A stretch of 64,000 nt of DNA from an uncultured Elusimicrobia bacterium (GTDB taxonomy: Bacteria > Elusimicrobiota > Elusimicrobia > Elusimicrobiales > UBA9959). This document shows, in pieces, positions 1 through 64,000 of this stretch. The notes under the pieces were generated by a model that made no database searches, was not told where the DNA came from, and saw nothing but the letters and a program-made list of their open reading frames with translations. The stretch is from contig CAIRNJ010000060.1 in assembly GCA_903879915.1 (NCBI GenBank), forward strand, positions 12,412 through 76,411, given 5' to 3'. Within the stretch, counting starts at the first letter, position 1. Every line of letters begins with the position of its first letter. The position numbers were made by a program, and so were the translations under genes.

Positions 1-89
1 GGAAAAACGTGCTCCAGCGCCCAGACCTTGGAAAGCCTGTCCAGGACGAAGATGGCCAGCACCGCGGCCGGAGAAAAGAATTTCCTCAT
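1..89 (-). CDS. lspA: Lipoprotein signal peptidase II, N-terminal 29 codons only (gene runs off left edge)
   Basis: Not in ORF track (edge fragment). Reverse-strand ATG at 87-89 overlaps the ileS stop (TAATG). Hand translation MRKFFSPAAVLAIFVLDRLSKVWALEHVF shows a hydrophobic N-terminus and the D-x-x-S-K motif typical of LspA. ileS-lspA is a widely conserved gene pair. Confidence 0.6.
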   Translation of the reverse strand, partial: MRKFFSPAAVLAIFVLDRLSKVWALEHVF

Positions 90-2926
90 TATTTCCCGGC
101 GCCCTTCAATACCGCGGAGCAGCGGCCGCAAAGCTCGGGGGAATCGGCGTGCGAGCCGATGTCCCGGCGCCACTGCCAGCAGCGCGGGCACTTGGCGCCC
201 TCCGCCTTGTTCACCCTGACTTCCAGCTCCCCCGCCGCGGGGTCAAGCTCGACGGCGGCCTCGGAGACTATCAGCACCTGGGGCCACAGCGGCAGGGCGG
301 ATTCCAGGAAAACTTTCATTTCCGGTTTCGAGGTGCGCAGCGTCACGCGGGCTTCCAGGGAAGAGCCCACGGCGCCCGTCTTGCGCACTTCCTCTATGGC
401 CTTGGTGGCGGTCTCGCGCACGCCCATTATCTTCTCCCAGCGCTCCAGCAGGGCCTGGTCGGCCCAGGCCGCGGGAAATTTCGGGTAGTCGGCCAGGAAC
501 ACGCTCTCCTCCAGAGCCGGGTCTATCTCCAGCCTGGCGGTCTGCCAGGCCTCCTCGGCGGTGAACGACAGCACCGGGGCCGTCATCTTGAGCACCGCGG
601 TAAGGATGTCGTAGAGCACGGTCTGGGCGGAACGGCGCTCCACGGAGTCGGAGCTGAAGGTGTACAGCTTGTCCTTCAGCGAGTCCAGGTAGAAGGCCGA
701 CAGGTCCAGTATGCAGAAGTCCGCCACGGCGCGCACGGCCTGGCGGAACTGGAAGTTCTCGTAATGACCTGCCACGGCCGCCGCGGTCACGGCCAGCCTC
801 GCCCGCATGTAGCGGTCGGTCTCGAGCAGTTTGTCTTCGGCAACGCGGTGCAGCTCCGGCTTAAAGTCGCTGAGATTGCCCAGCAGATAGCGCAGCGTGT
901 TGCGGATCTTGCGGTAGGTGTCTATGGCCCCGGCCAGGATCTTTTCGGAGATGCGGACGTCCTCGGAGTAGTCGCACAGCGCCACCCACAGGCGCAGGAT
1001 CTCGGCGCCGTACTTGGAGATTATCTCGGCCGGGTCGATGGCGTTGCCCGCCGACTTATGCATGGCGTGGCCCTTGTCGTCGAGGATCATGCCGTGCGTG
1101 AGCACCGTTTTGAACGGCGGCTCGCCCCGCAGGGCTACGGCCGGGATCAGCGAGGTCTGGAACCAGCCGCGGTGCTGGTCGGAGCCTTCCAGGTACACGT
1201 CGGCCGGGAAGAACTTGCCGGGGCCGAGCATCCCCCCCTCGAGCACGGCGTACCAGGAAACGCCGGAGTCCAGCCAGACGTCCATGATGTCTTTTTCCTT
1301 GGCGAAGACGGCGCCGCCGCAGGAACATTTGTGCGGGCCGGGCCCCATAAGCTGCTCGACGGGCTCGGAGAACCAGAAATCGCTGCCTTCGGCCAGCACG
1401 CGCTCTTCCATGCGCCTGAGGAAAGCGGAATCGGTCTGTACCTTGCCGCATTCCTTGCAGTATACGGCTATGATGGGCGTGCCCCAGTAGCGCTGGCGCG
1501 ACAGGCACCAGTCGGGGCGGGTCTTGAGCATGCCCGCCATGCGCTCGCGGCCGCCGGCGGGCAGCCAGCGCACGCCGTCGGCGGCTTTCAACAGCTTCCC
1601 GCGCAGGCCGTCGAGGTCCACCTTCAGGAACCACTGCTCGGTGGCGCGGAAGATCACCGGCTGCTTGCAGCGCCAGCAGTGCGGGTAGCTGTGCTCTATT
1701 TTTTTATGCGCCAGCAGCAGGCCGTCGGAGCGCAGCGTTTCCACCACTTTGTCGTTGGCCTCGAAAACTTTCATGCCTTCGAAGACGCCGGCGTCGGCGT
1801 TGAACCTGCCGTCCTCTTTGACGGGGCAGAATATTTCAAGGCCCCATTTCTTGCCGGCGTGGAAGTCTTCCTCGCCGTGACCGGGGGCGATGTGCACGAT
1901 GCCGGCGCCGGTGGACATGTCCACGAAGTCGGTGGAGATCACCGGGCGCGTGAAGCGGCGGCTCTCGGGCAGATGCGGCGCCAGGCAGTGATGATACTTA
2001 AGCCCGACGAGCTTTTCGCCGGGGATCAGCGCGCCCTTCACGGCCTCGAGCCCCGTGGCGGCCAGGAAGCCGTCGGCCAGTTTGTCCGCCACTCTCAGGT
2101 ACTGCCCGCCGGCCTCCAGCACGCGGTAGCTCTCGGCCGCCGCCACGGCGGCGGCCATGTTCGAGGGCAGCGTCCACGGCGTGGTGGTCCAGATCACTAT
2201 CGAGGCGCGGCCTTTCGCGGCTTCGCCCAGCCCCTCGGGCAGGGTCTCCAGCGGGAAGCGCACGTAGATGGACGGCGAGGTCTTGTCCTTGTACTCCACC
2301 TCGGCGTCGGCCAGCGCCGTCTCGCACGAAACGCACCAGTAGATGGTCTTTTTGTCGCGGTGGATGTGGCCTTTCTCCAGCAGCTCGCGGAAGGCCCTGA
2401 TCACGGTGCCTTCGAACTCCTTGGACATGGTGATGTAGGGGGCGGCCCAGGCGGCCAGCACGCCGAGGCGCTTGAAGCCCTCGCGCTGTATGTCCAGGAA
2501 GCGGTTGGCGAAAGCGCGCGCGCTGCGGCGGAAAGCGGGGATGTCGTCTATGTGGCGCTTGCCCATCTTCATCTCTTTGAGCAGCGCCTGCTCTATCGGC
2601 AGGCCGTGGCAGTCCCAGCCGGGCACGTACGGCGTGTAATACCCCAGGATAGCGTGGGATTTGACGACCATATCCTTGAGGATCTTGTTGAGCGCGGTGC
2701 CTATGTGGATGGGGCCGTTGGCGTAAGGCGGACCGTCGTGCAGGATGAAGGGCTTGGCGCCGCGGCGCCGGGCCAGCATGCGCCCGTAAAGGTCCATTTT
2801 GGTCCAGGTCTCGAGTATGCCCGGCTCTTTCTTGGTCAGGTCCCCCCTCATGGAAAAGGAGGTGGTGGGTAAAAAAACGGTCTTGGAATAGTCCTTGCGT
2901 TCGGACAGATCGGCATTGGTGGTCAT
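89..2926 (-). CDS. ileS: Isoleucyl-tRNA synthetase (class I aaRS)
   Basis: From the internal Met (MTTNADLSERKDYSKTVFLP...) the ORF reads as IleRS. Motifs: HDGPPYANGPIHIGTALNKILKD (HIGH-type), HAMHKSAGNAI (KMSKS-type), and the C-terminal Zn ribbon CPRCWQW...CGRC. Start trimmed from 3043 to the ATG at 2924-2926 because the first 39 codons overlap motB and an AT-rich spacer. Confidence 0.95.
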   Translation of the reverse strand: MTTNADLSERKDYSKTVFLPTTSFSMRGDLTKKEPGILETWTKMDLYGRMLARRRGAKPFILHDGPPYANGPIHIGTALNKILKDMVVKSHAILGYYTPYVPGWDCHGLPIEQALLKEMKMGKRHIDDIPAFRRSARAFANRFLDIQREGFKRLGVLAAWAAPYITMSKEFEGTVIRAFRELLEKGHIHRDKKTIYWCVSCETALADAEVEYKDKTSPSIYVRFPLETLPEGLGEAAKGRASIVIWTTTPWTLPSNMAAAVAAAESYRVLEAGGQYLRVADKLADGFLAATGLEAVKGALIPGEKLVGLKYHHCLAPHLPESRRFTRPVISTDFVDMSTGAGIVHIAPGHGEEDFHAGKKWGLEIFCPVKEDGRFNADAGVFEGMKVFEANDKVVETLRSDGLLLAHKKIEHSYPHCWRCKQPVIFRATEQWFLKVDLDGLRGKLLKAADGVRWLPAGGRERMAGMLKTRPDWCLSRQRYWGTPIIAVYCKECGKVQTDSAFLRRMEERVLAEGSDFWFSEPVEQLMGPGPHKCSCGGAVFAKEKDIMDVWLDSGVSWYAVLEGGMLGPGKFFPADVYLEGSDQHRGWFQTSLIPAVALRGEPPFKTVLTHGMILDDKGHAMHKSAGNAIDPAEIISKYGAEILRLWVALCDYSEDVRISEKILAGAIDTYRKIRNTLRYLLGNLSDFKPELHRVAEDKLLETDRYMRARLAVTAAAVAGHYENFQFRQAVRAVADFCILDLSAFYLDSLKDKLYTFSSDSVERRSAQTVLYDILTAVLKMTAPVLSFTAEEAWQTARLEIDPALEESVFLADYPKFPAAWADQALLERWEKIMGVRETATKAIEEVRKTGAVGSSLEARVTLRTSKPEMKVFLESALPLWPQVLIVSEAAVELDPAAGELEVRVNKAEGAKCPRCWQWRRDIGSHADSPELCGRCSAVLKGAGK

Positions 2927-2991
2927 TTTCGCGCCTTTCAATACAAAGTGAAGATATGTATAAGTATACAAAAAAAGGCGCAAACAGGGCC

Positions 2992-3010
2992 CTTTCCGGC
3001 TGCCGGAAAG
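2992..3010 (-). terminator. Candidate hairpin between motB and ileS (ctttccgg-ctg-ccggaaag)
   Basis: Perfect 8-bp inverted repeat with a 3-nt loop, seen directly. On the minus strand a T7 run (plus-strand A-run 2970-2976) follows about 15 nt later. The spacing is not canonical, so it may attenuate or terminate only partially. Confidence 0.3.
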
Positions 3011-3039
3011 CGCATTACGCGGCACGGCCTCCCGGCCGG

Positions 3040-3732
3040 TCAATCCGATTTCATCAGTGAGATCTCTATGCGGCGGTTCTTCGCGCGGCCTTCCATGGTA
3101 GCGTTGTCCCCGATAGGCCGGTTGTCCCCGTAACCCAGGCCGGCCAGGTTCTTCGCGGGGATCCCCTGTTCGGAAAAGAACACCAGCACGCTGTAGGCGC
3201 GCGCCATCGAAAGTTCCCAGTTCGAGGTGTACTTGCCGCTTTTTATGGGCACGTTGTCGGTATGGCCTTCGATAATGATGTCTTTATTGACCTTTTTCAG
3301 CTCGTCCGCCATGGGCGCCAGGATCTTCTTGGCGGGCTCTTTCAGGGTGGCGCTGCCCGAGGTGAACAGCACGCCTTCAGGGAGCACCAGCTTGACCTTG
3401 CGCTCGTTGGACTGCATCTGGATGAGGCTCGAGAGCTCGGTGGTCTGCACGGTCTCCTTCATCTTCTCCTCGAAGTTGTCCGCTTTTTTATCGTCCTCCA
3501 TGCGGTCCAGGCGCTTCTGGTCCACCTTGCCGCCGAAGGCCTTCTGCAGGTTATTCATGGACTCTTCGTATTTCCGGCTTTTGGTCTTGTCGGTCTTGGC
3601 CATGGTAAAGGAGAACATGATCAAAAAAAAGATCATCAGGTAGCTCATCAGGTCGCCGTAGGTGACGGCCCACAGGGCGCCCTTGTTCAGCTGGTTCTCC
3701 AGGTCCTCGCGGCGGGTGCGGTAAACCGACAT
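3040..3732 (-). CDS. motB: MotB-like stator subunit (OmpA/MotB peptidoglycan-binding C-terminus)
   Basis: Single N-terminal TM segment carrying the conserved channel Asp (WAVTYGDLMSYLMIFFLIMF). C-terminal OmpA-like motifs GHTDNVPI, NWELSMARA, NRRIEISL. Confidence 0.85.
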   Translation of the reverse strand: MSVYRTRREDLENQLNKGALWAVTYGDLMSYLMIFFLIMFSFTMAKTDKTKSRKYEESMNNLQKAFGGKVDQKRLDRMEDDKKADNFEEKMKETVQTTELSSLIQMQSNERKVKLVLPEGVLFTSGSATLKEPAKKILAPMADELKKVNKDIIIEGHTDNVPIKSGKYTSNWELSMARAYSVLVFFSEQGIPAKNLAGLGYGDNRPIGDNATMEGRAKNRRIEISLMKSD

Positions 3733-3733
3733 T

Positions 3734-5353
3734 TCAGCCTTCCTTGAAGATATCCCCGAACCGGTCTTCGACGCTCTTCTTTATTTCGCGCAGGCGGGTG
3801 GTATCCGTTCTCAGGGCTTCCAGCATCGCGGTCATGGTCTCGAACTGCCGGCGTATCATCATGCCCGAAACGCCCGTGGCTTTCTGCAGCTGGTCGGGGC
3901 TGGCTTCCTTCAGGAAAGCCTCCAGCTGCGCGCCGGATTTTTCGAATTTATCCACGGACTCGGTCACCGCGGCCCTGAAGCTTTCCACGAACGCGGCGGA
4001 CAGCAGCGCCTCGGCGTATTTCGCGCCGAATTTCTCGAAGCGCTTGTCGTTCTCGGCCTTGACCGCGGCGGAGAAGTCCTGGTTCATCGCGCCGATCTCG
4101 GAGCGCAGGCGGCGGGAGAACTCTTCCAGCGCGTCGGCCTGCCGGCGGGCGGCGGCGGCGATGGAGGCGTCTATCCCCTCGGTCTTCAGGACGTTCTCCC
4201 TGGCTATGTCCTCGAACCGGGCGTTCTTTTCCGCGGCCAGCGCCGACTGCTCGCGCAGCAGTTTGCGCGACTCTTCCGCGGCGGCGGCCGTCTCGCGGCG
4301 CAGCGTCTCGGTCTCGGAATAAATTTTATCGCGCAGCAGCTCCATCTCGACGCGCACGTAATTCTCGAAGATCTCCTTGAAGGCCTGCGCGCTTTCTTTC
4401 ACGCCCGCGGCCATTTCCTGCCGGGAAGCCTCCAGGGCGGCGGCGTGCCGGCGCTCCTCTTCCCTGGCTTTAACGAAGAACTCGTCCTGCGCGGCGCGCA
4501 GTTCCCCGGCCGGGGTGTTGACCGCCATTTTTTCTATGCCGGCCGCGATCTCGGCGCGGAACGCCTGCTGGGCGGCGGCCTGGCGCAGCGCCTCTTCCTG
4601 CGCGCGGCGGAAGAACTCTTCCTGGGCGGCGCGCAGCTCTCCGGCGGGAGAGCTTTCCACGATGCGTTTTTCAAGGCTCTCCAGCCGCTGCGCGAGCAGG
4701 TCGAGGGCCGAGGCGGTCTTGTCGGAGGCGCGGTCGGCGTCCTCGCGGCGCCTGGTCTCGAGGGCCAGCACCGACGAGTAGAACTCCATCAGTTTCTTCT
4801 CCAGCTCCTCGGCGCGGCTCCAGGCGCGCTCCAGCTGCTCGTGCATCTGCCGGTCGAGCTCGGAGTATTTCTGCTGCTCGCGGACGGCCTTCAGCAGGTC
4901 CTCTATCTCGCGGCGGGCGCTGATCTTGGATTCCTCGATGTTCTTGAGCTGCGAAGCGGAGACCACGGCGGCGTGGCTGAAATCCGACAGGCGGCGCTCC
5001 ATCTCCTCGATCTTCTTGAGCAGCAGGTCGGTCTCCTGCGCGCGCCCCGGCGGCGGGGGCGGAGGGGCGTAATAGGCCGGAGGCGGCGGCGCCGAATACC
5101 GCATCTGGTCGCCCAGCCTTCTTTCCAACTGCGAAATTATGTTCCGCTCGAGATCGTCCATTTTCCGGTTAAGCGCCGTTATAGCTTCGGGGTCGGCCGC
5201 GGGCTTGGGCGCGGGGGCCGGCTTGGGCGCGGGGGCGGGCGCGGGGGCGGGCCGCGGAGCGGCCACCGGCCCGGGCGCGGGGGCGGGCGTCCCGGACAGG
5301 CCGGAGAAGATGGAGCCTTTGCCCCCGGGGCCGGGTTTTCCGAGGGGACTCAT
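3734..5353 (-). CDS. Pro/Ala-rich N-terminus plus long Glu/Arg/Ala coiled-coil protein, function unknown
   Basis: 539 aa. N-terminus contains PAPAPAPAPKPAPAPKPA and APPPPAYYAPPPPPP, then heptad-like charged helices. No TM segment seen. The start overlaps the upstream stop (ATGA) and the stop lies 1 nt from the motB start. Confidence 0.7.
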   Translation of the reverse strand: MSPLGKPGPGGKGSIFSGLSGTPAPAPGPVAAPRPAPAPAPAPKPAPAPKPAADPEAITALNRKMDDLERNIISQLERRLGDQMRYSAPPPPAYYAPPPPPPGRAQETDLLLKKIEEMERRLSDFSHAAVVSASQLKNIEESKISARREIEDLLKAVREQQKYSELDRQMHEQLERAWSRAEELEKKLMEFYSSVLALETRRREDADRASDKTASALDLLAQRLESLEKRIVESSPAGELRAAQEEFFRRAQEEALRQAAAQQAFRAEIAAGIEKMAVNTPAGELRAAQDEFFVKAREEERRHAAALEASRQEMAAGVKESAQAFKEIFENYVRVEMELLRDKIYSETETLRRETAAAAEESRKLLREQSALAAEKNARFEDIARENVLKTEGIDASIAAAARRQADALEEFSRRLRSEIGAMNQDFSAAVKAENDKRFEKFGAKYAEALLSAAFVESFRAAVTESVDKFEKSGAQLEAFLKEASPDQLQKATGVSGMMIRRQFETMTAMLEALRTDTTRLREIKKSVEDRFGDIFKEG

Positions 5354-7104
5354 ACTTTACCTCCCGGCGGCGGAGGCTGCGGAGGGGCCTGCGGCGGAAC
5401 TACCGGGGCCGCGGGCGCGGCGGGCGGCATCGGCGCCGGCGCGGCGGGCGCGGCCGAAGCCGTCTGAGCTCCGGCGGGCGCGGCGGGCGCGGGCGCTTCG
5501 GGAGCGGGCGCCGCGGGGGCGGCCCCGGCGGGCACCAAAGCGGATTTTTCCTCCGCCGCCGCGGCGGCCGCCGCTTTAAGGGGATCGGCTATGCGTCCGT
5601 CGCCTATAAGCTTAAGCGCGGAAGTAACTACGGCGTCCACCGCCTTTTCGGTCTTTTCCTGCGAAGGCGCGCCGTACTTCATGGTCTGTTCCAGCATGGC
5701 CCAGGTCTTTTCGGTAAGCTGCATTTTAAGTTTGTCGCGGAACTCGGGGGAGAAATCCCACAGCGCCATGGCCCAGTCCTCTATCTTGACGGCGGTGGCG
5801 AGCACGCCCAGGTCCTTCTCAGACAGCTTCATCAGGTCCTCGGGCAGCAGGATGCGGCGCCTGACCTTGGCGGCGATATCCGGGTGGTGGCTCTCCAGTT
5901 TCGCTATCATCTCGCGCTTAACTTTCAGGCTCACCCTGTCGAGCGTGTCTATCACCACGTTGATGCCGCCGAAAGCGCCGGCCAGCTGTTTTTCTATCTC
6001 GTCGCGGATGGTGGAAATGACCTCGGGGTCCACGAAGCGCATGCGCGCCATGTTGGCCACCACCTCGGAGGAGGTCTCGGCGGGCAGCATGCGCAGGAAT
6101 TCCGTTTTTACGTCCTCCGGCAGATGCCCGGCCACCAGCGAGATGTTGGCGGGGTCCTCGCCGCTCATCAGGTTCACCAGGAAATCGATCTGTTCGAGCC
6201 TGACGTTGAAAAGCTGCTCCTGGTCCGGCTCGGCCATCGAATGCCGGCCGCCGCCGTCCTTCCTTTCCACGATGTCCACCTCGAGCTTGCCGCTCTGCCC
6301 TGGGCCGGGAGCTCCGCCGGGAAGGCCCGCGCCCGCCGCCCCGCCGCCCATGGCGGCGTTGCGGCCGAGGTCCATGGTTATCTGGTGGCTCTGCTGGGCC
6401 TTGGCCATGGTGTTCATGGCGGTGGCGAGCTTAAGGAAGCCCACGGCCACCATCATGGAAATGATGCCCATTATAGTGAGCAGGCTGTATTTAAAAATAA
6501 GGGCCATGGACTCGGGGGTGTTCCAGATGGTGCGCCAGAGCGGAGCGAAAGGGGTTTTTATTATGGCGATATCGTCGCCGCGCTTCACGTCCAGGCCCAG
6601 CACTTCCGAAACCACCGAGCGCACGTTCTGCGCGTCGGCGTCGCTCATCGTCTTATTAATAATAACAGTAACAACAAGTTTCCTTACGAAAGAAGTAGGG
6701 AAAGAAAGTTTTTTCGAATACGACTGGTTCTCCCCCTCGGCGCTCATGGTAGGGAACCCGGGAAGCAGATATTCGTTAAAAGGCTGCCCTTCGGTAGTGG
6801 GGCTCTGCCATTTGAACATCTCGTCTTTATTCGCGGGCGCGGCTTTATCGCCCCCGGCCTTGAGAATATTCATCTCCTCGGTGCGGGTAAAATCCATATC
6901 GGCCTGCACCACCACCTTGGCCTGGTTGGGGCCCAGCAGCTTCACCAGCACCTCGTCCACCTTTCCCTCGAGCGATTTCTCGTATTTGGCCTTGTCGTCG
7001 AGAGGGAGGCCCTGCGCGCCGAGCAGCGTGACCTGGACGAAAAGCAGCGCCAGGAGCGCTGCCGCGCCCCTTAATGCCGTTCTTATCGCCGTCGCGTTCT
7101 TCAT
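5350..7104 (-). CDS. FliF-like ring-building domain fused to FliG-like rotor/switch domains
   Basis: Order of elements: signal/TM segment, then KVDEVLVKLLGPNQAKVVVQADMDF...VRKLVVTVIINKTM...VLGLDVKRGDDIAIIKTPF (FliF/YscJ RBM3-like), then TM segment (LLTIMGIISMMVAVGFL). The FliG middle/C-like region follows (EDLMKLSEKDLGVLATAVKIEDWAMALWDFSPEFRDKLKMQLTEKTWAMLEQTMKYGAPSQ...ALKLIGDGRI), then a Pro/Ala tail. Confidence 0.7.
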   Translation of the reverse strand: MKNATAIRTALRGAAALLALLFVQVTLLGAQGLPLDDKAKYEKSLEGKVDEVLVKLLGPNQAKVVVQADMDFTRTEEMNILKAGGDKAAPANKDEMFKWQSPTTEGQPFNEYLLPGFPTMSAEGENQSYSKKLSFPTSFVRKLVVTVIINKTMSDADAQNVRSVVSEVLGLDVKRGDDIAIIKTPFAPLWRTIWNTPESMALIFKYSLLTIMGIISMMVAVGFLKLATAMNTMAKAQQSHQITMDLGRNAAMGGGAAGAGLPGGAPGPGQSGKLEVDIVERKDGGGRHSMAEPDQEQLFNVRLEQIDFLVNLMSGEDPANISLVAGHLPEDVKTEFLRMLPAETSSEVVANMARMRFVDPEVISTIRDEIEKQLAGAFGGINVVIDTLDRVSLKVKREMIAKLESHHPDIAAKVRRRILLPEDLMKLSEKDLGVLATAVKIEDWAMALWDFSPEFRDKLKMQLTEKTWAMLEQTMKYGAPSQEKTEKAVDAVVTSALKLIGDGRIADPLKAAAAAAAEEKSALVPAGAAPAAPAPEAPAPAAPAGAQTASAAPAAPAPMPPAAPAAPVVPPQAPPQPPPPGGKV

Positions 7105-7116
7105 ATAGATACTCTA

Positions 7117-7857
7117 TTAGACCAGGTACGACTGCAGCCGGCGCTCCACCACCATGGGGATGCTGCCTTTCATGATCTCCAGCACGCCTTCCAGGATCAT
7201 CGACTTGAGCTTGATCTGCCCTTCCATGCGCGAGCGCATCTTGCCGGAGATAGGGATGCAGACCATGTTGGCGAAAAGGATGCCGAAGAAAGCGGAGGAG
7301 ATGGCGACGCCCATGGCGGGGCCTACGCGGTCGGGGTCCGACACCTGCTTGAGCACGCCTATGATACCTATAAGAGTGCCGAGCAGCCCGAACATGGGCG
7401 AGAGCAGGCCGAAGGTGCGGTAGACGTTCGCTATCTCGTTCATTTCGTCGGCGCCCTTATTGATCTCTATCTCTATCACGTGCTTCACGAAATTGGAGTC
7501 GTTGTATTCCAGGGCCGCGGACGCCACCCGGGCCAGGAACCCGCCGGCGTGCTTGGGATCGGCCTCTTTGAGCGCCGACAGGCCCAGCGAGCGGCACTGT
7601 TCCGTCAGCGCCACCATTATAGGGATAGTGCGCTGGATATCCGCGTTCTCGTCGAGCATCATCAGCTTATACAGCTCGGTGAAAGCCTTCACGAGGTACT
7701 TGAACGGAGTATTAATAAGCATGGAGACGGCGCCGCCGCCCAGCACCACGAACACGGCGTGCGCGTTCAAAAGGGAAGGCTCAAGCTGACCGGTCTGCAC
7801 GCCCACGGTGATCAGCGTAAAGAAGCCGACGATGCCCAGAATAGTGGCGAAGTCCAT
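7117..7857 (-). CDS. motA: MotA/TolQ/ExbB-family proton-channel stator subunit
   Basis: 246 aa with the 2+2 TM layout and a large cytoplasmic loop between them. C-terminal TM pair motif LLSPMFGLLGTLIGIIGVL...GVAISSAFFGILFANMV. First gene of the coupled string with the FliF/G-like and MotB-like genes. Confidence 0.8.
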   Translation of the reverse strand: MDFATILGIVGFFTLITVGVQTGQLEPSLLNAHAVFVVLGGGAVSMLINTPFKYLVKAFTELYKLMMLDENADIQRTIPIMVALTEQCRSLGLSALKEADPKHAGGFLARVASAALEYNDSNFVKHVIEIEINKGADEMNEIANVYRTFGLLSPMFGLLGTLIGIIGVLKQVSDPDRVGPAMGVAISSAFFGILFANMVCIPISGKMRSRMEGQIKLKSMILEGVLEIMKGSIPMVVERRLQSYLV

Positions 7858-8040
7858 ATATATCAGGTATCCTTATGTCCGCTGCACCAGCGTACTATGA
7901 TCATCTTCTCACATTAATTATAGGAAGCGGGTGTTTCAGAAAAGTTATAACGATGTTACAAAAAACCGGACGCGCGGCCCGGCCGCCGCGCGCCGCAAGG
8001 GCGCCGGCCGCAGCCTCGGACCGCCTGGTGGAGTTATATT

Positions 8041-8982
8041 TCATGAGTTTAAAGGTATGCGGAAGAAGAAGGTGGCGCCTTTGCCCAGGCCGGGGCTGGT
8101 GGCCTTTATGATCCCGTTATGCGCCCGCACTATCTCGCCGGCGATAGACAGGCCCAGTCCCCAGCCCTGCTTGCGCAGCTTCTCGTCCTTCTGGAATTTA
8201 GCCTGGTAGAACTTCTCGAAGATCAGCGAGGTTTCGCTGCGGTGGATGCCGATGCCGGCGTCCTTGACGTAGGCGCCGGCGCCGCGCGGCTCCGCGCGCA
8301 GCGTAAGCTCCACGCGCTTGCCGGGGGGCGTGAATTTTATGGCGTTGTTGAGCAGGTTCATCAGCACCTGCGAAAGCCTGAAGCGGTCGCCGTTGACCAT
8401 CAGCCCCTCGGGCAGCGGATTCACTACCAGGTCCACCCCTTTTTTCTGGGCGTTGATGGTCATGGCCGGAAGGATGTCGGTGGCCACCAGCGAGAAATCA
8501 AAAACGGCCTTTTCCATTTTCAGCTTCCCGGCCTCTATCATGGCGAGGTCCGTCAGGTCGGCGATGAGATGACCCAGCTGGTCCGTAGAGCCCACTATGT
8601 TCTTGAGGTACTGCGCTTCCTTCTCCCCCGTGCTGCGCTTCAGCAGGAGCTCGCTGAAGCCCCTTATCGAAGCCAGCGGCGTGCGCACGTCGTGCACGAC
8701 CATCGACATGAACTTCGACTTCATCTCGTTGAGGCGGCCGAGCTCCTGGTTGGACAGGACCAGCTTGGAGGTAAGTATCTCCAGCTCCTGCGAGCGCTGG
8801 CCGACGGCGGTCTGGGCCACGGCTATCTGCATGACGTACTGCTGGATGAGGTTGTTCGAGAAATTCTCGCGCTGGCTGAAAGAGCCCTGCTGCATGAAGC
8901 CCGTGACCTGGGAAACGAGCACCACGCCGGCGCCCAGCGCCAGCACCAACATGGGAATACCGAGAATGATCAAAAACTCCAT
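8041..8982 (-). CDS. Sensor histidine kinase (HisKA + HATPase_c), one N-terminal TM segment, no obvious sensor domain
   Basis: H-box MVVHDVRTPLASIRGF; N box LLNNAIKFTPPG; G boxes DAGIGI and GWGLGLSIA. Confidence 0.9.
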   Translation of the reverse strand: MEFLIILGIPMLVLALGAGVVLVSQVTGFMQQGSFSQRENFSNNLIQQYVMQIAVAQTAVGQRSQELEILTSKLVLSNQELGRLNEMKSKFMSMVVHDVRTPLASIRGFSELLLKRSTGEKEAQYLKNIVGSTDQLGHLIADLTDLAMIEAGKLKMEKAVFDFSLVATDILPAMTINAQKKGVDLVVNPLPEGLMVNGDRFRLSQVLMNLLNNAIKFTPPGKRVELTLRAEPRGAGAYVKDAGIGIHRSETSLIFEKFYQAKFQKDEKLRKQGWGLGLSIAGEIVRAHNGIIKATSPGLGKGATFFFRIPLNS

Positions 8983-9019
8983 AAGTTCAACTCCTGGTCA
9001 TATTAAACCACTTTTCGCG

Positions 9020-9412
9020 CTAAAACCCGACAGCTTCCTGCCGGCCGAGGATCCGCCGCGCCAGCGCCTTCACCCGCGCCACCAGCACTTCGTTGGAGAA
9101 GGGCTTGGACAGGTAGTCGTCGGCCCCGCATTCGTAGCCGGATACCTGGTCCGGCACTTCGGAGCGGATGGTGAGCAGCAGCACGGGCAGACTTTTCAGC
9201 CGCCTGTCCGCCCGTATCCGCGACAGCAGTTCCAGCCCGTCCATCTCCGGCATGTTCACGTCGAGAATGGCGATATCCGCCCCCTCGGCCTTCAGGTGCT
9301 CCCAGGCCGTGAGGCCGTTCTCGTGGGCCGACACCTCGAACCCGGAGTCCTGCAGCACCTCCGCCAGCAGGATCCGGAACAGCTCGTCGTCATCCGCCAT
9401 CAGTATTTTCAT
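9020..9412 (-). CDS. Single-domain (CheY-like) response regulator receiver
   Basis: MKILMADDDELF...ILDVNMPEMDG...LLLT...YLSKPF, with no output domain. Start moved to the ATG at 9410-9412, which is preceded by GGAGAAAAGG. Confidence 0.85.
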   Translation of the reverse strand: MKILMADDDELFRILLAEVLQDSGFEVSAHENGLTAWEHLKAEGADIAILDVNMPEMDGLELLSRIRADRRLKSLPVLLLTIRSEVPDQVSGYECGADDYLSKPFSNEVLVARVKALARRILGRQEAVGF

Positions 9413-9455
9413 AAGACCGCCTTTTCTCCCTGACCCCGCCCCCGCCAAGTCCCCC

Positions 9456-11183
9456 TTACTTCCAGCCCTGCGCGTCCATGAACTGGCGGGTCACGGTATC
9501 GCCGGGGTTGAGCTCCATCACTTTCTCGTACGCTTTCTGCGCTTTCGCTTTGTCGCCCATCATATAGTAGGCGGAGCCCAGGCGGGTCCAGCCCATCGGG
9601 TTGGTCTCGTCGAGCAGCACCACTTCTTCGCACTCTTTGGCCGCCATGTCGAACTGCTGGATGTAGAAGCCTTTGGCGGCTTTTTTCAGTTTCTCGTTGA
9701 CCATCGCGGCCTTGGGCATTATCTCGTCGCGGCGCACGGTGCCGCGGGTCAGGTCGGCGATGGTGTAGAGCATCTCTTCGAACATCGCGTCGCCGCGGGG
9801 ATTGGCGCCCAGGGCGGCGTGCGCCAGCAGGAAGGATTTAAGCTCGTTGCCTTCGATGTAGGAGACGACGGCTTCGTGAGCGGTGTTCGACTGCTCGCTG
9901 TCGTTCTGGAGGGTCTTTACCCTGGCAGGGGTCGCCTTGAGCTGCAGGCGGGCGCTGAGAGTGGAGAGCCTGGCCGCTTTCTCGCCCCACGCGCCGGCTT
10001 TGAGCTGGGGCTCCAGGTTGAAGGCCTTGTCCAGGTTCTCTACGGCGGAAGTGTACTGGCGGGCATCGATGCTCTTGCGGGCCAGTTCGACGTAGTCGGC
10101 GGCGTAGGTCTTAAGGGCTTCGATCTGATCTTTCGGGGCCATCAGCTTCGCTTTGCCTACCCGGGCGGTGGCGCCGGCCAGGGGCTGTTTGGCGCGGGAA
10201 GAGCCGAAGCGCATCGTCACGCCGACTTTCTGCATCATCCCGAGCTCGCCGAACGGCGACATTGAATAGTCCAGGTCCATGAACGAAAGGCGGAAGCCGA
10301 CGCCGACCCGCAGGCCGGTGCCGATCGACTGCCCGCTGACGTAGCCGGCGCGCAGAGAAAGCAGCTGGAACATGAAGTACTCGGCCCCGAGGTTCGCTTT
10401 ATATTTATCATCATTCGAAACGGTCTGGTCAAGGGAGACGGTAAGCGTGTGCGCGCCGGCGGGATGGGAGATCCAGGCCAGGCCCAGCGTCTCGGACTGG
10501 GGAAGGGGGAAGGCCAGCCTGTCGAATTTCAGGCTGCCGCCCAGGTTCTTCACGGACAGGCCCACGCGGAATTCCTGGGCGGGGATCTTGCTCATCCAGT
10601 ATTTGGCGGGGCGGATGTGGTAGATGGCGCCCAGGTCCAGGGCCAGCGTGTCGGCGGTGGCGGTATCGAGGCGCTCGGATACGCTCTTCAGGCTCACGCC
10701 GACGTTCAGCACGGGACGGTCGATCTCGTCTTTAATAAACGTGCGCGCGTAAGAGCCGGCGATGGCCATGTCGGCAGCGTCTATCTTGCGGGTGGTGTCG
10801 CCGCTCGCGTCGTAACCCTGGAAAGGCGCCACGCTCTGGCGGGTGATGCTCACGCCGAAGGTGGAGCCGTAGCGGACGGGAAAGGCGAAGGAAGCGTACT
10901 GGTTGGTGACGTCCTCGAACGACGCGGTGTGCGTGGCGGCGAGCTCGGTAACTTCAATGCTCGCGAGCCCGGCGGGATTGGCCCAGGCGGAGTAAGCGTC
11001 CTGCGTGACGGCGGTGCAGGCTTCGCCCATCCCGGTGGCGCGGGGGCTGGGGTTGAATTTAACAAAAGCGCCCGACGTGGTGCCGGCCTCGCCAGCGACG
11101 GAGGGAACGACAAAAAAACCCAGACCGCAGACCAGAAGGTTTGCGGTTGCGAAGAAGAGTTTTCTGAAGTTCGCGGGTTTCAT
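9456..11183 (-). CDS. PorV/PorQ-family-like outer-membrane beta-barrel fused to a C-terminal TPR domain
   Basis: Signal peptide, then GAFVKFNPSPRATGMGEACTAVTQDAYSAWANPAGLA (the PorV/UPF0164-type N-terminal motif) and alternating beta-strand sequence. The last ~200 aa are helical TPR-like (AYYMMGDKAKAQKAYEKVMELNP). Confidence 0.5.
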   Translation of the reverse strand: MKPANFRKLFFATANLLVCGLGFFVVPSVAGEAGTTSGAFVKFNPSPRATGMGEACTAVTQDAYSAWANPAGLASIEVTELAATHTASFEDVTNQYASFAFPVRYGSTFGVSITRQSVAPFQGYDASGDTTRKIDAADMAIAGSYARTFIKDEIDRPVLNVGVSLKSVSERLDTATADTLALDLGAIYHIRPAKYWMSKIPAQEFRVGLSVKNLGGSLKFDRLAFPLPQSETLGLAWISHPAGAHTLTVSLDQTVSNDDKYKANLGAEYFMFQLLSLRAGYVSGQSIGTGLRVGVGFRLSFMDLDYSMSPFGELGMMQKVGVTMRFGSSRAKQPLAGATARVGKAKLMAPKDQIEALKTYAADYVELARKSIDARQYTSAVENLDKAFNLEPQLKAGAWGEKAARLSTLSARLQLKATPARVKTLQNDSEQSNTAHEAVVSYIEGNELKSFLLAHAALGANPRGDAMFEEMLYTIADLTRGTVRRDEIMPKAAMVNEKLKKAAKGFYIQQFDMAAKECEEVVLLDETNPMGWTRLGSAYYMMGDKAKAQKAYEKVMELNPGDTVTRQFMDAQGWK

Positions 11184-11566
11184 AATCTTTACATATATAG
11201 TCTACGAGGAAAGAAAACGTGAATCCCGAAGAAACTCCGAAGTCAATAAAATTCATTTTTTCATAGTAAGACCGGCTTATTTTTTGTTTATCGGGGACAA
11301 CGCGTTTCAACCGTTTTTTAGACATAAAAATACCCCAAAAAAACGCGCTTTTTGGGTCAATATAGGCGCTTTCAGGCTGAAAGCCGTCTTATATGCGAAT
11401 TTTTAAAAATCGGCTAAAAAGCCGCTAAATGACAAAAAAAACCTAAAAACGCTGCTCAAAGCGCTTTCAGGCGAATAAACACAAAATAGGCTTATTTTTT
11501 AAATACTTTTGGACAAATCCACCCCAAAAAAGTCCGAAACCCAATATTCAGTTCCAGGGGAGCATT

Positions 11567-11586
11567 TAATTTAGGGGACAGTATAT
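11567..11586. repeat. Left inverted repeat flanking the transposase gene
   Basis: See the mobile_element entry. Ends 5 nt before the transposase stop codon. Confidence 0.7.
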
Positions 11587-11591
11587 CTAAT

Positions 11592-12302
11592 TCAGTTATC
11601 AGCGTCTTCCGTAGAAACTTCAGGTTTGGGAGAAACATCCTTTTTATGCGGGCCGGGCTTATTCTTTATCAGTTTCCGGATCGGGATCCCGGAAACTGCT
11701 TCTATCGTTTTCAGAAATTCCTCCCCCCCCATGGGCCTTCCGGTAGAGGAATGAGAGTGAAGACCGGTGGCCGTCTCTTTCGGGTCCGCCCCGGAAAGGA
11801 ATTCGCGCCAATTACTTATGATCTGTCCAACCCCGGAAACTTTAACCAGCTCGTCGTTCCTGTTGCGCATATGCGCTTTCGCGCTGCTCCATTTATAATC
11901 CTCGGCTTTTTTTACAAGCTTTGCCCGGACAGGGTTCATCTCGATGTAACGAGTTGCGGCGAGAAGGTAGCGTTCTTCCATCGGGAACGACGAGAATCTT
12001 TCCTGCCAGAGATGTCCTTTCCACCCCTCCCGCAAATTCACTCTGAGCGTATAGCGCCGGTGAGCCTCGCCGATCGCCCGGCACAAACCTTTCGTGTCGT
12101 GCGGAACGGCTACCAGATGCACATGATTCGGCATCAGGCAGTATGCCCAGATCTCTACCTTGTAATGCGCGCACCATTCACCCATCAATTTTATATACGT
12201 CCGGTAATCGTCCTCTGTAAAAAAAACCGGCTGGCGCCTGTTACCTCTTTGGGTAACATGGTGAGGATATCCGGGAACAACAATTCGCGCAAGTCTTGCC
12301 AT
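11592..12302 (-). CDS. REP-associated / IS200-like HUH tyrosine transposase (RayT family)
   Basis: MARLARIVVPGYPHHVTQRGNRRQPVFF...AYCLMPNHVHLVAVP (HUH motif HVH)...RYIEMNPVRAKLV (catalytic Tyr region). Confidence 0.85.
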   Translation of the reverse strand: MARLARIVVPGYPHHVTQRGNRRQPVFFTEDDYRTYIKLMGEWCAHYKVEIWAYCLMPNHVHLVAVPHDTKGLCRAIGEAHRRYTLRVNLREGWKGHLWQERFSSFPMEERYLLAATRYIEMNPVRAKLVKKAEDYKWSSAKAHMRNRNDELVKVSGVGQIISNWREFLSGADPKETATGLHSHSSTGRPMGGEEFLKTIEAVSGIPIRKLIKNKPGPHKKDVSPKPEVSTEDADN

Positions 12303-12385
12303 AGTTAAACCTTCGTATTAAACGGTAATTTTTATCGATACGGGCACATTCAAGGCTGCAGATATTATAGCAAATGCGGAATTAA

Positions 12386-12405
12386 ATATGCTGTCCCCTT
12401 AATTA
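12386..12405. repeat. Right inverted repeat flanking the transposase gene
   Basis: See the mobile_element entry. Begins 83 nt upstream of the transposase start. Confidence 0.7.
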
Positions 12406-12453
12406 TTGTCTATTTTTAGTGATGTTTTTGCTATACTGGTGGGTAGGAGAGAC

Positions 12454-13368
12454 ATGTACACCCGTATAGACATCAAAATAACGTTCAGGTGCAACAATAA
12501 ATGCGATTTCTGCGCTCAGGGGCATAAACGGGATATATGCACCGACCGCACCCCGCAGCGCGTCTATGCCGACCTGGCGGCCGCCTATAAGCGCGGGGCC
12601 CGGGGCGTGGTCTTTACAGGCGGAGAGCCCACCATGCACCCCTCCGTGGTAGATTTCGTGGCCCGGGCTAAGAAATTGGGCTACCAGAAGATACAACTGC
12701 AGACAAACGGGCGCACCTTCGCCTACCCCAGCCTGCTGGAGCGGCTTAGAAAGGCCGGAGCCAATGAAATGGGGCCTTCGCTGCACGGGGCGAAAGCCGA
12801 GACCCATGACGGCCTTACGCACGCCCCCGGGAGCTTCCTGCAGACGGTCTCCGGCATAAGGAACGCCGCCCGGATGGGCTTTAACGTTATAACCAACACG
12901 GTCATAACCTCCGCCAATTACAGGGAACTTCCTGCCCTGGCGGGAATACTCGTTAAATTGGGCGTTACGCAGTACCAGTTCGCTTTCGTCCACATCATAG
13001 GTTCGGCCCTGGAAAACAAGAAATGGATAGTGCCGAAAAAGACGGAGATCATGCCCTGGGTGAAGAAAGGCCTCGATGCCGGGATCAAAAGCGGGATCGC
13101 CTGTTACACAGAAGCCATTCCGTTCTGCCTGATGCAGGGCTACGAGAACTGCGTGGCGGAACGGATAATCCCGGAAGGCCCGGTGGCGGACGGCGACAAA
13201 TTCATAGAGAACTACGGCGACTACCGCCGCAACGAGGGCAAGACCAAAGGCCCGCGCTGCCGGACCTGTAAATATTTCAAGATCTGCGAAGGCCCGTGGC
13301 GGGAATATCCTGAAATTTACGGGTGGAAGGAATTCCGCCCGGTCCTGGATAAACCCGGGAGCCGCTGA
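12454..13368 (+). CDS. Radical SAM protein with Cys-rich SPASM/twitch-like C-terminus
   Basis: CNNKCDFC (CX3CX2C) near the N-terminus, GGEPTMHP, and C-terminal CRTCKYFKICEG. Start moved to the ATG at 12454, preceded by GGAGAG. Confidence 0.85.
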   Translation: MYTRIDIKITFRCNNKCDFCAQGHKRDICTDRTPQRVYADLAAAYKRGARGVVFTGGEPTMHPSVVDFVARAKKLGYQKIQLQTNGRTFAYPSLLERLRKAGANEMGPSLHGAKAETHDGLTHAPGSFLQTVSGIRNAARMGFNVITNTVITSANYRELPALAGILVKLGVTQYQFAFVHIIGSALENKKWIVPKKTEIMPWVKKGLDAGIKSGIACYTEAIPFCLMQGYENCVAERIIPEGPVADGDKFIENYGDYRRNEGKTKGPRCRTCKYFKICEGPWREYPEIYGWKEFRPVLDKPGSR

Positions 13369-14675
13369 TGCCCCGCACAGTCACGAAACTTCTGGAACCT
13401 CTGCCAGGCATAAGAACGCTGGTCAGCGCAGCGGACAGGACCATCAAGATCTCCGTTTCCCCGGACAAGGCCGACCTTCCGGCCGCCCGCGCTTTTCTTT
13501 ACCGCGCGCTCAACGCGTACGAAAATAAATTCACCGTTCTCATCGAAGGCGTGCCGTTCTGTTTCCTGCCCGACGCTTACGACCATATCCTCCCCCCCCG
13601 CCGCTCCGGGAAGAACGTTTTCCCGGCCATCTGTAAGAAATGCCGCCTGAGGCCCGTCTGTCCCGGCCTGCGGCCGGGCCCGGTCCTTTCCGGCGCGGCG
13701 CAGCTCCTTAGGCCGGTCCTTGCAACGCCCAACGAACTGGTCATCGAGGTCAACCGCCGCTGCAACCTCGCCTGCGCCGTCTGCTCGGCGCGCGGCCTGG
13801 AAGAGGAACTGTCTTTCGGCGCGATGCAGGCCCACATGCGGAAGGCGCGCCGGCTGGGCATAAAAGATATCCGCTTTACCGGCGGAGAGCCGTTCCTCCA
13901 CCCGCGGATAGTAAAAACGCTGGCCGCCGCGAAAAAGGCCGGGTTTCACGTACTGGTCAACACCAACGCGACCTTACTGAGCCCGGCGCTGATAGAGCGC
14001 ATCGCCCCTTTAACGGACAACATACTGGTCTCGCTGCAGGGCCGCGACGAGCGAAGCGAAGCGGAGGCTACCGGCACTCCCGGCCTGTTCACGAAGAAGC
14101 TCGCCAATATCCGGGCGCTCAGGCGCGCCGGCATTCCGGTACTGCGGCTTGGGACCGTTATCTCCGGGGACCTGCTGGAGAATTTTGAAAAATATCTGCG
14201 GCTGGCGAAAGAGCTGGACGCCGACATCTGGGAGCTGTACCGCCCCATGCTGTCCGCCGGCAAAGGCCCGGCCGAGACCGTGACCCCCGCGGCGCTGCGC
14301 CGCCTGGCGCGGCGGCTAGAGGCCGGGCTCGGAGGCAGGCCACGCGTACTTTTCGCGAACCCGCTGCCGCTCTGCGTTTTCAAGAAAAGTCAGGCCCCCT
14401 TATTCCTGGGCGCGCGTTTCGACGACGGGCACACCCGGCTGGTACTGGACCCGCGCGGCTTTTACAAGCCGAGCTATTACATTCAGGAAAACCTGGGAAC
14501 GGACCTCCTGGCGGCCTGGAACGGCCGTTTTTTGAAAAAGATGCGCGCACTGGCTTATCTCGGAAAGAAATGTTCAAACTGCCCGCTGCGCCTGCGCTGC
14601 CTGGGAGGCAGCCGTTTTCTGGCGCGGGCCGTGCGCGGCAGTTATTTCAAGCCCGACCCCTGGCTGGCCGGCTGA
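13368..14675 (+). CDS. Radical SAM/SPASM protein with an extra N-terminal Cys-rich domain
   Basis: CNLACAVC (CX3CX2C), GGEPFLHP, and C-terminal CSNCPLRLRCLGG. N-terminal ~110 aa contain FCFLPDAYDHI...CKKCRLRPVCPG. Start overlaps the upstream stop (TGATG). Confidence 0.85.
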   Translation: MPRTVTKLLEPLPGIRTLVSAADRTIKISVSPDKADLPAARAFLYRALNAYENKFTVLIEGVPFCFLPDAYDHILPPRRSGKNVFPAICKKCRLRPVCPGLRPGPVLSGAAQLLRPVLATPNELVIEVNRRCNLACAVCSARGLEEELSFGAMQAHMRKARRLGIKDIRFTGGEPFLHPRIVKTLAAAKKAGFHVLVNTNATLLSPALIERIAPLTDNILVSLQGRDERSEAEATGTPGLFTKKLANIRALRRAGIPVLRLGTVISGDLLENFEKYLRLAKELDADIWELYRPMLSAGKGPAETVTPAALRRLARRLEAGLGGRPRVLFANPLPLCVFKKSQAPLFLGARFDDGHTRLVLDPRGFYKPSYYIQENLGTDLLAAWNGRFLKKMRALAYLGKKCSNCPLRLRCLGGSRFLARAVRGSYFKPDPWLAG

Positions 14676-14678
14676 AGG

Positions 14679-16508
14679 TCACTTCACGCCGGCAGTTTCC
14701 AGTGCCCGCGCTTCCTCGAGCCGCGGCCAGGAGGCCGGCGCGGTCTTTATGGTCCAGAGCAGCGTTTCCCTGGCCTCCTCTGCGCGCCCCAGCGCTTTCA
14801 GCAATTTATAACTTTCAAGCGAGGCGTCCAACCCCGTGAACGCAGCGCCTTCGACACCCGTATAATCGGCATAGGCCGCGCTTTGGCAGGCGGAGAGGGC
14901 TTCTTCTTTTTTATTCGCGGTGGCCAGGCGCATACACTTCTCTATAAGTGTTTCGGGCCTGGGGCGGGCGTGTTCCTCTACCAGGCGGGAAACTTTCCGT
15001 ATAACTTCAGCCGGCACGCCGTAGGACGAAAGTTTTTTAAGGATTTCTACCTGCTGCGCGCGCGAAAGGCTGTATTCCCCGCGGTGGAACCAGCCCAGCC
15101 CGAGCTCCCCCAGCCATTCAATGTTCTTTTCGTCGGAAAGCAGCTCGCTGTGCATGGCCGCTTCGGTCAGCCCGAGGGCCAGCCAGGCCGAAAAATTTTC
15201 CGGCTCCAGGGAAATGGCCTTCCGGAAACACGCGCGCGCCATTGTCAGCCTTTGCCCGGGCCAGACATGCCGCACGGCCACGTTGAACAGCCACCGGCCG
15301 CTGGTAAGCAGGGCGTTCGCCTGCTTGTCGCTGCCGTAGGAAAAAGCCCGGAACACGTCTTGCGGCCCCGAGAACCGCTTCAGCAGGGGCTCGTGAAAGC
15401 GCCCGGATATCTGTTCCGCGTACGCTTCGGCCAGCAGGATATAGCCGCTGAGGTTCGGATGGTGCCCGTCGGCGAAAAGGCCGCTGCCTACCAGCCCGTG
15501 CGGGGAGTTCGCTTCAAAAAGTTTCACGGCGTCTACCAGCGGCACGGAATATCTCCGGGCCAGGGCGCGGATGTAATCGTTCTGCAGACCCGTGGCCCGG
15601 TTGAAGTTATCCAGGGCGCCAAGGTCGGCGGCTTCCCTGTAGCTGCGCGCCGCGCTTTCATACCGGCCCAGCGCCCGGTAACAGCAGCCGCGGCGGTAGG
15701 TCAGGTACGCGCGCATCGCCGGATGCGCCGCGGCCTGCCCGGCATAATAGGCGATCGCGTCCGCCGCGCGCCCGTTATCTTCGAGCGCCTGCCCTTGCGC
15801 CAGCACCGCCCGCATCTGCTCGGCGCTCATATCCGGCTGCGGCAACAGCCCCGGGTCCATATCGGAAATATTCGTGGGGATAGTGGTAAGTACGGGCGTC
15901 AGGCCGCTCTTCAGGCTCAGCTCGACGATGCGGCGCAGGTGGTATTCATAAGTATCCAGGGTGCGCACCCTCAGGGGGCGGAACCGTTTTTCCGCGTAGA
16001 AGAGCAGGTCGCCGAGCAGCATTGACCGGGACAGGACGTTCTCCCGCAGCCATTCCAGGGCCGGCAGCCCGCGCATGTTGCCGGCGTCGCTGTTGCCCGT
16101 ATAAACAAGCACCGCGCCGGGGTTGTCCCGGTTCCGGGTCCGGAGCGCCTGTTCGAGCGCCACCGCCTGCGGGTAAACGGATTCGCCGCGCCGGGCGAAG
16201 TTGAATTCACGGATAGGCCGGTCCTGCAGCCTGCCCCCGAACAGCCGCGACACCATCGCGGGCGGCGTGATGCCCGGATCGTACGGCTCTCCCGCCGCCA
16301 CGGATTCCCCCACCATGTAAAGCGCGAAATAGCCGCTTTTGCCGGCGGCCGCGGAGTGCGCGCGTTTGTACGCCCAGAAAGCCCGGTACAGCAGTTCCGA
16401 AGCGAGCAGCAGGCCGAGTACGGCTATAAAACCGGCGGCAAAAAGCCTGCGCCGGCGCGCCGGGTCCGGAGCTAAGATCGGGCTTTTCTCTCTTTCAGGC
16501 ATAATCAA
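14679..16508 (-). CDS. Membrane-anchored SGNH/GDSL-like domain plus TPR-repeat protein
   Basis: N-terminal TM segment, LYMVGESVAAGEP (GxS block I-like), and multiple TPR-like helices. C-terminal ~45 aa closely match the ORF at 58681-60723. Confidence 0.55.
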   Translation of the reverse strand: MIMPEREKSPILAPDPARRRRLFAAGFIAVLGLLLASELLYRAFWAYKRAHSAAAGKSGYFALYMVGESVAAGEPYDPGITPPAMVSRLFGGRLQDRPIREFNFARRGESVYPQAVALEQALRTRNRDNPGAVLVYTGNSDAGNMRGLPALEWLRENVLSRSMLLGDLLFYAEKRFRPLRVRTLDTYEYHLRRIVELSLKSGLTPVLTTIPTNISDMDPGLLPQPDMSAEQMRAVLAQGQALEDNGRAADAIAYYAGQAAAHPAMRAYLTYRRGCCYRALGRYESAARSYREAADLGALDNFNRATGLQNDYIRALARRYSVPLVDAVKLFEANSPHGLVGSGLFADGHHPNLSGYILLAEAYAEQISGRFHEPLLKRFSGPQDVFRAFSYGSDKQANALLTSGRWLFNVAVRHVWPGQRLTMARACFRKAISLEPENFSAWLALGLTEAAMHSELLSDEKNIEWLGELGLGWFHRGEYSLSRAQQVEILKKLSSYGVPAEVIRKVSRLVEEHARPRPETLIEKCMRLATANKKEEALSACQSAAYADYTGVEGAAFTGLDASLESYKLLKALGRAEEARETLLWTIKTAPASWPRLEEARALETAGVK

Positions 16509-16533
16509 AATCTATGCGGTCGATATTTTCGCG

Positions 16534-17889
16534 TCAGGACCGGCGGGCCTTCCGGATGCCGCGGATCTTATCGGCGAAAAGTTTTTCCAGCGCAGCGTAG
16601 GAGGAAAGGATGTCCTGGCCGTCCACGCCGCAGAAATGCCTGCGCCAATCGTCGTAGAACCCGCTGTCGCCCGGCAGGTCGGAGCCGCGATACTTGGGCT
16701 CCTTCGCAAGGAAACGGCGGCGCACCTCCGTTCCCGGCAGGACGGAAAAAACAGCGAGGCGCACCATTTTCCAGCTTATCTCCGGCAGTTCAAGCTTTTT
16801 CATTTCAGCCAGGGTCCCGGCCAGGGTCGCGCGCGTTTCCCCCGGCAGGCCCAGTATGAGGTTTACGATGGGGACCAGTCCGGCCCCGGCCGTCAGGGCG
16901 ATGGCGCGCCTGTTCAAAGCCACGCTGGCCCCTTTCCCCACGCCGCGCAGCACGGCGTCAGACATGGATTCAATACCCAGGCTGATATAGTTGGCGCGCA
17001 CCGCTTTAAGCAAGGCTATCACGCGCGGAGTCAGAGAAGAAGCGCGGGCAAAGATCTTAAGCACCGGAGTTTTTTTCCCGGCCGCCGCGGCCGCGAACCG
17101 CTCCAGCCAGGCGGCGTCGGCTGGAAAATCGTCGCTGCACTCGTAAACGTGCCTGACGCCCAGCTTGCCGTAAAGATGCGCCAGCTGCGCGGCCGCGGTT
17201 TCCGGGGGCAGGGCGCGCAGCCCTTTCGCCTGTATGCCGCAGAAGGTGCAGCGCCCGGCCCCCTCAGCCCATTTACAGCCGCGCTGGGAGGCGAACGAGA
17301 CCATGCGCCGGGAGTGCGCGGGCTGCAGGCGGAAATACGCGCCGAGGTCCGCCAGCGTATAATCTACGGGCGGCAGCCGCGCCAGGTCCAGGTTTTCCGA
17401 CGGGTTCTCTACAACTTTCCCGCGCGGGTCCTGGTAGATGAGGTTCTTTATGCTTTTATAAGCCGCGCCGCGGGCCAGTTCGCAGATGGCTTTTTCGCCG
17501 TCGTAGCGCACGATGGCGTCCACGCAATGGTCCCGGGAGCCGCGGCCCCGGTTGGCGAAGATCTCGTCCTTGAGCACCGGCGCGTAATGCCCGCCCAGCA
17601 CCACCACGGCGCCGTTCCTGTGCACCAGGCGCGCGGCTTCGAGCACCCTTTCGTAAGTACGCATCACCGGGCTGAAACCGGCCAAGTCATACCGCTCCGA
17701 CGCCAACTTTTTCAGAAAACGCGCGCGGCCCAGCACCTGTTCGTCGAGGATATCTACTTTTACGGAGGGAAGGGTCTCGCGCAGATAAGTGGCCAGCGAC
17801 AGCGCCCACAGCGGGGGCATGATCTCGAGCCACCGCTCCGTGCAGGGATTGTCTTCTGGCAGCGCCCGGTAGATGAGAGCTATCTTCAT
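16534..17889 (-). CDS. B12-binding-domain radical SAM protein with an expanded Cys motif (CX8CX2C)
   Basis: N-terminal Rossmann-like B12 domain (YDLAGFSP...VVVLGGHYAPV), then SQRGCKWAEGAGRCTFCGI. Confidence 0.75.
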   Translation of the reverse strand: MKIALIYRALPEDNPCTERWLEIMPPLWALSLATYLRETLPSVKVDILDEQVLGRARFLKKLASERYDLAGFSPVMRTYERVLEAARLVHRNGAVVVLGGHYAPVLKDEIFANRGRGSRDHCVDAIVRYDGEKAICELARGAAYKSIKNLIYQDPRGKVVENPSENLDLARLPPVDYTLADLGAYFRLQPAHSRRMVSFASQRGCKWAEGAGRCTFCGIQAKGLRALPPETAAAQLAHLYGKLGVRHVYECSDDFPADAAWLERFAAAAAGKKTPVLKIFARASSLTPRVIALLKAVRANYISLGIESMSDAVLRGVGKGASVALNRRAIALTAGAGLVPIVNLILGLPGETRATLAGTLAEMKKLELPEISWKMVRLAVFSVLPGTEVRRRFLAKEPKYRGSDLPGDSGFYDDWRRHFCGVDGQDILSSYAALEKLFADKIRGIRKARRS

Positions 17890-17899
17890 CGCAAAAGAA

Positions 17900-19174
17900 T
17901 TATCTGCTCAGCAGGCTGTTGAGCAGCCGGCCGGTCAGCGAAACCGCCCCGGCAAAGCCCAGGAACGGCTCGTCGGAGAGGCAGTGGTGCCCGTACGAAG
18001 GGAACCCCAGCTCGACGTAAGGCCTTTTCATGTCCAGCAGCTCCGTGACCGTGAACGAGTTCCCCACCACCACGTCCGTGCGGGAATAGCCGGAAAGGTC
18101 CCTGATCAGGGAAAGGGCCTCGGCCGTGTCCGGCGCGAACAGCAGCGCGCGCGGGAGCCTGTCGGTCCCAAGGGGCCTCGCGAACGAGTCCAGCAGCGCG
18201 CAGTTTATCCGCATTCCTAATTCCGGGGCCAGCGAGGCGAAAGCGGCGAAAAGGCAGGGGTCGCCGGCGTAAGCGACGTTCTGGTGGGCCAGCGCGTGCA
18301 GCGCCGGGGCCATGGCGGCGGCCGTGCTTTTCGCCAGGGCGGTTACGGCCGGCGGGAGCCCCTCTTTTATTCCGGCCGCGGCGCGAACACTTTCCAGCCA
18401 GCGGCAGGTGCCGCCGATCCCCATCGGCAGCCCTGTCTCCACCAATTTGGCGCCGGAGCGGGCAGCTATCGCGGCCGCCGCCGCGCGCCCGTAAGGCAGG
18501 GATACGACCACGTCGGCCTCAAGCGCGCCGCTCAGAGCCCCGAATCCGCCGCCGGAAGGGAAAACGCAGGCCAAGCCGAGGCCGCACAGCTCCAGCAGCC
18601 GGCGGAGCTCAGCGATATTGGCGGAATGGTCTCTTTCATTGCGGTCCATCAAATAGCCGACCAGGGCCACCGAGCGCTTGCGCCTTTTCACCTTCCGGTC
18701 CGGCAGCGCGCGCGCCAGCGCGGCCAGCGCCTGCGCGTAGCCGTCCAGCCAGTCGGCCTCGTTATGCGGCACCGGGACGTCCAGCACCGGTACGCGGGCG
18801 GTCAGCCCCGCCGCTATGCCCTCGTAGTCCATGCCGGCCATCTTCAAAAAAGGGAGGCTGGTAAGCAGTATCACGGAAAAGTCCTTCTGGTCGGCGACCC
18901 CGAGCAGGATGTCGGTCAGCTTCTTCTCGGGATCCTGCCGCTGCGGCAGCGGCGCCGACATGGTGCACAGCACGCGGTGCCTGCCGTCGGCGGAAAGCAG
19001 CGTGGAGTAAAGATCGTGGTTGCCGGCCAGGAAATCCACCTTCGGCATCACGCAGTTCGGCCCGTCCACCACCAGGCAGGCGTCCGCCACGGCGTTGACG
19101 GCAAGGTAGACGCCGAGCTGATACGGCAGATTGAAGGTCTTGGGGAACCTATGGCTTGGAAAGGTATTGTTCAT
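17900..19174 (-). CDS. Nitrogenase component-1-type oxidoreductase subunit (NifK/N / BchB/N-like)
   Basis: 424 aa. ADACLVVDGPNCVMPKVDF resembles the H-G-P-x-G-C region of the family, and the layout is Rossmann-like throughout. Start overlaps the upstream fusion gene by 26 nt. Confidence 0.6.
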   Translation of the reverse strand: MNNTFPSHRFPKTFNLPYQLGVYLAVNAVADACLVVDGPNCVMPKVDFLAGNHDLYSTLLSADGRHRVLCTMSAPLPQRQDPEKKLTDILLGVADQKDFSVILLTSLPFLKMAGMDYEGIAAGLTARVPVLDVPVPHNEADWLDGYAQALAALARALPDRKVKRRKRSVALVGYLMDRNERDHSANIAELRRLLELCGLGLACVFPSGGGFGALSGALEADVVVSLPYGRAAAAAIAARSGAKLVETGLPMGIGGTCRWLESVRAAAGIKEGLPPAVTALAKSTAAAMAPALHALAHQNVAYAGDPCLFAAFASLAPELGMRINCALLDSFARPLGTDRLPRALLFAPDTAEALSLIRDLSGYSRTDVVVGNSFTVTELLDMKRPYVELGFPSYGHHCLSDEPFLGFAGAVSLTGRLLNSLLSR

Positions 19175-21671
19175 TGAAATCCCAGTCGCAGAGTTCCAGC
19201 AGCCGGCGCCAGCTCTCTACGGCGCCCCCGTAACCGGGCTCCAGAAGCCCGGCGGAGAAAGAATTCTTGCCCGCCGCCGCCACCCGGGGGTCCCGGCGCA
19301 CGTCAGAATACACCAGTTTAAGCGCGCTGTCGGAGCGCAGCAGGACGTTCAGCTCCTCCATCGTCCGGAAATATTTTACGGAGAAAACGCCGGCGGGAAC
19401 GCGGGCTTTAAGTTCCTTCAGGTCCGCGGCCAAGGCTTTCGAAGGGCCGTCGCCTTTCAGGAACAGCTTAATTCTGAAACCGGCCTCGGCCAGCAGGGCC
19501 AGCACCGGCCGCATCTTTAAAGCGGCCTCCCCCGCCAGAAGCCTGAGCTCGCCCGCCTCCAGCACGAAGCCGGCAGAGTACGCGCGGGCGCGGCGCCAAA
19601 GACCGGCCGCTTCCTTTTTCTGGGCCGGCGAGGGGCCGGCCGTGAACTTTTTGCGGCCCAGCGCGGCGGCTATCGCGGCCAGCCAGGCGTCCGTGCCCGA
19701 GAAACCGTACGGGGCCGGCAACAGCAGCCATTTCAGTCCGGCCTTGGCAAAAGCGGGCTGCAGCACCGTGTCCGGGTGCGACAGCACCTGCACCCGGGCC
19801 GAGCGGGCGGCGGCGTAAAAGTCCTCTCCCGGGCCGGCCATGGAGAGGCCGGCGTCTTTCAGCACGCCGGCTATCTTTTCCCACATCAGCCCCTCGGTGA
19901 CAAGATGCACGTCGCACGTTTTCTCCGGGCCGCCGCGGCGCAGCCTGTCGGCCATGAAATCGGCGCGCACCGCCGCCTTGGCCGGCGAGTGCTCCCCGAA
20001 ACTGTTGTAATTTTCCAGCACCACCTTCACGCCGGTTTCGCGCCCCACTTTTTCGGCGTGGGCACTGACGTCGCCGGCCAGCAGCATCGCGGAGCAGCCC
20101 ACATAAAACTCCACCAGCCCGCCGGGGCCCGCGTTCCGGGCCGCGCCGGAGAGGGAGGCCAGCACTTTGGCGTCGTCGCCCAGCACGGCGTCCGTGCCGT
20201 TGAAATCCGTATTGGCTATCTGCGCGGTCCCCCGCGGCAGGATGGGCCCGCGCGTGCCCGAAGAGTTCAGGCGGTCGCGCCCGCTGAACAGTCCCATGTT
20301 CCCGCCGTCGCAGCCGCTGAAGCGGCATTCCATATCCCCGTGCTCCACCATCATCGAGCCCTGCGGCACGCAGGCCTGCAGCGCGCCGCCGGGGAAGATG
20401 AAGCGCTGCCACTGCCCGAACGCCATGTGCGGGCGCTTGGGCGCGCCGGTCGAGGACTGGTCTTCGTTCTCGGCGCGGGTGCTGGAGGCTATCCCGCCGT
20501 AAAAATCCTTGGTCCCGGTAAAGACCGAGAGCATTTCGCCGAAGCTGAACTGCGACAGCCTGGCCACCGCGGTCCGGAGTTCGTCGTACAGCCTGCCGGT
20601 GACCAGGCCGGCGGAAGGGTGGAAGCAGGAGGTCCAGTCCGAAAACCGCAGCATTCCGCCCCTGGCGGAGGCCGCCGGGGCTATCACTATCCTGCGCGCG
20701 CCCGCCGACGAGGCCCAGTCGCACATTATCTGCCCGTCCTCGATGCCCGCCACCTTGAAGCCGGCCGACGTGAAGACGGAGCGCAGCGGCCTGCCTTCGC
20801 GCGCGACCGTTTTCCCGGCCGCCGGCGGCGGCGCGGCCGGCGCGGCGGAGAACGCCTTGCCGGGCACATGCGCGCCCTCGGTAAAAGAAAAGAACTCGGC
20901 GTCGGTCAGCGCGCGCGGCGGCGCGGCCGGCGGCGCGGCGGCCCGGATGGCGGCGCTGAGGCGCACGATGCGGAGCGTAAAATCGCTGCCGGGATAGGCG
21001 AGCGCGGCCGGGCGCTTCGCCCGCTCCGCCTTAGCCACCACGGTATCGTGAAGTATAACGCCCAGCACGCGCGTATTTACCGCACGGGCGAAAGCTTCCG
21101 CGAAAGCGGCGCCCTCGGCGTTGCGGGCGTTCACGGCCAGCCCCGCCAGGTAGACGCCGTTGCGCGCATAGTTGTTGACCATCGTTATCAGCCGGTTGGC
21201 CGCGTAAAGGGACAGGCTTTCCTCCGAGGTCACGATGACGACCTTCCTGGAGAACCCCCGCCGCAGCGGCGCGGCGAAGCCGCCGCAGACCACGTCGCCC
21301 AGCACGTCGAAGATAGCGGCGTCGTACCCGTCCTTTTCAAGGATGGCGCCCGCTTTCATCTCGTCGAGCATGGCGCCTATGCCGGCGCCGGCGCAGCCCA
21401 TTCCCGGGTTGGGGCCGCCGGCCTCGATGCAGTAAACGCCTTTGATCGCTGAGGGATAGATGCTTTCGCGCAGGTTGGACCGGCCGGCGCTGCCGGGATT
21501 ATCGGAAAAGGGCTGGATGCGCCCGCGCATCAGCGTAAGCGCGGAATCCATTTTGGGGTCGCAGCCTATGTGCAGGACCTTGCTTCCCCCTGCGGCCATC
21601 AGCGCCGTCACGTTGGCCGCGATGGTGCTTTTGCCTATGCCGCCCTTGCCGAAGAATACGATGCTTTCCAT
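19149..21671 (-). CDS. Fusion protein: NifH/BchL-like Fe-protein ATPase (N-terminus) plus nitrogenase component-1-like domain (C-terminus)
   Basis: N-terminal ~260 aa carry GKGGIGKST (P-loop), GCDPKMDS (switch I), EAGGPNPGMGCAGAGI and DVLGDVVCGGFAAPLR (both 4Fe-4S Cys ligands). An Ala/Pro-rich linker follows (AAAPPAAPP...AAPAAPPPAAGK). The remaining ~540 aa include FYVGCSAMLLAGDV...VKVVLENYNSFG, typical of component-1-like folds. Confidence 0.75.
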   Translation of the reverse strand: MESIVFFGKGGIGKSTIAANVTALMAAGGSKVLHIGCDPKMDSALTLMRGRIQPFSDNPGSAGRSNLRESIYPSAIKGVYCIEAGGPNPGMGCAGAGIGAMLDEMKAGAILEKDGYDAAIFDVLGDVVCGGFAAPLRRGFSRKVVIVTSEESLSLYAANRLITMVNNYARNGVYLAGLAVNARNAEGAAFAEAFARAVNTRVLGVILHDTVVAKAERAKRPAALAYPGSDFTLRIVRLSAAIRAAAPPAAPPRALTDAEFFSFTEGAHVPGKAFSAAPAAPPPAAGKTVAREGRPLRSVFTSAGFKVAGIEDGQIMCDWASSAGARRIVIAPAASARGGMLRFSDWTSCFHPSAGLVTGRLYDELRTAVARLSQFSFGEMLSVFTGTKDFYGGIASSTRAENEDQSSTGAPKRPHMAFGQWQRFIFPGGALQACVPQGSMMVEHGDMECRFSGCDGGNMGLFSGRDRLNSSGTRGPILPRGTAQIANTDFNGTDAVLGDDAKVLASLSGAARNAGPGGLVEFYVGCSAMLLAGDVSAHAEKVGRETGVKVVLENYNSFGEHSPAKAAVRADFMADRLRRGGPEKTCDVHLVTEGLMWEKIAGVLKDAGLSMAGPGEDFYAAARSARVQVLSHPDTVLQPAFAKAGLKWLLLPAPYGFSGTDAWLAAIAAALGRKKFTAGPSPAQKKEAAGLWRRARAYSAGFVLEAGELRLLAGEAALKMRPVLALLAEAGFRIKLFLKGDGPSKALAADLKELKARVPAGVFSVKYFRTMEELNVLLRSDSALKLVYSDVRRDPRVAAAGKNSFSAGLLEPGYGGAVESWRRLLELCDWDFNEQYLSKP

Positions 21672-21856
21672 GAGTTAGACCAGCTGAGCGTTTTACGGCC
21701 GTACCTGCGAGCGCTATAATAGTCCGTGCCCGACGATATCTTACTCGGTATGGTATAATAAATCAGCCGGCGTAGCAAGCAGCGGTCCAGCAATGAAAAA
21801 GCCGTTTATGAGAGCATTCAGCACGACACTCAGGCGCCGCATCCGGGAAGCCCGCC

Positions 21857-22735
21857 ATGTTTAACGAAACCATCGGCTGCCTGGCCGCTTTGGGCTCGGC
21901 CGCGGCCTGGGCGTACGGCTCCATACTTTTCCGCGAACTCGGCTCGGACGTCTCCCCCGCCGGCATGACCCTCTCGTCGAGCGCGATAGGGATACTCTAC
22001 ATGGGCCTCGCGCTGCTGGCCGTCGGCCTGGAGCCGGTAAGCACCAGGGCTTTCCTGCTCCTGGGGGCCAGCGGAGTGCTGGGCCTGGCCCTGGGCACTA
22101 TCCTGTTCTTCAGGGCGCTGATGTGCCTTGGCCCGAAATTGATGATGATCCTGGGCCTGATCTGCCCCGTCCTGACCATAGGCCTGGCGGTCGGCCTGCT
22201 GAACGAACGCCCCTCCGCCGCGGCCTGGGCGGGCTCGCTCATAACGCTTGCCGGGCTGGCCGTAGTTCTTTGGAAAAGGCCGCCGTCCGGGCAGCGCGAG
22301 AAACTCGCACCCGGGATCACCTGCGCGCTGCTCTCGGCCTTATGCACAGCCTTCAGTATAATCCTGGCCAAGGTCGGGGTAGCGGAGGTTCCGGCGCTGG
22401 AGGCCTCGCTGATAAGGCATATCTGGGCGGCGGGAGCGCTGCTTCTCTGGGGCCTCGCCGGCGGCGGATTAAAAGGCTGGCTCGCCCCCTTCCGGGAGCC
22501 GCGCCTGGCGAAGCTTCTTTTCTTCGCGACGTTCGTGATAATTTTCGGGGGCTTCTGGCTTTCGATGGTGGCGCTGAAATACGTCTACGCCTCCGTCGCC
22601 ACCGTGCTGAACATGACGGAGCCGCTGTTCATCCTGCCGCTCACGGCCCTGCTGCTCAAAGAAAAGATCTCCCTGCGCGAGACCGCCGGCGCGCTGCTCG
22701 CCTTCTCCGGCGTGGCCGTCATCCTGCTGAACTGA
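21857..22735 (+). CDS. EamA/DMT-family transporter
   Basis: 292 aa with about 10 hydrophobic helices in two EamA-like halves. Confidence 0.75.
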   Translation: MFNETIGCLAALGSAAAWAYGSILFRELGSDVSPAGMTLSSSAIGILYMGLALLAVGLEPVSTRAFLLLGASGVLGLALGTILFFRALMCLGPKLMMILGLICPVLTIGLAVGLLNERPSAAAWAGSLITLAGLAVVLWKRPPSGQREKLAPGITCALLSALCTAFSIILAKVGVAEVPALEASLIRHIWAAGALLLWGLAGGGLKGWLAPFREPRLAKLLFFATFVIIFGGFWLSMVALKYVYASVATVLNMTEPLFILPLTALLLKEKISLRETAGALLAFSGVAVILLN

Positions 22736-22745
22736 CGCAAAGAAC

Positions 22746-24185
22746 TCAGGCCTCCGTTTCGTAACCCACGTAAGGGTTGAGCGGCCCGTCCTTGTATTTA
22801 TCCTTTTTGAAAGGCAGCAGGTCCGGATGGCAGAAGAACTGGGCGATCTCGTCGGCGAAGAACCGGCCCAGCTTGGTGAGTTTCAGGTATTCGGCGTCCT
22901 CCTGCAGCAGGCCGTGGTCCTTGAGCAGCTGTATTTTTTTGCCGAACACCGCGCCGGGGTCCGCGCCGGTAATATCCCTGAACTGTTTCTTCAGCAGGTG
23001 CATGTTCTTCAAAGGCATGCTGATGTTCCTGCGCAGCTGCTGGTCGCGCGTGCGGATAGCGCCGGTCTTTATCGGCATTTTCCCGCTCTCTATGGCGGCG
23101 TAATATTCCTTCAGGTCGGGGGTGTTCTGCGAGAACCTGTCGCGCAGCATGGTCATGGAGTACAGGCCGAAACCCAGATTATCGTGCTGCCCCCCCATCC
23201 AGTCGCTCATGTAATACGAATAATCCGCCGGGGTTTTCGAGAAGAACCGCGACATGGTCTCATGGTAGCCGTTCTGCTCCAACAAGCCTATGGCCACCGC
23301 CTTCAGCCGTATCTGCTCGTCGTTGGTGATCAGCGGGTTGCCGCGCGAGTCGAACAGGCTGTAGATCGCCCCGGTATGCACGCCCATAGGCAGGATCTTC
23401 AGCCGGTAGATTATGATCTCGTCCACTTCGCAGCGCAGCGCCTGCCTGACCATGTCCACCCAGAGTTCGGGGGTCTCGCCGGGATAGCCGCAGATCAGCT
23501 CCAGGTTCACTTTGAACCCCATCTCCTTGGCCATGCTGATGGCCCTGAGAGAATCGGCGGTGTTGTGGTGGCGGGCCATCTTTTTCAGGATGGGGTCGGA
23601 GAACGCCTGCACGCCTATCGCGAGCCTGCGCACGCCGGCGTCGCGCATGATCTTCAGGCGCTCTCGCCCCTCGTAGCCCAGCAGGAAGAACGGGCTGGTG
23701 TCGCAGGAGAACTGCGTCATCGCGGTCATATCCATGCGGGCGGTAAAGAAATTGAAGAACCGCTTCATCTGCGCCGGCGAGATGAACGTGGGCGTGCCGC
23801 CGCCGAGCAGGATGGAACGGGCCTTCACCCGGCTGACGCCGAACCGGCTCATGGAGATATCCATTTCCTTCTCGAGGTGATCGAGATAGACGTCCTTGTC
23901 CCCCTCGGTGGAGCCGAGGACGTTGGGGAAATGGCAGAACGCGCAGCGCATCATGCAGAACGGGAAATGCACGTACACGCAGGAGCTGTCCTCATGCGGG
24001 ACGTAGCCGTCAAGGAACCCCTCCGCCTTCATCGGCGGGTACTGCATCATCGTAGGGTACATCAAAGACGGGAAGAATTCCCCGTCCTTGTTGATCAGGC
24101 CGCTGTCGATAAGATGGTGAAAATCACCCACCGTTCTGCGCGCGTTCTCAAGTATCGTTGGATCGACTATTTCTTCGTTAAGCAT
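22746..24185 (-). CDS. HemN-like (class C-type) radical SAM protein, paralogue 1
   Basis: HFPFCMMRCAFCHFPN (CX3CX2C), GGGTPTF, and a HemN-like C-terminal domain. Start moved to the ATG at 24183-24185 (MLNEEIV...). Confidence 0.8.
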   Translation of the reverse strand: MLNEEIVDPTILENARRTVGDFHHLIDSGLINKDGEFFPSLMYPTMMQYPPMKAEGFLDGYVPHEDSSCVYVHFPFCMMRCAFCHFPNVLGSTEGDKDVYLDHLEKEMDISMSRFGVSRVKARSILLGGGTPTFISPAQMKRFFNFFTARMDMTAMTQFSCDTSPFFLLGYEGRERLKIMRDAGVRRLAIGVQAFSDPILKKMARHHNTADSLRAISMAKEMGFKVNLELICGYPGETPELWVDMVRQALRCEVDEIIIYRLKILPMGVHTGAIYSLFDSRGNPLITNDEQIRLKAVAIGLLEQNGYHETMSRFFSKTPADYSYYMSDWMGGQHDNLGFGLYSMTMLRDRFSQNTPDLKEYYAAIESGKMPIKTGAIRTRDQQLRRNISMPLKNMHLLKKQFRDITGADPGAVFGKKIQLLKDHGLLQEDAEYLKLTKLGRFFADEIAQFFCHPDLLPFKKDKYKDGPLNPYVGYETEA

Positions 24186-24270
24186 AGTCACCCCCCACAA
24201 CGAATATCCGCCGCGCACGGCGGCGGACAGCTAAAGTGCTCCTCCACAAAAGCCGGTTCTTTCTTTATTA

Positions 24271-25227
24271 TCAGAAGGGCAGCAGCGCCTGGAACCAGAA
24301 GCGGTCCCCCTGCGGCCGGTTATACGCGTTGAACTCATGCTGATATTTCAAAGTGGCAGTGAAAGCCTTCGAAAAAATATGGCTGACGTACGGTCCGACA
24401 GCCGTGATCTCGCCGCGATTGCCTATCCCGGTCCCTGAAATAGCGGTAGCCTTCCCGCGCAATTCGTCGTTGGTGGTCTGCAGGTAGTAAAAGCCCTGCA
24501 GGCCCGCGGCAGTTGACGGCTCCGGCCGGTATCCGGCGAGGAATTCCACGGTGAACTCGTCTCCCGACTTATAATGCGTGGCGACATTCTCGCAATTGAA
24601 CGCGTAGCGCAGTTTCGCGTCGGCCTCTACGTTCGCAACGGGGCGGAAATTGAACGCGTAAGTGGGGGCGTATTGCCAGTAATTCCTGCCGGTATTTACG
24701 CGGGCGTTCTTGTCATAGTTGCCCTGCGGCACCGCGAACTCCAGCGACAGCGCCTGGCTGTAGGTCTTGCCCTGCCAGCCCAGCAAGAGAGGTATCAGCA
24801 GGCCGTCGGCCGCGCCGGTCACCTTGTCGCCCGAATCCGTTCCGGCCGGGTTAACTTTGGCGACGTCCAGCAAAGCGAACGGGGCGGCGAACACGCTTTG
24901 CATGCCCGCGCCGAGGAATTTACCCTGCCAGACATGCTGAAAGCGGAAAGCCACGCCGTTGCTTTTTATCCGGAATTTGCTGAAAACGGGATTGTCCTTA
25001 CCGTTGATCCCTTTCAGGCTGTCAGCGGCGTAATAGTTGTAATACATCAAATAGTAAGTGCCCGGGGCGCGCATGTTGGCGTAGGCAAGCTCATTGCCGA
25101 CCGGGTAAGAACTGCCCGCACCCTCGGTAGCGTGAAGGGGCACCGGCCCAAGGAGCAGAAATCCCAGTAAAGCGGCACAATTAAAGATCTTTTTACTTTG
25201 AGCAGCGCAGGCAGCTTTCATTTTCAC
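24271..25227 (-). CDS. Outer-membrane beta-barrel protein (MetA-pathway/transporter-like family, tentative)
   Basis: Signal peptide (LLGFLLLGPVPLHA), alternating amphipathic strands, and a C-terminal aromatic residue (...FQALLPF). Confidence 0.5.
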   Translation of the reverse strand: MKMKAACAAQSKKIFNCAALLGFLLLGPVPLHATEGAGSSYPVGNELAYANMRAPGTYYLMYYNYYAADSLKGINGKDNPVFSKFRIKSNGVAFRFQHVWQGKFLGAGMQSVFAAPFALLDVAKVNPAGTDSGDKVTGAADGLLIPLLLGWQGKTYSQALSLEFAVPQGNYDKNARVNTGRNYWQYAPTYAFNFRPVANVEADAKLRYAFNCENVATHYKSGDEFTVEFLAGYRPEPSTAAGLQGFYYLQTTNDELRGKATAISGTGIGNRGEITAVGPYVSHIFSKAFTATLKYQHEFNAYNRPQGDRFWFQALLPF

Positions 25228-25407
25228 TCCTAATCCGCAATACTGTGTTTACGCCCGGAGAGGACGCAACAGCAACAGCTCCGGCGCGCGATGACCCTAA
25301 TTATAACACACTCGCGGCCCGGCGATAAATCCTGTACGTCAGGCATTATCCTGCCCGGGCGCGGACCGAATTTGCGCACGAACGGGGAAAGTGTGTAAAA
25401 TTCAAAA

Positions 25408-26640
25408 ATGACAACAGAATCAGAGCTCCCCTCTTCGCGCAAAATCGCAATGGTAGTCCTGCTCGCCGCCCTTGGCAATTTCGTGGATATTTACGACCTC
25501 ATCCTTTTCAGCCTTGTGCGGGTGCAGAGCCTTACCAGCATCGGCGTTCCGCCGGAGAAACTGCTGGACACCGGGCTAAAGCTTATTAACATGCAGATGG
25601 GCGGCATGCTGCTCGGCGGCATCCTCTGGGGCGTCATGGGCGACAAGAAGGGGCGGCTCTCCGTGCTGCTCGGCTCCATAGCCCTGTATTCGCTCGCGAA
25701 CATCGCCAACGGCTTCGTTAACAGCGTTCCCGCTTACGCGGCGCTGCGTTTTATCTCGGGTGTGGGCCTGGCCGGAGAGCTGGGCGCCGGCATCACGCTG
25801 GTGAGCGAACTTATGTCCAAAGAAGCGCGCGGCTACGGCACCATGTTAGTGGCGGGTCTGGGGCTGGCCGGCGCCATCGCGGCGGGGCTAGTGGGCAACC
25901 GCTTCGGCTGGCGCAACGCCTATTTCGTGGGCGGCTTCATGGGCCTGGCGCTGCTGCTGCTGCGCATCGGCATCTGCGAATCGGTCATGTTCAACAAGAT
26001 CAAGGACACAACGGCCCGGCGCGGGAATTTCTTCATGCTTTTCTCCCCCGGTAAGCGCCTGCTCAAATATCTTTACTGCATCGTGCTGGGCATGCCTACC
26101 TGGTTCATCATCGGAATTTTGATGACTTTCGCTCCGGAGTTCGGCAAAGCCCTGGCCATGCCGGTACTCCCTACGGCAACCAACGCCGTGATGATCTTCT
26201 ATGCCACCTGCACCATCGGCAACCTGGCCAACGGAACTTTAAGCCAGCTGATGAAGAGCCGCCGCAAGGCCATCCTTATTTTCTTCGCGGTCGCGGCTGC
26301 GCTCTGCGTGGCTTATTTCAATCTGCGGGGAGCTTCGCTGTTCTCGTTCTACGCCGTCTGCGCGGGGCTCGGTTTCTTCGCGGCGTACTGGGCCGTGCTG
26401 CTTACCATGGCCGCGGAACAGTTCGGGACGAATATCCGCGCCACCGTCTCCACCACCGTGCCGAATTTCGTGCGCAGCTCGCTGGTCCTCGTATCCTGGG
26501 GCTTCCAGGCCCTTAAGCCGGGCTTCGGGATCCTGACGGCGGCAAGCATCGTGGGCGCGGCAGTATTCGCCCTGGCGCTGTTCTCGCTGTCGGGGCTGGG
26601 CGAGACCTACGGCAAAGACCTGGATTACGTCGAGGCCTGA
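25408..26640 (+). CDS. MFS transporter
   Basis: 410 aa with about 12 TM segments and the loop motif GVMGDKKGR between TM2 and TM3. Confidence 0.85.
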   Translation: MTTESELPSSRKIAMVVLLAALGNFVDIYDLILFSLVRVQSLTSIGVPPEKLLDTGLKLINMQMGGMLLGGILWGVMGDKKGRLSVLLGSIALYSLANIANGFVNSVPAYAALRFISGVGLAGELGAGITLVSELMSKEARGYGTMLVAGLGLAGAIAAGLVGNRFGWRNAYFVGGFMGLALLLLRIGICESVMFNKIKDTTARRGNFFMLFSPGKRLLKYLYCIVLGMPTWFIIGILMTFAPEFGKALAMPVLPTATNAVMIFYATCTIGNLANGTLSQLMKSRRKAILIFFAVAAALCVAYFNLRGASLFSFYAVCAGLGFFAAYWAVLLTMAAEQFGTNIRATVSTTVPNFVRSSLVLVSWGFQALKPGFGILTAASIVGAAVFALALFSLSGLGETYGKDLDYVEA

Positions 26641-26645
26641 GACGC

Positions 26646-28097
26646 TCAGCAGGTCAGGGTAACGTTGTCCGTATAGGGGTTGAGCGGGCCGTCCTTATAA
26701 CATTCCCTTTTAAAGGGCAGGTAGTCCGGGTGATAGAACAGCTGCGTCATCTCGTCGATGAAGAACCGGCCTTTCTTCGTGGGCCTCAGGAAGTCGGCGT
26801 CCTCCTCCAGCAGGTCGTATTTCTTCAGCAGGGCTATCTTTCCGCTGAACACCGCGTTCGGCGATACGCCCATCCTGTCCTGGTATAACTTTTTCGACAG
26901 CAGGCACCTGTTCTTCAGCGGCATCATAAAATTGCGCCTGAGCTGCTGGTCGCGGCTGCGCACTATGCCTATCTTTACCGGCAGCCTCCCCGCGTCCACT
27001 TCGGAGCAATACTCTTTAAGGTCCCAGGTATTCTGCTTCTGCCTGTCGTGGAAAGCGCTCATGGCGTAATAGCCGAAGCCGATATTGTCGTACCTGGTCT
27101 CGCCGAGCCAGTCGTCGAGATAAACCGAGTAATCCTCGCTGGTCCTGGCGAAGAAGCGAGTAACGGTCTCAACGAAGCCGCTGCGCTCGAGCAGGCTGAT
27201 GGACACGGATTTCAGCATTACCTGCTCGTCGTTGGACATCAGCGGGTTGTCCCGCGCGTTGAGCATTTTGTTCACCGCTGCGGTGTTGATGCCGTAAGGA
27301 AGTATCTTTAACCGGAAGACCACGATCTCGTCGACGTCCAGCTTGACGGCCTGCTTCATCATCTCCACCCAGTGTTCCGGAGTTTCTCCGGGATAATCGC
27401 AGATCAGTTCCAGGTTCAGTTTGAACCCCATTTCCTTGGCCACGCCTATCGCTCTCAGGGTATCGGCGGCGGTATGATGGCGGCCCATTTTTTTAAGCAT
27501 GTCATCGGAAAGGGTCTGGGCGCCCAGCGCCAGGCGGCCCACGCCGGCGTCGCGCATGATTTTCAGGCGCTCCCTGCCTTCGTAGCCGAGCATCGTCAGC
27601 GGGTCGAGGTCCACGGAGAACTGTTTCATTTCCCCCATGTCGACGCGGGACGTGAAGAAAGAAAGGAACCGCTTCATCTGCGCCGGGGTCATAAGGGTTG
27701 GCGTGCCGCCGCCGACGCTGATGCAATGCGCCTTCATTCTGTTTACGCCGATCTTTTTCAGGTATAGCTCCATTTCCTTGTTCATGTGATCCAGGTAGAC
27801 GTCCTTCTCACCGTCGGACGCCCCCAGCACGTTCGGGAAATGGCAGAACGCGCACTGCTGTATGCAGAACGGGATGTGCCCGTAGACCATGAACTTATTA
27901 TCCCTGGGCGGCACGTAGCCTTTCAGGAATTCTTTTTCCGTCATCGGCGGATGCTGCGTCATGGGCAGATACATGAGAGTGGGCACGAACTCCCCCTCTT
28001 TGTTGATCAAGCCCAGGTCTATGAGCTCGTGAAACTCCCGCACCGTTCTATGCGCTTTCTCAAGTATCTCAGGTTCAAGTATAGCTGAGGTCAGCAT
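26646..28097 (-). CDS. HemN-like (class C-type) radical SAM protein, paralogue 2
   Basis: HIPFCIQQCAFCHFPN. Collinear with the ORF at 22746-24185 along its full length, roughly two-thirds identical by eye. Confidence 0.8.
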   Translation of the reverse strand: MLTSAILEPEILEKAHRTVREFHELIDLGLINKEGEFVPTLMYLPMTQHPPMTEKEFLKGYVPPRDNKFMVYGHIPFCIQQCAFCHFPNVLGASDGEKDVYLDHMNKEMELYLKKIGVNRMKAHCISVGGGTPTLMTPAQMKRFLSFFTSRVDMGEMKQFSVDLDPLTMLGYEGRERLKIMRDAGVGRLALGAQTLSDDMLKKMGRHHTAADTLRAIGVAKEMGFKLNLELICDYPGETPEHWVEMMKQAVKLDVDEIVVFRLKILPYGINTAAVNKMLNARDNPLMSNDEQVMLKSVSISLLERSGFVETVTRFFARTSEDYSVYLDDWLGETRYDNIGFGYYAMSAFHDRQKQNTWDLKEYCSEVDAGRLPVKIGIVRSRDQQLRRNFMMPLKNRCLLSKKLYQDRMGVSPNAVFSGKIALLKKYDLLEEDADFLRPTKKGRFFIDEMTQLFYHPDYLPFKRECYKDGPLNPYTDNVTLTC

Positions 28098-28135
28098 AGT
28101 ATTGTCCTTTTTTGAAGAAAATCCATTCTCGTGTT

Positions 28136-29434
28136 TTAAATGCCGCCTGCCGCTTTCCCGTCCGGCGTGGCTATTTTAAAGATCAGGATAAGGCGGCGGT
28201 CGCCCGCCGGGCTTTTATCGGAAACGAGCCTGAAATTCCTTTTCCGCAGCTCAGCTGCGACCTTTTTAACGGACACGTCGAAAGCGGGGTCGAGGCTGTC
28301 GAAAAGGACCAATGCGCCGTCTTTTTTGAGCGTCTTCCGGATGCCGGCGAAGAATTTTTCATAGAACGCCTCCCTGTCCGCCTCCTTCCAGCTGTCCAGT
28401 TCCTGGGCCATCCCCCTGTAAACGTTCATCAGCACCGCCGTATCCAGCGTGCCCGGCGGGATGCCCATCTCCGTCGGAGTCCCCAGGACCGGCTCAATGT
28501 TCTTAATGCCGCCCTTTGCCACGCAATACTTTATCAGCCCCACCGCGTTGGGGTCAATATCCTCGGCGTACACCTTACCTTTCGGCCCGGCCATCCGGGC
28601 AAGGGAAAACGTGTACTCTCCGATCCCGCAGCCTATATCAGCCAGCACCTGCCCTTCCCTAATGCCGAAAAGATCGAGGTAAGAATCCGGGCCGGCCTGG
28701 CCCGGTCCGCCGCGGCGCCTGTCTTTATGGAAAGCCGCGACCACGAACAGGATGGAATTCAGGGAGTTCTCTTTCACGCGCAGCAGCTCGTTGCCCATCA
28801 TTTTTCTTTCCTGGAGCCCGAGCATCTCGTCGCATTTCGGACAAAGGTAGCGGCTGTGGGCGCGCTTTCCGCCGCGGTATTGCTCTACCGAGACAGGGCC
28901 GCCGAAACAGGGGCATTTCGCCCCGGCCGGAAAGGATCCCGCGGCGTTGGCCGACTCGCGCAGCTGCCTGCAGATGTAGGCCGGCAGCAGGTACAGGGAA
29001 TCGGCAAGTTCCGCCCTGTGCTCATAAAAGATGTAGCGGTACATATCCTGCTGCTCCGCGGCATGAGCCGCCAGCGCCCGGGCCTCGCCCGCAGCGTCTC
29101 CGGCCTCGTGATAACAGAAAGCTAGAAAAAAATCGTTGAGCAGGTCGTCGGCGAGCTTTTCGCGGGCGGCAAGACATGTTTCCAGCGCCGCTGCGAGCGT
29201 ACGCTGTCCCGGTGCCTTCAGATAGGCGAGAACGGCCTGCGACGACGCTACTTTAACCGTTATCTCGGAATTGCGCGCGGCCCGCCCCTTTTTTTCTCCG
29301 GCCTGCCCCGCGCCCGCGCTGCCGGGCGCGGCGGGAACGGACTTAGCCGAAAGGTCCTGTGCCGCCAGGTATATCCCAGAAAAAGCGATAAAAGCCAACA
29401 CCCCCGTAAGGCATACTTTGGACAGCGGTTTCAT
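28136..29434 (-). CDS. Signal-anchored class I SAM-dependent methyltransferase with TPR-like region and Cys4 ribbon
   Basis: MKPLSKVCLTGVLAFIAFSGIYLAAQ (signal/anchor), CPCFGG...CPKC, and SAM motif I VLADIGCGIGEYT. Start moved to the ATG at 29432-29434. Confidence 0.7.
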   Translation of the reverse strand: MKPLSKVCLTGVLAFIAFSGIYLAAQDLSAKSVPAAPGSAGAGQAGEKKGRAARNSEITVKVASSQAVLAYLKAPGQRTLAAALETCLAAREKLADDLLNDFFLAFCYHEAGDAAGEARALAAHAAEQQDMYRYIFYEHRAELADSLYLLPAYICRQLRESANAAGSFPAGAKCPCFGGPVSVEQYRGGKRAHSRYLCPKCDEMLGLQERKMMGNELLRVKENSLNSILFVVAAFHKDRRRGGPGQAGPDSYLDLFGIREGQVLADIGCGIGEYTFSLARMAGPKGKVYAEDIDPNAVGLIKYCVAKGGIKNIEPVLGTPTEMGIPPGTLDTAVLMNVYRGMAQELDSWKEADREAFYEKFFAGIRKTLKKDGALVLFDSLDPAFDVSVKKVAAELRKRNFRLVSDKSPAGDRRLILIFKIATPDGKAAGGI

Positions 29435-29462
29435 AATTTTCCTTTCCTTGTACGCAGCATGT

Positions 29463-30866
29463 TCAGCGCGCACCCGGGGCGCTTAGTTCTTTATAGAGTT
29501 CTTTCTGCCAGGCGGCGTCGCGCCGCATCTCGGCGGCGAATTTACCGCCGTCGGGCAGGGGCGCTCCGGGCGGGGCCGCGGCGTCCTCAGCCAGCCTGGC
29601 CGACAGCTGTTCGTTCAGCGCGGCCGCGGTCTTTTTCTCGGCCGCGCTCAGGTCGCGCCGCTCGCCCGGGTCCTTTGAGAGGTCGTACAATTCCGTGCGC
29701 AGGGGCGTCCTGATAAGCTTCCAGCGGCCGGCGCGCAGCACCTTGTCCCCTACGGAGCTTTCGCTGAAGGCGCGCCCTGCGCCCGGGGCCTGCCCGGGGC
29801 CGCTCAGCAGCGGCACAAGACTTTCCCCCTGCGCCGCGGCGCACGGAGGGATCCCGGCCAGGTCCAGCAGGGTAGGCATAAGGTCTATCAGCCGCACCTG
29901 TTCCGCAACTTCCCTGCGCGCGGCGCCGGGAACTTTTATTACCAGCGGCACCCGCAGCGTATCGTCGTAAACATTGAAATCGTGGAAGAAATAGTCGTGA
30001 TCGAAAAGCCCCTCGCCATGGTCGGCCGTTATTACCACCACCGCGCCGTCCAGCAGCCCGCCGGCACGCAGCTTGGAGAGGAACTCGCCTATCTGCGCGT
30101 CGGCATAGTTTATCCCCTCGTCGTAGCGGGCCAGCAGATGGGCGGCGTCGTCCCCGGTCAGGGTTATGGCGCCGCCGCCGGAAGCCAGCGTCAGCTTTCT
30201 GCCGCGCAGCAGGAACAGCTGCGCTTCGCTGTCCGGCAGGTTCGCCAGCCCTTCGCTGACACGGAAGCCATTGTCGTAAAGCCCGGAAGCCGGGAACAGG
30301 TACGGCGTGTGCAGGTCGTTGCCGTGCGCTACCAGCAGGAATTTCTCGCCTTTCGCCTTGCGCTCCCCCGCCCAGGCCAGCGCGGGCGGCAGCGTATCCT
30401 TGAACGAGGCGTCCGTGCGCCCGACATAAAAGTATTTATCGAACCCGCGGTCCAGGCCGAACAGCGGGTTCAGGTTAAGCCCGCCGACAAAAGCCCCGGT
30501 ATTGTAGCCGTAGATGCGGAAGATCTCCGCCATGGTCAGCGCCGAATCGCCCAGCGCCCGGGTCTGGTCCGCAACTCCGTGCGCGGACACTTCCAGCGAG
30601 GTAAAAATGGAGGCGAAGCTGAGCAGCGTGGTGGGCGCCTGGGCGACGGCCTGGCGGAACACCACCGCGTCCGCGGCGAAAGCGTCTATATTGGGGCTGG
30701 TCTTCCGGCCGTAGCCGTAAAGGGAAAGGTGATCGGCGCGCAGGCAGTCCACTACTATGACGATAACGTTCGGCGCGGGAGCGGCCGGCCCGGCCGCGCG
30801 GCAGGGCAGCGCGGCCAGCAGCGCGGCCGCGGCCGACAGGAAGCAGCGCTTAACGGCCGCTTTCAT
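29463..30866 (-). CDS. Secreted sulfatase-fold (alkaline phosphatase superfamily) protein, Thr at nucleophile position
   Basis: Signal peptide; VIVVDCLRADHLSLYGY; AQAPTTLLSFASIFTS in place of C/S-x-P-x-R; ITADHGE; ELYDLSKDPGERRDL. Confidence 0.8.
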   Translation of the reverse strand: MKAAVKRCFLSAAAALLAALPCRAAGPAAPAPNVIVIVVDCLRADHLSLYGYGRKTSPNIDAFAADAVVFRQAVAQAPTTLLSFASIFTSLEVSAHGVADQTRALGDSALTMAEIFRIYGYNTGAFVGGLNLNPLFGLDRGFDKYFYVGRTDASFKDTLPPALAWAGERKAKGEKFLLVAHGNDLHTPYLFPASGLYDNGFRVSEGLANLPDSEAQLFLLRGRKLTLASGGGAITLTGDDAAHLLARYDEGINYADAQIGEFLSKLRAGGLLDGAVVVITADHGEGLFDHDYFFHDFNVYDDTLRVPLVIKVPGAARREVAEQVRLIDLMPTLLDLAGIPPCAAAQGESLVPLLSGPGQAPGAGRAFSESSVGDKVLRAGRWKLIRTPLRTELYDLSKDPGERRDLSAAEKKTAAALNEQLSARLAEDAAAPPGAPLPDGGKFAAEMRRDAAWQKELYKELSAPGAR

Positions 30867-32196
30867 CTGGCCTCCAGTAGCCGGCTTCTTTCAGTTTGCG
30901 CTGCATTTCCGGGGTCAGCGCGGCGCGCGGCACCGACGCCGCGTCAGCCGGCCTGGCCGACCGCAGCCATTGCACCAGGCGCTGCGCCATAGCGTAGACG
31001 AGATCGGGCCGCTCCGGCGCCAGGTCCCGGGCCTCGGCCGGGTCGCCGGTCAGGTCGAACAGCTTATAGCCGGCGGCGTCGCGCACCAGCTTCCAATCCC
31101 CGGAGCGGGCCATGCTTTTGCCGGGGCCAGCCTCGGAGAACGTATATTCGTTCACTCCTTTCAAAGCTCCGCCGCGCGGGCCGGCCAGGCTACGCCCCTG
31201 CGCCCCGGCCTGGGCCGGCAGCCTGAGGAGGTCCAGCACGGTAGGCAGCACGTCCACCAGCTGCGCCTGCGCCCGCACGCGCGCGCCGCCGGCCCTGCGC
31301 GGGTCCTTAACGATCAGCGGCACGCGCACGGTTCCCTCGTAAAGGCTGCCGCGGCCGAAGCGGTCGAAGCTGCCGTGCTCGCCCAGCTCTTCTCCGTGCT
31401 CGGCGGCGAATACCACTATGGTGCCGGTCGAAAGATGCAGCTCGTCGAGCTTCGCCAGCAGCGCGCCGATATAGCCGTCGGCGTACGCCACTCCGGCGTC
31501 GTAGCGCGCGCTGACATATTCCAGGTCCTCCGCGGAAAGTTTAAGCGTGCCGTCGTCGAAGCCGCGCAGCAGGTCGTAATCCAGGGCCCTGCCCCGGAGC
31601 TGCCCGGCGTAGGCCGGCCCGGCGCCGCCGGGCCAGGGTTTATCGAAGGGCGGGTGGATGTCGTAAGAATCCAGGAACAGGAAGAACTTTTCGCCCCGGC
31701 GGGCGGCCAGCCAGGCCAGCGCTTCGGGCATTATTTCGGCGAAAGACCCCATAGCCTTGCCGCCGGTATCATCCGAATAAAGCTCGAAGCCGCGGTCGAG
31801 GCCGTAGGCGGCCGACATATCCAGCCCGCCGGTGAAAGCCGCCGTGCGGTAGCCGGCGTTCTTCAGCGCCTGAGCTAAAGTGACGAGCCCGGGCGGGACC
31901 TTCCGGCCGCGCTCGTAGACGCCATGCGAGCGCACGTAGCGCGAGGTGAACAGCGAGACCAGGCTGGGCAGGGTCCAGTTGCTCTGCGCTACGGCAGTCT
32001 CGAAGACGGTCCCTTCCGCCGCGAGCCGGCTGATGCTGGGCGCGGTCTCTCTGCCGTACCCGTAAACTTTCAGGTGGTCCGCACGCAGCGCGTTAAGGCA
32101 GACCAGCACCACACTTAACTCCGGCCCCGCGGCAGAGGCGGAAGCCGCGGAACAAACCAGCAGAGCGGCACACAACAGCGGGGCGATGATCCTCAT
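30850..32196 (-). CDS. Secreted sulfatase-fold protein, Thr nucleophile (SNWTLPS)
   Basis: Signal peptide; VLVCLNALRADHL (Asn at the first metal-ligand position); AQSNWTLPSLVSLFTS; AAEHGE; KLFDLTGDPAEARDL. Confidence 0.8.
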   Translation of the reverse strand: MRIIAPLLCAALLVCSAASASAAGPELSVVLVCLNALRADHLKVYGYGRETAPSISRLAAEGTVFETAVAQSNWTLPSLVSLFTSRYVRSHGVYERGRKVPPGLVTLAQALKNAGYRTAAFTGGLDMSAAYGLDRGFELYSDDTGGKAMGSFAEIMPEALAWLAARRGEKFFLFLDSYDIHPPFDKPWPGGAGPAYAGQLRGRALDYDLLRGFDDGTLKLSAEDLEYVSARYDAGVAYADGYIGALLAKLDELHLSTGTIVVFAAEHGEELGEHGSFDRFGRGSLYEGTVRVPLIVKDPRRAGGARVRAQAQLVDVLPTVLDLLRLPAQAGAQGRSLAGPRGGALKGVNEYTFSEAGPGKSMARSGDWKLVRDAAGYKLFDLTGDPAEARDLAPERPDLVYAMAQRLVQWLRSARPADAASVPRAALTPEMQRKLKEAGYWRPDESGR

Positions 32197-33419
32197 GCGG
32201 CCCTTTTCCCCCCGCGGCGCAGCAGCCGGTTCACCCGCAGGCTCAGTTCGTCGCCGCAGTTGAATTTCCGCAGCTTCGCGTATTCCCTGCTCCGGTAATA
32301 CATCACCTGCAGGGCGAGCAGCCGCTTCTGATGCAGCTCGCGCAGCGGCCGCTCTTTGGATTTAAAATGCAGGTCGCTGAGCAGGCGGTAGCTTTCCTCG
32401 GGGTATTTGCCGCGGTATTCCTCGAAGGACCGCGTTCCCGGGTAAGGCGTCCAGAAATACAGCTCCATGGAAGCCGGCATATACTGCAGCAGCATATTGC
32501 CCACCGTGTTCATGTAGTAGCCTGAGGTTTTGTCCTTCGCGCCCTTAATGATCGCGTTCATGTGGATGTTTATGCCGTACTTGTGCGCCAGCGCGGCCAC
32601 CCGCAGCAGTTCGGGGTCGTCCCGGTGGTCCTGCTGCACGTTGAACCCGAAGGTAAGACAGAACCAGCCGGCGGCTTTCAGCATTTTCATCCGGCGCTCG
32701 TCGAAGCCGTCGAGCGGCCCGAGGAAAGAATAGATCTTCCTGCCTTCGGCGGCCAGCAGCTTCACTATCTTGTCGAACTCGGGATGCAGGAAAAAGCCTT
32801 CGTCGCGGATGAACAGGTATTCATAGTCGTACTTGCGCAGCAGCTTCAATTCCTCTTTTATGTAGGACGCCGGGTAAAAGACCTTCTTATTCCTGAACGT
32901 GGCGAAAATATAGCAGTTGTCCGAAAAATCGCAGGGGAAAGGGCAGCCCATGAACGTGCTGATGGACAGCGAGCGCCGGCCCGGAAAAATATCGGCGTAC
33001 CAGGCCTCTTTCAGCTCCTCCAGCGGGAACACGCTCCGGTCCATGTGATTATAGCGGAACTTGCCGCGGATGATCCCTTTTTTAGAGGACCTTATTATCT
33101 CGTCGATATTGTTGCCGTAGCCGACTATCACCTTGGCGGCCAGCCCGGCAAGGTCATCAGGGCAGAGGCTGGCATGGTAGCCGCCTGCTATTATTTTTTC
33201 CTTCCCGACTTTCTTCGCGAATCTGGCGAAGTCAGGCAGGCCGCAGGTGAAAACGGAACAAAGATAAAGGTCCCCGTCGGGTTTAACTTCGTTGTTGAAA
33301 ACGAATTCAGAATCCCAGAACCGCTGGTCGGGCACGGAATACAGTACGGACGGCTCCTTTACGCGGGGCTCGCCGGCCAGGCTCGGAAAATTATACAGGT
33401 AGCACTTCTTTTTTTTCAT
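32193..33419 (-). CDS. B12-binding radical-SAM-like protein with degenerate cluster motif (CX3CX5C)
   Basis: IIAGGYHASLCPDD (B12-domain-like GGxH), then MGCPFPCDFSDNCY where canonical relatives have GCPxxCxFC. Both ends overlap the neighbouring genes by 4 nt. Confidence 0.55.
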   Translation of the reverse strand: MKKKKCYLYNFPSLAGEPRVKEPSVLYSVPDQRFWDSEFVFNNEVKPDGDLYLCSVFTCGLPDFARFAKKVGKEKIIAGGYHASLCPDDLAGLAAKVIVGYGNNIDEIIRSSKKGIIRGKFRYNHMDRSVFPLEELKEAWYADIFPGRRSLSISTFMGCPFPCDFSDNCYIFATFRNKKVFYPASYIKEELKLLRKYDYEYLFIRDEGFFLHPEFDKIVKLLAAEGRKIYSFLGPLDGFDERRMKMLKAAGWFCLTFGFNVQQDHRDDPELLRVAALAHKYGINIHMNAIIKGAKDKTSGYYMNTVGNMLLQYMPASMELYFWTPYPGTRSFEEYRGKYPEESYRLLSDLHFKSKERPLRELHQKRLLALQVMYYRSREYAKLRKFNCGDELSLRVNRLLRRGGKRAA

Positions 33420-34483
33420 TTGCGCGCGCGTTCTTCAGCCGGTACGCGCAGGATGTCCCTGCAGTAAGAGCATTGCCAGCAATCGTGCCGGCAGGCCGTC
33501 CGCACGTCGAAGAAATCGGCGGGGTAAGGCCGGAGATAGCGGGCCGCCTGCCGCGGCGGGCAGCGGGGACGGGCGCCGTTGTCCTGAAAGAAACCGCCGG
33601 AGAAGATGGACCCGCCGAAAGAGGACAGCATGCCCCTGGCTATAGTTATATCCGCTTCATTGACGTACTCGGCCAGCACCCCGGCTATGAACTCGTTGCC
33701 CACCGGCTCGCCGTGCACGCCGCGGGTGGCTATCTTGAACTCGTCGGCCAGGCCGCAGTAGCGGGCCAGGAATTTAGGCGGGATGTACTGCCCGGTCAGG
33801 AAGCGCCAGTGCTGTCCGGGGACCAGTTTGCTGCAGTAGAACCTTCCCTGGTCGAAACTCGTGCCCAGGCCCATGGTCATAGAACAGGAATGGAACCCCT
33901 GGTCCGGGCATTCGAACACGCAGCCCTCGTTGACCATCAGCTTCAGCTTAAGCTTCGGGAAAGCCTTGCGCACCGCGGCTATATATTTCAGGTCGTAGGT
34001 CTTGCGCCTGCCTATGTTATAGGAGGTTATGATCCCCTTCGGGTCCCGCTCCAGCAGCTGGTACAGCTGGTTCAGGGAGTTGATATCGTTGATGATGGAG
34101 ATGTTCAGTTTGTATTTCCCGAGCCGGATGAATTCGTCCGTGATGAAAGTCCCGTTGGCGGTGATCACGTCGGGCTTCAGGTAATCCGCTATCTTCACCA
34201 GCCTGGGCAGGATGCCGGGGTCGGAGATGCCGTCGAAATTATAGACCAGGTTGAACTCTATTTTTTCCGCCTTAAGCTGCCTGCGGAAGGCCAGCAGCCG
34301 CGCCGGGGTTATATCCGGCACGAACCGGGCGCTGGACACGCCCAGCGAGATCCCCGGCGTGGAATAGACGGAGGAGATATACTTCTTGAAAGGCAGGATA
34401 ACGTCCCGGAAGAAATCCTTGTCCCCATTGTAGCCCACGCTCAGCTTTCTGTAATATTTTTTATTGTCTTTGACAGGGTCCAT
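33416..34483 (-). CDS. U32-family-like Fe-S protein (tentative)
   Basis: MVNEGCVFECPDQGFHSCSM resembles the U32 Cys signature, and the C-terminus has an extra motif CRHDCWQCSYC. Start moved to the ATG at 34481-34483 (MDPVKDNKKYY...). Confidence 0.4.
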   Translation of the reverse strand: MDPVKDNKKYYRKLSVGYNGDKDFFRDVILPFKKYISSVYSTPGISLGVSSARFVPDITPARLLAFRRQLKAEKIEFNLVYNFDGISDPGILPRLVKIADYLKPDVITANGTFITDEFIRLGKYKLNISIINDINSLNQLYQLLERDPKGIITSYNIGRRKTYDLKYIAAVRKAFPKLKLKLMVNEGCVFECPDQGFHSCSMTMGLGTSFDQGRFYCSKLVPGQHWRFLTGQYIPPKFLARYCGLADEFKIATRGVHGEPVGNEFIAGVLAEYVNEADITIARGMLSSFGGSIFSGGFFQDNGARPRCPPRQAARYLRPYPADFFDVRTACRHDCWQCSYCRDILRVPAEERARK

Positions 34484-34491
34484 AGTTAGAC

Positions 34492-35937
34492 CTAACGCTT
34501 CCCGGTTTTTTCCCGGCCCTGCTCCGCCCAGTAGTCGGAGCGCGGCCGTATCACCCACCAGTACCCCAGTTCCTTCATGCGCTCGGCCACGGCGGCCAGC
34601 GGGCGGCCGCGGGCCTCTGTTCTCCGGCGCGGCATAGCCTTTACCACGCGGTCCAGCTCGGCCTTCATGGCCTTGAGCCCGGCGGGGTTTTCTGACGCGG
34701 CATTGAGTTGTTCCGCCGGATCGCCGGCCAGATCGTATAATTCGTAGCTGCCGTCCTCGAGGAACAGCTTCCAGGGATATTTGCGTATGCCCACGTACGG
34801 GGCGCCGGTCCTGAGCGAAAGGGTCTGGGCATACACGGTCCTGTCCGGCGGAGTTTTTCCGCCCATCGCCGGCTTAAGGCTGACGCCCTGCGCCGGGGCG
34901 GTAGACGAGAAAGCTAGCAGATCAAGCACGGTGGGCATTACGTCCACCAGCTGCACCGCCGCCTTTACCCGGGACGGAGCGGACCCCGGCGCGCGCACCA
35001 GCAGCGGGACATGTATGCCTTCGTCGTACAGGCCGCCGTGGAACGAGCTGATGATGGTCCCATGGTCCATCAGCGCCTCCCCCGCGCTGGACAGCAGCAC
35101 AACGATCGTCCTCTCCTTGAGCCCCTGCTCCTCCAGCGCGCCCAGCAGCTCGCCGATCTTGCTGTCGGCATAGAGCACCGCGCCGTCGTATTGCGAAACG
35201 ATATATTCGACGTCGCTTCGCTCCAGCGCCGCCACCCTCTTCTTCAAATGGAAATCCTCGTATAGCCCGTCCTGCCAGATCCGGTCGGACAGGTTGTAAT
35301 CCAGCGGCACTTCCGCCAGCTGTCCGGCGTAGCCGGCCTTGAACTTCTCCAGGAATTTCTTCGGCGCGCGGTAAGGCGCGTGCGCGTCGTAACCGTGCAC
35401 CAGCAGGAAGAACGGCTTGTCCTTGTTCTTGCGCAGCCATTTTCGCGCCCCGGGGACCACGTCGGCCAGCGTGCCGAAATCCTTGGAATCGTCATATTCA
35501 TCGAAACCGCTGTCCAGGCCGAACCCGCGGTTAAGGAAAAAGCCGGAAGTAAAAGCTGCCGTGCGGTAGCCGCGGCGCTTAAGTTCCCCCGCCAGCGTGG
35601 GGAGGGCGGGGTCCAGGCGCTGGTCCACGTTGGTCACGCCGTGGCTGGGCGGATAAAGCCCCGTAAAGACGGAGGCGGCGCTGACCAGGGACTGGCTCGA
35701 CTGGGAGTAGGCGTTCTCGAAAACCGTAGCCTCCGCGGCCAGCTTGTCTATATTGGGGCTGGTCGCCCTGCCGTAGCCGTAACAGCCCAGGTGGTCGGGC
35801 CGCAGCGTCTCCATCAGCACCATTACAACATTATAACCGCCCGGGGCCTGGGCCGCGTCCGCCGCGGAGCATAAGCTCCGGACAGACAGCAGAAGAAGCA
35901 GCGAGACGAGCGATCTTATCATGAATCTTACAGGCAT
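34492..35937 (-). CDS. Secreted sulfatase-fold protein, Ser at nucleophile position
   Basis: Signal peptide; VMVLMETLRPDHL (Glu at the first metal-ligand position); SQSSQSLVSAASVFTG; ELYDLAGDPAEQLN. Confidence 0.8.
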   Translation of the reverse strand: MPVRFMIRSLVSLLLLLSVRSLCSAADAAQAPGGYNVVMVLMETLRPDHLGCYGYGRATSPNIDKLAAEATVFENAYSQSSQSLVSAASVFTGLYPPSHGVTNVDQRLDPALPTLAGELKRRGYRTAAFTSGFFLNRGFGLDSGFDEYDDSKDFGTLADVVPGARKWLRKNKDKPFFLLVHGYDAHAPYRAPKKFLEKFKAGYAGQLAEVPLDYNLSDRIWQDGLYEDFHLKKRVAALERSDVEYIVSQYDGAVLYADSKIGELLGALEEQGLKERTIVVLLSSAGEALMDHGTIISSFHGGLYDEGIHVPLLVRAPGSAPSRVKAAVQLVDVMPTVLDLLAFSSTAPAQGVSLKPAMGGKTPPDRTVYAQTLSLRTGAPYVGIRKYPWKLFLEDGSYELYDLAGDPAEQLNAASENPAGLKAMKAELDRVVKAMPRRRTEARGRPLAAVAERMKELGYWWVIRPRSDYWAEQGREKTGKR

Positions 35938-36073
35938 TCCGTTAAAACGGCCGCGTTTGAAACACCAGCCCTATTATATTACAATCATTATAATACTTTT
36001 CTGACGAACCAGGTATCCGCGCAAAGACGCGGCGAACCCGCCCGCCGGAAGGCTTTTTTATGCTCGCCTAACT

Positions 36074-37390
36074 ATGAGATCCCACTTTTTAAAACTGGCC
36101 GGGCCGGTAATAGCCGCGGGGCTCCTGTCCGCCGCCGCCCCCCTTTGCGCCGGCCCGAACCTGGTACTTATCGGCTGGGATACCCTGCGCGCCGATCACG
36201 TGGGCGCCCTGGGCTATAAACGCGCCACAACTCCGAACCTGGACGCGCTGGCCAGGGACTCGTTCCTTTTTACCAACGCGGTGAGCCAGGCCAGCTGGAC
36301 GCTGCCGTCGTTCATGTCGCTGTTCACCGGGCTGTACCCCTCCGAGCACGGGGTCACGAACAAATTCAAACTGCCGGCGGCGGGCAGCACCGGCCTGGAG
36401 CCGGCGGCCCTCTCCACCGCCATAGTGACGATGGCCCAGCTGTTCAAAGCCAACGGCTACCGTACCGCCGCTTTCACCGGCGGGGCCGGCCTGGGCGGGA
36501 GCTTCGGCTTCAGCCGCGGGTTCGACGTTTACGCGGACAGCCGGGATTTCGCCGGTTTCGGCACTACTTTCCCCGAGGCGCTGGACTGGCTGGGAAAGAA
36601 CGGCGGCGCGCCGTATTGCCTGTTCGTGCACGGCTACGACACCCATCCGTTCCATGACCTGGAGCCGGCCGGGCCCGTGACTTTCGTTACCGCCGCAGAA
36701 AAAAGCAATGCCCTGAAGCTGCGGCCCCGCCACGAGAAGTTTCGCCTGCGGCTGCTGGACGGCCGGCGGCTGAAATATACCCGGGCGGACGTGCAGCTGT
36801 GGACGGACGTTTATGACGAAAAAATATTAAGGGCGGACAGGCTGCTGGGGGATTTCCTGGGCAGGCTCGCCGCTGTCGGCTCCACGGACACCGTCGTCGT
36901 GCTTTTATCCGACCACGGCGAAGAACTGTTCGACCACGGCGGCGTCGACCACGGCATGACGCTTTACGACGAAGTTATCCGCGTGCCGCTTTTGATCCGG
37001 GTGCCGGGCAGGCCGGGCGGCAGGATCGCGCAGCAGGTCAGGGCCATCGACGTTTTCCCGACGCTGATAGAGCTGCTGGGCCTGAAGACCGGGGAAGACC
37101 TGCGGGAACAGCTGCGCGGCACGAGCCTGCTCGGGCAGATCGACGGAGCAGCGAAAGCGCTGGACGCGTTTTCCGAGACCGACTACCTTTTCCATTTCGA
37201 CAAAAGGGCGGTAAGAAAAAGCTCCGGGCTGAAACTGACCTTAGACGGGTTTACGCAGAAAAAGGAATTTTACGACACTGCCGCCGACCCGCTGGAGAAG
37301 AAAGATCTCTTCGACAGCGAACCGGCCGGGGCTTATCTGCTGGAAATGGAGCTTTTCAACTGGTCGGACAGGCTTGCGCCGCCGCGGTAG
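36074..37390 (+). CDS. Secreted sulfatase-fold protein, Thr nucleophile (ASWTLPS)
   Basis: Signal peptide; LIGWDTLRADHV; SQASWTLPSFMSLFTG; LSDHGE; EFYDTAADPLEKKDL. Confidence 0.8.
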   Translation: MRSHFLKLAGPVIAAGLLSAAAPLCAGPNLVLIGWDTLRADHVGALGYKRATTPNLDALARDSFLFTNAVSQASWTLPSFMSLFTGLYPSEHGVTNKFKLPAAGSTGLEPAALSTAIVTMAQLFKANGYRTAAFTGGAGLGGSFGFSRGFDVYADSRDFAGFGTTFPEALDWLGKNGGAPYCLFVHGYDTHPFHDLEPAGPVTFVTAAEKSNALKLRPRHEKFRLRLLDGRRLKYTRADVQLWTDVYDEKILRADRLLGDFLGRLAAVGSTDTVVVLLSDHGEELFDHGGVDHGMTLYDEVIRVPLLIRVPGRPGGRIAQQVRAIDVFPTLIELLGLKTGEDLREQLRGTSLLGQIDGAAKALDAFSETDYLFHFDKRAVRKSSGLKLTLDGFTQKKEFYDTAADPLEKKDLFDSEPAGAYLLEMELFNWSDRLAPPR

Positions 37391-37398
37391 CGGCGGAG

Positions 37399-38928
37399 CT
37401 ACCAGTAGCCGTGCTGTTTGGCTTTTTCCATCACTTCCTGGGGCAGCGCCCGTTTGGAAGGCTCTCCCCTGGAAAGTCCGCGGGACGCCTCCGCCCACCT
37501 CTTTAATCTGACCGCCAGGTCCTTCACTGTCTCCGGCCGGTCCGCCGCCAGGTTAACCGCTTCGCCCGGATCGGCCTTGAGATCGTACAGCTCGAAAGTT
37601 TCTTCCGGGTCGCCCGGTGCGCGGCCCTCTTTCAGGTCCGGGAAAGTGATCTCGTGGATCAGCTTCCATTTATAGTCCCGTATGTACTCGTTGATGCTGG
37701 AAATACCGTAGGGCTCGTAGGTTTCGGGCATGTAGGTATTGTACCTGGTGCCGCCGTAGACGAATTCGTTCACGGGCGTGCCGGAACTTATCAGGGGCAG
37801 CAGGCTTACCCCTTCGGTCTTGTCCTTGAGCGGCAGCCCCGTCAGTTCCGCCAGCGTCGGCAGAATGTCCACTATCTGCACCAGCCCGCGCACGCGCCGC
37901 CCCTGCACGCCCGGCAGCCGGATAAGCAGCGGGACATGGACCACGTCGTCGAAAAGGGTGCCGCGGATGCCGCCGGCCCGCCCGAAGCGGCCGTGCTTGG
38001 CGAACATCTCGCCGTGCTCCGAAAGGACCACCACCACGGTCCGGTCCAGCAGGCCCTGGTCCAGGGAACCGAGGAATTCTCCCACCCGCCGGTCCGCGTC
38101 CAGTATCGTCTCGTCGTACAGGTCGCGCAGGTAAGTGATATCGTCCGGGGTCAGGACCACCTTGGCGTCCTTGACGCGCTTTTTTTTCTTGTCGGCCCCG
38201 GGCGGCGGCCTGACCACGTGATAGGAGGCCGTGATATCGGCGTCCTTGCTTTCGCGGTAGCCGCGGTAGGTCCGCGTCGGGTCCACGGTGATATTGCGGC
38301 CGGCGGTGCTGCTGAAAACGCCTTCGAACTGTTTCGACGGAAGGAAAGGCGGGTGGGTGTCGTAGCCGTGCACGAACAGGAAGAACCTGCCGTCCCGGTT
38401 CTTCGCCAGCCAGTCCTGCGCCTGCGGGACCGTCACGTCGAATTTCGTGAAAGGAGGGTTATCCGGGGCGGTCGAGAACCCGCGCATATGCCCCAGCGAC
38501 GGCATATAATCCAGCCCGCCCGTAAAGGCGGCCGTCCGGAAGCCCGCCGCGCTGAGCAGCTCGGGCAGGCTTTTTATTTTCTCGGACAGCAGGATATCCC
38601 GGTTGCGCCCCATTATCTGGTGCGCGTTGGGGGTCAGGGAGGTGAACAGCGAAGTGCCCACGGGCAGCGTCCAGGAAGCCGGCGTAAAAACATCGTCGAA
38701 GACCAGCGCGCCCTCCGCCCACTTGTCCAGGTAGGGCGTGGTCTTGCGGTTATAGCCGTAAAGGCTCATGTGGTCGGTGCCGATGTTAGTCATGGACACG
38801 ATAAGCAGGTTGAAGCCTTTATAGCGCCCGGCCGGCGCGGGGGCCTCCGCGCCGGCGGCGCCGCGCGCGGCTGCGGCCAGCAGCAGGCACCCGGTTAATA
38901 TTCTGCACGAGCGGTTCATATGTAGCAT
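37399..38928 (-). CDS. Secreted sulfatase-fold protein, Thr nucleophile (ASWTLPV), divergent metal site
   Basis: Signal peptide; LLIVSMTNIGTDHMS (no Asp at the first ligand position); TPASWTLPVGTSLFTS; LSEHGE; ELYDLKADPGEAVNL. Confidence 0.75.
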   Translation of the reverse strand: MLHMNRSCRILTGCLLLAAAARGAAGAEAPAPAGRYKGFNLLIVSMTNIGTDHMSLYGYNRKTTPYLDKWAEGALVFDDVFTPASWTLPVGTSLFTSLTPNAHQIMGRNRDILLSEKIKSLPELLSAAGFRTAAFTGGLDYMPSLGHMRGFSTAPDNPPFTKFDVTVPQAQDWLAKNRDGRFFLFVHGYDTHPPFLPSKQFEGVFSSTAGRNITVDPTRTYRGYRESKDADITASYHVVRPPPGADKKKKRVKDAKVVLTPDDITYLRDLYDETILDADRRVGEFLGSLDQGLLDRTVVVVLSEHGEMFAKHGRFGRAGGIRGTLFDDVVHVPLLIRLPGVQGRRVRGLVQIVDILPTLAELTGLPLKDKTEGVSLLPLISSGTPVNEFVYGGTRYNTYMPETYEPYGISSINEYIRDYKWKLIHEITFPDLKEGRAPGDPEETFELYDLKADPGEAVNLAADRPETVKDLAVRLKRWAEASRGLSRGEPSKRALPQEVMEKAKQHGYW

Positions 38929-38996
38929 ACTCGGAGCGCGGTCACGGAAATACGGGATTATTTGAGTATATTGTATGATATTATTCAGAACGCGCT

Positions 38997-40034
38997 ATGA
39001 ATTTCATAAAACCGGGAACCATACTCTGCCTGACCGCGCTGTGCTGCTTCCGGGGCGGCGCCGCGGCGGCCCCGCAGGAGAAGCCGGGCGGGGTCCGCAA
39101 CGTCGTGCTGGTGGGCTGGGACGGAACGCAAAGGGCGCGCCTGACCGAACTGCTGGCGGCGGGCCAGCTGCCGAACTTAAAAGCGCTGGTCGCCGAAGGT
39201 TCGCTGGCCGCCACCGAGGTGACCACCGGCGCCACCCAGACCAAGCCCGGCTGGGCGGAGATATTGACGGGCTACAGCGCGCCGCGGCTGGGAATAACCC
39301 GCAACCGCGACTATAAGCCGATACCCGCCGGGTATACGGTCTTCGAAAGACTGAAAAAATTATTCGGCCCGGCCAATATCGCCACGGTCTTCCTCAGCGC
39401 CAAGGTCAACAACCTCGGCGCCAGGGGGCCGCACGAGATCTGCGGGAACTGCATTTCGAGAGGGTCCGTGCACGAGAAGACGCGCTGGTGGGACAAAAAA
39501 AGCGTCACCACGTCCGAAACCAAGGACGGGAAGCCGCCGGTATGGGTGCTCCGCGAAGGGGAGCCTTATTTCAACACCGTAAAGTCCGTAGACCTTTACC
39601 TGACCGCGCTGGGCCCGGCGGAAAATATGGACCGGAAGGCTTTAACGGCCCTGGATAAATACCGCGGCAGACGGTTCTTCGCGTTCTTCCATTTCGAGGA
39701 ACCTGACGAGCAGGGGCACCTGTACGGAGAGAGCTCCAAAGAATACGGGGAAGCCATAAGGACCGCCGACCGCGGCCTGGGAGAGATAGTCAGGAAGCTG
39801 AAAGCGCTCGGGCTATACCAGAGAACGGACATCTACGTTACCACCGATCACGGCATGGACGAAGGCGGCTTCGAACATTCCAAGGCGCCCGACACGTTCC
39901 TGGCCACGAACTGCAGAAGAAAACTTAACAACGGGGACAGGAAAGATATCACGCCCACTATTTTGGACGGCTACGGCATCGACCTGAAGGGCATAACCCC
40001 GCCCCTGGACGGCCGTTCCCTATTCGGCGAATAA
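38997..40034 (+). CDS. Secreted alkaline-phosphatase-superfamily protein (NPP/phosphodiesterase-like core)
   Basis: Signal peptide; VLVGWDGTQ; TGATQTKPGW (Thr nucleophile context); HFEEPDEQGH; VTTDHGM. Confidence 0.7.
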   Translation: MNFIKPGTILCLTALCCFRGGAAAAPQEKPGGVRNVVLVGWDGTQRARLTELLAAGQLPNLKALVAEGSLAATEVTTGATQTKPGWAEILTGYSAPRLGITRNRDYKPIPAGYTVFERLKKLFGPANIATVFLSAKVNNLGARGPHEICGNCISRGSVHEKTRWWDKKSVTTSETKDGKPPVWVLREGEPYFNTVKSVDLYLTALGPAENMDRKALTALDKYRGRRFFAFFHFEEPDEQGHLYGESSKEYGEAIRTADRGLGEIVRKLKALGLYQRTDIYVTTDHGMDEGGFEHSKAPDTFLATNCRRKLNNGDRKDITPTILDGYGIDLKGITPPLDGRSLFGE

Positions 40035-41464
40035 TGACCATGGCAAGAACGGCGCTTTTACTTTCGCTGCTATTAAGCCCGGGCCTTGCGCGGGCCGGAG
40101 CCGGCGCGGACAGGCCAAATATCCTGCTGATAGCGATAGACACCTGCCGGGCCGATCATCTTTCCGCTTACGGCTACGCGCGGGCCACTACGCCCAACAT
40201 AGACGCCCTGGCCCGCCGCGGCGTCCTTTTCGAGTCGGCCTATTCCCAGTCGAACTGGACGCTCCCGTCGTTCGCCTCTTTCCTGACCGGGAAATATCCG
40301 CGCAGCCTCGGGATGTTCAACGAGGGCAAGAGGCTGTCCGACTTCGACTATACGGACCCGAAACTGGGCGCGGACGAAACGACGCTCCCCGAGGCGCTGA
40401 AAAAGGCCGGCTACAGGACGGCCGGTTTTTTCACCGGCCGCTATAACGGGCCCGACTACGGCTTCGACCAGGGATTCGACCTGTACCGCGATTACAGGAG
40501 CGACGTCAGCCGGAAGCAGCAGCGGACGGACTCTTTCGCCGCTTTCCTCCCAGAAGCCCTTGAGTGGATGGAGAAGAACAAGGATGGGCCTTTTTTCATC
40601 ATCCTCAATCCTTTCGAACTGCACAGGCCTTATTTGCCGCCGGCCGAATTCATAAGCCCTTACGCCGGGGACTACAAAGGGGTACTGGCTTCCACCTGGT
40701 TCTCGAAGCCCGTACTGTCCAGCATCAAAAAAAACGGCGAGGGCTGGAGCTTCTCGCTCGACGAAGCGACCGCGGCGGCAGGGGCGTTGCGCAAAGCGAA
40801 GCAGTTCCCCTCGAACTATCCGCCGGTCCGCCTGGACCGGGCGGATCTCGATTATATCACCGCCCGCTATGACGCGTCGCTCACCTACGTCGACAAATTT
40901 ATCGGGGAGCTGGCCGCGTGGGCCGGCAAGCATACCCCGGGCGATACGATCATTATCATCACCGGCGACCACGGCGAGGAACTGGGCGACCACGGCGGCT
41001 TTCTGCACAACACCGATCCGCCAAAGCTTTACCAGGAGCTCATCCATGTCCCGCTGATCATGGATATCCCGGCAAAATGGCTGAATACCGGGGCCGCAGT
41101 GGTCAGGCAGCCGGTGGAACTGGTAGACCTTATGCCTACCATCCTGGACCTGGCGGGGGCCTCCCCCCCGCCTGGCCTGCAGGGACGCAGCCTGGCCGGG
41201 CTGCTTAAGGGAGAAAAGAAAGAGGAGGGCGGCCGGGCCGTGTTCGCTGAAACCCGGGGCTACGGGGTGAGAGTGCGGTCGGTAAAGGCCGGCGCCTGGA
41301 AACTTATCCGCACCGGGCCGCGCAAAGGCGCTCCGCAGAAGGCCGAGCTGTACGATCTCGCCTCCGACCCCGCCGAGGCGCACGACCTGGCCGGGCAGGA
41401 ACCGGACAGGGTGCGGGAACTGCTGCACCGCCTGGACGCCTGGAGCGACAAGAATGGAAAATAG
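40034..41464 (+). CDS. Secreted sulfatase-fold protein, Thr nucleophile (SNWTLPS)
   Basis: Signal peptide; LLIAIDTCRADHLSAYGY; SQSNWTLPSFASFLTG; TGDHGE; ELYDLASDPAEAHDL. Start overlaps the upstream stop (TAATG). Confidence 0.8.
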   Translation: MTMARTALLLSLLLSPGLARAGAGADRPNILLIAIDTCRADHLSAYGYARATTPNIDALARRGVLFESAYSQSNWTLPSFASFLTGKYPRSLGMFNEGKRLSDFDYTDPKLGADETTLPEALKKAGYRTAGFFTGRYNGPDYGFDQGFDLYRDYRSDVSRKQQRTDSFAAFLPEALEWMEKNKDGPFFIILNPFELHRPYLPPAEFISPYAGDYKGVLASTWFSKPVLSSIKKNGEGWSFSLDEATAAAGALRKAKQFPSNYPPVRLDRADLDYITARYDASLTYVDKFIGELAAWAGKHTPGDTIIIITGDHGEELGDHGGFLHNTDPPKLYQELIHVPLIMDIPAKWLNTGAAVVRQPVELVDLMPTILDLAGASPPPGLQGRSLAGLLKGEKKEEGGRAVFAETRGYGVRVRSVKAGAWKLIRTGPRKGAPQKAELYDLASDPAEAHDLAGQEPDRVRELLHRLDAWSDKNGK

Positions 41465-42632
41465 CTCACCCCGCCTGAAACTCGCCCTGTCGGCCGGCCT
41501 GCTGGCCTGCGCGGCGCTTATCTCCGTTAACGCGGCCGAAAAAAAAGAAGGCGGGCCCGTCAGGATAGGTTATTTCCACGGCGGCCGCACCGCGCTGCTG
41601 CTGCGGCTGTACGAGACGGACGGTTTCAGGAAGAAAGGCCTGAACGTAGAATACTACGCCAAGACCCTGCGCGGCAGCGAATACACGAAAGTCCCGGAAT
41701 CGATTGAGGAATTCAACGAGGGCGGCACCGACGACGTGGGAAAGTCGAAAGGCACGGAGCTTATAGACATGATGCTCGCGGGCAAATTCGACCTGGCGAT
41801 GGTCGGGGAATCCTCGTTCATTTTCTCAGTCTACGCCGGAAAACCTATAGTGGCCATCGCCGAACTGGGGCATGACGTGAACGGGCAGGCCGGGCACGTT
41901 TTTTTGATGCGCAAAGGCCTGAAGACCGACAAGCCCGCTGATTATTTCGGCAAGGTACTGGTCTCCAGGCGGGCCGGGCCCGGCGACGCGATCTTCCTGC
42001 GGGAGTATCTCGAGCATGCCGGCGTGAACCTGAAAACACAGGTGCTGCACCTCGCCGCACTGCCGAAGACCCCGGAGGAAAAGGAACTGCTGCCCAGGAA
42101 CAAGGTCCTCGTCGCAGAGGACGTCTTCGAGGACGATATGCGCAAAGGGGTAAGGAACGGCGTGGTGGACGGCGGATATTTTCACCTGATGGGCGTACCG
42201 AAAAAAATGAACGAGTTCAACCTCGTTCAATCCCTCGACGAGTTCGGCGACCCGGAGCTTTCGCACGCCCTGCTGGTCTGCACCAGGGAGTTCCTGAACG
42301 CCAACCGCGGCACCCTGACCGCGCTGCTGGAAGCGTATATCGAACGGATAAAATACGAGCATGGCCTCAGTTATGAAGAAAGGACGCGGCCGCAGGCCAA
42401 GGGGCTGCAGATGGCCATGGATTTCCGCGGCCTGAACTACCCGCAGTACGATCTCGTCCCCACTGTCAGCGCGGGGCTTTTATACGAGGTGGACAAATTG
42501 CTGAAAAAACACGGCTTTATCGGGAAGAAAACCGTCAAGATAGATAATTACGTGGACAACGGCCTGGTGAACGCCGCGCTGAAGAACCTTAACCTGACGG
42601 AGAAGGACGACCTCAGACCGTCGAAGTATTGA
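41454..42632 (+). CDS. ABC-type substrate-binding protein, NMT1/SsuA/TauA-like
   Basis: Signal peptide, VRIGYFHGGRTALL, and a two-lobe type-2 binding-protein layout. No cognate permease is adjacent on this strand. Confidence 0.6.
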   Translation: MENSSPRLKLALSAGLLACAALISVNAAEKKEGGPVRIGYFHGGRTALLLRLYETDGFRKKGLNVEYYAKTLRGSEYTKVPESIEEFNEGGTDDVGKSKGTELIDMMLAGKFDLAMVGESSFIFSVYAGKPIVAIAELGHDVNGQAGHVFLMRKGLKTDKPADYFGKVLVSRRAGPGDAIFLREYLEHAGVNLKTQVLHLAALPKTPEEKELLPRNKVLVAEDVFEDDMRKGVRNGVVDGGYFHLMGVPKKMNEFNLVQSLDEFGDPELSHALLVCTREFLNANRGTLTALLEAYIERIKYEHGLSYEERTRPQAKGLQMAMDFRGLNYPQYDLVPTVSAGLLYEVDKLLKKHGFIGKKTVKIDNYVDNGLVNAALKNLNLTEKDDLRPSKY

Positions 42633-42657
42633 GCCGGGACAGCAGGCTCCCCGGACA

Positions 42658-43410
42658 TCAGGCAGGCTTGCACGCCGCGAAGATAACCCACTTCCAGCTC
42701 GCGAACAGTTCGCCTTTTTTAACCTTTACTCCGGAGGCGCCCGCCGCCAGGTAGGCGCCGAAGATCTTTTTCTTCTGCCGCTCGTCCAGGTTCGGGTAGC
42801 ATTTCAGCAGGGCGGTAACGGACTCGGCGGAGAAATGCGCCAGTTCTTTTTTCAGCTTCAGCCCGGCGCGCTTTATATGCGCGCGCAGGTCCGCTCCCAG
42901 GTAAAGCTTCGACGGGTCCTTGAAGATCCCGGCCGGCTGTATCAGCCTGTAGATGCCCAGCAGGCGGGCCTGTTCCGCTTTATTGCGCGGCACGTGGTGG
43001 CTGAGCAGCAGCGTGCCGCCCGGCTTCAGCACGCGCGCGGCCTCTTTAAGAAAAACCCCGGGCTCAAGGAACTGCATGGCCTGGCGCATCACCACCGCGT
43101 CGAAAGAACCGTCGGGATACGGCAGTTTGTGCGCGTCCCCGCGCCGCAGGTGCCGGATATGCCGGGCGGCCTCTTTGAGCATGCCGGAGGAAATATCGAA
43201 GCCGTGCGTTTCCAGCCCCCGGCGTTTCAGCGCGCCGGTCAGTTCGCCGGTGCCGCAGCAGGCCTCCAGCATGCGGCCCTTCGCCGGCAGCAGGCCTTTT
43301 ATGGCCCTGCGGTGGGCCGCCAGCAGCCTGCGGTCGGTCACCCAGGAAGCGGACCTTGAGAATTCGGACGAGCGGGCGTCGAACTGCTTTTTAACATGGT
43401 TGTTTTTCAT
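42658..43410 (-). CDS. Class I SAM-dependent methyltransferase (Methyltransf_11-like)
   Basis: MLEACCGTGELTGAL (motif I) and LKPGGTLLLS. Start moved to the ATG at 43408-43410 (MKNNHVKKQFD...). Overlaps the upstream gene by 20 nt. Confidence 0.8.
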   Translation of the reverse strand: MKNNHVKKQFDARSSEFSRSASWVTDRRLLAAHRRAIKGLLPAKGRMLEACCGTGELTGALKRRGLETHGFDISSGMLKEAARHIRHLRRGDAHKLPYPDGSFDAVVMRQAMQFLEPGVFLKEAARVLKPGGTLLLSHHVPRNKAEQARLLGIYRLIQPAGIFKDPSKLYLGADLRAHIKRAGLKLKKELAHFSAESVTALLKCYPNLDERQKKKIFGAYLAAGASGVKVKKGELFASWKWVIFAACKPA

Positions 43411-44929
43411 CGGTGATAAGCGAGCCGGCACAAAGCCGGGCGTCCTCCTGCAGCACTGACTCGACTTCTTCTTCGGAAATAGGGCGGCCGGGATAGGCGT
43501 AAAGCCTTTTGTCGCGCACCAGCCCGGCCGTGCCGTAAGGCCCCGGCACATAATTGGCCTCGATCCTGCGGTAGGCGTCGCGGTAGACCTGCTCCGGCAG
43601 GCCGGACAGGTTCAGGAAATCGTCGCCGGCCAGGCCCTGTTCGCGGGCGAGCATCCCGCGCAGGTGGGCCAGTTCGTCCTGTATCGCGCCGGAAGCTACC
43701 GCGTCGGAGTAAACCCTGGTGCCGGGAATGGCCGAAAGATACTTGACCCGCGCAGGCGTGCCCGGCCCGGCGGAGAACGCCGCGGCGGCGTCCAGGGCTT
43801 CCTTCGTTTCGCCGGGCAGGCCCACCACGTAGGCCGCGCCCACGGTTATACCGGCGTCGCGGGTAAGCCGCATGGCCAGCGCGGTCTCGCTTTCGCTGAA
43901 GCCCTTGCCTGCGCCGTCCAGCGCGGCCTGGCTGAGCGTTTCCACGCCGTAAAGTATCTGGTCGCAGCCGGCGCCGGCCATGGCGGCCAGCACCTCGGCG
44001 TCCACGTTGCGCACGCGCGTCATGCACCACCATTTCACGCGCAGCTCCCTGAGCATTTCACACAGCGCCAGGGTCCTTTTTTTTGAAAAAGTAAAAGTAA
44101 GGTCGGTGAACTGGAAGAATTCCGCCTGATGCCGCTCCTTGAGCAAGGCCAGCTCGCCGCGCAGCCCGGCCACGGATTTCAGCCCCAGCCTGGGGGTGGT
44201 GCGGTAGCAGAAGGAACAGTTCTTGTGGCAGCCGCGGCCGGAGCTTACTATCACCTGCCGCAGAAAATGATTTTTCCGGCCCCACATCCGAAAATCCGGG
44301 ACCGGCAGGATGTCCAGGTTCGAAAGCTGCTTCCTCGGCGCGGTGAAGTTCAGCGCGCCTCCGGGCACGCGCAGCAGCAGGCCGGGAATGGAGGCCGCTT
44401 CGGCGGCCAGCGTGCCGCGGGTGAAAGCGTCCAGCAGCTCCAGTACGGTTATTTCCCCCTCGCCGAGCACGGCTATATCGGCGCGCGTATTGCGCAGCAC
44501 CAGCTCCGGCACGGAAGTGACCAGCGAGCCGCCCAGTATCACGGGGCGCAGCGGGTCCTGGTCCTTGGCGAGAGCGCAGATGGCCTCTATGAACGGGAAC
44601 CCGTCCTCGAAAGTACCCACTCCTACGAGGTCGGCGCCGCGTATGCCCGCGGCCGCGTACGCCAGCGGCGCCGGCTTGAACCTGGCGTCCACTATCTTTA
44701 CCCTGTACCCGGCGTTGGCCAGCACGGTGGCAATATAGGAGATGCCTTCGAAGGGCCGCTCAAGATAATAGCCCCAGCCGCGCGGCACGGTGAAAGGGCT
44801 CGGCGGGACCACAAGGGCGACCAACGGCTTGTAGTTGTCCGGCGGCAGCGGGATCCGCGCCGTGGAAGAGATCAGGTCCTCCCAGCGCCGGTATTCGCCG
44901 CCGCAGTTGGGGGTTCCGCAGAAATCCAT
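43391..44929 (-). CDS. B12-binding-domain radical SAM protein
   Basis: LVGVGTFEDG...VILGGSLVT (B12 domain) and SSGRGCHKNCSFCYR. Start moved to the ATG at 44927-44929 (MDFCGTPNCGG...) because the longer ORF runs into the ABC ATPase gene. Confidence 0.85.
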   Translation of the reverse strand: MDFCGTPNCGGEYRRWEDLISSTARIPLPPDNYKPLVALVVPPSPFTVPRGWGYYLERPFEGISYIATVLANAGYRVKIVDARFKPAPLAYAAAGIRGADLVGVGTFEDGFPFIEAICALAKDQDPLRPVILGGSLVTSVPELVLRNTRADIAVLGEGEITVLELLDAFTRGTLAAEAASIPGLLLRVPGGALNFTAPRKQLSNLDILPVPDFRMWGRKNHFLRQVIVSSGRGCHKNCSFCYRTTPRLGLKSVAGLRGELALLKERHQAEFFQFTDLTFTFSKKRTLALCEMLRELRVKWWCMTRVRNVDAEVLAAMAGAGCDQILYGVETLSQAALDGAGKGFSESETALAMRLTRDAGITVGAAYVVGLPGETKEALDAAAAFSAGPGTPARVKYLSAIPGTRVYSDAVASGAIQDELAHLRGMLAREQGLAGDDFLNLSGLPEQVYRDAYRRIEANYVPGPYGTAGLVRDKRLYAYPGRPISEEEVESVLQEDARLCAGSLITDEKQPC

Positions 44930-44940
44930 TATTTCGCCGC

Positions 44941-45792
44941 TCACGGTTCTTCCTTTTCCACGACTTTTATAACGCCCATCTCGCGCACGAAAGAAGGGCC
45001 TTTGGAGGCGGCCAGGCTTTTCTCCACTTCTTCCCTGAGGCTTTTCATCAGGCGGACCTTCAGGGCCATGAAGGCCGGATGCGCTTTGACCTCGGCGGTG
45101 CGCGGCTCCGGCAGGCGCACCTCTACCGATTCCTTCACTATCCCCGGGCGCGCGCTCATAACTATTATCCGCTGGCTCATGAAGATAGCCTCGTCGAGAT
45201 GGTGGGTTATCAGCACGAAGGTCTTGCCCAGGCCGCTCCAAAGCCGCAGGATCTCCTCCTGCAGCATTTCGCGGGTTATATTATCCAGCGCGGCGAACGG
45301 CTCGTCCATCAGCACGGCCTGGGGACCGCAGGCCAGCGCCCGTGCTATGCCCACGCGCTGCTTCATGCCGCCTGAAAGCTGGTGCGGGTATTTGTCGGCG
45401 AAGCCGTCCAGGTGCACCATGGAAATATATTTCAGCGCCTCTATCCGGCGGGCTTCGGCCGACAGGCCCCTGGCCTTCAGCGGGAACTCCACGTTGCCGG
45501 CCGCCGTCTTCCACGGGAAAAGGCCGTATTCCTGGAAGATCACGGTGCGCTCGGGCGAGGGGCCGAGCACTTCCTCCCCCTTGTAAAGCAGCGTACCGGA
45601 ATCTGGCCGCAGGAAACCGGCCATAAGATAAAGCAGGGTGGTCTTGCCGCTGCCGCTGGGCCCGATAACGCTTACGAACTCCCCTTGCCGTATCTCCAGT
45701 GACAGCCCGCCCAGCGCGCACAGCGACACGCCGCTTTTCGGGTCCTTGAAGGACTTGTACACGTTCTCGGCCTTAAAAATAGGTTGCGTCAT
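44941..45792 (-). CDS. ABC transporter ATP-binding protein (SsuB/TauB/NrtD-like)
   Basis: GPSGSGKTT (Walker A), LSGGMKQRVGIARAL (signature), and VLMDEPF (Walker B). Start at the ATG 45790-45792 overlaps the permease stop. Confidence 0.9.
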   Translation of the reverse strand: MTQPIFKAENVYKSFKDPKSGVSLCALGGLSLEIRQGEFVSVIGPSGSGKTTLLYLMAGFLRPDSGTLLYKGEEVLGPSPERTVIFQEYGLFPWKTAAGNVEFPLKARGLSAEARRIEALKYISMVHLDGFADKYPHQLSGGMKQRVGIARALACGPQAVLMDEPFAALDNITREMLQEEILRLWSGLGKTFVLITHHLDEAIFMSQRIIVMSARPGIVKESVEVRLPEPRTAEVKAHPAFMALKVRLMKSLREEVEKSLAASKGPSFVREMGVIKVVEKEEP

Positions 45793-46535
45793 TTGTCCTG
45801 CCGCCCCGGCTTCCAGGAGAAGCGGCGCTCCACGCGCACTATGGCCTCGTTCATCAGGTAGCCGGTGGCGCCTATGGTTATCATGCCGCACATGACGTTA
45901 GGAATGTTCATCATGGACCGGTTCATCTCTATCATGTACCCGAGCCCCGAGGTGGAAGCTATCAGTTCGGCCGCGATCACGCTCATCCAGGCGAAGCCCA
46001 GGCTTATACGCAGGCCGGTCACTATAAAAGGGAGGGCCGAAGGTATGGCCACATCGAACAGCAGCATTTTTCTGTCCGCGCCCAGCGTTCGCGCGGCGTT
46101 CAGGTGTATCTCCTCGATGTGGCGCACGCCGGAAAAAGTGTGAAGGAAAAGCGGAAAAAAAGCGGCTATAAAAGTTATGAAGTTGCTGGCCCCGTTGCCT
46201 TTTATCCCGAACCAGAGTATGGCCAGCGGGATCCAGGCTATGGGCGGCACCGGCCGCAGCAGTTCGATGACCGGCAGCAGATAAGCGCGGACCCCGGCGC
46301 GGGACGCGGCCAGTACCCCCAGCGGAACGGCGGCCGCGAAACCCAGCGCCAGGCCGGTCAGCACCCTCCGGAGGCTGGCCGCCAGGTATATAAAGAGTAT
46401 GCCCCCCTGCGCCGCATCCTTGAAGGCGTAAAGCACCTTGGTCGGCGGCGGCAGCAGGTAGGGGTTCAGCCAGCCCAGCAGGCTCGCGGCCTGCCAGGCC
46501 GCGGCTATCAGAATTACAGAAACGAGTCCTTTCAC
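45789..46535 (-). CDS. ABC transporter permease (SsuC/TauC-like, BPD_transp_1)
   Basis: 248 aa with about 6 TM segments and the EAA-like loop NAARTLGADRKMLLFDVAIPSALP. Confidence 0.85.
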   Translation of the reverse strand: MKGLVSVILIAAAWQAASLLGWLNPYLLPPPTKVLYAFKDAAQGGILFIYLAASLRRVLTGLALGFAAAVPLGVLAASRAGVRAYLLPVIELLRPVPPIAWIPLAILWFGIKGNGASNFITFIAAFFPLFLHTFSGVRHIEEIHLNAARTLGADRKMLLFDVAIPSALPFIVTGLRISLGFAWMSVIAAELIASTSGLGYMIEMNRSMMNIPNVMCGMITIGATGYLMNEAIVRVERRFSWKPGRQDK

Positions 46536-47545
46536 TTTTCCTTTACCGAAACCGCCGCCGGGTCGAACTTGCCGGCCAGAGCTTTTTCGCGGGCGGTCTT
46601 AGCGAAGCTCGGGTCAACGTTCTCCAGGACCGGCGACTTTTCCTTCAGCAGCCCGCTCGCGAGGTTGAAGTCGGCTATCTGCTGCAGGCGGGTCAGCAGG
46701 TCTTTCGCGGGGGCAAGGTTAATATCCTTTAATTTTTTCGCTCTGGCATAGGAGGTATTGAAAGCGGAACCTTTGTCGATTATCTCCGCCGATACCCCCA
46801 TGGTCTTGGCCAGCCAGCCGTTGGCCAGGGCGTGATTTTTCGCCATGTACAGCACGGCCTGCTGCAGCGCCGCCAGGAAGTTCACCGCGGCGGCGGGCTC
46901 GTTCTTCAGGAACTCCGCGGACACCACCGTGGTGGTAAAGAACGACGGGCTGTAGTCCAGCATGCGGGCGGCTTTCTTCTCGATAAAATCCTCTACGAAC
47001 GGGTCCCAGATAACTATCGCGTCGATGTCGCCTTTCATCAGCGCCGCGCGGCCCTCGGCCGCCGCCATGTGCACCAGCTTCACATCCTTATCCGGCGTAA
47101 GGCCGGCCTTGAGCAGCCACTGCACGGCCGGGTAATGAGCCGAAGTGCCGAACACCGTGGTCACGGTCTTGCCTTTGAGGTCCGAAACTTTATTTAGCGG
47201 CGAGCCCTCGCGCACCATTACAGCTATGCGTCCCGCCGGGCCCAGCGTGGCTATAACCTTGCACGGGAACTTGGCCGCGAGGTTCACGAAGTTGGCCTCG
47301 CTGGTCAGCGCTACGTCTATTTTCCCGGCCAGCAGGGCTTCCTGCATCTGCGAGCCGTAAAGGAACGGCGTCACCTCGGCGTCCAGCCCGTTCTTCGCCA
47401 GGATGTCCGTATTGGCCAGCACTGTCCCTACCTGCCCGTTTATCAGCGCTCCGGCGGACGGATACCCTATGCGTATGTGGTTATTCTCGGCGCCGGCGGC
47501 GGCGCAGCAGGCCGCCAGCAGAAATACCGAAAAAAAATTCTTCAT
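46532..47545 (-). CDS. ABC substrate-binding protein, NMT1/SsuA/TauA-like
   Basis: Signal peptide and IRIGYPSAGALINGQ. Coupled to the permease by a 4-nt overlap. Confidence 0.75.
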   Translation of the reverse strand: MKNFFSVFLLAACCAAAGAENNHIRIGYPSAGALINGQVGTVLANTDILAKNGLDAEVTPFLYGSQMQEALLAGKIDVALTSEANFVNLAAKFPCKVIATLGPAGRIAVMVREGSPLNKVSDLKGKTVTTVFGTSAHYPAVQWLLKAGLTPDKDVKLVHMAAAEGRAALMKGDIDAIVIWDPFVEDFIEKKAARMLDYSPSFFTTTVVSAEFLKNEPAAAVNFLAALQQAVLYMAKNHALANGWLAKTMGVSAEIIDKGSAFNTSYARAKKLKDINLAPAKDLLTRLQQIADFNLASGLLKEKSPVLENVDPSFAKTAREKALAGKFDPAAVSVKEK

Positions 47546-47576
47546 AGAAAAAATCTCCCGTTAATTCAGCCCCCGG

Positions 47577-48608
47577 CTAAAAGGTCATAGCCAGAACGGT
47601 TTCGAAGGTATTGCAGACTATGCCGCCTTTTACCCAGTATTTCCACTCGTAATTGGTCTGCAGCTTCATGTTGTCCGCGAAATTCCAGTTCACGCCTACT
47701 ACGGAAATGGCCGATTTCTTGACGGTGGAAGCGTATTTATAATCCCTGTCGCTGGATCGCTCGATGTCCGGGTCGTAGACGTCGTATTTAGCCACCGCCT
47801 GCAGCACCTTGGGCACCACGAAGAAAGCGGCCTGCGCGTACCAGCCTTCCGCGTTGGCCGGGCGGACATTGTTCAGGGAATTGGCCTTGCCGCGCACGTA
47901 TTCGCCTTTCAGGTAAGCCCGGCCCCAGGTAACAGAAAGCTCGGTGCCCAGGCGGGTGGTGGCGGTGGCGGTGGAAAACCGGGTGCCGTCGTAATACGAG
48001 GCGCCGAAGCTGATGGCCGCGGAGGGATTGAAGACGCCGCGCAGGGCCAGGCCCTTGCGGTGGTTCTTATCGGCGGCGTTCGCGCCTTCACCGTTGAACT
48101 GGCCCACCGTTATTTCCGCCAGTTTTTTCAGCTGCCAGGGCGAAGCGGTAAGCTGCAGCGAGGCGCCGATATCGCGGCCTTTCGTGTCCGGCCGCGCCGG
48201 CGTCAGCGCGTTAACAACCTGCGAGCGGTTGACCGTGTCCAGGTCGGAGTCACCCGCCAGGTGTTCCATGCTGAACGGCACTTTGAACTGGCCCGCGCGG
48301 AATTTAAAAGCGAACGCTTTAGGCAGGACGTTCTCCCGGCTGAAATCCAGGTAGGCGTCCAGCAGGGCGGGCTGCTGGCTGGCGTCCAGCTGGAAGCTGT
48401 AGGCCCAGTCGGTGTTCGGCTTGCCGGAGAAAACTATGCGGGCCAGGCGCATGGAAAAAGAGTCCGGCGTCTTGTCGCTCACTGCGCTGTACATCTCCTG
48501 CATATAAAGCTTTACTTCCGTTTTTTTCTCTTCGGCGCGCGCGCTGCCCGCCATAAATCCGTATGCCGCAACAACAACCGCCATTAGCCGAACGAACTTG
48601 CTTTCCAT
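47577..48608 (-). CDS. Anion-selective porin, phosphate-selective porin O/P family-like
   Basis: Signal peptide; FSMRLARIVFSGKPNTDWAYSFQLD (the family's typical RxRxxxxG...W.Y motif); C-terminal ...TVLAMTF. Confidence 0.6.
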   Translation of the reverse strand: MESKFVRLMAVVVAAYGFMAGSARAEEKKTEVKLYMQEMYSAVSDKTPDSFSMRLARIVFSGKPNTDWAYSFQLDASQQPALLDAYLDFSRENVLPKAFAFKFRAGQFKVPFSMEHLAGDSDLDTVNRSQVVNALTPARPDTKGRDIGASLQLTASPWQLKKLAEITVGQFNGEGANAADKNHRKGLALRGVFNPSAAISFGASYYDGTRFSTATATTRLGTELSVTWGRAYLKGEYVRGKANSLNNVRPANAEGWYAQAAFFVVPKVLQAVAKYDVYDPDIERSSDRDYKYASTVKKSAISVVGVNWNFADNMKLQTNYEWKYWVKGGIVCNTFETVLAMTF

Positions 48609-49285
48609 TATTTTCCCTTTGATCCGGCCGAAACTTTATCGTCGATGCCGCCTGACAGGGTGCCAGCACATCTTATTTTATCAAATTCCCTGAGCGCGGA
48701 CTCCTGGTCGAAGTCCTTCTTGGGAAAGAACAGTTCGATCTGCGCGAGCAGGGAATTTTTTTCGCAGTAAACGTAGCCCAGCAGCCCCCGGCGGCTTATC
48801 AGGTCCTCGGAGCCGGCCCCGTACGCCATGCTGGGAGTGGCGGCAAGGACCTTAACTTTGTTTTCACCGGGGCCGGTCCGGAGGTCCCTGGGCCGCAGCT
48901 GCGGCGGCACCTCGAATTCGGTAGTTATCATGCCGGGATAGGCCGCGCCGCCGGCATACAGCGCGTCTATACGGAGAAAACGCTCGGCCATGGTCTTTTC
49001 AGCCTGCGCGCGGCTGATATTTTTCGTCAGTTCCAGACGGAGCCGCACCGCGCCGGCGCCGGTATCCAGCGTCCGGAAGGCCGGCAGCGCGCCGCGCCAG
49101 TCCCCGCGCCGGTAATCTTTGGAAACGCTGAAAGCTCTGGTGCCGGCATACTCCAGCCCCGCCGCGGCCAGCGCGGCTTTGAAAGGGCGGGCGCCGCCTG
49201 AACCGGCGGCCGCCGGGCAGGCCGGCACCGCGGCCAGCAGGACCAGCATGACCAGCAGGAATAGTTTACGGCTCGAAGATCTCAT
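48608..49285 (-). CDS. Exported hypothetical protein (possible lipoprotein)
   Basis: LFLLVMLVLLAAVPAC signal sequence. No recognisable domain. Overlaps both neighbours. Confidence 0.5.
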   Translation of the reverse strand: MRSSSRKLFLLVMLVLLAAVPACPAAAGSGGARPFKAALAAAGLEYAGTRAFSVSKDYRRGDWRGALPAFRTLDTGAGAVRLRLELTKNISRAQAEKTMAERFLRIDALYAGGAAYPGMITTEFEVPPQLRPRDLRTGPGENKVKVLAATPSMAYGAGSEDLISRRGLLGYVYCEKNSLLAQIELFFPKKDFDQESALREFDKIRCAGTLSGGIDDKVSAGSKGK

Positions 49286-51245
49286 TTATAACTTTGCCCT
49301 GCATGTAGCCGGGGACCGGGACGCCGGTAAGCTTCAGCAGCGTAGGCAGCTGGTCGGCGTTGCTGATATTGCGCTTCAGCCTGTAGCCTTTTTTTACTCC
49401 GGGCCCCATTACTATGAAAGGCGTCCACAGCGCGGAGTTCTTTTCGGCCAGCAGCGCCTGTTTATAACCGCCTTCGCGGGCGTCGCGGAACACCGGCAGC
49501 CCAGCGGACATTTCCTCCGTCAGACCGTAACCGGGCTTCATCACCAGCAGCAGGTCCGGCACGCGGTCTTTGGGCATCCTGAGCCCGCCGGCGTCCTCCC
49601 AGTTCACAACGCGCTCTATCGGCGCCGCGGCGCCGTCCCGCAGGCCCAGCAACATTTTCTTCACCTTCCCGCGAAGGGCGTTATATTCCGGCCCGCCGCC
49701 GCGCCGCCACTGCCCGGCCAGGCCGTCGGGGCGCAGGTAAACGCCTATCATTTTAAGATGCGCCACTTTCGTTCCGGCCCAGTCTATGGCCGGCGCGCCG
49801 GTAGCCGGGTTGGTGCTGAAACTCAAAAGCCCTTCTTTCGCGAACAGATCGTTCAGCATGACGTAGCGGTTCAGCGGGGCTATACCGTGGTCGGAACTGA
49901 GCACTATCAAAGAATTACCGCCCGCGCTTTTCATCGCCTCGCCCAGCACCGCGTCCAGGCGCCGGTACATCTCTTCCAGGTCGGCCAGGGCCGCGGCCCG
50001 CTCGCCCGGGGAGGCGGCGGCGTAGCGCGAACTGTTCCTGTCCACGTAAGGCAGCCACCAGCGGCTTTCCAGCATCTGGTTGGGCGTGTAGGTGTCCTGA
50101 ATAAAAACGTCTGGCTTCAGAGTGGAATAGATGAACGGCACCAGCGCCCGGTGCCAGTCCAGCGCCATCTTCGCCTCGGAGAAGAAAGTGTTCTTTTCCT
50201 CCGGCGAATTGTTCAGCTGGGCCGGCCAGTTGTCGGGGAAATCCACCATCGGGCCCAGCGCCTTTTCCATGGCCGGCACGGCGTCGGCCGGCTCCACGGT
50301 GGTGCGATTCATGGGGTCGAACAACAGCCGGGCCTTCATGGCGCCGGAAGGCGCGAGGCGTATCAGCGAAACCTTAAGGCTGGACTCCAGCGGCTGGGTT
50401 CCCCACGCCAGGCTTACCGGGGTCCACCCGCTCCAGGAATCCGGCCGGCCGAGGTCGGCGATGGCCGACTCTTTGTCGAAAGAGAACAGCGCGCCGGAGT
50501 AATTTTCGGCCTGGTCGTCGGTGCTGTCGTAAATATAGGCGTAGACGGTGGTGCCGTAGGCGGCCAGCTCCGCCTCGAGGGGCGGAGAGTAGGAGACCGG
50601 CGAGGCCTTCCAGCCCCGCGCCGGAGCCGTTCTTACCTGGCGCGTCAGCTGCGGGCCCATGAAGAAAAGCCGCGCGGAATCCCCGGCCGGGGGGCGGGCG
50701 TCAGCCGACGCTTCGAAATTTATCGCCCAGAAATCAGAGCCCCAGGAACCCCAGCGGCCGCGTATGGTCAGCCCCGACGACATTTCCGGCGGCGTAGAGC
50801 CGGGCACCGAGACCACGGCCACGGTACGGCCCGCGTCCTCGAAAAGTTTCCAGGCCGGCGGCACTTTCTTGGCGCTGGAGGAGAAGCCCGAGATGGACGG
50901 CTTGGCCAGCCCGTAGCCTTCCAACCGCATCTGCCCGTCGGCCACGCCGTGCAGTTCGGGATAGCAGCCCGTCATCAGCGTGGCGAAGTTAACCGGGGTA
51001 TGGGAAGGATAGACCGGCATGGAATAGCCGTAGGAACCGTTCTCCATCATCCTGCGTATATTAGGATATTCCCCCTCCGCCGCCAGTTCAAAAACATCTT
51101 TTCCGCCCAGGTCCGCCCTCATCCCGTCGGGCACGAACCAGTAAAGGCCGGCGTTCTTTTCGCCGCAGTAAGCGGAGGTCCCCGCCGCCGCCAGCAGCAA
51201 CAGGGCCAGGAGCCGGACCGCCCCAGGGATTTCAGCGCGTCTCAT
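49266..51245 (-). CDS. Secreted nucleotide pyrophosphatase/phosphodiesterase-type (AP superfamily) protein
   Basis: Signal peptide; YWFVPDGMRADL; YPSHTPVNFATLMTGCYPELHG (Thr nucleophile); VLSSDHGI. Confidence 0.75.
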   Translation of the reverse strand: MRRAEIPGAVRLLALLLLAAAGTSAYCGEKNAGLYWFVPDGMRADLGGKDVFELAAEGEYPNIRRMMENGSYGYSMPVYPSHTPVNFATLMTGCYPELHGVADGQMRLEGYGLAKPSISGFSSSAKKVPPAWKLFEDAGRTVAVVSVPGSTPPEMSSGLTIRGRWGSWGSDFWAINFEASADARPPAGDSARLFFMGPQLTRQVRTAPARGWKASPVSYSPPLEAELAAYGTTVYAYIYDSTDDQAENYSGALFSFDKESAIADLGRPDSWSGWTPVSLAWGTQPLESSLKVSLIRLAPSGAMKARLLFDPMNRTTVEPADAVPAMEKALGPMVDFPDNWPAQLNNSPEEKNTFFSEAKMALDWHRALVPFIYSTLKPDVFIQDTYTPNQMLESRWWLPYVDRNSSRYAAASPGERAAALADLEEMYRRLDAVLGEAMKSAGGNSLIVLSSDHGIAPLNRYVMLNDLFAKEGLLSFSTNPATGAPAIDWAGTKVAHLKMIGVYLRPDGLAGQWRRGGGPEYNALRGKVKKMLLGLRDGAAAPIERVVNWEDAGGLRMPKDRVPDLLLVMKPGYGLTEEMSAGLPVFRDAREGGYKQALLAEKNSALWTPFIVMGPGVKKGYRLKRNISNADQLPTLLKLTGVPVPGYMQGKVINEIFEP

Positions 51246-52651
51246 GACACGGCCTCTTTTTCCCGGGTAAGCTCCCAGATCCTGTGGAAAAAGTCCCTGA
51301 GCAGGCCTTCGCCGAGCCCGGTCATGTTCACTATCTTGTCGTCGTTGTCCCCCACCCGCCGCGCGGAAAGCTCGCGCAAAAATCCTACGGTATCGGCTAT
51401 CCTGCCCGTTCTCAGCGCGTCCGCGTACAGAGCAGTGCCGGGAAAAGGCACCAGGTATTTCACCAGCGGGATAAAGTCGCCTTTGCGGATGAAGTCCAGC
51501 ATGCCTTTAAGCGAATTTTTCGTCTCGCCCGGCAGCCCGACTATGAACAGCCCCCGCGCCTGCAGGCCGGCCCCCGCCGCGGCCGCCAGCGCGGCGTCTA
51601 TCTGGGCGATGGTGGTGCCCTTGCGGCTGAGGTTCAGCACGGCCTGGTCATAGGATTCGATGCCGAACCAGACACCCTGGCACCCGGTCCGTTTTAATTT
51701 TTCCGCGAAAGCGGCGCTGACGCCCGTGACCCTGGCGAAACAATGGTATTTCACCCCGTGCCTGCGGAGTATGCCGCAGACGGCCATCGCGCGCGGCGCG
51801 TCGGCGTTGAAAGTCAGGTCGTTGAGCCAGGTATAGCCGAAGTTCGTGGTCTCTTTAAGATGCGCCACCTCGAGCTCGAACCTTTCAAGGCTCTTAACCC
51901 TTAACGCGGGGATGGTCTTGTAGCAGAAGGAGCAGGCGCAGGGGCAGCCCCTCGACGAGGAAATTATTATCTGGCCCGCTTTAACTATTTCTTCGTAGTT
52001 CGGCCAGACCGTGTAATCGGGAAAAGGCAGGTTATCCAGGTCCTGTATCTGCGGCCGGGGCGCCGTGAGTTTTACGCCGGCGGCGGTCTTCAGGGCCATG
52101 CCCTTTATGCCGGACAGGTCGTTCTGCCCGCGTTCCAGTACGGCGTCAAGGAACTCTATCAGCGTCAGCTCGGCCTCGCCCAGCACGGCGCAGTGGGCGG
52201 CGGTGCTGTCCAGCAGCAGTTCGGGCAGCGACGAGACCAGCGGCCCGCCCAGGAAGACCAGCCTTTCCGGGCGGGCCTGCTTGAGCGCTTTCGTCAGCGC
52301 CTGCAGAAAGATGAAAGAGTCGCAGTAGGTGGCGATCCCGACGATATCGGCGGCGGCCAGTTCTTTTACGGCCCGGCCGGTGTTTTCTCCGCCCGCCGGC
52401 CGGCAGTCCAGCACTTTAAGGGTATAGCCGAGCTTTTTAATTAAGGTCGCCACCGCGGTAAAGCCTTCGAAAGGTCCGCTTATCAGGAATTCCCGGCCGG
52501 GAGTAGGGAGCTGCGGAGAGGGCGGAATTACCAGCGCCACCGTTTTTCCGCGGGCCGCGCGGCCGCTCTTCCCGGCCAGGCCGGCCAGGACGCGTTCGCA
52601 GGGGTCGGCCGGGCCAGCGCAGGACAGCGTTCCATTCACATGCCGCGTCAT
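51242..52651 (-). CDS. B12-binding-domain radical SAM protein (paralogue of 43391-44929)
   Basis: IVGIATYCDS...VFLGGPLVS and SSSRGCPCACSFCYK. N-terminal VALVIPPSPQLPTPG...GPFEG matches VALVVPPSPFTVPRG...RPFEG in the paralogue. Confidence 0.85.
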   Translation of the reverse strand: MTRHVNGTLSCAGPADPCERVLAGLAGKSGRAARGKTVALVIPPSPQLPTPGREFLISGPFEGFTAVATLIKKLGYTLKVLDCRPAGGENTGRAVKELAAADIVGIATYCDSFIFLQALTKALKQARPERLVFLGGPLVSSLPELLLDSTAAHCAVLGEAELTLIEFLDAVLERGQNDLSGIKGMALKTAAGVKLTAPRPQIQDLDNLPFPDYTVWPNYEEIVKAGQIIISSSRGCPCACSFCYKTIPALRVKSLERFELEVAHLKETTNFGYTWLNDLTFNADAPRAMAVCGILRRHGVKYHCFARVTGVSAAFAEKLKRTGCQGVWFGIESYDQAVLNLSRKGTTIAQIDAALAAAAGAGLQARGLFIVGLPGETKNSLKGMLDFIRKGDFIPLVKYLVPFPGTALYADALRTGRIADTVGFLRELSARRVGDNDDKIVNMTGLGEGLLRDFFHRIWELTREKEAVS

Positions 52652-52654
52652 TTC

Positions 52655-53329
52655 TCAGTATTTAATTATCTGGTAGCCGTCGTTCAGGAAAGAAGCGATG
52701 TCGACGGGAACGGAGGGATCTTCTGAAAGCGGCAGCCCTTTCGCCTTAAGCCCGCTGTATACTCCCAGTTGAGTGGCTGACAGCGCGCATAGCGTGAACG
52801 GGATCTTCGCGGCCGTAAAATCCGCCAGAAGGCGCCAGCCGGCCTCTCCGGCGGCGCCGGAGATCCTGACCGGCTTCTCCCCCTTCCCGGCCGGCAGGGA
52901 GAACATATGCGGTCTTTCAGGCAGTATGGCGAGATTGGGGACCATGGAGGAAACGTACACGCCGTCCACCAAAGTCTTCTGACAGATCATTCCCTCTACG
53001 ACCCCGCCCAGGCATTCAGTGGAAATGAGCACGGCAGCCTCCGCCGCGCGCGACGCCCCCAGGATAGCCATAGTCCTTTCGGGTTTCAAATATGCGCCGA
53101 AGCCGTCCTTGCCCAGGAAATAGACCACGGCTTCCCCCTGAAAGACAGCCCGCACGTCCAGGCCGGCCTTCTGCAGTTCCATGCCGCGCCAAAGAGCCAT
53201 ACTGAAACCGAACCGGTCGTCCGTCCTGGACTGTACGATCAAAAGGACCTTCTTACGGCCCTCCTGGGAAAAAGCATGGGAAGAAAAAAGCGCAAGGACC
53301 GCGAAAGCGATAAATATTTTCTTAAGCAT
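52655..53329 (-). CDS. Exported DsrE/DsrF-fold-like protein (tentative)
   Basis: Signal peptide MLKKIFIAFAVLALFSSHAFS, KVLLIVQSRTDDRFGFSMAL...VRAVFQGEAVVYF, and IPFTLCALSATQLG. Start moved to the ATG at 53327-53329. The longer ORF's ARLPRF-repeat N-terminus is an antisense reading of the neighbouring repeat. Confidence 0.35.
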   Translation of the reverse strand: MLKKIFIAFAVLALFSSHAFSQEGRKKVLLIVQSRTDDRFGFSMALWRGMELQKAGLDVRAVFQGEAVVYFLGKDGFGAYLKPERTMAILGASRAAEAAVLISTECLGGVVEGMICQKTLVDGVYVSSMVPNLAILPERPHMFSLPAGKGEKPVRISGAAGEAGWRLLADFTAAKIPFTLCALSATQLGVYSGLKAKGLPLSEDPSVPVDIASFLNDGYQIIKY

Positions 53330-53346
53330 TGTCCGCCATCCTGTTT

Positions 53347-53658
53347 TTAGTATGAGCCGTGGGAACCGTGCGAGCCGTGGGAGCCGTGCGAACCGTGGGA
53401 ACCGTGGGAGCCGTGCGAGCCGTGGGAACCGTGGGAGCCGTGCGAGCCGTGGGAGCCGTGCGAGGAATGAGAGCCGTGCGAAGAATGGGAACACGCGGCT
53501 TCGGAGGATTTAACGGAGACCAGCAGCGCGGCCAGCCCCATGCCCAGGCCGATGGAGGTGCCGGCCATCATGTTTATCTTCTTTTTGGTTATCCGGCCTT
53601 CTTCGCTGACCAGGAATTTTTGAAGGCTTTTTTTAAACTCCGGAAGTTTTTCCGCCAT
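53347..53658 (-). CDS. His-Xaa-Ser repeat protein (HxsA-like): charged N-region, hydrophobic segment, then 15 x H-(G/S)-S
   Basis: MAEKLPEFKKSLQKFLVSEEGRITKKKINMMAGTSIGLGMGLAALLVSVKSSEAAC-S-(HSS,HGS,HSS,HGS x12)-Y. RBS AAGGGG lies upstream of the ATG. The gene is preceded by a 186-nt AT-rich spacer. Confidence 0.85.
   Translation of the reverse strand: MAEKLPEFKKSLQKFLVSEEGRITKKKINMMAGTSIGLGMGLAALLVSVKSSEAACSHSSHGSHSSHGSHGSHGSHGSHGSHGSHGSHGSHGSHGSHGSHGSY
53353..53490 (-). repeat. Tandem 9-nt coding repeat (15 units) encoding Ser-His-Gly/Ser
   Basis: Units gccgtggga, gccgtgcga and accgtggga alternate. Ser codons TCC/TCG/TCT/TCA and Gly codons GGC/GGT vary between units. Confidence 0.95.
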
Positions 53659-53742
53659 AACCTGCCCCTTTTACCCTGCCCGGCCGCTGCCGCTTTCCGG
53701 CTTTTTCCCCATAAAAATAGCCGGGCCTCCGGCTGAAGCCCA

Positions 53743-53784
53743 ATTATATACATATTGTATACCATTTCCCCGCGGATTCCGCAA
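53743..53784 (-). promoter_or_regulatory. Candidate sigma70-type promoter for the His-Xaa-Ser gene string
   Basis: Minus strand reads TTGCGG (53784-53779), then 17 nt, then TATACA/TACAAT, then a perfect TATAAT (53748-53743). An 11-nt palindrome GCGGAATCCGC overlaps the -35 element. This is the only sizeable spacer in about 14 kb of co-directional genes. Confidence 0.4.
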
Positions 53785-53844
53785 TGGCCCGCCCCCCGGG
53801 AAAATACGCCCGGCCGGCCGCCGCAAAGCCCGGAATAAAAAAGG

Positions 53845-54615
53845 CTACAGACCGGAGTTCAGGCAGCCGGCCGCCCGGCTCAGGCCGGAATTGAGCACCA
53901 GCCTTGCAGGAACAGCGCCGCCGGCAGGCTTTTTCAGCCCGCATATGCCGCGGTAGAGGGCGGAATTGTCGGAAAAAAGCGCGTTCCCGGAAACAAAAAG
54001 GCGCTCCTTGAGCACGCCCGCGGGGATCTCCGCCGCGGCCGCGCCGCGGCAGGGCATGCGGCAGGCGTCGTTGAACTTCCGGGTAAGATAGCAGATGCGG
54101 GAGAACGCGGAAAATTTGTACGGGTAGTGCAGGTTAAGCGCGGCTCCCGGGACCTTTGAGAACAGCCGGAACCCCTCCAGGTCGTCTATTTCAACGGCGC
54201 GCACGCCGCGGCCGAACAGCTGCTTAAAACCGGGCGAGGCGGCGAAAAATGACAGGTCGCCGGCCAGCACCCTGCCCAGGGAGATGCGCGGCGGCCGTTC
54301 TCCCCGGCGGCAAAGCCGGTCGAGCACCCCCAAATCGTTGACCACCAGCTCGCCGCGGGCTCCCCAGGATCTGACGAGCGGCACCAGCGCCATGAATTTT
54401 TCCAGCCATTTATCCGTCATCAGGGAGGACGCCAGCACTATGCGCCCGCGAAAGCCCGCGCGCAGCGCCCGGAGCCGGCCGGCGGACGGCAGCTTGACCT
54501 GGCAGAATTCATCCCCGGCGTAAACCGCCTGAAAACGGGACAAAAGGCCGAAGTCTGGATTTTCCAGTTCGCTCGCCGACAGGACTACCGCGTACTCTGT
54601 ACCGGGAGTTCTCAA
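53845..54615 (-). CDS. U32-family protein, UbiV-like (short form)
   Basis: AVYAGDEFCQVKLP near the N-terminus (compare the UbiV-type YLGE-x-VC), a TIM-like middle, and Cys cluster SRICYLTRKFNDACRMPC. Paralogue of 62996-63790. Overlaps the upstream U32 gene by 4 nt. Confidence 0.55.
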   Translation of the reverse strand: MRTPGTEYAVVLSASELENPDFGLLSRFQAVYAGDEFCQVKLPSAGRLRALRAGFRGRIVLASSLMTDKWLEKFMALVPLVRSWGARGELVVNDLGVLDRLCRRGERPPRISLGRVLAGDLSFFAASPGFKQLFGRGVRAVEIDDLEGFRLFSKVPGAALNLHYPYKFSAFSRICYLTRKFNDACRMPCRGAAAAEIPAGVLKERLFVSGNALFSDNSALYRGICGLKKPAGGAVPARLVLNSGLSRAAGCLNSGL

Positions 54616-55412
54616 GGGGCTTTCCTCCCCCCGGCGGCCAGCAGCTTTTTCCTGACGGTCGATAGCCGCAGCATCCCGCGCTTGTTGCGTTCGAAATCAT
54701 GGAACCGCCCGAGCTTGAAATAGCGGACCCCGAGCGCGTGGAACGCGGCGATATTGCGCACCAGCTCCGCCGCCGGCAGCTGCGTCAGGCGGAAACGGCC
54801 GCCGCGCGCGGGCAGGCTCCTCTGGCAGTTCAGATAGCCAGGCTCCTCCGTGCTTTCGATGTCGTGGTAGCGGCAGCTGCCGTCCACGTTGGCGCAATAG
54901 CCGTTTATCATGGCGAAAGCCTCGGTCTCCAGGCCGCGGCGGTTCTGCACTATGCCGCGCGCTTCCGACGGGAGGAGATGCTGCGGCAGGGTTATCCGGG
55001 AAATTCCCAGCCGGGCGTAAAATTCCATCGCGGCGCTGTTAAAACAATGCCCCAGCGTGCTGAGCACTAAATTCCCGGAAAAACCTCCGCCCCGGAGGAA
55101 CTTTATCAGGCCCGGGTCGCGGATTATAAGCCCCGCGCCCCCCGCTTTTACGAAGCGGCCCGCCGCGGCGGACAGCGGGGCGTATTCCTCCCGCGGGTAG
55201 ATCTCGTTCACGGCCAGGTAAAGCGGGCGCCCGGCGCCGGCGCAAAGGCGCAAAAGGGCGTCGGCGTCCTTTTCCAGGGAAAAGCTTAAAGAAGCCCGCC
55301 GGTGGTTGCGGAACCGCGCCAGCGCGAAATAAAGCTCGTCGGCGCCTTTGCGCAGGAACCACCGCGCCTCGTCGAGATTGGAAACGCCGGCCACTATTTT
55401 CATCTGGTCCAT
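54612..55412 (-). CDS. U32-family protein, UbiU-like
   Basis: MKIVAGVSNLDEARWFLRKGADELYFAL, LYLAVNE, IIRDPGLI, and ETEAFAMINGYCANVDGSCRYH, which fits the U32 signature E-x-F-x(n)-G-x-x-C-x4-G-x-C. Confidence 0.7.
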   Translation of the reverse strand: MDQMKIVAGVSNLDEARWFLRKGADELYFALARFRNHRRASLSFSLEKDADALLRLCAGAGRPLYLAVNEIYPREEYAPLSAAAGRFVKAGGAGLIIRDPGLIKFLRGGGFSGNLVLSTLGHCFNSAAMEFYARLGISRITLPQHLLPSEARGIVQNRRGLETEAFAMINGYCANVDGSCRYHDIESTEEPGYLNCQRSLPARGGRFRLTQLPAAELVRNIAAFHALGVRYFKLGRFHDFERNKRGMLRLSTVRKKLLAAGGRKAP

Positions 55413-55415
55413 CCG

Positions 55416-56822
55416 TCAGATCAGCCTGCCGTGCACGCCTATCATTATCCTCGAAGCGCCGGTTATCCCTTCGGCGGAATATTTAGGGTCCCGCATCTCT
55501 TTATAGCAGCGGGCGAAATCTTTTTCTTCGAAACCGTCCAGGCGCTTTATCAGGTACGGCGGGTTCCTGTCCCATTCCATGCCGAACTTCGCCGCGTCCT
55601 TCTCGAACTGCGTATTGGGGAAAACCGCCGTGTGAAAGACCTGTACCCCGGCGCGCAGCGGGTTGTTTACCCGGGGCAGCCGTACCCGGTCGCAGGCTTT
55701 GAGGCAGCCGCGCAGGCTTTTCAGGAAGCCTGCCGGCGTATCGCCTGGCAGGCCCAGCATCAGCTGGAACACCACGTTCGCTTTCGGCGCGTATTTTTTC
55801 ACCAGGGCCAGGCGTTTTTTCAGCTCGCCCGGGGGCAGCGGCGTTCTTCCGGCCAGCCTGAGCACCCTGCGGTCCAGGGACTGCACGCCGAAACAAAAAA
55901 GGAATTTTCCGTAATCCGCCGCCGCGGCCGTCGCCCGGTCCCAGTACCGGAGATCGCAGTGGATTATCCACCGCATGAACCTGCCTTCGGTACCGGAGCG
56001 GACGTACCGCAGCACTTCGCGCGCCCGCCGGCCCTGCATCAGCAGGTCCTGGTCGGTCACGAACACCCGGAAAATATTCCTGTCGTCCCGCTGCCCCACG
56101 TCCAGCGGGGCGCGCGCCGCCAGCCAATCCAGTTCGCTGCGCACCCGTTCCAGCGAAAAGGTCCTTACTCCGCCCCGGTTGGACCAGACGCAGTATTTGC
56201 ACCGGAACGGGCAGCCGCGCGAGGTTTCATGAACGAAATAGTGGTAATCCCCGGAGTCAAAAAGGCCCGCGAGATAAGGGGAAGGGATGATATCCAGGTT
56301 TTCAATTACCGGCCGCGGCGGGCCTTCTACCGGAAGCCCGTCCGCCAGCGCAACCGTCCCGGGGGTCCCGGCCCACGGCTTGCCCGCGAGAAAGCGCGAA
56401 AGGAGCTCGGTGAAGGTGAGCTCCCCCTCCCCCCGGACAAGAATATCGGCCAGCGAATCCTTCAGCACCGCGGCGCCCCGGGCCGTGGCGTCCGCGCCGC
56501 CGAGGATTATCCGGGTGGAGGGAGACGATCTCTTAAGTTCCCTGCAGAGGGAGATGACGGCCAGGGCGTTCCAGATATAGCAGGAAAAACCGACCACCCG
56601 GGGTTTGTCGCCGAGGATCGCGGCCGCGGCGGCCGCCGGGTCTTTCAAAGAAAGCTCTATGCCGCATTCCCGTATAGTCACGGCCGCGCGCTTTTTCAGA
56701 ACGGAATCCGCGTACGTCTTCAGGCAGCCCAGCGCCAGCGGGTTCCCGTAAATGACGGGGTCGGAAACGGAGACGAGCGTGACCTTGAGCGGTTTGGACG
56801 TTTTCATAACGCGGGCTGTCAA
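55416..56822 (-). CDS. B12-binding-domain radical SAM protein
   Basis: VVGFSCYIWN...IILGGADAT and HETSRGCPFRCKYCVW. Confidence 0.85.
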   Translation of the reverse strand: MTARVMKTSKPLKVTLVSVSDPVIYGNPLALGCLKTYADSVLKKRAAVTIRECGIELSLKDPAAAAAAILGDKPRVVGFSCYIWNALAVISLCRELKRSSPSTRIILGGADATARGAAVLKDSLADILVRGEGELTFTELLSRFLAGKPWAGTPGTVALADGLPVEGPPRPVIENLDIIPSPYLAGLFDSGDYHYFVHETSRGCPFRCKYCVWSNRGGVRTFSLERVRSELDWLAARAPLDVGQRDDRNIFRVFVTDQDLLMQGRRAREVLRYVRSGTEGRFMRWIIHCDLRYWDRATAAAADYGKFLFCFGVQSLDRRVLRLAGRTPLPPGELKKRLALVKKYAPKANVVFQLMLGLPGDTPAGFLKSLRGCLKACDRVRLPRVNNPLRAGVQVFHTAVFPNTQFEKDAAKFGMEWDRNPPYLIKRLDGFEEKDFARCYKEMRDPKYSAEGITGASRIMIGVHGRLI

Positions 56823-56850
56823 TATGATACTAAAAGCGCGGACTTTAAGG

Positions 56851-57522
56851 TCAGCGGCGGCCGGCCGCCCGCTGCAGCTGCCAGTGCTTAAGCCCCTCCT
56901 CCTTCAGGATAAGATCGTCCAGGCCGGCCATTCTCGCGTAAACCCCGGCCTCGGCCGCGGTCAGGGCGGCGCGCAAAGAATTGCGCAGCAGCTGCTGCTG
57001 GCGCGGCGTGTTCACACCGGCTATACGCCTGATATGCCCGTCCAGTTCGGCCAGCGTGCGGGGGCGGCGCAGGTCCCGCAGCAGGAGGCCGCCTCCGGGC
57101 CGGCACAGCCGGGCCGCTTCGCAAAACAGCGGGTAGGGGTCGGAGAAATGATGTACCAGGTTATTGCAGATCACAAGATCGAAAGAGCCGGCGGGCAGCT
57201 TCGTGCGCTTGGCGTCGCCGCGCAGCAGCGTTATCCGGCCGCCGAGCCGCGCCCGCGCTATGTTCTCCGCCGCCAGCCCGAGCATGGCCGGCGACAGTTC
57301 CACGGCAGTTATCTTCGCGCCTTTTATTCTCCGGCAGATGGCCAGCGGGATATCGCAGGGGCCCGCCCCGAGGTCTATCACGCTGCCGCCGCGGAAGCCC
57401 AGCTCGTCCGCCACAAGGTCCGCGAAGGCCGCGCTGACTTCGGCGCGGTCTATGGCCGCGTATTCCAGGGCGTCGGCCTCGGATTCTATAAGCTCGGGTT
57501 CAAGGACCCTTTTTAGTGTCAT
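56851..57522 (-). CDS. Class I SAM-dependent methyltransferase
   Basis: VIDLGAGPCDIPLAI (motif I), VICNNLVHHF, and RPGGGLLLRD. Confidence 0.8.
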   Translation of the reverse strand: MTLKRVLEPELIESEADALEYAAIDRAEVSAAFADLVADELGFRGGSVIDLGAGPCDIPLAICRRIKGAKITAVELSPAMLGLAAENIARARLGGRITLLRGDAKRTKLPAGSFDLVICNNLVHHFSDPYPLFCEAARLCRPGGGLLLRDLRRPRTLAELDGHIRRIAGVNTPRQQQLLRNSLRAALTAAEAGVYARMAGLDDLILKEEGLKHWQLQRAAGRR

Positions 57523-57636
57523 AAAGTACCGGGAAAGTAATTATACAAAATGAAAAAAACCGGCCGCCGCCGCGCCGTCAAAACAAAAAGTATTATAATG
57601 CATTAACCAGCTTTAACAACGGGGCGAAAAACTACC

Positions 57637-58680
57637 ATGACAGAGAACACGACTTCCTCTACCGGCTCAGCCCCCTGGCGGCTCGCCATCCTGCTTGTAC
57701 TGGAATGCGTTGTGCTGCTGGCCCTGGCCGAAGGCTACCTCGCCTGGTCCGGGCTGGACACGCGCATCCTGGGCGGATTGATCTACTTCCAGGGAGTCGA
57801 TGTGGAGGCGCACAGGCCTTCAGAGAACACCGTGCTGCATTACGAGCTTAACCCCGGGGCCTCAGTGGTCTTCGCCAGCACCAGGACGGTGACCGTCAAC
57901 GCCCTGGGCTTCCGCGATCCCCCCCGCGCCGCCGCCAAACCCGCGGGCGTAAAGCGGATAATCTGCCTGGGCAGCTCCAACACTTACGGCGCGCTGGTCA
58001 ACGGCGGCCAGACCTATCCCGCGCAGCTGGAGCGGCTGCTCAACGCCCGCGGGCGCGGCCGCTATGAGGCCTGGAACACCGGCACCTGCACCTACATGAT
58101 ACCGCAGAACCTGGAAATAGCCGCCAGGGCGCTGCGGGAGTACTCCCCCGACCTGCTGCTGTTCCAGTTGAACAATTCCGGCCGGCGGGCCTTCCTGCTC
58201 GGCAAACCTTTCAAACAGTATTTCGACCGCGACCCGGGCCTTTACCTGGAGAACCTGCGCTACGCCTGGCCGCGGCAGCTGAACTTCCTGCGCCGCTGGC
58301 GGCTCTTCCGGGCCGTGGTGTTCTATATGAACCGCGTCAGCCTGAACAAAAAAGACCCCGCCTATGACTGGAATAAAACCTCGGAGCTGCTGCCGTCCGA
58401 TGTAGCGGCGTTCAGGGAATTCTACGAGGCTAACAAGGCGAAAGTGCGCATGGCGGTGCTGGTGGTGCCCGTGCCGGGCAATAAACTGGAACACGCTTTC
58501 GACGGGACCGGAATTCCCGTTATCCGCCTGGCTGAAAAGCTGCCGGCGAAGCACGACCCCGAATTCGACAAGATACATCCGGCCGGCTACGTATATCGCT
58601 GGTACGCGGAGAAAATAGCGGCCGAGCTGCCGCGCCTGCTGCCCGGCGCTCCGGCCGGGCCCCGGGTAAAAACTGAATAA
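57637..58680 (+). CDS. Membrane-anchored SGNH/GDSL-like hydrolase or acyltransferase-family protein
   Basis: N-terminal TM segment, RIICLGSSNTYG (block I), and KIHPAGYVYRWYA (block V-like region). Confidence 0.5.
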   Translation: MTENTTSSTGSAPWRLAILLVLECVVLLALAEGYLAWSGLDTRILGGLIYFQGVDVEAHRPSENTVLHYELNPGASVVFASTRTVTVNALGFRDPPRAAAKPAGVKRIICLGSSNTYGALVNGGQTYPAQLERLLNARGRGRYEAWNTGTCTYMIPQNLEIAARALREYSPDLLLFQLNNSGRRAFLLGKPFKQYFDRDPGLYLENLRYAWPRQLNFLRRWRLFRAVVFYMNRVSLNKKDPAYDWNKTSELLPSDVAAFREFYEANKAKVRMAVLVVPVPGNKLEHAFDGTGIPVIRLAEKLPAKHDPEFDKIHPAGYVYRWYAEKIAAELPRLLPGAPAGPRVKTE

Positions 58681-60723
58681 TTATTTTTCCGCCGGCACGG
58701 CCAGCAGTTTGCCGGCTTCGGCGCGCTTCGGCCAGGAGGCCGGAGCGTTCTTGACCGTCCACAGTAAAGTTTCCCGCGCTTCCTCGCCGCGGCCCATGGC
58801 CATGAGCAATTTGTAGCTTTCGAAAGACGCGTCGCTGCCCAGCAGCCCCAGCGTGCCTTTTTTATCCTCGGCGCTGGCGCTGACCATATAGACCACGTCC
58901 TGGCAGGCCTGCAGCGCCTTTTCCGGGTCTTTCCCGGGCCCGGGCTTCATGCACTCTTCCATCCGCTCCTCAAGCCTGTCCTTCTGCACCGGGCTGACGG
59001 CCGCGGACTGCGCGCTGTACGCCGGGAAGGTCAGGTCAAGGCCGTAAGCCAGCCCCAGCGACACCGCTTCGCGGCGCAGGCCCGACCCCTGGAATTCTTT
59101 TTCCGCCTCTTTTTTCCGGCCCAGGCCGGCCAGCACCTGCGCGCGCTCGAGCATGAAAGTGCCCCTGCCGGGCGCCAGCGCCAGCGCCCTGTCGCACAGG
59201 GCCAATGCCCGGCCGTAATTCCCGGCGCGGCGCTCTACTTCGGCCAGGTGCGCCAGGAAAAGAGGGAACAGCTCCTTCAGCCGCATCGCCTTGCCCAGGG
59301 ACCAGAAATTGCGCAGTATCAGTTTATCCAGAGCTTCCGGCGAGCCGGCGGCCTCCTCCAGCAGGCCGGGAAGTTTTTTCCGGATAAAAGCGAGTTCGGC
59401 CAGCGAGCCTTCGTCGAAGGTGGAGTTCTGCTCGTCCAGCCAGGTAACCGCGTAGCTGAGCCGCTTCAGCGCGTCGTAGCGCGGCGTCTCCTGCCACCTG
59501 GAGCTGTCCGCCGACCTGAACTTCTCGAAACCTTTTATCCCGCAGGCCGAGGCCGAGCGGAAGATCTCGTCCCAGACCGCCTTGTTATAGGGCGGGCGCC
59601 AGTGCATGCCGTCCGTGAATTCTTCGAACCCCGGCAGCCCGCCGGCGGAAAAGCCGTAGAACAGCTTGTCCAGCCCGGCCACGCAGGCGTCTTCAGAAGC
59701 CGCCACCTTCCGGATAAGGGCGTTCCTGTCCGCGCTGGCGCGGCTCATATCCTCGTCGTAATCCACGGCCTTGCGCAGATAGGCCCCGGCCTCCGCGGCC
59801 TTGCCCAGCTTGACCAGCGTCTGCCCCATGTAGAAATTAAGGAAATGCTCCTGCGGGCGCTCCGCCAGGCCCACTTTGAACTTCGCGGCGGCGGCCTCGT
59901 ACTTCTTAGCGTAAAAATCAGCGTAGCCCGCCGCGAACCTGACGTTCTCCAGCGGCGCCTGCCGGCGCGAGGGCATGTCGGCCATATTGGCGGGCAGGGC
60001 GCAGAAAACGACGGGGACGCCCGCTTTCTTCGCCGCCGCCGCCATTTTCGCCAGCATGTCCCCGTGCATCTTAAGGTTGGCTTTTTTCCTGGCCTGCTGC
60101 GGGTTGTCCTTCAGCGCGTAATACCGCTCGAGCAGCCGGAACTCCCTGCGCCGCAGCTCGAAATCCAGCCCGGGGCAGTTCCGGTCCGTGGAGCCCTCGT
60201 TATTCCCGCTCAGCACCACGATCAGGTCGGGGCTGTAGGCCAGCACCTCTTTTAAGATGCCGTAGATCCTGTAGCTTTCGTAGCCGCTCATGCCGCAGTT
60301 CAGTATCTCTATGCCGGAGGAGGGCTTGCCGGAGATAAGGCCTTTTTTCGCCAGCTTCCGCAGCAGCCCGCCGCCGAAACTGTCGGTCTGAACGGCGGCA
60401 TAGCCGGGCCCGAGTATGGTAGCCACCGATTCGCCCAGCACGAATACCCTTTTAACTCCGGCGGGCTTGGGCATGGAGAACTGTTCCTGCATGGCCAGGC
60501 TTCTCTGCGCCCTGAACTCGCCTTTGCCCGGCGCCGTCTCCGCGAAGAATGGCTTTTTGAGATCTTCGCAGAAATAGCCGCTCTGGTCCTGCTTGCCGGG
60601 GTCCTGCACCTGCCCGTCCCGGCCGTCTCCGGGCCTGCCGCTGCCGCCCGACGGGCCGGGGCCGCCGCACGGCGCGGACAGGGCCAGGCAGAAGAATAAA
60701 TAAATAAAAATCAGCTTTGACAT
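58681..60723 (-). CDS. Exported SGNH-like domain plus TPR-repeat protein (paralogue of 14679-16508)
   Basis: Signal peptide, VFVLGESVATILG, and TPR helices. The C-terminus ESYKLLMAMGRGEEARETLLWTVKNAPASWP matches ESYKLLKALGRAEEARETLLWTIKTAPASWP in the paralogue. Confidence 0.55.
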   Translation of the reverse strand: MSKLIFIYLFFCLALSAPCGGPGPSGGSGRPGDGRDGQVQDPGKQDQSGYFCEDLKKPFFAETAPGKGEFRAQRSLAMQEQFSMPKPAGVKRVFVLGESVATILGPGYAAVQTDSFGGGLLRKLAKKGLISGKPSSGIEILNCGMSGYESYRIYGILKEVLAYSPDLIVVLSGNNEGSTDRNCPGLDFELRRREFRLLERYYALKDNPQQARKKANLKMHGDMLAKMAAAAKKAGVPVVFCALPANMADMPSRRQAPLENVRFAAGYADFYAKKYEAAAAKFKVGLAERPQEHFLNFYMGQTLVKLGKAAEAGAYLRKAVDYDEDMSRASADRNALIRKVAASEDACVAGLDKLFYGFSAGGLPGFEEFTDGMHWRPPYNKAVWDEIFRSASACGIKGFEKFRSADSSRWQETPRYDALKRLSYAVTWLDEQNSTFDEGSLAELAFIRKKLPGLLEEAAGSPEALDKLILRNFWSLGKAMRLKELFPLFLAHLAEVERRAGNYGRALALCDRALALAPGRGTFMLERAQVLAGLGRKKEAEKEFQGSGLRREAVSLGLAYGLDLTFPAYSAQSAAVSPVQKDRLEERMEECMKPGPGKDPEKALQACQDVVYMVSASAEDKKGTLGLLGSDASFESYKLLMAMGRGEEARETLLWTVKNAPASWPKRAEAGKLLAVPAEK

Positions 60724-60830
60724 AAACAGTTCCGGCGCGCAGCGCGCGCGTTTTCAATATTACCACTAAACTCCCCCGACGGGCAAATTTTTTCATCCCG
60801 TCAAAATGCTAAAATTTCAGCGAGCGCCCG

Positions 60831-62537
60831 ATGAATATTCTTGGAATTTCGGCTTATTATCACGATTCCTCCGCCTGCCTGGTTCAGGACGGCAGGATCG
60901 CCGCCGCCGCCCAGGAAGAGCGGTTCTCGCGCAAAAAAAATACCCCCGACTTCCCGCTGGCCGCCATCAATTACTGCCTGCAGGCCGGCGATATCACGGC
61001 CGACGACCTGGACTGCGTGGTCTTCTATGAAAAGCCTTTCCTTAAATTCTCCCGGGTACTGCTGGGCCACATCGGCGCCTGGCCGCGCTCGCTGGGCGGG
61101 TTCATGCGCTCCATGCCGCTCTGGCTCAGCGACCGCCTCACGGTGCCGCTGACGCTCAGGGACGGGCTCGGCTACCAGGGCAAGGTTTTTTTCGTAAGAC
61201 ACCACCTTTCCCACGCGGCCTCCTCCTTCCTGGCCTCCCCTTTCGACGAAGCCGCCATACTTACGGCCGACGCCGTAGGCGAATGGGCCACCACCTCCAG
61301 CGGCACCGGCAAAGGCAGCGCCATAACGCTGGACCGGGAAATAAATTTCCCGGATTCGCTGGGGCTGTTCTACACCGCGCTCACCACCTTCCTGGGCTAC
61401 GAGGCGCACGAAGGCGAAGGCAAGGTGATGGGCCTGGCCGGCTGCGGCAAGCCGGTCTTCATGGACGAATTCAAACGGCTCGCTGACGTGGCGGCGGACG
61501 GCAGCTACCGCCTCGACCAGTCCTACTTCTCTTTCTACGGCGGCGACCGGATGTACAGCCGCAAGATGGAGCGGTTGCTGGGCCCGGCGCGGAGGCCGGG
61601 CGGCCCGGTGGAAGGGCGGCACGCCGACATAGCGGCCAGCCTGCAGAAATTCACGGAAGATATCCTGGTAAAACTGGCCCGCGATCTCCACGCGCGCACC
61701 GGCCTGCAGAACCTGTGCCTCGGAGGCGGCGTGTTCCTTAACTGCGTGGCCAACCAGAAGATCCTTGAAAGCTCCGGCTTCAAGAACGTTTTCATACAGC
61801 CCGCGGCCGGGGACTGCGGCGGCGCGGTGGGCGCGGCGCTGTACGCCGCCAACAGCCTTTTCAACATCCCCCGGGCGCCCGCCATGGAACATCCCTGCCT
61901 GGGGCCTGAATTTTCGGAGCGGGCCATCGAGCGCGCCATATCGGCCTCGGGACTCGAGGCGAAAAAACTTCCCGACGCGGAACTGTTCGAACATACCGCG
62001 CGGCTGGTGGCGGCCGGCCTGGTGACCGGCTGGTTCCAGGGCAGGATGGAGCTGGGTCCGAGGGCGCTGGGCAACCGCACTATTTTGGGCGACCCCCGCA
62101 ACCCGGACATGAAGCGCCTGCTCAACGACAAAGTAAAACACAGGGAGCCGTTCAGGCCGTACGCGCCGGCCATCCTGGCGGAAAAGGCCGGGGACTATTT
62201 CGAGCTTTCCTGCCCCTCCCCTTTCATGCTGCTGGCCCCGGGCGTGCGCCCCGACAAAGCACCGTCCGTCCCGGCCGCCTGCCACGACGACGGCACGGCG
62301 CGCGTGCAGACGGTCTCGGAGCGCACCAACCCGCGCTTCTACTCCCTGATACGGGCTTTCGACCGGCTGACCGGCGTGCCGATAATACTCAACACCTCTT
62401 TCAACCGGCGCGGCGAGCCCATAGCCTGCGAACCCGCCGACGCGCTGAAGATCTACGCCGCTACGGAGATGGACGCGCTGGTGCTGGGCAATTTCGTGCT
62501 GGAGAAAGCACCGGCCGGGGCGGCGAACAATGGATAA
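60831..62537 (+). CDS. Carbamoyltransferase (NodU/CmcH family)
   Basis: MNILGISAYYHDSSACLVQDGRIAAAAQEERFSRKKNTPDFP is the hallmark N-terminus, and the length and C-terminal YrdC/Kae1-like layout also fit. Confidence 0.9.
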   Translation: MNILGISAYYHDSSACLVQDGRIAAAAQEERFSRKKNTPDFPLAAINYCLQAGDITADDLDCVVFYEKPFLKFSRVLLGHIGAWPRSLGGFMRSMPLWLSDRLTVPLTLRDGLGYQGKVFFVRHHLSHAASSFLASPFDEAAILTADAVGEWATTSSGTGKGSAITLDREINFPDSLGLFYTALTTFLGYEAHEGEGKVMGLAGCGKPVFMDEFKRLADVAADGSYRLDQSYFSFYGGDRMYSRKMERLLGPARRPGGPVEGRHADIAASLQKFTEDILVKLARDLHARTGLQNLCLGGGVFLNCVANQKILESSGFKNVFIQPAAGDCGGAVGAALYAANSLFNIPRAPAMEHPCLGPEFSERAIERAISASGLEAKKLPDAELFEHTARLVAAGLVTGWFQGRMELGPRALGNRTILGDPRNPDMKRLLNDKVKHREPFRPYAPAILAEKAGDYFELSCPSPFMLLAPGVRPDKAPSVPAACHDDGTARVQTVSERTNPRFYSLIRAFDRLTGVPIILNTSFNRRGEPIACEPADALKIYAATEMDALVLGNFVLEKAPAGAANNG

Positions 62538-62772
62538 GATAAAGAAATTCACCCGGGCCGTTTTTCTGGCGGTACAGCGCGTGCTGGTGCCCGCCTTCCT
62601 GTTCCTCGCCTATATTTTCGCGATAGGCGCCATGGCCGCGCTGGACAGGCTCTTCCGCTTCCAGCCGCGCCGCAGGACCGGGCAGAGCAGCTTCTGGCAG
62701 CCGGGAGAAAGCGTTTTCTCGGCCGACCTCGGAGAAAAGAAAGGCGCCGAAGACGCCCTTTCGCAATCGTAA
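62530..62772 (+). CDS. Small membrane protein, unknown
   Basis: 80 aa with one clear TM segment (VLVPAFLFLAYIFAIGAMAAL). Overlaps the carbamoyltransferase stop by 8 nt. Confidence 0.45.
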   Translation: MDKIKKFTRAVFLAVQRVLVPAFLFLAYIFAIGAMAALDRLFRFQPRRRTGQSSFWQPGESVFSADLGEKKGAEDALSQS

Positions 62773-62777
62773 GCCCT

Positions 62778-62939
62778 ATGAATAAATTAACGCTGATAAT
62801 GCGGGAAAGCCTGGCGCTGGTAAAAAAGCACAAGATCTATTTCCTGCTGCCGCTGCTGATCTCGCTGGCCCTGCTGGCCCTGCTGGCCTTCCACGTCGGG
62901 CCCGGCATAGTGGTTTCCTTCATCTACGCCGGGATCTGA
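62778..62939 (+). CDS. Small membrane protein resembling the DUF5989-type peptides found next to carbamoyltransferases
   Basis: Below the ORF-track size cut-off. Hand translation: MNKLTLIMRESLALVKKHKIYFLLPLLISLALLALLAFHVGPGIVVSFIYAGI (53 aa). Confidence 0.5.
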   Translation: MNKLTLIMRESLALVKKHKIYFLLPLLISLALLALLAFHVGPGIVVSFIYAGI

Positions 62940-62958
62940 GGGAGCTTCGCCCTTTCCA

Positions 62959-62996
62959 GCCGCCGCGCGCCTCAGGGCGCCGGCGGCTTTCCGTTT
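62959..62996 (+). terminator. Candidate intrinsic terminator between convergent genes
   Basis: GC-rich hairpin gccgccgcgcgcc-tcag-ggcgccggcggc (one bulge) followed by tttccgttt. Confidence 0.45.
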
Positions 62997-63790
62997 CAGG
63001 GCAGCGGGCAGTAGACCAGGCGGTCCACGCGCAGCAGTTCAAGCTCTTTTTCCGAAGAATAGAATTTGCCGGGGAACTCCATAAAAACGGTATTCCCCCG
63101 TATCAGCAGCTTTTCCTTCACCCAGGGATGGTCCACTTTAAAAGCGCAGGCGCGGCATTCGCGGCCGCAGTCTATGCCGCGCACCGAATCCCTGGGCTGG
63201 ATGTCCCGCAGCCCCACCAGGCAGGTGCGGGTGGTGGTAAGGTTGAGGTACGGGTAGTGCAGCGTGAAAGCGAAGCCTTCCGGTTCGAAGCCGCAGCCGC
63301 TCCGGCTGAAGTTAGTGCGCGGCATGGCGCCCGCGGCCGAGATCTCGTAGCGCCGGATGCCGCGCTCAAGGAAAAAATCCAGCGAGCGGCGGTTGAGCAG
63401 GGAAAGCGACCCGCTGTTCTGCTCGAAGACGTTGTAGGCGAACTGCCGCCCGGCGCCGAGTTTCACCGGCAGCTTCGCCCGGGCCGCCAGCGCCAGCGCG
63501 CCAAAATCGTTGATGGTTATCTCAAGCCGCCCGGCGTCGAGGCGCCCGGTCCTGAGCAGCCGGGCCAGCTCCCTGAAAATAGCGGCCAGGCTGGCCGCGC
63601 CTTTGTCGGTCAGCAGCGGCGTGAGCAGGCAGACTTTCTTCCCCAGCTTCTGAAAACGGACCAGCTCCGCGCAGACGGCGGTCTCCAGCAGGTTCTCGCA
63701 GAATTCCGGCCCCAGGTAAACCCAGTTAAAAAGGGCAGGCACGGCCTTAGCCCCGCCGCCGCCCAGTCTTATGCCGTGTTCTATGGCCAT
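62996..63790 (-). CDS. U32-family protein, UbiV-like (paralogue of 53845-54615)
   Basis: WVYLGPEFCENLL and LHYPYLNLTTTRTCLVG...IDCGRECRAC. Start moved to the ATG at 63788-63790 (MAIEHGIRL...). Confidence 0.55.
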   Translation of the reverse strand: MAIEHGIRLGGGGAKAVPALFNWVYLGPEFCENLLETAVCAELVRFQKLGKKVCLLTPLLTDKGAASLAAIFRELARLLRTGRLDAGRLEITINDFGALALAARAKLPVKLGAGRQFAYNVFEQNSGSLSLLNRRSLDFFLERGIRRYEISAAGAMPRTNFSRSGCGFEPEGFAFTLHYPYLNLTTTRTCLVGLRDIQPRDSVRGIDCGRECRACAFKVDHPWVKEKLLIRGNTVFMEFPGKFYSSEKELELLRVDRLVYCPLP

Positions 63791-63791
63791 G

Positions 63792-64000
63792 TCAGTATTT
63801 CTTCCCGTCCCAGCCTTCCAGCCTTTTAATGAACCGTTCGCGCGCTTCGCGGGCCGGGTAAGCCGCGGCAAGCTCCCGGGCGTGGTCGAGCGTAGCGCGC
63901 ATGTCGGCCACTTTCCGCGCCTTTACGTCCGGCGGGTCCCGGCGGGTGCCGTATTTAAGATACCCGACCCCGGCGGCGAAATAATCGTACAGCGACGCCG
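63792..64000 (-). CDS. C-terminal fragment of an upstream gene, probably the UbiU-like U32 partner (runs off right edge)
   Basis: Not in ORF track. The hand-translated open frame of 68 codons ends ...YLKYGTRRDPPDVKARKVADMRATLDHARELAAAYPAREARERFIKRLEGWDGKKY, with stop at 63792-63794, 1 nt from the next ATG. The call rests mainly on synteny with the 54612/53845 pair. Confidence 0.35.
   Translation of the reverse strand, partial: ASLYDYFAAGVGYLKYGTRRDPPDVKARKVADMRATLDHARELAAAYPAREARERFIKRLEGWDGKKY

Follow-up and report, generated by a model that had tools for sequence, protein, structure and literature searches.

Extent of the cluster

What does a bacterium do with a cluster that joins a nitrogenase-like reductase to radical SAM enzymes, U32 proteins, methyltransferases and a His-Xaa-Ser (Hxs) protein? 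The question is raised by a 64,000-nucleotide stretch of DNA from an uncultured Elusimicrobia bacterium (the window), for which an initial annotation had proposed a single unit of 51 kb and three possible roles: (a) synthesis of a tetrapyrrole- or quinone-type cofactor, (b) reductive scavenging of organosulfur or organophosphorus compounds, and (c) maturation of the Hxs protein. Gene calling gave 43 complete genes and one partial gene between 12406 and 64000 that fill this span almost completely, in agreement with the proposed 44 or so tightly packed ORFs, and overlaps of 1 to 26 nt occur at many junctions. The three co-directional strings described (21671 to 14679, 35937 to 26646, and 57522 to 42658) are all real. 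As claimed, the cluster is free of housekeeping genes; these and motility genes are confined to the left flank, which stops at a boundary formed by an IS200-type transposase (11592-12302). The predicted continuation past the right edge was found in a matching contig, which extends the cluster by at least 5 kb. There, the 264-aa gene is followed by genes for U32 (315 aa), radical SAM (305 aa), 224-aa, 104-aa, radical SAM (504 aa) and 77-aa proteins and HxsD. The stretch immediately outside the window holds a further HxsA4 copy, a radical SAM gene of HxsB size, and this HxsD.

Pfam recovered the three SAM methyltransferases, and Pfam with NCBIfam recovered all nine radical SAM proteins, variants included. 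Seven of the nine have a canonical CxxxCxxC motif, and two have variants: C-x8-C-x2-C (16534-17889) and C-x3-C-x5-C (32193-33419). The count of five U32 proteins was too high, with just two backed by Pfam. One is a 266-aa protein with a C-x6-C-x15-C motif (54612-55412, minus strand; Peptidase_U32, E = 1.8e-12). The other is the 315-aa protein, whose C-terminal 68 codons lie in the window (63792-64000, minus strand; Pfam U32 on the full gene); their translation is identical to the U32 protein of locus L005. The first has a 256-aa partner (53845-54615, minus strand) with no Pfam match, a paralogue (BLASTP E = 4e-7) of the Elusimicrobia-specific 264-aa protein (62996-63790, minus strand) that ends a radical SAM-U32-264-aa trio. 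The 264-aa family has 100 homologues, none with a Pfam domain; all organism-named members are from Elusimicrobia, and 11 of the 100 are apparently on NflHD-bearing contigs. Its AF2 model (pLDDT 83) is TIM-barrel-like and weakly U32-like, and both partner proteins show the same weak likeness (hhalign E = 1.2e-3, probability 19%; Foldseek best TM 0.44-0.47 to U32 structure 5d88, E = 0.015). The fifth U32 candidate, 33416-34558, was dropped, as nothing supports it.

The nitrogenase-like genes belong to Group VI

The nitrogenase-like (NFL) reductase was correctly recognized: it consists of a NifH-NifD fusion and a NifK-like protein. NflHD (19149-21671, minus strand; 840 aa; Pfam Fer4_NifH and Oxidored_nitro) joins a NifH-like ATPase/[4Fe-4S] domain to a NifD-like domain, and NflK (17900-19174, minus strand; 424 aa; Oxidored_nitro, E = 5e-36) is the NifK/BchB-like subunit. 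The P-loop of the H part is invariant, as are C93 and C129. Since the D part has five conserved cysteines (C317, C349, C449, C526 and C828), NflK has a single one (C41), and no NifB-like gene was found in the cluster with NCBIfam models, the sequences point to simple Fe-S clusters in NflHD/NflK.

NflK has 254 representative homologues at E <= 1e-30, scores far below the cut-off of every NCBIfam equivalog, and matches its closest PDB chain at an E value of only 1e-6. Full-length homologues of NflHD number about 90, nearly all from Elusimicrobia, and it is 56% identical to its counterpart in GWF2_62_30, a genome named by Meheust et al. (10.1101/765248). It falls inside a 20-member clade that leaves 78 ordinary NifH domains outside. 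Judged by these comparisons, the window genes are members of the published Group VI NFL clade, an uncharacterised group of Elusimicrobia and Myxococcales (10.1101/765248). The initial annotation's statement that nitrogenase paralogues of Elusimicrobia sit in loci rich in radical SAM genes is correct (10.1101/765248) and applies here. None of the window's Nif-like genes was placed inside a characterised clade, and Group VI, as the annotation had said of the locus, is still without an experimentally established function in a July 2026 review (PMC13474568).

Might the enzyme act on a tetrapyrrole? In hypothesis (a), NflHD/NflK would reduce a double bond of a porphyrinoid ring, HemN-like and B12-radical SAM enzymes would tailor that ring, U32 and methyltransferase proteins would hydroxylate and methylate it, and the Hxs genes would be a separate neighbouring system. 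Meheust et al. (10.1101/765248) and the 2026 review (PMC13474568) favoured a tetrapyrrole from gene context, the characterised relatives nearest to the H domain in sequence include CfbC and BchL, HemN_C and B12-binding domains are present in the cluster, and U32 followed by methyltransferase mirrors O2-independent ubiquinone synthesis (PMC6747719; PMC10990095). These family resemblances stand, but neither the window nor any of the 19 other NFL contexts contains a tetrapyrrole or quinone pathway gene, and the HemN-like genes are non-conserved partners. Moreover, the best matches of the HemN-like and B12-radical SAM enzymes here are RiPP enzymes. Such enzymes are also common as peptide and natural-product methylases. 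NflD and NflK are almost orphans in sequence, and hence their resemblance to DPOR is very weak. Finally, a tetrapyrrole substrate would leave unexplained why NFL genes sit between HxsB and HxsA4 in some relatives (see below). We consider hypothesis (a) unlikely.

HxsA4 and the ends of the cluster

The Hxs protein is authentic: the gene at 53347-53658 (minus strand) scores 76.6 bits against the NCBIfam HxsA4 cut-off of 55. Its product ends in Tyr and combines a conserved leader (KK..FL.SEEG) and a hydrophobic, signal-like segment with some 14 His-Gly/Ser-Ser repeats. The repeat DNA is only 85-88% self-identical; therefore, synonymous variation is present. Homologues occur at NFL loci L003, L012, L017, L119 and L139. 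The intergenic leader (53659-53844, minus strand) combines an AT-rich, promoter-like sequence with a hairpin that has a T-run, both matches at consensus level. Located 17 nt 3' of HxsA4 is the called gene for an exported 224-aa protein (52655-53329, minus strand), a second copy of which follows the second HxsA4 outside the window. This protein has a 53% identical paralogue in L005 and just three homologues among 5.8e9 proteins; its structure model (pLDDT 47) is unusable.

HxsA4 is flanked on the same strand by two B12-binding radical SAM proteins identified with Pfam, of 469 aa (51242-52651) and 468 aa (55416-56822), whose best NCBIfam matches are the RiPP enzyme ApyD and the KedN5-type C-methyltransferase subfamily, respectively. 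A B12-type radical SAM protein next to NflK (16534-17889, minus strand; 451 aa; Pfam and NCBIfam) best matches a RiPP C-methyltransferase subfamily. All three matches are below cut-off, and all are to RiPP enzymes. The long minus-strand string opens with a class I SAM methyltransferase (56851-57522; 223 aa; Pfam), upstream of which a promoter-like site (57619-57592) gives a 10/12 match.

At the left end, a 320-aa HxsC-like radical SAM protein (12406-13368, plus strand; Pfam Radical_SAM) has a CNNKCDFC motif and a C-terminal Cys cluster. Its best NCBIfam matches, HxsC4 (150 bits against 500) and HxsC, both fall below the family cut-offs, and it has 53-54% identical orthologues in NFL loci L013, L017 and L119. 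Its stop overlaps the start of a second radical SAM gene (13368-14675, plus strand; 435 aa; Pfam) with orthologues (48-55% identity) beside HxsA4 loci L092 and L012. Next comes a 609-aa GDSL/SGNH hydrolase with TPRs (14679-16508, minus strand; Pfam), a paralogue of an exported, lipoprotein-like SGNH-TPR protein of 680 aa near the right end (58681-60723, minus strand; Pfam). The latter is the commonest immediate neighbour of NflHD among relatives: orthologues with 37-58% identity adjoin NflHD/NflK in L010, L012, L135, L136 and L139, and contig P0013 has a 680-aa TPR-only gene call directly upstream of NflHD. Beside it in the window are a membrane-anchored SGNH-like protein (57637-58680, plus strand; 347 aa; weak Lipase_GDSL_2 match) and, by Pfam, a NodU/CmcH-type carbamoyltransferase (568 aa) with two small membrane proteins (80 aa, and 53 aa with DUF5989; 60831-62939, plus strand).

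Hxs genes recur beside Group VI NFL genes

Which neighbours do Group VI genes keep across phyla? We counted Hxs maturation genes (HxsB, HxsD-like proteins, and the HxsA4 His-Gly-Ser repeat precursor) within 10 kb of the NFL genes in 20 Group VI loci, with 68 ordinary NifH loci as controls. Hxs genes were present in 10 of the 20 contexts and HGS-repeat ORFs in 6, while the 68 controls were all free of HxsB, HxsD, SGNH-TPR, HxsC-like radical SAM proteins, and members of the 264-aa and U32_315 families. The Myxococcales-type loci L017 and L119 read HxsB-NflH-NflD-NflK-HxsA4 on one strand. A co-directional run on P0022 comprises three B12-radical SAM genes, radical SAM 305, U32, a 275-aa gene, NflHD, NflK and HxsD, followed by 71-aa, HxsB, 110-aa, 146-aa, B12-radical SAM, 180-aa and methyltransferase genes, so that here its 469-aa B12-radical SAM gene comes after the HxsB operon. 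L137 has the order HxsD-HxsB-HxsD, five radical SAM genes, aminotransferase, NflHD-NflK and M20 peptidase, and in L003 (NflHD 61% identical) HxsB reaches 482.7, well above its cut-off of 370. Pfam detected HxsD in the continuation of the window organism's cluster and in three relatives. The radical-SAM/U32/264-aa trio and the exported SGNH-TPR protein are also recurrent in Elusimicrobia loci. We conclude from these gene neighbourhoods that the recurrent cross-phylum partners of Group VI NFL genes are Hxs genes and not pigment or cofactor genes. Hypothesis (c) is thus the one backed by comparative genomics, and (a) and (b) are both weaker.

Several observations count against an Hxs role. The link is facultative both ways: six NflHD-NflK contexts (L011, L090, L091, L135, L136 and L138) lack Hxs genes within 10 kb, and their neighbours are mostly unrelated; L010, L013, L015 and L014 either contain HxsC-like radical SAM genes alone or are too short for a verdict; and NFL genes lie near only 1 of 43 metagenome HGS loci. 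In addition, the conserved pieces in the window are split over three segments, 30-40 kb apart. The sub-threshold scores of the HxsC-like protein and the weak U32 likeness of the partner proteins also count against it. Perhaps, then, an Hxs-like module, possibly antiphage, and an unrelated NFL/radical-SAM module merely share one variable genomic island? In Gammaproteobacteria, HXS defends against phages (PMC13128918), each module is found without the other, gene content is highly variable among relatives, and an IS200-type transposase marks the cluster boundary. However, the interleaved single-strand operons in two phyla and the empty control loci argue against coincidence. An antiphage role fits poorly as well, as HxsA4 lacks the peptidoglycan-binding domain and basic repeat residues that the HXS model requires, and PADLOC matches are limited to generic radical-SAM similarity. 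We judge independent systems to be unlikely.

The middle of the cluster is lineage specific

Is the whole 51 kb one functional unit? It does not appear so, as one relative, whose fusion protein is 61% identical, fits the conserved genes into about 15 kb. The block at 21857-29473 holds an EamA transporter, two HemN-like radical SAM paralogues (60% identical to each other), a MetA-type outer-membrane channel, an MFS transporter and a 445-aa methyltransferase; it was not found beside the NFL or HxsA4 genes of relatives, save for weak HemN-like matches in L013, L022 and L093, with identities of roughly 25% in two of the relatives. Seven exported alkaline-phosphatase (AP)-superfamily paralogues follow (29463-41464; six Pfam Sulfatase, one Phosphodiest), together with a degenerate radical-SAM-like 408-aa protein and a 380-aa protein without assignment. 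The third block (41454-51245) holds an NMT1-type binding protein, a 297-aa methyltransferase, a B12-radical SAM protein, an SsuABC-like importer, porin O/P, an exported 225-aa protein without assignment and a 659-aa Phosphodiest-type protein. It abuts the HxsA4 string on the same strand, with overlaps of 1 to 20 nt connecting it to 51242-52651, and is not conserved in the relatives sampled. Eight exported AP paralogues had been claimed, and all eight bear signal peptides.

Since no sampled relative has the AP-fold paralogues, the importer, the porin or the majority of the methyltransferases, we regard the middle 30 kb or so, including the HemN-like pair, as a lineage-specific add-on by gene content; it is probably co-transcribed here yet outside the conserved system. 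The initial annotation had envisaged that the gene families might prove scattered in relatives, which holds for about half of the cluster.

This middle block is the only part that hypothesis (b) fits. There, the exported enzymes, porin and importer would supply the NFL enzyme with a substrate to be cleaved at a C-S or C-P bond, and Mar and Isr offer precedents, as does the link of Group IV NFL genes to sulfur genes (PMC13474568). The SsuA-family binding protein comes near its cut-off (147 against 163.5 bits), a phosphate-type porin accompanies the eight AP-fold paralogues, and the importer shares a string with HxsA4. However, these genes lie 8-30 kb from NflHD and are absent from 19 of 19 other NFL contexts, the NFL genes are Group VI, neither IV-C nor IV-F, and a NifB/MarB/IsrB-type partner is absent. 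The "sulfatases" lack the C/S-x-P-x-R formylglycine motif, with W-T-L-P-S and an invariant Thr instead, and score far below the cut-offs of NCBIfam sulfatase models. Neither the 19 other NFL contexts nor the 43 HGS loci contain a soluble exported AP-fold counterpart; their sole Sulfatase-domain match is a 605-aa membrane-type DUF3413+Sulfatase protein in L135, 7 kb upstream and 25% identical. We consider scavenging very unlikely.

A candidate role in peptide maturation

The reading that we favour, evenly poised between right and wrong, is that a Group VI NFL locus with an Hxs type-4 peptide-maturation core has expanded in this lineage, the NFL enzyme being an ATP-driven tailoring reductase. 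HxsA4, with its leader, signal-like segment, roughly 14 HGS/HSS repeats and terminal aromatic residue, would be the ribosomal product. HxsD-like proteins would hold the peptide while cytoplasmic HxsB and HxsC-like radical SAM enzymes introduce oxidative or cross-linking modifications on the repeats. The U32 pair would add oxygen without O2, by analogy with UbiU/UbiV, and B12-radical SAM enzymes and SAM methyltransferases would add methyl groups. NflHD/NflK would couple ATP hydrolysis to the delivery of low-potential electrons through simple Fe-S clusters, and would thereby reduce a peptide-borne intermediate, unsaturated or heteroaromatic, that is otherwise unreactive. The product would be exported, and exported SGNH-TPR hydrolases may finish its processing.

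The action of the NFL enzyme on HxsA4 is putative and drawn from gene neighbourhood; we know of no peptide substrate for any nitrogenase-family enzyme. The Hxs association offers the first concrete candidate substrate to test for Group VI NFL.

Comparison with known systems

The closest systems, described by Meheust et al. (2020), are the Group VI loci found in groundwater Elusimicrobia, Gracilibacteria and Myxococcales. They share the protein clade, the P-loop and two cluster cysteines of the H part, the absence of NifB, D and K subunits that have diverged strongly and lack the ligand sets for the P-cluster and FeMo-co, and many radical SAM neighbours, B12-binding and HemN_C types included. 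In the window, a single 840-aa protein combines H and D, and there are some 30 kb of exported hydrolases and transporters that the relatives sampled lack. Neither His-Xaa-Ser genes nor peptides nor U32 proteins are mentioned in the accounts of Group VI NFL consulted here, to which the recurrent Hxs link adds.

With HXS (HxsABCD of Enterobacteria) and the TIGRFAM/NCBIfam His-Xaa-Ser systems, the locus shares a repeat protein that is probably exported, the SPASM-type radical SAM protein HxsB, small HxsD-like proteins and HxsC-like radical SAM enzymes. It differs in that HxsA4 (about 100 aa) carries 13-16 near-perfect HGS repeats, ends in Tyr or Trp, and lacks both a peptidoglycan-binding domain and basic residues; the D-B-C-A gene order is lost, and extra radical SAM, U32, methylase and nitrogenase-like reductase genes are interleaved.

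DPOR (BchLNB), COR (BchXYZ) and CfbCD share an ATP-dependent Fe protein with a simple Fe-S catalytic component, a two-component logic by which a conjugated ring system is reduced. However, every NCBIfam equivalog cut-off is missed widely, the best PDB match of NflK has an E value of 1e-6, tetrapyrrole genes are absent nearby, and the H-D fusion is not theirs. UbiU/UbiV, TrhP and RlhA share the U32 domain and its C-x6-C-x15-C Fe-S-type motif, and UbiU/UbiV also a second, smaller partner with methyltransferases after it. In contrast to UbiU/UbiV, the UbiU score reaches only 46 of the 440 bits required, the partner is weakly U32-like without a Pfam match, a UbiT-like lipid carrier is absent, and a 305-aa HxsC-like radical SAM protein always precedes U32.

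The multi-repeat tripeptide core and the ATP-dependent nitrogenase-like reductase have no counterpart in the pathways for peptide-derived cofactors and heavily tailored RiPPs (PQQ, mycofactocin, proteusins). By analogy the locus would share only their logic: a small leader-bearing precursor with a conserved C-terminal aromatic residue, a SPASM radical SAM enzyme whose small partner binds the peptide, several B12-radical SAM methylases and, in some relatives, an M20 peptidase.

Extent and gene content of the cluster

From position 12406 to the end of the window, the sequence is packed with 43 complete genes and one partial gene that together add up to the length of the span. Overlaps of 1 to 26 nt are frequent at the junctions, no housekeeping function lies among these genes, and the three co-directional strings named in the initial annotation are real. 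Its counts of nine radical-SAM-type proteins, three methyltransferases, eight exported alkaline-phosphatase (AP)-superfamily paralogues and one His-Xaa-Ser (Hxs) protein also hold for the window. Two of the nine radical-SAM-like proteins, at 16534-17889 and 32193-33419 (both -), lack CxxxCxxC and have variant motifs, C205-x8-C214-x2-C217 in one and C159-x3-C163-x5-C169 in the other. Because the G+C content is about 62%, the window contains many long spurious ORFs; the gene set was selected on Pfam and NCBIfam support and strand continuity. Rfam found neither a riboswitch nor any other RNA family in the 64 kb, and the PADLOC defence-system library returned only generic radical-SAM similarity to viperins.

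The claim of five U32 proteins stood for two of them. A Pfam U32 domain is present in U32_266 (54612-55412, -) and in U32_315, of which the window holds no more than the last 68 codons, at its right edge (63792-64000, -). Two others are paralogous partner proteins that are only weakly U32-like. The fifth is without Pfam or hhalign support: a 380-aa and a 225-aa protein were considered for it, and neither has either. U32 hydroxylases have a four-Cys Fe-S site; U32_266 carries C-x6-C-x15-C, and U32_315 carries C-x6-C-x18-C, read by eye and outside the regex range, with no clear fourth Cys. A model of the 264-aa partner protein (62996-63790, -) with a pLDDT of 83 had no PDB match at E ≤ 0.001. 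Its best TM-score, to the U32 protein Mk0906, is unconvincing.

Housekeeping, motility and signalling genes occupy the left flank (89-11183), namely IleRS, MotB, a FliF/FliG-like fusion, MotA, a two-component pair and a PorV/UPF0164-TPR protein. The left boundary of the cluster is an IS200/IS605-type Y1 transposase (11592-12302, -), 103 nt from the first cluster gene, which may perhaps be related to the splitting of the conserved genes over three separated segments. A motor-like set within the flank (3040-7857, -) comprises MotB, a 539-aa protein, a fusion of FliF_C with FliG_M/C (584 aa) and MotA; the window has no further flagellar genes. In one related locus (L138) MotB, itself preceded by an unidentified gene, sits before ClpB.

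Does the cluster continue beyond the right edge, as had been predicted? Identical genes lie on a 63.7-kb contig of sample ERZ1426829, where the 264-aa gene is followed by U32 (315 aa), Radical_SAM (305 aa), 224-aa, 104-aa, Radical_SAM (504 aa), 77-aa and HxsD (135 aa) genes before the contig ends. On a short contig (L005) the 104-aa product ends ...HGSHGSHGSGY and is thus a second His-Gly-Ser (HGS) repeat protein; here too the next gene encodes a paralogue of the exported 224-aa protein. This continuation on matching contigs brings the cluster to a length of 56 kb or more. Inside the window, 60831-62939 (+) forms a compact cassette of a NodU/CmcH-type carbamoyltransferase gene and genes for 80-aa and 53-aa (DUF5989) membrane proteins; L137 and L139 instead have an OTCase-like carbamoyltransferase near the nitrogenase-like genes.

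A Group VI nitrogenase-like reductase

NflHD (19149-21671, -) encodes an 840-aa protein in which a NifH-like domain is fused to a NifD-like domain, and the next gene, NflK (17900-19174, -), is NifK/BchB-like. Full-length homologues of the fusion number about 90, the named ones nearly all from Elusimicrobia. The window protein shares 56% identity with its counterpart in Elusimicrobia bacterium GWF2_62_30, a genome named by Meheust et al. in their account of 'Group VI', a new NifH clade with many radical SAM genes in its surroundings (10.1101/765248). A neighbor-joining distance tree of 98 NifH domains, built from the sequences collected for this analysis without the published reference set, placed it inside a 20-member clade that holds all NflHD or NflH-D-K loci, two Myxococcales-type loci among them, and excludes 78 ordinary NifH-like sequences.

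In the H part, the Walker A/P-loop residues G8-K9-G10-G11-G13-K14 and the [4Fe-4S] cysteines C93 and C129 are invariant in 16 fusion proteins. Conservation in the D part extends to five Cys and one His, and in NflK to a single Cys, C41. None of the window's radical SAM proteins matches NifB. The few conserved Cys and the lack of a NifB-like gene fit simple Fe-S clusters, which a 2026 review assigns to Group VI (PMC13474568). The D and K subunits are highly divergent, lack the P-cluster and FeMo-co ligand sets and are nearly orphan against the PDB, where no match is better than E 1e-6. Of 1.84 billion cluster representatives (50% identity), 254 match NflK at E ≤ 1e-30. A separate set of proteins of 1,000 to 1,100 aa (P0090-P0109) combines Fer4_NifH, an NB-ARC/AAA_16/nSTAND-type NTPase and Oxidored_nitro; these matched over the NifH domain only.

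The HxsA4 precursor and its Hxs genes

The His-Gly-Ser repeat precursor HxsA4 (53347-53658, -) scores 76.6 bits against NF038313 (cut-off 55). Its homologues share the leader KK..I..FL.SEEG and a hydrophobic signal-like stretch that, read by eye, ends in an A-x-A-type site; in the Myxococcales-type proteins a twin-arginine-like TRRDLV precedes this stretch. There follow 9 to 15 or more near-perfect S-H-G units and, with few exceptions, Tyr or Trp as the last residue. Self-identity of the repeat DNA is only 85 to 88%; the differences between repeats are synonymous, a pattern that speaks for selection at the protein level. Just upstream, at 53659-53844 (-), an AT-rich stretch, GGTATACAATATGTATATAATTGGG, precedes a GC-rich hairpin and T-run (consensus-level). 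This element may be a dedicated promoter or attenuator of the precursor; terminator and promoter scans gave counts not above those of shuffled sequence.

The neighbouring 224-aa protein (52655-53329, -) has only three homologues, and its AlphaFold model (pLDDT 47) was too poor for a fold search. A longer reading, 52655-53494, was discarded: it overlaps HxsA4 out of frame (53347-53494, -) and reads the repeat as (ARLPRF)n, and its matches in L012 and L017 are frame-shifted HGS repeat. The genuine gene starts at 53329 (-).

One radical SAM protein of the window scores below the cut-offs of HxsC4 (150 bits, cut-off 500) and HxsC (99.7, cut-off 267.9), and on these scores we class it as HxsC-like only, not as an HxsC member. 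Beyond the right edge, the window organism has the 504-aa Radical_SAM gene in the HxsB position, judged by size and place, and a precomputed Pfam match (PF27806) identifies HxsD in the 135-aa gene.

HGS repeats also occur in other forms. A separate type with the leader LRKTP.DFLS.EEARQA and the end ...HGSW was found in metagenome loci L097, L099, L107, L116, L122 and L128, on contigs of up to 11.8 kb that carry no radical SAM gene, and in L124 HGS repeats make up almost the whole of an ORF of about 240 aa.

Nitrogenase-like and Hxs genes recur together

We compared 20 Group VI contexts, the window and 19 others, the latter each taken as NflHD/NflK with 10 kb on either side. Hxs system genes are present in ten of them: L003, P0022, L137, L139, L012, L017, L119, the window, P0013 and L022. 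In L003, whose fusion protein is 61% identical to that of the window, NflHD and NflK are followed by a hydrolase, a 257-aa gene, HxsD, HxsB, HxsD, a 371-aa gene, HxsA4, a GT gene and a radical SAM gene, while rSAM306, U32 and 273-aa genes run divergently from NflHD. Here HxsB scores above the cut-off of TIGR03978 (482.7 bits vs 370) and the HxsD copies score below the NCBIfam cut-off. The P0022 contig, from the sample that also yielded the window organism, is a co-directional run of three B12-radical SAM genes, an rSAM305-U32-275aa trio, NflHD, NflK, HxsD, a 71-aa gene, an HxsB-size radical SAM gene, 110-aa and 146-aa genes, a B12-radical SAM gene and a methyltransferase gene. L137 has HxsD-HxsB-HxsD, five radical SAM genes, an aminotransferase and NflHD-NflK, then an M20 peptidase and the OTCase-like gene. 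HxsA4 and HxsB lie no more than 10 kb away in L139 and L012, where a gene for an exported hydrolase with TPR repeats (SGNH-TPR) abuts NflHD. In L017, from a Myxococcales MAG, and in L119 the order on a single strand is HxsB-NflH-NflD-NflK-HxsA4, followed by genes for a radical SAM-methyltransferase fusion and HxsC-like radical SAM proteins; the small ORFs upstream of HxsB in these two have no match to Pfam HxsD. P0013 has HxsD together with a radical SAM gene of HxsB size, and in L022 there is a partial HxsB-like match. As a side observation, Gly-rich proteins of 248 to 257 aa ending in CCRIQ are encoded directly upstream of HxsD-HxsB in L003 (14804-15577, +) and L137 (570-1316, +); the radical SAM enzymes may have a second substrate in them.

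Six of the 20 contexts contain HGS-repeat ORFs, whereas not one ordinary NifH locus does. Likewise, HxsB, HxsD, the 264-aa family, its U32 protein, SGNH-TPR and the HxsC-like radical SAM protein were absent from all 68 ordinary NifH loci. The commonest immediate neighbour of NflHD is the SGNH-TPR gene (58681-60723, -, in the window), which often ends a few bases before the NflHD start. The 264-aa family has 100 members, of which 11 are apparently on the same contigs as NflHD matches; every member with an organism name is from Elusimicrobia.

Perhaps a defence-like Hxs module has come to lie beside these genes by chance? A 2026 study showed that one His-Xaa-Ser system prevents the entry of phage DNA (PMC13128918). 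However, the two gene sets are interleaved on the same strand across two phyla, the control NifH loci are clean, and HxsA4 is without the domain and charge features that underlie the HXS defence model. These observations argue against chance co-location, and we consider functional coupling between the nitrogenase-like (NFL) genes and the Hxs system probable.

The coupling has exceptions. In six of the 20 contexts (L011, L090, L091, L135, L136 and L138) NflHD-NflK lacks any Hxs gene in the 10 kb on either side and stands among mostly unrelated neighbours (purine synthesis, TCA genes, regulators), and four more (L010, L013, L015 and L014) have HxsC-like radical SAM genes only or are too short. 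Conversely, a metagenome contig scan for HGS-repeat proteins gave 43 loci, most of which, where there is enough flank, have HxsB directly upstream of the repeat gene; NFL genes are near only one. The HGS/HxsB family thus extends beyond Group VI, with the NFL genes seemingly an optional extra in part of it.

Half of the cluster is not conserved

The eight exported paralogues match Pfam Sulfatase or Phosphodiest, far below the NCBIfam cut-offs of the arylsulfatase and choline-sulfatase models. A sulfatase with its anaerobic maturase, which would explain these paralogues together with radical SAM genes, was rejected: the C/S-x-P-x-R nucleophile motif occurs in none of the eight, which have W-T-L-P-S with an invariant Thr in its place. 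They are predicted Thr-nucleophile AP-fold enzymes, not formylglycine sulfatases, and a sulfatase maturase is not needed.

Neither these paralogues nor the SsuABC-like importer, the porin, the MetA-type channel and the EamA and MFS transporters had BLAST matches in NFL or HGS loci, with two exceptions: a membrane-type Sulfatase-domain protein (25% identical) in L135 and generic ABC-component matches in L095 and L024. Two of the three methyltransferases had no match in the NFL or HGS loci compared, and the HemN-like pair had weak ones (about 25% identity) in L013, L022 and L093. We conclude that half of the 'megacluster' of the initial annotation is not conserved. Scavenging by the NFL cluster would account for this block alone. 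The importer, the porin and one exported paralogue nevertheless share one overlapping gene string with HxsA4 and a B12-radical SAM gene, which makes co-transcription likely. The HemN-like paralogues (22746-24218 and 26646-28097) have their best match in the STM4012 family (163 bits, cut-off 380), and one exported hydrolase (40034-41464) has a weak STM4013 match below cut-off. These scores hint that HemN-like enzyme and AP-fold hydrolase possibly form a unit of their own, as in the uncharacterised Salmonella STM4012/4013 pair.

A proposed role in peptide maturation

The gene families, their arrangement and their recurrence are the basis of the following proposal. HxsB and HxsC-like radical SAM enzymes would modify HxsA4 in the cytoplasm, with HxsD-like proteins binding the peptide. 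This step is modelled on the HXS system, in which HxsC binds HxsD and a +8 Da change falls on an S-H-R-S-S motif (PMC13128918). The U32 pair would add oxygen without O2, as UbiU/UbiV do with prephenate as the donor (PMC6747719; PMC10990095), and B12-radical SAM and SAM methyltransferases would add methyl groups. An unsaturated or heteroaromatic intermediate would then be reduced by NflHD/NflK in an ATP-driven, low-potential reaction; candidate targets of this step are the imidazole ring, an aldehyde adduct derived from Ser, and the aromatic residue at the end of the peptide. The product would be exported, and SGNH-TPR hydrolases would possibly trim it.

We regard the case for the locus as an expanded Hxs type-4 peptide-maturation cluster, with the NFL enzyme as its ATP-driven tailoring reductase, as evenly balanced. 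That this enzyme acts directly on the peptide is a little harder to credit. More tentative still is the general form of the proposal: that Group VI enzymes are peptide-tailoring reductases, the first nitrogenase-family members to act on a ribosomal peptide, reducing radical-SAM-modified HGS units of HxsA4 at the expense of ATP.

Tetrapyrrole or cofactor synthesis is a standing proposal for the NFL cluster, and family-level analogies with it remain. Its pathway genes are absent, however, and it leaves the interleaved NFL-Hxs operons unexplained. It would lose no ground should the peptide reading fail. If peptide maturation is correct, nitrogenase-family chemistry extends beyond small molecules and tetrapyrroles to peptides and is tied to the unsolved chemistry of His-Xaa-Ser systems. 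The product would be either an exported repeat peptide of a new, heavily modified class or a small His-derived cofactor, released in many copies from a multi-core precursor.

Comparison with known systems

Neither component of the locus is new: it joins a Group VI NFL enzyme to a curated HxsA4 member, and the NFL/radical-SAM cluster type was published in 2020 (Meheust et al., 10.1101/765248). In the literature searched, whose coverage was incomplete, we found neither the recurrent cross-phylum NFL-Hxs coupling, nor the Elusimicrobia-specific rSAM-U32-264aa trio, nor the SGNH-TPR neighbour of NflHD, nor any link of nitrogenase-like enzymes with RiPPs, Hxs or U32. According to the 2026 review, no Group VI member has been characterised so far, and genetic context has been of little help beyond a suspected tetrapyrrole link (PMC13474568). 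The HxsB-NflHDK-HxsA4 recurrence offers a specific, cheaply testable candidate substrate, a peptide of about 100 residues, and turns this acknowledged open question into a simple experiment.

Unlike the subunits of DPOR, COR, CfbCD and nitrogenase, the window proteins lie below every NCBIfam equivalog cut-off, missing those of NifH, CfbC, BchL, BchX, BchN, BchB and NifK by wide margins (bits/cut-off: CfbC 204/402, NifH 196/394, BchL 147/345, BchX 137/331, BchN 51/420, NifK 29/427). Mar and Isr (Group IV-C/F NFL) have an adjacent NifB-like radical SAM gene, whereas the window has none and its NFL protein falls in the Group VI clade, in a tree without Mar/Isr references. The UbiU/UbiV type is a heterodimer of two U32 proteins; in the window the partner is only weakly U32-like, and the U32 score against UbiU is 46 bits (cut-off 440). 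Finally, the domain required in the HXS antiphage system (Li et al. 2026) is absent from the window's 103-aa HxsA4, whose repeats hold no basic residues, and the gene order of that system differs from that of the window cluster.

Follow-up and report, generated by a model that had tools for sequence, protein, structure and literature searches.

An Fe-protein-type ATPase fused to a NifD-like subunit in a putative Group VI nitrogenase-like locus of Elusimicrobia

The 64,000-nucleotide stretch of DNA from an uncultured Elusimicrobia bacterium analyzed here (the window) carries a two-gene nitrogenase-like locus in which an Fe-protein-type ATPase (H) is covalently fused to a NifD-like, component-1-type subunit (D), next to a gene for a NifK/NifN-like partner (K). 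The H-D fusion of this locus is genuine and conserved and no artefact. Judged by sequence, the locus is a member of the published Group VI nitrogenase-like (NFL) clade of groundwater Elusimicrobia (Meheust 2020, bioRxiv 10.1101/765248; 2026 Chem Rev review, PMC13474568), and the view of an earlier note on this DNA that the system was newly found is not borne out. Group VI enzymes have been described yet are uncharacterized, and the fusion has so far been mentioned only briefly in the searchable literature. Fused nifH/nifE-like ORFs were noted in 2012 from Archaea, Firmicutes, and Deltaproteobacteria (Dos Santos), and ‘fused nifH/nifE’ in Methanomassiliicoccales by Borrel et al. (2014); neither of these studies analyzed them (‘data not shown’, filtered out). 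For Group VI, the searchable texts contain no description of a fusion and treat NflH, NflD, and NflK as separate subunits. New here are the range of linker lengths, the middle domain, the set of conserved cysteines, the loss of the Arg100-type residue, the split Myxococcales genes, and the H-D and H-H-D fusions.

Results

The fused gene (19149..21671, minus strand) encodes a protein of 840 aa that consists of an Fe-protein (NifH-like) domain, a linker, a middle domain, and a NifD-like domain. Pfam detects Fer4_NifH at residues 3-259 (E 5.6e-59) and Oxidored_nitro at residues 479-756 (E 9.5e-12). The NifK/NifN-like partner of 424 aa (17900..19174, minus strand) was identified by Oxidored_nitro at residues 83-421 (E 5e-36), its profile against the PDB, and its adjacency. 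The two ORFs share 26 nt (19149-19174), with the K-like start lying over the end of the fusion gene. Both ORF lengths and the overlap agree with the earlier note, and translational coupling of the second component-1-like subunit is supported. H, D-like, and K-like sequences each occur in a single ORF in the window.

An artefact of assembly or gene calling, in which the linker contains an overlooked stop or frameshift that conceals ordinary nifH-like and nifD-like genes, was considered. The linker DNA is of low complexity and GC-rich, which makes sequencing errors plausible, and in the Myxococcales relatives the H and D genes are separate, lying 18-24 nt apart. However, at least 10 contigs that were assembled independently, from several samples and with several assemblers, carry the identical 840-aa protein, and the fusion is kept in 89 full-length homologs of 29-96% identity, every one of which maintains a single reading frame through a linker of varying length. 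Likewise, a 268-aa cluster representative classed as ‘stand-alone’ is in fact a piece of a fused protein of 838 aa. The artefact reading is effectively refuted already, and we assign it next to no probability. The fusion is present in both gene orders (HD to K and K to HD). All complete Elusimicrobia loci have one fused HD gene per adjoining K-like gene, without exception, and in none of them does a separate H gene lie within 10 kb. The covalent joining of an Fe-protein-type ATPase to a component-1-like subunit, as first noted, is thus confirmed by Pfam, contigs, and homologs.

The Fe-protein domain comprises residues 1-262 (20886..21671, minus strand), as delimited by motifs, PDB phmmer, and Foldseek. 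Its P-loop GKGGIGKS (residues 8-15), switch I GCDPKMD (36-42), and the two [4Fe-4S] ligands Cys93 (21393-21395, minus strand) and Cys129 (21285-21287, minus strand) are invariant in 70-90 aligned fused homologs, so that the ATPase and cluster residues of the NifH-type domain are intact, as had been claimed. The top PDB match in phmmer is MarH (9fmg_D, 2.6e-46), with a TM score of 0.92 against the same chain in Foldseek. A feature overlooked in the earlier note is Ala96 (21384-21386, minus strand), which by alignment takes the place of the docking residue Arg100 of Av NifH. At this position, Arg occurs in none of the 95 sequences of the H-mid-D family, which carry the middle domain, while it is present in 74 of 86 H-D proteins, 26 of 26 H-H-D domains, 29 of 36 stand-alone H proteins, and both Myxococcales H proteins. 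In these alignments the conserved docking arginine is lost only in the H-mid-D family; the loss is not tied to fusion itself, since the other fused classes retain Arg.

The Fe-protein domain is followed by an Ala/Pro/Gly-rich flexible linker (residues 263-295; 20787..20885, minus strand). Residues 272-288 have pLDDT values below 50, and in the homolog alignment the linker shows the lowest conservation and gaps of up to 42%. The spacing between the two domain profiles in 94 homologs is 18-56 aa, with a median of 27. Next comes a family-specific middle domain of ∼100 aa (residues 296-397; 20481..20786, minus strand), in which four strands precede three helices; AF2 predicts this fold confidently both in the full-length model and alone. 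Conserved residues are Asp345-Trp346 and Pro352, as well as Cys317 and Cys349 in ∼80% of homologs. The domain has no match in Pfam or NCBIfam and no significant fold match in the PDB (best E 0.18), and matches to its HMM are confined to the Elusimicrobia family of fused proteins. After a second flexible segment (residues 398-424), the protein ends in ∼415 aa of NifD-like sequence. What was earlier read as ∼540 aa of component-1 sequence after an Ala/Pro linker, without recognition of the middle domain, actually forms part of a four-part arrangement C-terminal of the Fe-protein domain: disordered linker, folded middle domain, flexible segment, and NifD-like region.

The NifD-like, alpha-type domain (residues 425-840; 19152..20399, minus strand) was assigned by profile comparison with the PDB and Cys conservation. 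Its profile matches MarD (1.7e-18), NifD (3e-11), NifE (3e-10), and BchN (4e-4), and that of the K-like partner matches AnfK (1e-18), NifK (3e-16), NifN (7e-15), and BchB (2e-11). Only two Cys are invariant in the D-like part, Cys449 (20325-20327, minus strand) and Cys526 (20094-20096, minus strand), which in the residue-level profile alignment correspond to alphaCys88 and alphaCys154, respectively. The alphaCys275 position is occupied by Ser631/His632 and, judged by eye, that of alphaHis442 by Tyr788; an equivalent of alphaCys62 is missing as well. In the K-like partner, the sole invariant Cys is Cys41 (19052-19054, minus strand), while Cys70 and Cys33 are conserved in 90 and 83%, respectively. 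Cys41 is likened to betaCys95 by motif match, as the profile alignments start beyond the K-like N-terminus. The combination of six P-cluster Cys, the alphaCys275/alphaHis442 ligands, and NifB/E/N that characterizes Mo/V/Fe nitrogenases is not found.

No second Oxidored_nitro pair that could represent NifEN was found among the window ORFs, and NifB is not among the NCBIfam matches listed for six radical SAM proteins of the window; three more B12-binding radical SAM genes were covered by the Pfam scan only. Curated models score far below their cut-offs for NifH (196 vs. 394 bits), N2-ase-I alpha (15 vs. 486), and NifK (29 vs. 427), that is, for the three components of Mo/V/Fe nitrogenase. The same holds for the DPOR/COR models BchL (147 vs. 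345), BchX (136 vs. 331), BchN (51 vs. 420), and BchB (41 vs. 490), and for CfbC (203.6 vs. 402), so that the H domain lies below cut-off in all four of the NifH, CfbC, BchL, and BchX models. With this, the reported absence of FeMo-co genes and ligands holds within the ORFs and listed matches analyzed. Because these genes and ligands are absent, N2 fixation by the Group VI-like HD-K enzyme is unlikely, and its sequence argues that the enzyme is not a nitrogenase.

The same profiles bear on a role as a cofactor-assembly scaffold, in which a NifEN-like core carrying its own NifH-type maturase domain would build or insert a metal cluster made with the help of the neighboring radical SAM enzymes. 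FeMo-co maturation on NifEN depends on NifH, the D-like profile is about as close to NifE as to NifD and the K-like profile is nearly as close to NifN as to NifK, and earlier authors labeled such genes ‘nifH/nifE-like followed by nifN-like’. We nevertheless regard this role as improbable: the window holds neither a client enzyme nor a NifB-type gene (NifB having been sought among the listed matches), the cofactor-site Cys is missing, and each genome carries 2-4 copies of the HD-K pair, a number more in keeping with catalytic paralogs than with a scaffold.

Full-length homologs with 50-60% identity are present in loci of Elusimicrobia GWF2_62_30, GWD2_63_28, GWC2_64_44, and RIFOXYA12_FULL_57_11, the first of which is named in Meheust 2020 (bioRxiv 10.1101/765248). 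The Group VI identity follows from these homologous loci of GWF2_62_30 and related Elusimicrobia MAGs, and from the Myxococcales relatives, which that study also reported and which we find with split H and D. Homology, the NifH motif with both Cys (Av Cys97 and Cys132), divergent D/K, and co-occurrence with radical SAM genes (at least nine in the window) all agree with it. The published group was defined on NifH-like proteins of Elusimicrobia lineage IV/V genomes, which are placed outside NifH groups I-V as sister to group V. Among 248 collected relatives of the H domain, 94 are H-mid-D, 86 H-D, and 13 H-H-D proteins. Fusion is therefore common among the nearest relatives rather than exceptional, as it had initially seemed. 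The H-D and tandem H-H-D fusions occur in other lineages, and in a rough H-domain tree the H-D proteins fall on a different branch from H-mid-D. The accompanying statement that the Fe protein is separate from component 1 in all characterized systems is supported.

The K-like gene is followed after 10 nt, probably in the same operon, by the gene for a radical SAM enzyme of the B12-binding methyltransferase type (451 aa; 16534..17889, minus strand; Pfam Radical_SAM), whose top NCBIfam matches are B12-radical-SAM families, all below cut-off. Another 25 nt downstream lies the probable last gene of the operon, encoding a GDSL-type hydrolase with TPR (609 aa; 14679..16508, minus strand; Pfam Lipase_GDSL and TPR). 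Generic radical SAM enzymes and the GDSL/TPR hydrolase are the most recurrent neighbors of HD-K: 19 of 28 related loci have at least one radical SAM gene no more than 7 kb away, and the GDSL/TPR protein ranks second in the clustering (nine loci). Two convergent radical SAM genes (12406..14675, plus strand) encode an HxsC-like protein of 320 aa and an AhbD/PqqE-like protein of 435 aa (Pfam and NCBIfam, all below cut-off), the former type having BLAST homologs in 11 related loci. Upstream of the locus are a HemN-like radical SAM protein (490 aa; 22746..24218, minus strand; Pfam Radical_SAM and HemN_C, NCBIfam below cut-off) and a second HemN-like copy (26646-28097, minus strand). The radical SAM genes of the window include several B12-binding and two HemN_C-containing ones. 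Since the context beyond HD-K varies between loci, some of which have no radical SAM gene nearby, pathway assignment is weak.

In one locus (L036), the HD-K pair lies next to a further D/K-like pair that has no H gene; the tethered H domain might therefore also work in trans.

The HemN-like and B12-binding radical SAM genes are what would be expected if the enzyme, like DPOR, COR, or CfbCD, were a tetrapyrrole reductase acting together with them on a novel cofactor. The published guess for the Group VI substrate is a tetrapyrrole-type cofactor (bioRxiv 10.1101/765248), and two of the characterized nitrogenase-like groups reduce tetrapyrroles; the few cluster-ligand Cys are also nearer to DPOR and CfbD than to a P-cluster. 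However, homologs of the HemN-like neighbors are confined to 3 of 30 related loci, generic radical SAM enzymes and the GDSL/TPR hydrolase are the most recurrent neighbors, no tetrapyrrole biosynthesis gene is found among the annotated window ORFs, and the D/K-like profiles fit MarD, NifD/K, and NifE/N far better than BchN/B. We consider a tetrapyrrole substrate possible but doubtful.

The window also contains at least six sulfatases, two SsuA/NMT1-type binding proteins, and transporters. Together with MarH and MarD as the nearest solved relatives of the H and D-like parts, these would suit a reductase of an organosulfur or other heteroatom bond for nutrient scavenging, as in MAR or isethionate reductase, the latter of which works with a radical SAM enzyme (PMC11423573). 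Such a function is nonetheless unlikely, as sulfatases stand beside HD-K in only 1 of 30 loci, an adjacency that is not conserved, and as MAR needs a NifB/MarB-derived cluster (PMC13474568), while NifB, among the matches listed, and the alphaCys275 ligand are missing here.

Discussion

Taken together, our results suggest that the locus probably encodes a two-gene Group VI NFL enzyme with a tethered ATPase that carries out an ATP-driven low-potential reduction. The D-like and K-like subunits would form the catalytic core, with an inter-subunit Fe-S cluster, most likely [4Fe-4S], whose predicted ligands are D-like Cys449 and Cys526 and K-like Cys41 plus Cys70 or Cys33. Two Fe-protein domains must pair to form the bridging [4Fe-4S] cluster and hydrolyze ATP. 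As there is one H domain per D-K pair, an (HD)2K2 assembly would be limited to a single Fe-protein dimer that its two catalytic halves share; we infer this ratio from subunit counting, from which it is also reasonable to infer that the tether alters stoichiometry and mechanism. Electrons would come from a permanently tethered rather than a freely diffusing donor, which may stay on one half or alternate between the two. In the H-mid-D family, the missing Arg100-type residue and the additional middle domain suggest a remodeled docking interface. The reaction is most likely the reduction of a small molecule within a radical-SAM-rich pathway. More tentatively, the full picture might be an (HD)2K2 enzyme with one Fe-protein dimer, no diffusive dissociation, an obligatorily alternating or one-sided cycle, and a new docking or gating interface. 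If so, the H-mid-D, H-D, and H-H-D fusions would represent a large branch of the superfamily, as yet unexplored, where the donor was repeatedly fixed to the core.

NifHDK differs from this enzyme in its separate Fe protein, its alphaCys62, alphaCys275, and (by eye) alphaHis442 ligands, and its NifB/E/N genes, while domain folds, ATPase motifs, the alphaCys88 and alphaCys154 equivalents, and the H/D/K triad are shared. DPOR (BchL/BchN/BchB) and CfbCD likewise combine an ATP-dependent Fe protein with a component-1-like core and have a simple inter-subunit [4Fe-4S] cluster with fewer Cys ligands. Their Fe proteins are separate polypeptides, though, NCBIfam scores lie far under their cut-offs, and the similarity to the BchN/B profiles is below that to NifD/K; CfbD is moreover homomeric, whereas the Elusimicrobia loci always have a K-like partner. 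According to the 2026 review (PMC13474568), CfbC remains stably bound to CfbD, which puts obligatory dissociation in NFL enzymes in question.

MarHDK (PDB 9fmg, 9d9u) follows the same three-component logic and provides the nearest solved structures for H and the D-like part. In contrast to the Elusimicrobia enzyme, MarH is separate and the complex NifB/MarB-derived cluster has a Cys ligand; here that Cys is missing from D and no MarB/NifB homolog is among the NCBIfam matches listed for the six window radical SAM proteins. The nifH/nifE-like fusions (Dos Santos 2012) resemble the Elusimicrobia locus in combining an N-terminal Fe-protein domain and a component-1 alpha-type domain in one ORF next to a NifK/N-like, beta-type gene, but are ∼700 aa long, lack the middle domain, keep the Arg100 equivalent, and belong to another tree branch.

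The closest agreement is with Group VI NFL: the phylum and, for homologous loci, the genomes are the same, as are the NifH motifs with both cluster Cys, the very divergent D/K, in which most P-cluster Cys and every FeMo-co ligand are missing, the lack of NifB/EN, the many nearby radical SAM genes, including B12-binding and HemN_C types, and the Myxococcales relatives. Unlike the separate NflH, NflD, and NflK of the searchable texts, H and D form one polypeptide here, and in all Elusimicrobia loci examined this fused protein also contains the additional middle domain and has lost the Arg100-type residue.

A Conserved Fusion of an Fe-Protein and a NifD-Like Domain

The earlier note had described an Fe-protein fused to a component-1-like subunit at 17900-21671. 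The fused gene (HD; 19149..21671, minus strand) and the gene of its NifK-like partner K (17900..19174, minus strand) have exactly the lengths given there, 840 and 424 aa, and the same 26-nt overlap. Pfam models match the fused protein as Fer4_NifH at residues 3-259 (E 5.6e-59) and as Oxidored_nitro at residues 479-756, and the partner as Oxidored_nitro at residues 83-421. The Fe-protein (H) domain proved to be intact, as had been claimed, with P-loop, switch I, switch II and the [4Fe-4S] ligands Cys93 and Cys129 all present. Scores against the curated NCBIfam models of CfbC, NifH, BchL, BchX, NifD, NifK, BchN and BchB were all far under the cut-off, and both proteins are therefore placed in the nitrogenase superfamily but outside every named family. 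No riboswitch or other RNA was found in an Rfam scan of the window, and a promoter/terminator scan of the strand of the fused gene yielded nothing exceeding shuffled expectation.

The fusion is genuine, as is evident from multiple contigs, ~90 homologs, an in-frame junction and a scan of 28 loci. At least 10 contigs, drawn from several samples and assemblies, carry the identical 840-aa protein, with constant neighbours. A database search returned ~90 full-length homologs (790-890 aa), almost all belonging to metagenome-assembled Elusimicrobia genomes, with identities from 96% down to 29% and the two-domain layout in all of them. Across the alignment of 90 fused homologs there is no variation in the ATPase and cluster motifs; conservation is lowest and gaps are most frequent at the junction (residues 261-300), which is still in frame. 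P0121, a closely related protein of 268 aa, was considered as a split orthologue and rejected, since it is an 838-aa fused protein truncated at a contig end.

A genome scan with the C-terminal part as query (alignment of 6 sequences) identified 28 Elusimicrobia loci. Wherever the gene is complete, H and the NifD-like domain (D) form a single ORF with an adjoining K-like gene, and no solo H gene was found within 10 kb of the Elusimicrobia HD-K loci. The order is K to HD in seven loci and HD to K in most. Retention of the fusion through this rearrangement is an argument for selection acting on the junction.

In several Elusimicrobia genomes there are two to four HD-K paralogs (L009:9137-16858; L005; the WAS_Bin_5 contigs L009, L023 and L026), in some cases with two pairs in tandem, and both gene orders occur within one genome. 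A further D-like/K-like pair (552 and 471 aa) at L036:4154-7220 has no Fe-protein gene of its own. Next to it lie several radical SAM genes and an H-D fusion paired with its K, and the tethered Fe-protein domain of this fusion may also serve the second core in trans.

A Family-Specific Middle Domain

The AlphaFold2 model of the fused protein, built from 70 homologs (mean pLDDT 84.6), comprises five parts, namely the Fe-protein fold, a disordered stretch (272-288), a compact domain (296-397) of four strands followed by three helices, a second disordered stretch (393-410) and the D-like domain. Between the Fe-protein and the middle domain runs a linker rich in Ala, Pro, Gly and Arg, 18-56 aa long (median 27). 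Modelled alone, the middle domain gave a confident fold (pLDDT ~95), and it had neither a match in Pfam and NCBIfam nor a significant match among PDB folds (best E 0.18). Matches of its HMM were limited to the Elusimicrobia family with this architecture (H-mid-D); a database-wide search with the middle-domain alignment gave zero matches, missing members of its own family too. Given this separate domain, the ~540 aa of component-1-like sequence in the earlier note must be revised: ~415 aa are NifD-like, and the remainder includes the new domain.

Cluster Ligands of the D-Like and K-Like Parts

A fold search with the full-length model returned Fe-protein matches only and none for the D-like and middle domains; the D-like and K-like parts were compared by profile-to-PDB sequence searches. 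The D-like profile matched MarD best (E 1.7e-18), followed by NifD (3e-11) and NifE (3e-10), and BchN weakly (4e-4). In these alignments the invariant Cys449 and Cys526 occupy the positions of alphaCys88 and alphaCys154, respectively, and Ser631/His632 stand at the position of the cofactor ligand alphaCys275. There is no conserved Cys counterpart of alphaCys62 (Cys434 is present in 31% of homologs), and the invariant Tyr788 lies at the alphaHis442 position in an alignment made by eye.

The K-like profile matched beta-type subunits best, with AnfK at 1e-18, NifK at 3e-16, NifN at 7e-15 and BchB at 2e-11. Its Cys41 is invariant, also in Myxococcales, while Cys70 and Cys33 are 90% and 83% conserved, and the betaCys153 position holds a residue other than Cys. 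Cys41 may correspond to betaCys95, a match at the motif level because the profile alignments stop short of the K-like N-terminus. With three or four conserved Cys, the presumed D/K interface would accommodate a simple [4Fe-4S] cluster between the subunits rather than a P-cluster. The window contains one H, one D-like and one K-like ORF only and, among the matches listed for the six radical SAM proteins scanned with NCBIfam, none to NifB, in agreement with the earlier claim that a FeMo-co system is lacking, and N2 fixation by HD-K is therefore unlikely.

Fused, Tandem and Split Relatives

With the H domain alone as query, HMMER gave 1741 matches among 1.84 billion cluster representatives. Classified by HMMs from our own alignments, the 248 collected proteins include 94 of the H-mid-D type, 86 H-D fusions without the middle domain, 13 tandem H-H-D proteins, 11 H-H proteins and 43 with H only, fragments among them. 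The H-D class of ~700 aa derives from Methanomassiliicoccales archaea; its members (P0179, P0195, P0204 and ~35 others, from Methanomassiliicoccales and Methanomethylophilaceae) are annotated merely as 'AAA family ATPase'. These fusions and the CfbCD of the same methanogens are separate genes.

In the H-H-D family (~1080-1106 aa; P0092, P0090-P0109) two tandem, intact NifH-type domains precede a NifD-like domain, and each Fe-protein copy retains the P-loop, the switches and both Cys. Such a protein is, judged from its sequence, a pseudo-dimeric Fe protein in one chain with its catalytic partner. One H-H-D gene (L033:10001-14674) stands next to a K-like gene of 433 aa, with Peripla_BP_2/FecCD/ABC importer and ABC exporter genes on the flanks.

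Two Myxococcales relatives are split, with a 275-299-aa H gene, a gap of 18-24 nt, a ~750-aa D-like gene and then a K-like gene (MAG loci L031:8062-12648 and L032:7408-11907). The first ~380 residues of their D-like protein have no Pfam match and are unlike the Elusimicrobia middle domain. In a rough neighbour-joining tree of H domains, computed without support values, H-mid-D forms a single clade. Other H-D fusions of Elusimicrobia, the split H of Myxococcales and stand-alone H sequences are mixed in its sister clade, and the archaeal H-D and the H-H-D proteins are placed elsewhere. This topology suggests several fusion or fission events.

In Av NifH, the sequence Cys-Ala-Gly-Arg begins with the first cluster Cys and ends with Arg100, which serves in docking and is the site of ADP-ribosylation. 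The equivalent position holds Arg in 74/86 H-D proteins, 26/26 H-H-D domains, 29/36 stand-alone H and 2/2 Myxococcales H, but in 0/95 H-mid-D sequences, where Ala, Thr or Val is found (Ala96 in the window). The Arg140 equivalent (Arg137) is retained in all classes. As Arg is kept in other fused classes, fusion itself was rejected as the cause of the loss, which in this comparison goes with the middle-domain family and not with fusion generally. This specificity hints at a remodelled docking interface in H-mid-D.

Gene Context and Relation to Group VI

The window locus is a typical member of the Group VI nitrogenase paralogs of groundwater Elusimicrobia, and one homologous locus comes from a genome that Meheust et al. 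(2020; bioRxiv 10.1101/765248) name, GWF2_62_30. These authors described Group VI NifH-like proteins with the nucleotide motif and both Cys, highly divergent NifD/K-like genes without P-cluster Cys, absence of accessory genes, abundant radical SAM genes alongside, part of them encoding B12-binding or HemN_C domains, and homologs in both Myxococcales and Gracilibacteria. A 2026 Chem Rev review (PMC13474568) gives the same account, with no member characterised. For Group VI genes, the words "fused" and "fusion" are absent from the preprint text, the supplement legends and the review text. Fused ORFs were noted in passing by Dos Santos et al. (2012), with data not shown and the proteins filtered out, and a "fused nifH/nifE" gene was listed for a Methanomassiliicoccales genome by Borrel et al. 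(2014); the ~700-aa archaeal H-D proteins are probably these fusions. The system and the idea of a fusion are thus both known already, and in the searchable literature the Fe-protein/NifD-like fusion has been mentioned in passing, without analysis. The value lies in a conserved, analysable fusion and its variants rather than in a new system, and the reading of Group VI gene content is corrected, as fused H-D genes are easily counted as nifH alone.

Four genes, coding for HD, K, a radical SAM enzyme of the B12 type and a GDSL/TPR hydrolase, make up an apparent operon in which the gaps are -26, 10 and 25 nt. Among the 28 loci, radical SAM genes (19/28) and GDSL/TPR proteins (9 loci) are the recurrent neighbours, all else being variable. 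Radical SAM genes number at least nine in the surrounding island of ~12-57 kb (window 12406-57000); four of them have B12-binding domains and two are HemN-like. The island also contains at least six sulfatases, two phosphodiesterase-type genes, two methyltransferases, two SsuA/NMT1/phosphonate-type binding proteins, a phosphate-type porin, MFS and EamA transporters and a MetA-pathway outer-membrane channel. Conservation in related loci does not extend to the sulfatase part. At the border of the island lies a gene for an IS200-type Y1 transposase (11592-12302, minus strand). Elsewhere in the window, a 584-aa ORF (5350-7104, minus strand) with a FliF C-terminal domain and FliG middle and C-terminal domains is an apparent FliF-FliG fusion. 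MotA-like (7117-7857) and MotB/OmpA-like (3040-3732) genes stand on its two sides, and it adjoins a 539-aa ORF without Pfam match.

From its sequence and context, HD-K is most likely an ATP-driven low-potential reductase within a radical SAM pathway. It is possible that the substrate is a tetrapyrrole, the role predicted for Group VI by Meheust et al. (2020), but the HemN-like neighbours have homologs in only 3/30 related loci, and the profile similarity is nearer to the Mar and Nif families than to Bch. HD-K may also have an organosulfur role, like methylthio-alkane reductase (MAR) or isethionate reductase, or act in cluster assembly, like NifH plus NifEN. A reductase within a radical SAM pathway is the reading we prefer.

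A Proposed Tethered Electron Donor

To our knowledge, every characterised enzyme of the nitrogenase family has its Fe protein as a separate dimer. The catalytic pace is set as this dimer docks, hydrolyses ATP and is released. An Fe-protein domain has to be dimeric both for assembly of its [4Fe-4S] cluster and for ATP hydrolysis. With one H for each D-K pair, HD-K would form (HD)2K2 with a single Fe-protein dimer for two catalytic halves, so that the Fe-protein dimer complement would be half the canonical one regardless of higher-order assembly. Remaining attached by its tether, the donor would work either on one half or on both in alternation. Tandem H-H-D proteins would restore one pseudo-dimer per D-K pair, another answer to the same constraint.

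A natural, conserved and, by sequence, catalytically intact fusion offers a direct test of whether Fe-protein release is needed, with split (Myxococcales), H-D and tandem H-H-D versions at hand for comparison. The ratio of Fe-protein dimer to catalytic half, which the fusion would set at 1:2, is relevant to half-of-sites models, and the fusion could provide a template for engineering simpler single-chain reductases. Among known systems, CfbC remains bound to CfbD, and the necessity of release in nitrogenase-like enzymes has been questioned (2026 Chem Rev review, PMC13474568); by analogy with CfbCD, a catalytic cycle without diffusive dissociation of the Fe-protein is plausible for HD-K.

Follow-up and report, generated by a model that had tools for sequence, protein, structure and literature searches.

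The question raised by this locus is whether an eleven-gene, minus-strand string headed by a small His-Xaa-Ser repeat gene works as one precursor-first, RiPP-like cluster, as the original prediction considered. Within the window, i.e. the whole 64,000-nt stretch analysed, the string occupies positions 42658-53658, and all eleven genes were recovered there by an ORF check. On the basis of gene content, paralogy, synteny patterns and the fold of gene 2, it is considered probable, with considerable room for doubt, that two systems are joined here head to tail: a satellite Hxs effector pair and an uptake-linked operon for sulfur-ester processing. The features are as follows.

53754..53784, minus strand: promoter-like block (TTGCGG, 17 nt, TATACA) inside a 186-nt spacer, function predicted
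53347..53658, minus strand: gene 1, HxsA4 His-Xaa-Ser repeat protein, 103 aa (NF038313)
52655..53329, minus strand: gene 2, DsrE/YchN-fold protein, 224 aa, assigned by fold match, predicted exported from hydropathy
51242..52651, minus strand: gene 3, B12-binding radical SAM protein "rSAM_a", 469 aa (PF02310 and PF04055)
49266..51245, minus strand: gene 4, exported NPP-type hydrolase of the alkaline-phosphatase superfamily, 659 aa (PF01663, 90.1 bits)
48608..49285, minus strand: gene 5, exported hypothetical protein, 225 aa, a recurrent NPP neighbour (no family match in Pfam or NCBIfam)
47577..48608, minus strand: gene 6, phosphate-selective-type (O/P) porin, 343 aa (PF07396 Porin_O_P, 77.7 bits)
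46532..47545, minus strand: gene 7, SsuA/NMT1-type substrate-binding protein, 337 aa (PF09084 NMT1 and PF12974 Phosphonate-bd)
45789..46535, minus strand: gene 8, ABC permease, 248 aa (PF00528 BPD_transp_1)
44941..45792, minus strand: gene 9, ABC ATPase, 283 aa (PF00005 ABC_tran, 106.8 bits)
43391..44929, minus strand: gene 10, B12-binding radical SAM protein "rSAM_b", 512 aa (PF02310 and PF04055)
42658..43410, minus strand: gene 11, class I SAM methyltransferase, 250 aa (PF08241 Methyltransf_11, 82.9 bits)

With each start taken as the first Met after the upstream stop, the junctions from gene 1 to gene 11 measure 17, 3, -4, -20, -1, 31, -4, -4, 11 and -20 nt. The tight packing originally described, with its gene order, six overlaps of 1-20 nt and spacers of at most 31 nt, was thus reproduced, and the family labels given to the genes agree with the profile matches, that of gene 2 as DsrE-like being borne out by its fold. 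The string is probably one transcription unit in the source genome, and co-transcription of genes 2 and 3 is likely there because their junction is only 3 nt. This junction is spanned by Logan contigs from four runs of a single study, one of which may be the source; every one of these contigs breaks within the HGS repeat. Export signals had been assigned to six products, and hydropathy analysis found N-terminal hydrophobic segments compatible with export in genes 2, 4, 5, 6 and 7; in gene 1 the hydrophobic segment, by the same measure, is internal and follows about 30 charged residues.

The spacer ahead of gene 1 (53659-53844) has the 186 nt first described and contains the promoter-like block. 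Its supposed AT-richness, however, is confined to a core of about 36 nt (39% GC), since the GC content of the whole spacer (58.6%) is near that of the string (62.0%). No sigma-70-like site was detected in the 186 nt at the threshold of a consensus scan, which also placed a terminator-like hairpin at 53743-53721, 3' of the block. Comparison of the window, G401 (L085) and the metagenome contig L087 showed the block to be kept in all three while its flanks diverge. The leader folds no better than shuffled sequences (z -0.69), and an Rfam search of it gave no match.

Gene 1 scored 76.6 bits against the NCBIfam model NF038313, "His-Xaa-Ser repeat protein HxsA4" (cut-off 55). The model names the protein only, and a literature search found no paper using the names HxsA4, HxsA3 or HxsA2. 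The protein consists of a charged N-region, a hydrophobic segment and C-S-(HSS, HGS, HSS, HGS x12)-Y, an array of 15 H-x-S units without interruption. The source genome (G000) carries three HxsA4 genes, gene 1 and both paralogues exceeding the curated cut-off. One paralogue (G000:C60:78848-79159) is identical to gene 1 at 99 of 102 residues (97%) and belongs to a second locus, locus B, 13 kb upstream, in which the order is HxsD-HxsB-HxsA4-DsrE-like-HxsC-like radical SAM; HxsD scores 49.0 bits (cut-off 50) and HxsB 454.9 (cut-off 370). Homology between the two loci covers exactly the two-gene unit (window 53676-52680). The HxsA4 copies differ by a dS of 0.67 and a dN of 0.015 over codons 1-58, and gene 2 is 52% identical to its own paralogue (dN 0.38), a fast-evolving partner of HxsA4. 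The retention of 97% identity in HxsA4 despite such a dS, with the partner at 52%, fits two substrates tied to one maturase set. No HxsB match lies within the window, and the three above cut-off in the genome are located at C60:79268-80659 and on C13. Genome-wide, even the best HxsC score stays below the family cut-off (159.1 vs 267.9), which counts against the two-system reading.

Genes 1 and 2 would accordingly represent a satellite copy of the effector end of an Hxs system, comprising HxsA4 and its exported DsrE-fold partner. Maturation of HxsA4 would take place in trans, within the cytoplasm, and depend on the HxsD, HxsB and HxsC-like genes 13 kb upstream. Export or anchoring would follow, placing the His-Gly-Ser array of HxsA4 in the periplasm. 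In the described HXS anti-phage system, HxsD-HxsB-HxsC-HxsA, the proteobacterial HxsA is modified before export, and 99.7% of HXS systems were assigned to Pseudomonadota, according to Li et al. (Nat Commun 2026, PMC13128918). The source genome likewise combines a His-Xaa-Ser repeat protein bearing an export segment near its N-terminus with an HxsB maturase above cut-off and an HxsD-like protein, and by analogy HxsA4 may act as a periplasmic anti-phage effector. Radical SAM maturation in the cytoplasm followed by export also resolves the compartment puzzle of the original prediction, in which exported products accompany cytoplasmic radical SAM enzymes. Modification of the repeat protein before export is therefore plausible in the light of the HxsA precedent, but the B12 radical SAM genes on either side are improbable candidates for the maturases. 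Cognate HxsD/HxsB/HxsC-like genes stand beside the 97% paralogue. In contrast to the HxsA characterised in PMC13128918, HxsA4 is a 103-aa protein whose 15 units are mostly H-G-S. It is also devoid of the peptidoglycan-binding domain of that HxsA, a lack that weighs against the proposed reading. Compared with the system described there, the order is D-B-A4-DsrE-like-C-like instead of D-B-C-A, the HxsC-like gene falls far under the HxsC cut-off, an exported DsrE-fold partner is added, the HxsA4 copy of the string is without an adjacent maturase, and the host is an Elusimicrobiota member.

The partner, gene 2, matched no Pfam or NCBIfam family, Pfam DsrE included. Among 48,161 PDB representatives compared with its AF2 model (pLDDT 82.3) by VIA-align, the nine best are all DsrE/DsrF/YchN/TusBCD proteins (Z 10.4-13.0), the next standing at Z 6.0. 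Gene 2 shares with this sulfur-relay group the predicted fold and a Cys in the region of position 181; it departs from it in its predicted export, an insertion of about 80 residues and a Cys that is not invariant across the family. The family is small, with 26 representatives (E <= 0.001) among 1.84 billion and presence in 4 of 401 phylum genomes. A close homologue lies directly 3' of an HxsA4 gene in all seven loci concerned (the window, locus B, L085, L087, L088, L089 and L090), and in four of them (locus B, L088, L089 and L090) an HxsC-like radical SAM gene follows and the operon of genes 3-11 is absent.

DsrE-fold proteins are sulfur carriers, and HxsA4 with its partner could have been recruited, without any modification by the B12 enzymes, to serve periplasmic uptake, for example by metal binding or sulfur carrying for the NPP, porin or binding protein. 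The predicted export of both proteins, the sulfur-carrier fold with a retained Cys at 181 and the sulfur-ester flavour of the operon are in keeping with such recruitment, as is L091, where a distant DsrE-like homologue stands first, before two B12 radical SAM genes, and no HxS peptide lies in the vicinity, an arrangement that also tells against two joined systems. Recruitment is nonetheless judged unlikely, given that gene 2 homologues follow HxsA4 even where the operon is missing, that the Cys varies within the family and that in other genomes the operon works without genes 1-2.

The wider distribution of both parts argues for their separate conservation. HxsA4 was found in 97 of 401 phylum genomes, and an HxsB-like gene adjoins it in 28 of the 30 best phylum loci and in all 17 same-genus loci; these 47 loci hold no homologue of the NPP, gene 5, porin, binding protein, permease or ATPase. 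Conversely, genes 3-11 or subsets of them occur without genes 1-2 in six other Elusimicrobia loci: L072 preserves the order of genes 3, 4, 5, 7, 8, 9, 10 and 11, with identities of 66-89%, L068 has 3-4-5-10-11, L070 and L076 have 3-6-7-8-9-10-11, L069 has 3-6-7-8 up to the contig end, and L071 has 3-4. Conservation of gene order with the repeat gene at its head thus largely fails in L072, L070, L076, L069 and L068, and a single precursor-first cluster is unlikely, the operon recurring without the repeat gene and the paralogue sitting in its own Hxs cassette. Genes 3-11 would be an operon older than the junction with the Hxs pair, with gene 3 first. An AT-rich, TATAAT-like box lies 7-20 nt before gene 3 in 7 of 7 Elusimicrobia orthologues with upstream sequence, among them the closest relative, L079, and also L087, in which genes 1-2 stand ahead of gene 3.

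Scanning 38 loci (L054-L091) for at least four HxS units matched only L071 and the Hxs loci L083-L090. In L071 a C-type HxsA4 gene lies on the same strand 3.8 kb upstream of rSAM_a, and L087 repeats the order HxsA4-DsrE-like-rSAM_a-NPP; both observations count against two separate systems. The HxsA4-first arrangement is shared only by one close relative, L087, and probably by a second, G401, where two contigs end at the junction; both retain a spacer ahead of gene 3. In G172, G210, G323 and G356, genomes of the same family with a gene 5 homologue, HxsA4 is on another contig among the matches listed.

These data also bear on the idea of one expanded Hxs maturation cluster, in which the B12 radical SAM enzymes and methyltransferase would further modify HxsA4 before export (e.g. 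by C-methylation), after or instead of HxsB/HxsC, the transport genes being passengers. Such a cluster would account for HxsA4 standing first in a tightly packed string, for the same head in L087, for weak B12 radical SAM matches downstream of same-genus Hxs loci and for the frequency of B12 radical SAM genes near HxsA4, 10 of the 23 B12-binding-domain matches in the genome sitting on the two HxsA4-carrying contigs C60 and C13, a distribution unfavourable to the two-system reading. It is regarded as unlikely, because rSAM_a, rSAM_b and methyltransferase orthologues stand without an HxS-repeat ORF in the fetched flanks of 14 of 15 genome loci, the operon stands without genes 1-2 in the six Elusimicrobia loci, the box before gene 3 is retained in L087 and L079, and the HxsA4 copies are 97% identical though only one adjoins B12 enzymes.

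Under the preferred reading of two joined systems, the two B12 radical SAM genes and the methyltransferase bracket interchangeable modules, one of the exported NPP-type esterase with the hypothetical protein and the other of the porin with an SsuABC-like importer. NCBIfam matches of gene 3 are all far under cut-off (best ApyD, 138 vs 750); its orthologues, at 56-92% identity, were found in 15 genome loci and L087. Those of rSAM_b show 71-95% identity in Elusimicrobia loci and 39-42% in the Omnitrophota/Planctomycetales loci L074, L075 and L078, and gene 11, overlapping gene 10 by 20 nt, is always 3' of rSAM_b in the Elusimicrobia orthologues. Gene 4 has weak N-terminal similarity to solved NPPs, and its homologue adjoins that of gene 5 in L054-L066. 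Gene 5 homologues are present in 15 of 401 phylum genomes (G000 included) and in 0 of 20 same-genus genomes, and its atlas look-alikes are unnamed clusters only. The gene 6 porin occurs in L069, L070, L076 and L079 and is missing from L068 and L072. Aliphatic sulfonate importers (SsuABC/TauABC) provide the best or near-best NCBIfam neighbours of genes 7-9, all under curated cut-offs: TIGR01728 for gene 7 (147.2 bits, cut-off 163.5), which also matches phosphonate-binding PF12974, SaoP, TauC and SsuC for gene 8, and SaoA and TauB-like models for gene 9. The predicted role of genes 3-11 is the import and conversion of an anionic compound of the sulfur-ester, or phosphorus-ester, class.

Methylation of protein residues by B12 radical SAM enzymes has precedent, and a weak match to TIGR04014 (83.8 bits) was obtained. 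The two B12 enzymes of the string might act on the exported hydrolases of the alkaline-phosphatase superfamily (the NPP and the sulfatase-fold paralogues nearby) and mature them ahead of export, as anaerobic sulfatase maturases do with sulfatases. In 8 of 15 genome loci (L068, L071, L072, L073, L078, L079, L082 and the window's counterpart), one of the next two genes after rSAM_a does encode an NPP or sulfatase-fold protein. The proposal is nevertheless very improbable: a porin and not a hydrolase follows rSAM_a in L069, L070 and L076, L074, L075, L077, L080 and L081 have no hydrolase at that place, and the family scores are all far under cut-offs.

The enzyme core of the operon would be of the kind found in the B12 radical SAM, methyltransferase and sulfatase-fold part of the nucleocidin and ascamycin sulfamylation set. 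Among eight Omnitrophota, Planctomycetales or unplaced loci, six (L074, L075, L077, L078, L080 and L081) have an MT-rSAM-rSAM-MT core or a contig-cut part of it, and L073 and L082 have rSAM_a-MT followed by a sulfatase. Pfam matches in L074, the one locus so analysed, revealed two sulfotransferase-type genes, an ADI/amidinotransferase-like gene and a cytidylyltransferase-APS-kinase fusion, and look-alike N-termini were judged by eye at corresponding places in L075, L078 and L081. Near the core, a sulfatase is present in L073 and L082, an arylsulfotransferase in L078 and TauE in L082. The domain list of this neighbourhood matches that of the ascamycin genes acmB, G, H, J, K, L, N and O (PMC4257720) and that of the genes which nucleocidin producers require for sulfamylation (PMC10946740). 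The likeness to the acmB, G-O and nucG, I, J, K, L, N, O, P, Q sets, as given in those papers, is one of domain content and not of aligned sequences: a B12 radical SAM protein with a second Fe-S/radical SAM protein, a UbiE-like methyltransferase of about 250 aa with a sulfatase-fold protein and, beside gene 3 orthologues of other phyla, sulfotransferase, weak-sulfotransferase (NucO-like), amidinotransferase-like and APS-kinase genes. The source genome gave no Sulfotransfer_3, APS-kinase, ADI or NucO-like match, which counts against the proposed reading and makes a full sulfamate-type route impossible in it. Unlike the ascamycin and nucleocidin sets as described in those papers, the source-genome version is tied to a porin, an ABC importer and an exported NPP.

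The window lies at G000:C60:12412-76411 (C60 being a contig of the source Elusimicrobia genome, G000); the DNA runs that hold its stretch are lake-water metagenomes, no RNA run being among those listed for window 44000-53900, and the window's nearest named relatives are Elusimicrobia MAGs, locus L079 coming from a Lake Pavin MAG. All eleven open reading frames of the predicted string were confirmed on the minus strand, from window position 53658 to 42658, with junctions from gene 1 to gene 11 of 17, 3, -4, -20, -1, 31, -4, -4, 11 and -20 nt (range -20 to 31 nt), and it is from this gene spacing that an operon structure is proposed. The products were assigned as follows.

Gene 1, minus strand: HxsA4 repeat protein (NF038313, profile positions 1-93; 76.6 bits, cut-off 55)
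Genes 2 and 5, minus strand: DsrE-like protein and hypothetical protein, both without family match in Pfam and NCBIfam
Genes 3 and 10, minus strand: B12-binding and radical SAM proteins, rSAM_a and rSAM_b (Pfam)
Gene 4, minus strand: NPP (Pfam/NCBIfam)
Gene 6, minus strand: porin O/P (Pfam/NCBIfam)
Genes 7-9, minus strand: SsuA/NMT1-like ABC importer, i.e. binding protein, permease and ATPase (Pfam/NCBIfam)
Gene 11, minus strand: class I methyltransferase, MT (Pfam/NCBIfam)

The string had been likened to a precursor-first RiPP operon, and this single-operon reading finds partial support. We consider it rather probable that a satellite Hxs effector pair (genes 1 and 2) became joined to a B12 radical SAM operon of sulfamate type that is linked to uptake.

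The distribution of HxsA4 was followed in 401 evenly drawn genomes of the phylum, 97 of which gave a match and 79 a match over the cut-off. Among the best 30 of these loci (about 3.3 kb each), an HxsB-like match was observed in 28 and none to genes 2 or 4-9. In the 17 same-genus HxsA4 loci (up to 20 kb), an HxsB-like gene was always present, a DsrE-like gene occurred once (L052), B12 radical SAM matches were at most 34% identical, and homologues of NPP, gene 5, porin, binding protein, permease and ATPase were absent. Gene 5 homologues were encountered in 15 of the 401 phylum genomes, including G000, and in none of 20 same-genus genomes; its look-alikes in the Atlas are unnamed clusters. A scan for gene 3 over one genome per prokaryote species yielded 15 loci; among these, L068 is the contig of L055 and L070 that of L058.

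Gene content of the loci retrieved with gene 3 (numbers are genes of the string)
L079, closest relative (88-98% identity): all of genes 3-11, contig beginning 54 nt before gene 3
L072: 3-4-5-7-8-9-10-11
L070 and L076: 3-6-7-8-9-10-11
L069: 3-6-7-8, then contig end
L068: 3-4-5-10-11
L071: 3-4
L074, L075, L077, L078, L080 and L081: MT-rSAM_b-like-rSAM_a-MT core, whole or truncated by the contig end
L073 and L082: rSAM_a-MT, then sulfatase

Eight of these loci (L073-L075, L077, L078 and L080-L082) belong to Omnitrophota, Planctomycetales or unplaced genomes, and in six Elusimicrobia loci the operon is retained while genes 1 and 2 are missing. When 38 loci (L054-L091) were scanned for at least four HxS units, matches were confined to L071 and the Hxs loci L083-L090; the HxsA4 of L071 is of C type and lies 3.8 kb upstream on the same strand, with two opposite-strand genes between. 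The conservation of precursor and proposed maturases (the flanking B12 radical SAMs) that a precursor-first RiPP operon would show was not observed, 14 of the 15 rSAM_a loci being devoid of an HxS-repeat ORF in the fetched flanks and the operon being absent from all 47 HxsA4 loci examined. It follows from the gene maps and the HxS-unit scan that the conserved bracket consists of genes 3 and 10-11 and that genes 1 and 2 stand outside that unit. The NPP-gene 5 and porin-ABC modules are inserted into this bracket in differing combinations.

Side features were noticed in two of these loci. The rSAM_b orthologue of L079 (7770-9301) gave its match in two overlapping pieces, 7770-8618 and 8600-9301, maybe by frameshift or assembly error. 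In L058/L070 (G172:C22; L070 5519-8167), sulfatase-fold genes occur as split N- and C-terminal halves, which may be decaying paralogues, and a gene 5 fragment lies between the NPP-gene 5 pair and rSAM_a.

Gene 1 carries a hydrophobic export/anchor segment and, in Pfam, a low-complexity Collagen match only. The genome holds three HxsA4 genes, that of the string (copy A) and those of two further loci.

G000:C60:77162-81292 (L005), on the strand of gene 1 and 13 kb upstream of it, not in the window: copy B cassette, HxsD-HxsB-HxsA4-DsrE-like-HxsC-like radical SAM
G000:C13:51283-56060 (L006 5283-10060): copy C locus, HxsD-HxsB-HxsD, Cys-rich exported protein (~340 aa), C-type HxsA4 (96 aa), SPASM radical SAM

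The copy B cassette scored 49.0 bits for HxsD (TIGR03976, cut-off 50), 454.9 for HxsB (TIGR03978, cut-off 370) and 66.8 for the HxsC-like gene (TIGR03977, cut-off 267.9), and HxsD at the third locus scored 40.9 and 30.0 bits. HxsB had no match in the window and exceeded its cut-off three times in the genome, at C60:79268-80659 (13 kb upstream) and twice on C13; an HxsB beside HxsA thus occurs in the genome and is absent from the string. No HxsC in the genome reached the cut-off (best 159.1 bits), the HxsC-like gene beside the paralogous HxsA4 giving 64.3-66.8 bits. Two more HxsB-type genes lie on C13, at 25215-26600 (over the cut-off) and 39932-41290 (304 bits), and an HxsC-like gene comes after each of them. 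The copy B cassette is followed by a U32 pair ending at window 62996-64000, and its orthologues are L088/L052 (genome G388), L089 and L090. PADLOC v2.0.0, whose library is older than the HXS paper, returned nothing but generic radical SAM/methyltransferase matches for the nine proteins searched.

Among the eight papers mentioning His-Xaa-Ser in the literature searched, the function of the system is treated only by the study of the proteobacterial anti-phage system HXS and its preprint. In the available text of that study, N-terminal processing of HxsA depends on HxsB, HxsC and HxsD, and processed HxsA bears a +8 Da modification, is periplasmic and is needed for phage DNA entry to be blocked; the genes usually run D-B-C-A, and Pseudomonadota account for 99.7% of the systems (PMC13128918). 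The earlier puzzle of exported products beside cytoplasmic radical SAM enzymes is answered in principle by HXS (available text of PMC13128918), and by analogy the same could extend to HxsA4. The names HxsA4, HxsA3 and HxsA2 were absent from the literature searched, in which no paper dealt with HxsA or HxsB together with Elusimicrobia either.

DNA homology between copies A and B covers exactly the two-gene unit, window 53676-52680. The HxsA4 proteins are identical at 99 of 102 positions with dS of 0.67 and dN of 0.015 (58 non-repeat codons), i.e. extreme purifying selection on the satellite copies (dN/dS ~0.02), while their DsrE-like partners are 52% identical (dS 1.1, dN 0.38). Such identity despite diverged synonymous sites implies that leader and core are very strongly constrained in both copies, and we read both as probably serving the same maturases. 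A recent tandem duplication of genes 1 and 2 is ruled out by the dS values of 0.67-1.1. An assembly chimera across the repeat was judged unlikely, since the independent assemblies of close relative G401 (L085) and metagenome contig L087 display the same spacer-HxsA4-DsrE-like continuity and the DsrE-like protein of G401 is 54.5% identical to the window copy versus 48.2% to the paralogue, the G388 gene being left out of the comparison; short-read contigs, however, are unable to span the HGS repeat.

The AlphaFold2 model of gene 2 (27-row alignment, pLDDT 82.3) matched nine DsrE/DsrF/YchN/TusBCD structures at Z 10.4-13.0, the next chain being at 6.0, and the top Foldseek match was the DsrE protein 3pnx_A (E 0.012). 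The predicted structure thereby has the DsrE/YchN fold; the Pfam DsrE signature PF02635 was not found in gene 2. The family is rare, with 26 representatives (E <= 0.001) among 1.84 billion proteins, 3 matches in a word-indexed search and presence in 4 of 401 phylum genomes. Its members share a signal peptide and conserved N- and C-terminal halves around a variable middle insertion. At L091 6001-9430, a distant member (32% identity) is followed by two B12 radical SAM genes and adjoins a divergent Rex-like regulator gene, with no HxS-repeat ORF within 6 kb.

Among the close relatives, L087 comprises HxsA4 (97%), DsrE-like (63%), a 68-nt spacer, rSAM_a (92%) and NPP (90%), preceded by a divergent gene, and L089, a second contig of the same metagenome, holds the locus B orthologue. 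The G401 contig C127, syntenic with the window, reads HxsD-HxsB-HxsC-like-U32-U32 ... HxsA4 (92%)-DsrE-like (55%) and ends 96 nt further on; the first 54 nt of the G401 contig with genes 3-11 are AT-rich and non-coding, and no overlap between the two contig ends was found. From these gene orders, the HxsA4-first arrangement is common to one, probably two, close relatives.

The spacer before gene 1, described earlier as AT-rich, has the predicted length of 186 nt, but AT-richness applies to a 36-nt core only, the whole being 58.6% GC. A TTGCGG-17 nt-TATACA block 5' of HxsA4, kept in the window, G401 and L087, is a candidate promoter. A terminator-like hairpin with T-run stands between this block and the HxsA4 start (window 53743-53712), one of similar kind being present in L087; it could be the end of the upstream unit or a leader attenuation element. 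The Rfam scan of window 42000-58000 gave no match of note, and the leader folded no better than shuffles. An AT-rich TATAAT-like box precedes gene 3 in each of the seven Elusimicrobia orthologues that have sequence upstream, L087 and G401 among them, and in relatives it sits in a 54-68 nt spacer directly before gene 3 (L079 1-54; L087 1872-1938). In the window, the gene 2 stop is 3 nt from the gene 3 start, with a GATAAT-like sequence within the last codons of gene 2 (52652-52680), and this 3-nt junction looks derived.

Genes 3 and 10 are class B (cobalamin) radical SAM proteins (PF02310 and PF04055 over cut-off) with the CxxxCxxC motifs CPCACSFC and CHKNCSFC; every NCBIfam subfamily match was far under its cut-off, and the PDB sequences matched were distant (AprD4 59.9 bits, CysS 45.2 bits). 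The importer likewise missed the SsuABC cut-offs (TIGR01728 147.2 versus 163.5; SsuC 134.3 versus 347; ATPase PRK11247 146.8 versus 395).

Gene 3 orthologues in non-Elusimicrobia loci are 56-60% identical. In Pfam, the Planctomycetales locus L074 encodes a sulfotransferase, an ADI/amidinotransferase-like protein, a cytidylyltransferase-APS-kinase fusion and two methyltransferases, besides a protein of 468 aa in which residues 252-289 match Sulfotransfer_3 weakly; by eye, L075, L078 and L081 have look-alike N-termini at the L074 positions, and additions are an arylsulfotransferase in L078, TauE in L082 and sulfatase in L073 and L082. Table 1 of the ascamycin paper lists acmB (APS kinase), acmG (sulfatase), acmH (radical SAM/B12), acmJ (Fe-S oxidoreductase), acmK (sulfotransferase), acmL (UbiE-like methyltransferase, 250 aa), acmN (amidinotransferase) and acmO (hypothetical) (PMC4257720). 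For nucleocidin, the knock-outs in the available text indicate that sulfamylation needs nucG, I, J, K, L, N, O, P and Q plus PAPS genes, and NucO is described with a weak Sulfotransfer_3 region only (PMC10946740). Compared solely by their domains, the neighbourhoods in other phyla match these Nuc/Acm sets as given in both sources (PMC4257720, PMC10946740), and the string, again by domain content only, unites a B12 radical SAM, a SAM methyltransferase and a sulfatase-fold protein as the ascamycin table does (PMC4257720).

Sulfotransferase, amidinotransferase and APS-kinase parts adjoin gene 3 orthologues in other phyla; the window's genome, with a marker-gene completeness of 99%, gave no PF13469, PF01583, PF02274 or L074 NucO-like match for the sulfotransferases (K, O), APS kinase and amidinotransferase (N). 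The absence of Sulfotransfer_3, APS kinase, ADI and NucO-like proteins means that this genome cannot run the full sulfamylation route. Taken with the presence of a porin, an SsuA-like importer and an exported NPP, the missing parts point tentatively to genes 3-11 taking up and transforming an external anionic sulfur-ester (or phosphorus-ester) compound. The string would add a variant of the B12 radical SAM/methyltransferase/sulfatase-fold core of sulfamate biosynthesis that is linked to uptake and independent of PAPS, and with it a second biological setting for studying these enzymes.

New points are the proposed fusion, the partner with the DsrE fold and the extreme constraint under which the HxsA4 copies stand. 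The data document an Elusimicrobia Hxs form outside the only experimental paper: its HxsA4 effector is short and occurs in satellite copies, and its exported DsrE-fold partner is rare and fast-evolving. Tight packing (3-nt junctions and overlaps) alone can be a misleading guide to function, the repeat gene heading the string probably being an add-on to an older operon. It is quite improbable, in our estimate, that the sulfur-ester operon has functionally captured the Hxs pair, either by second-tier modification of HxsA4 by the B12 radical SAMs and methyltransferase or by an HxsA4-DsrE periplasmic sulfur/metal shuttle for NPP, porin and ABC importer; if true, it would tie a phage-defence-type peptide system to nutrient chemistry.

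By eye, possible lipoprotein signals end the signal segments of the binding protein (LAAC; window 46532-47545) and gene 5 (VPAC; 48608-49285). Upstream of the string, a third B12 radical SAM and two genes of the U32 family lie on the same strand, and of the 23 B12-binding-domain matches in the genome three are on C60 and seven on C13; the island around the string is rich in radical SAM genes. Many such genes, some with B12 domains, adjoin group VI nitrogenase-like genes in the available text of an Elusimicrobia preprint (10.1101/765248), and genes of this group also occur within the window. The block methyltransferase (223 aa)-B12 radical SAM_c-U32-U32 at window 53845-57522 is missing from the syntenic contig of G401, where an 86-nt methyltransferase remnant (L085 11659-11744) is all that is left of it.
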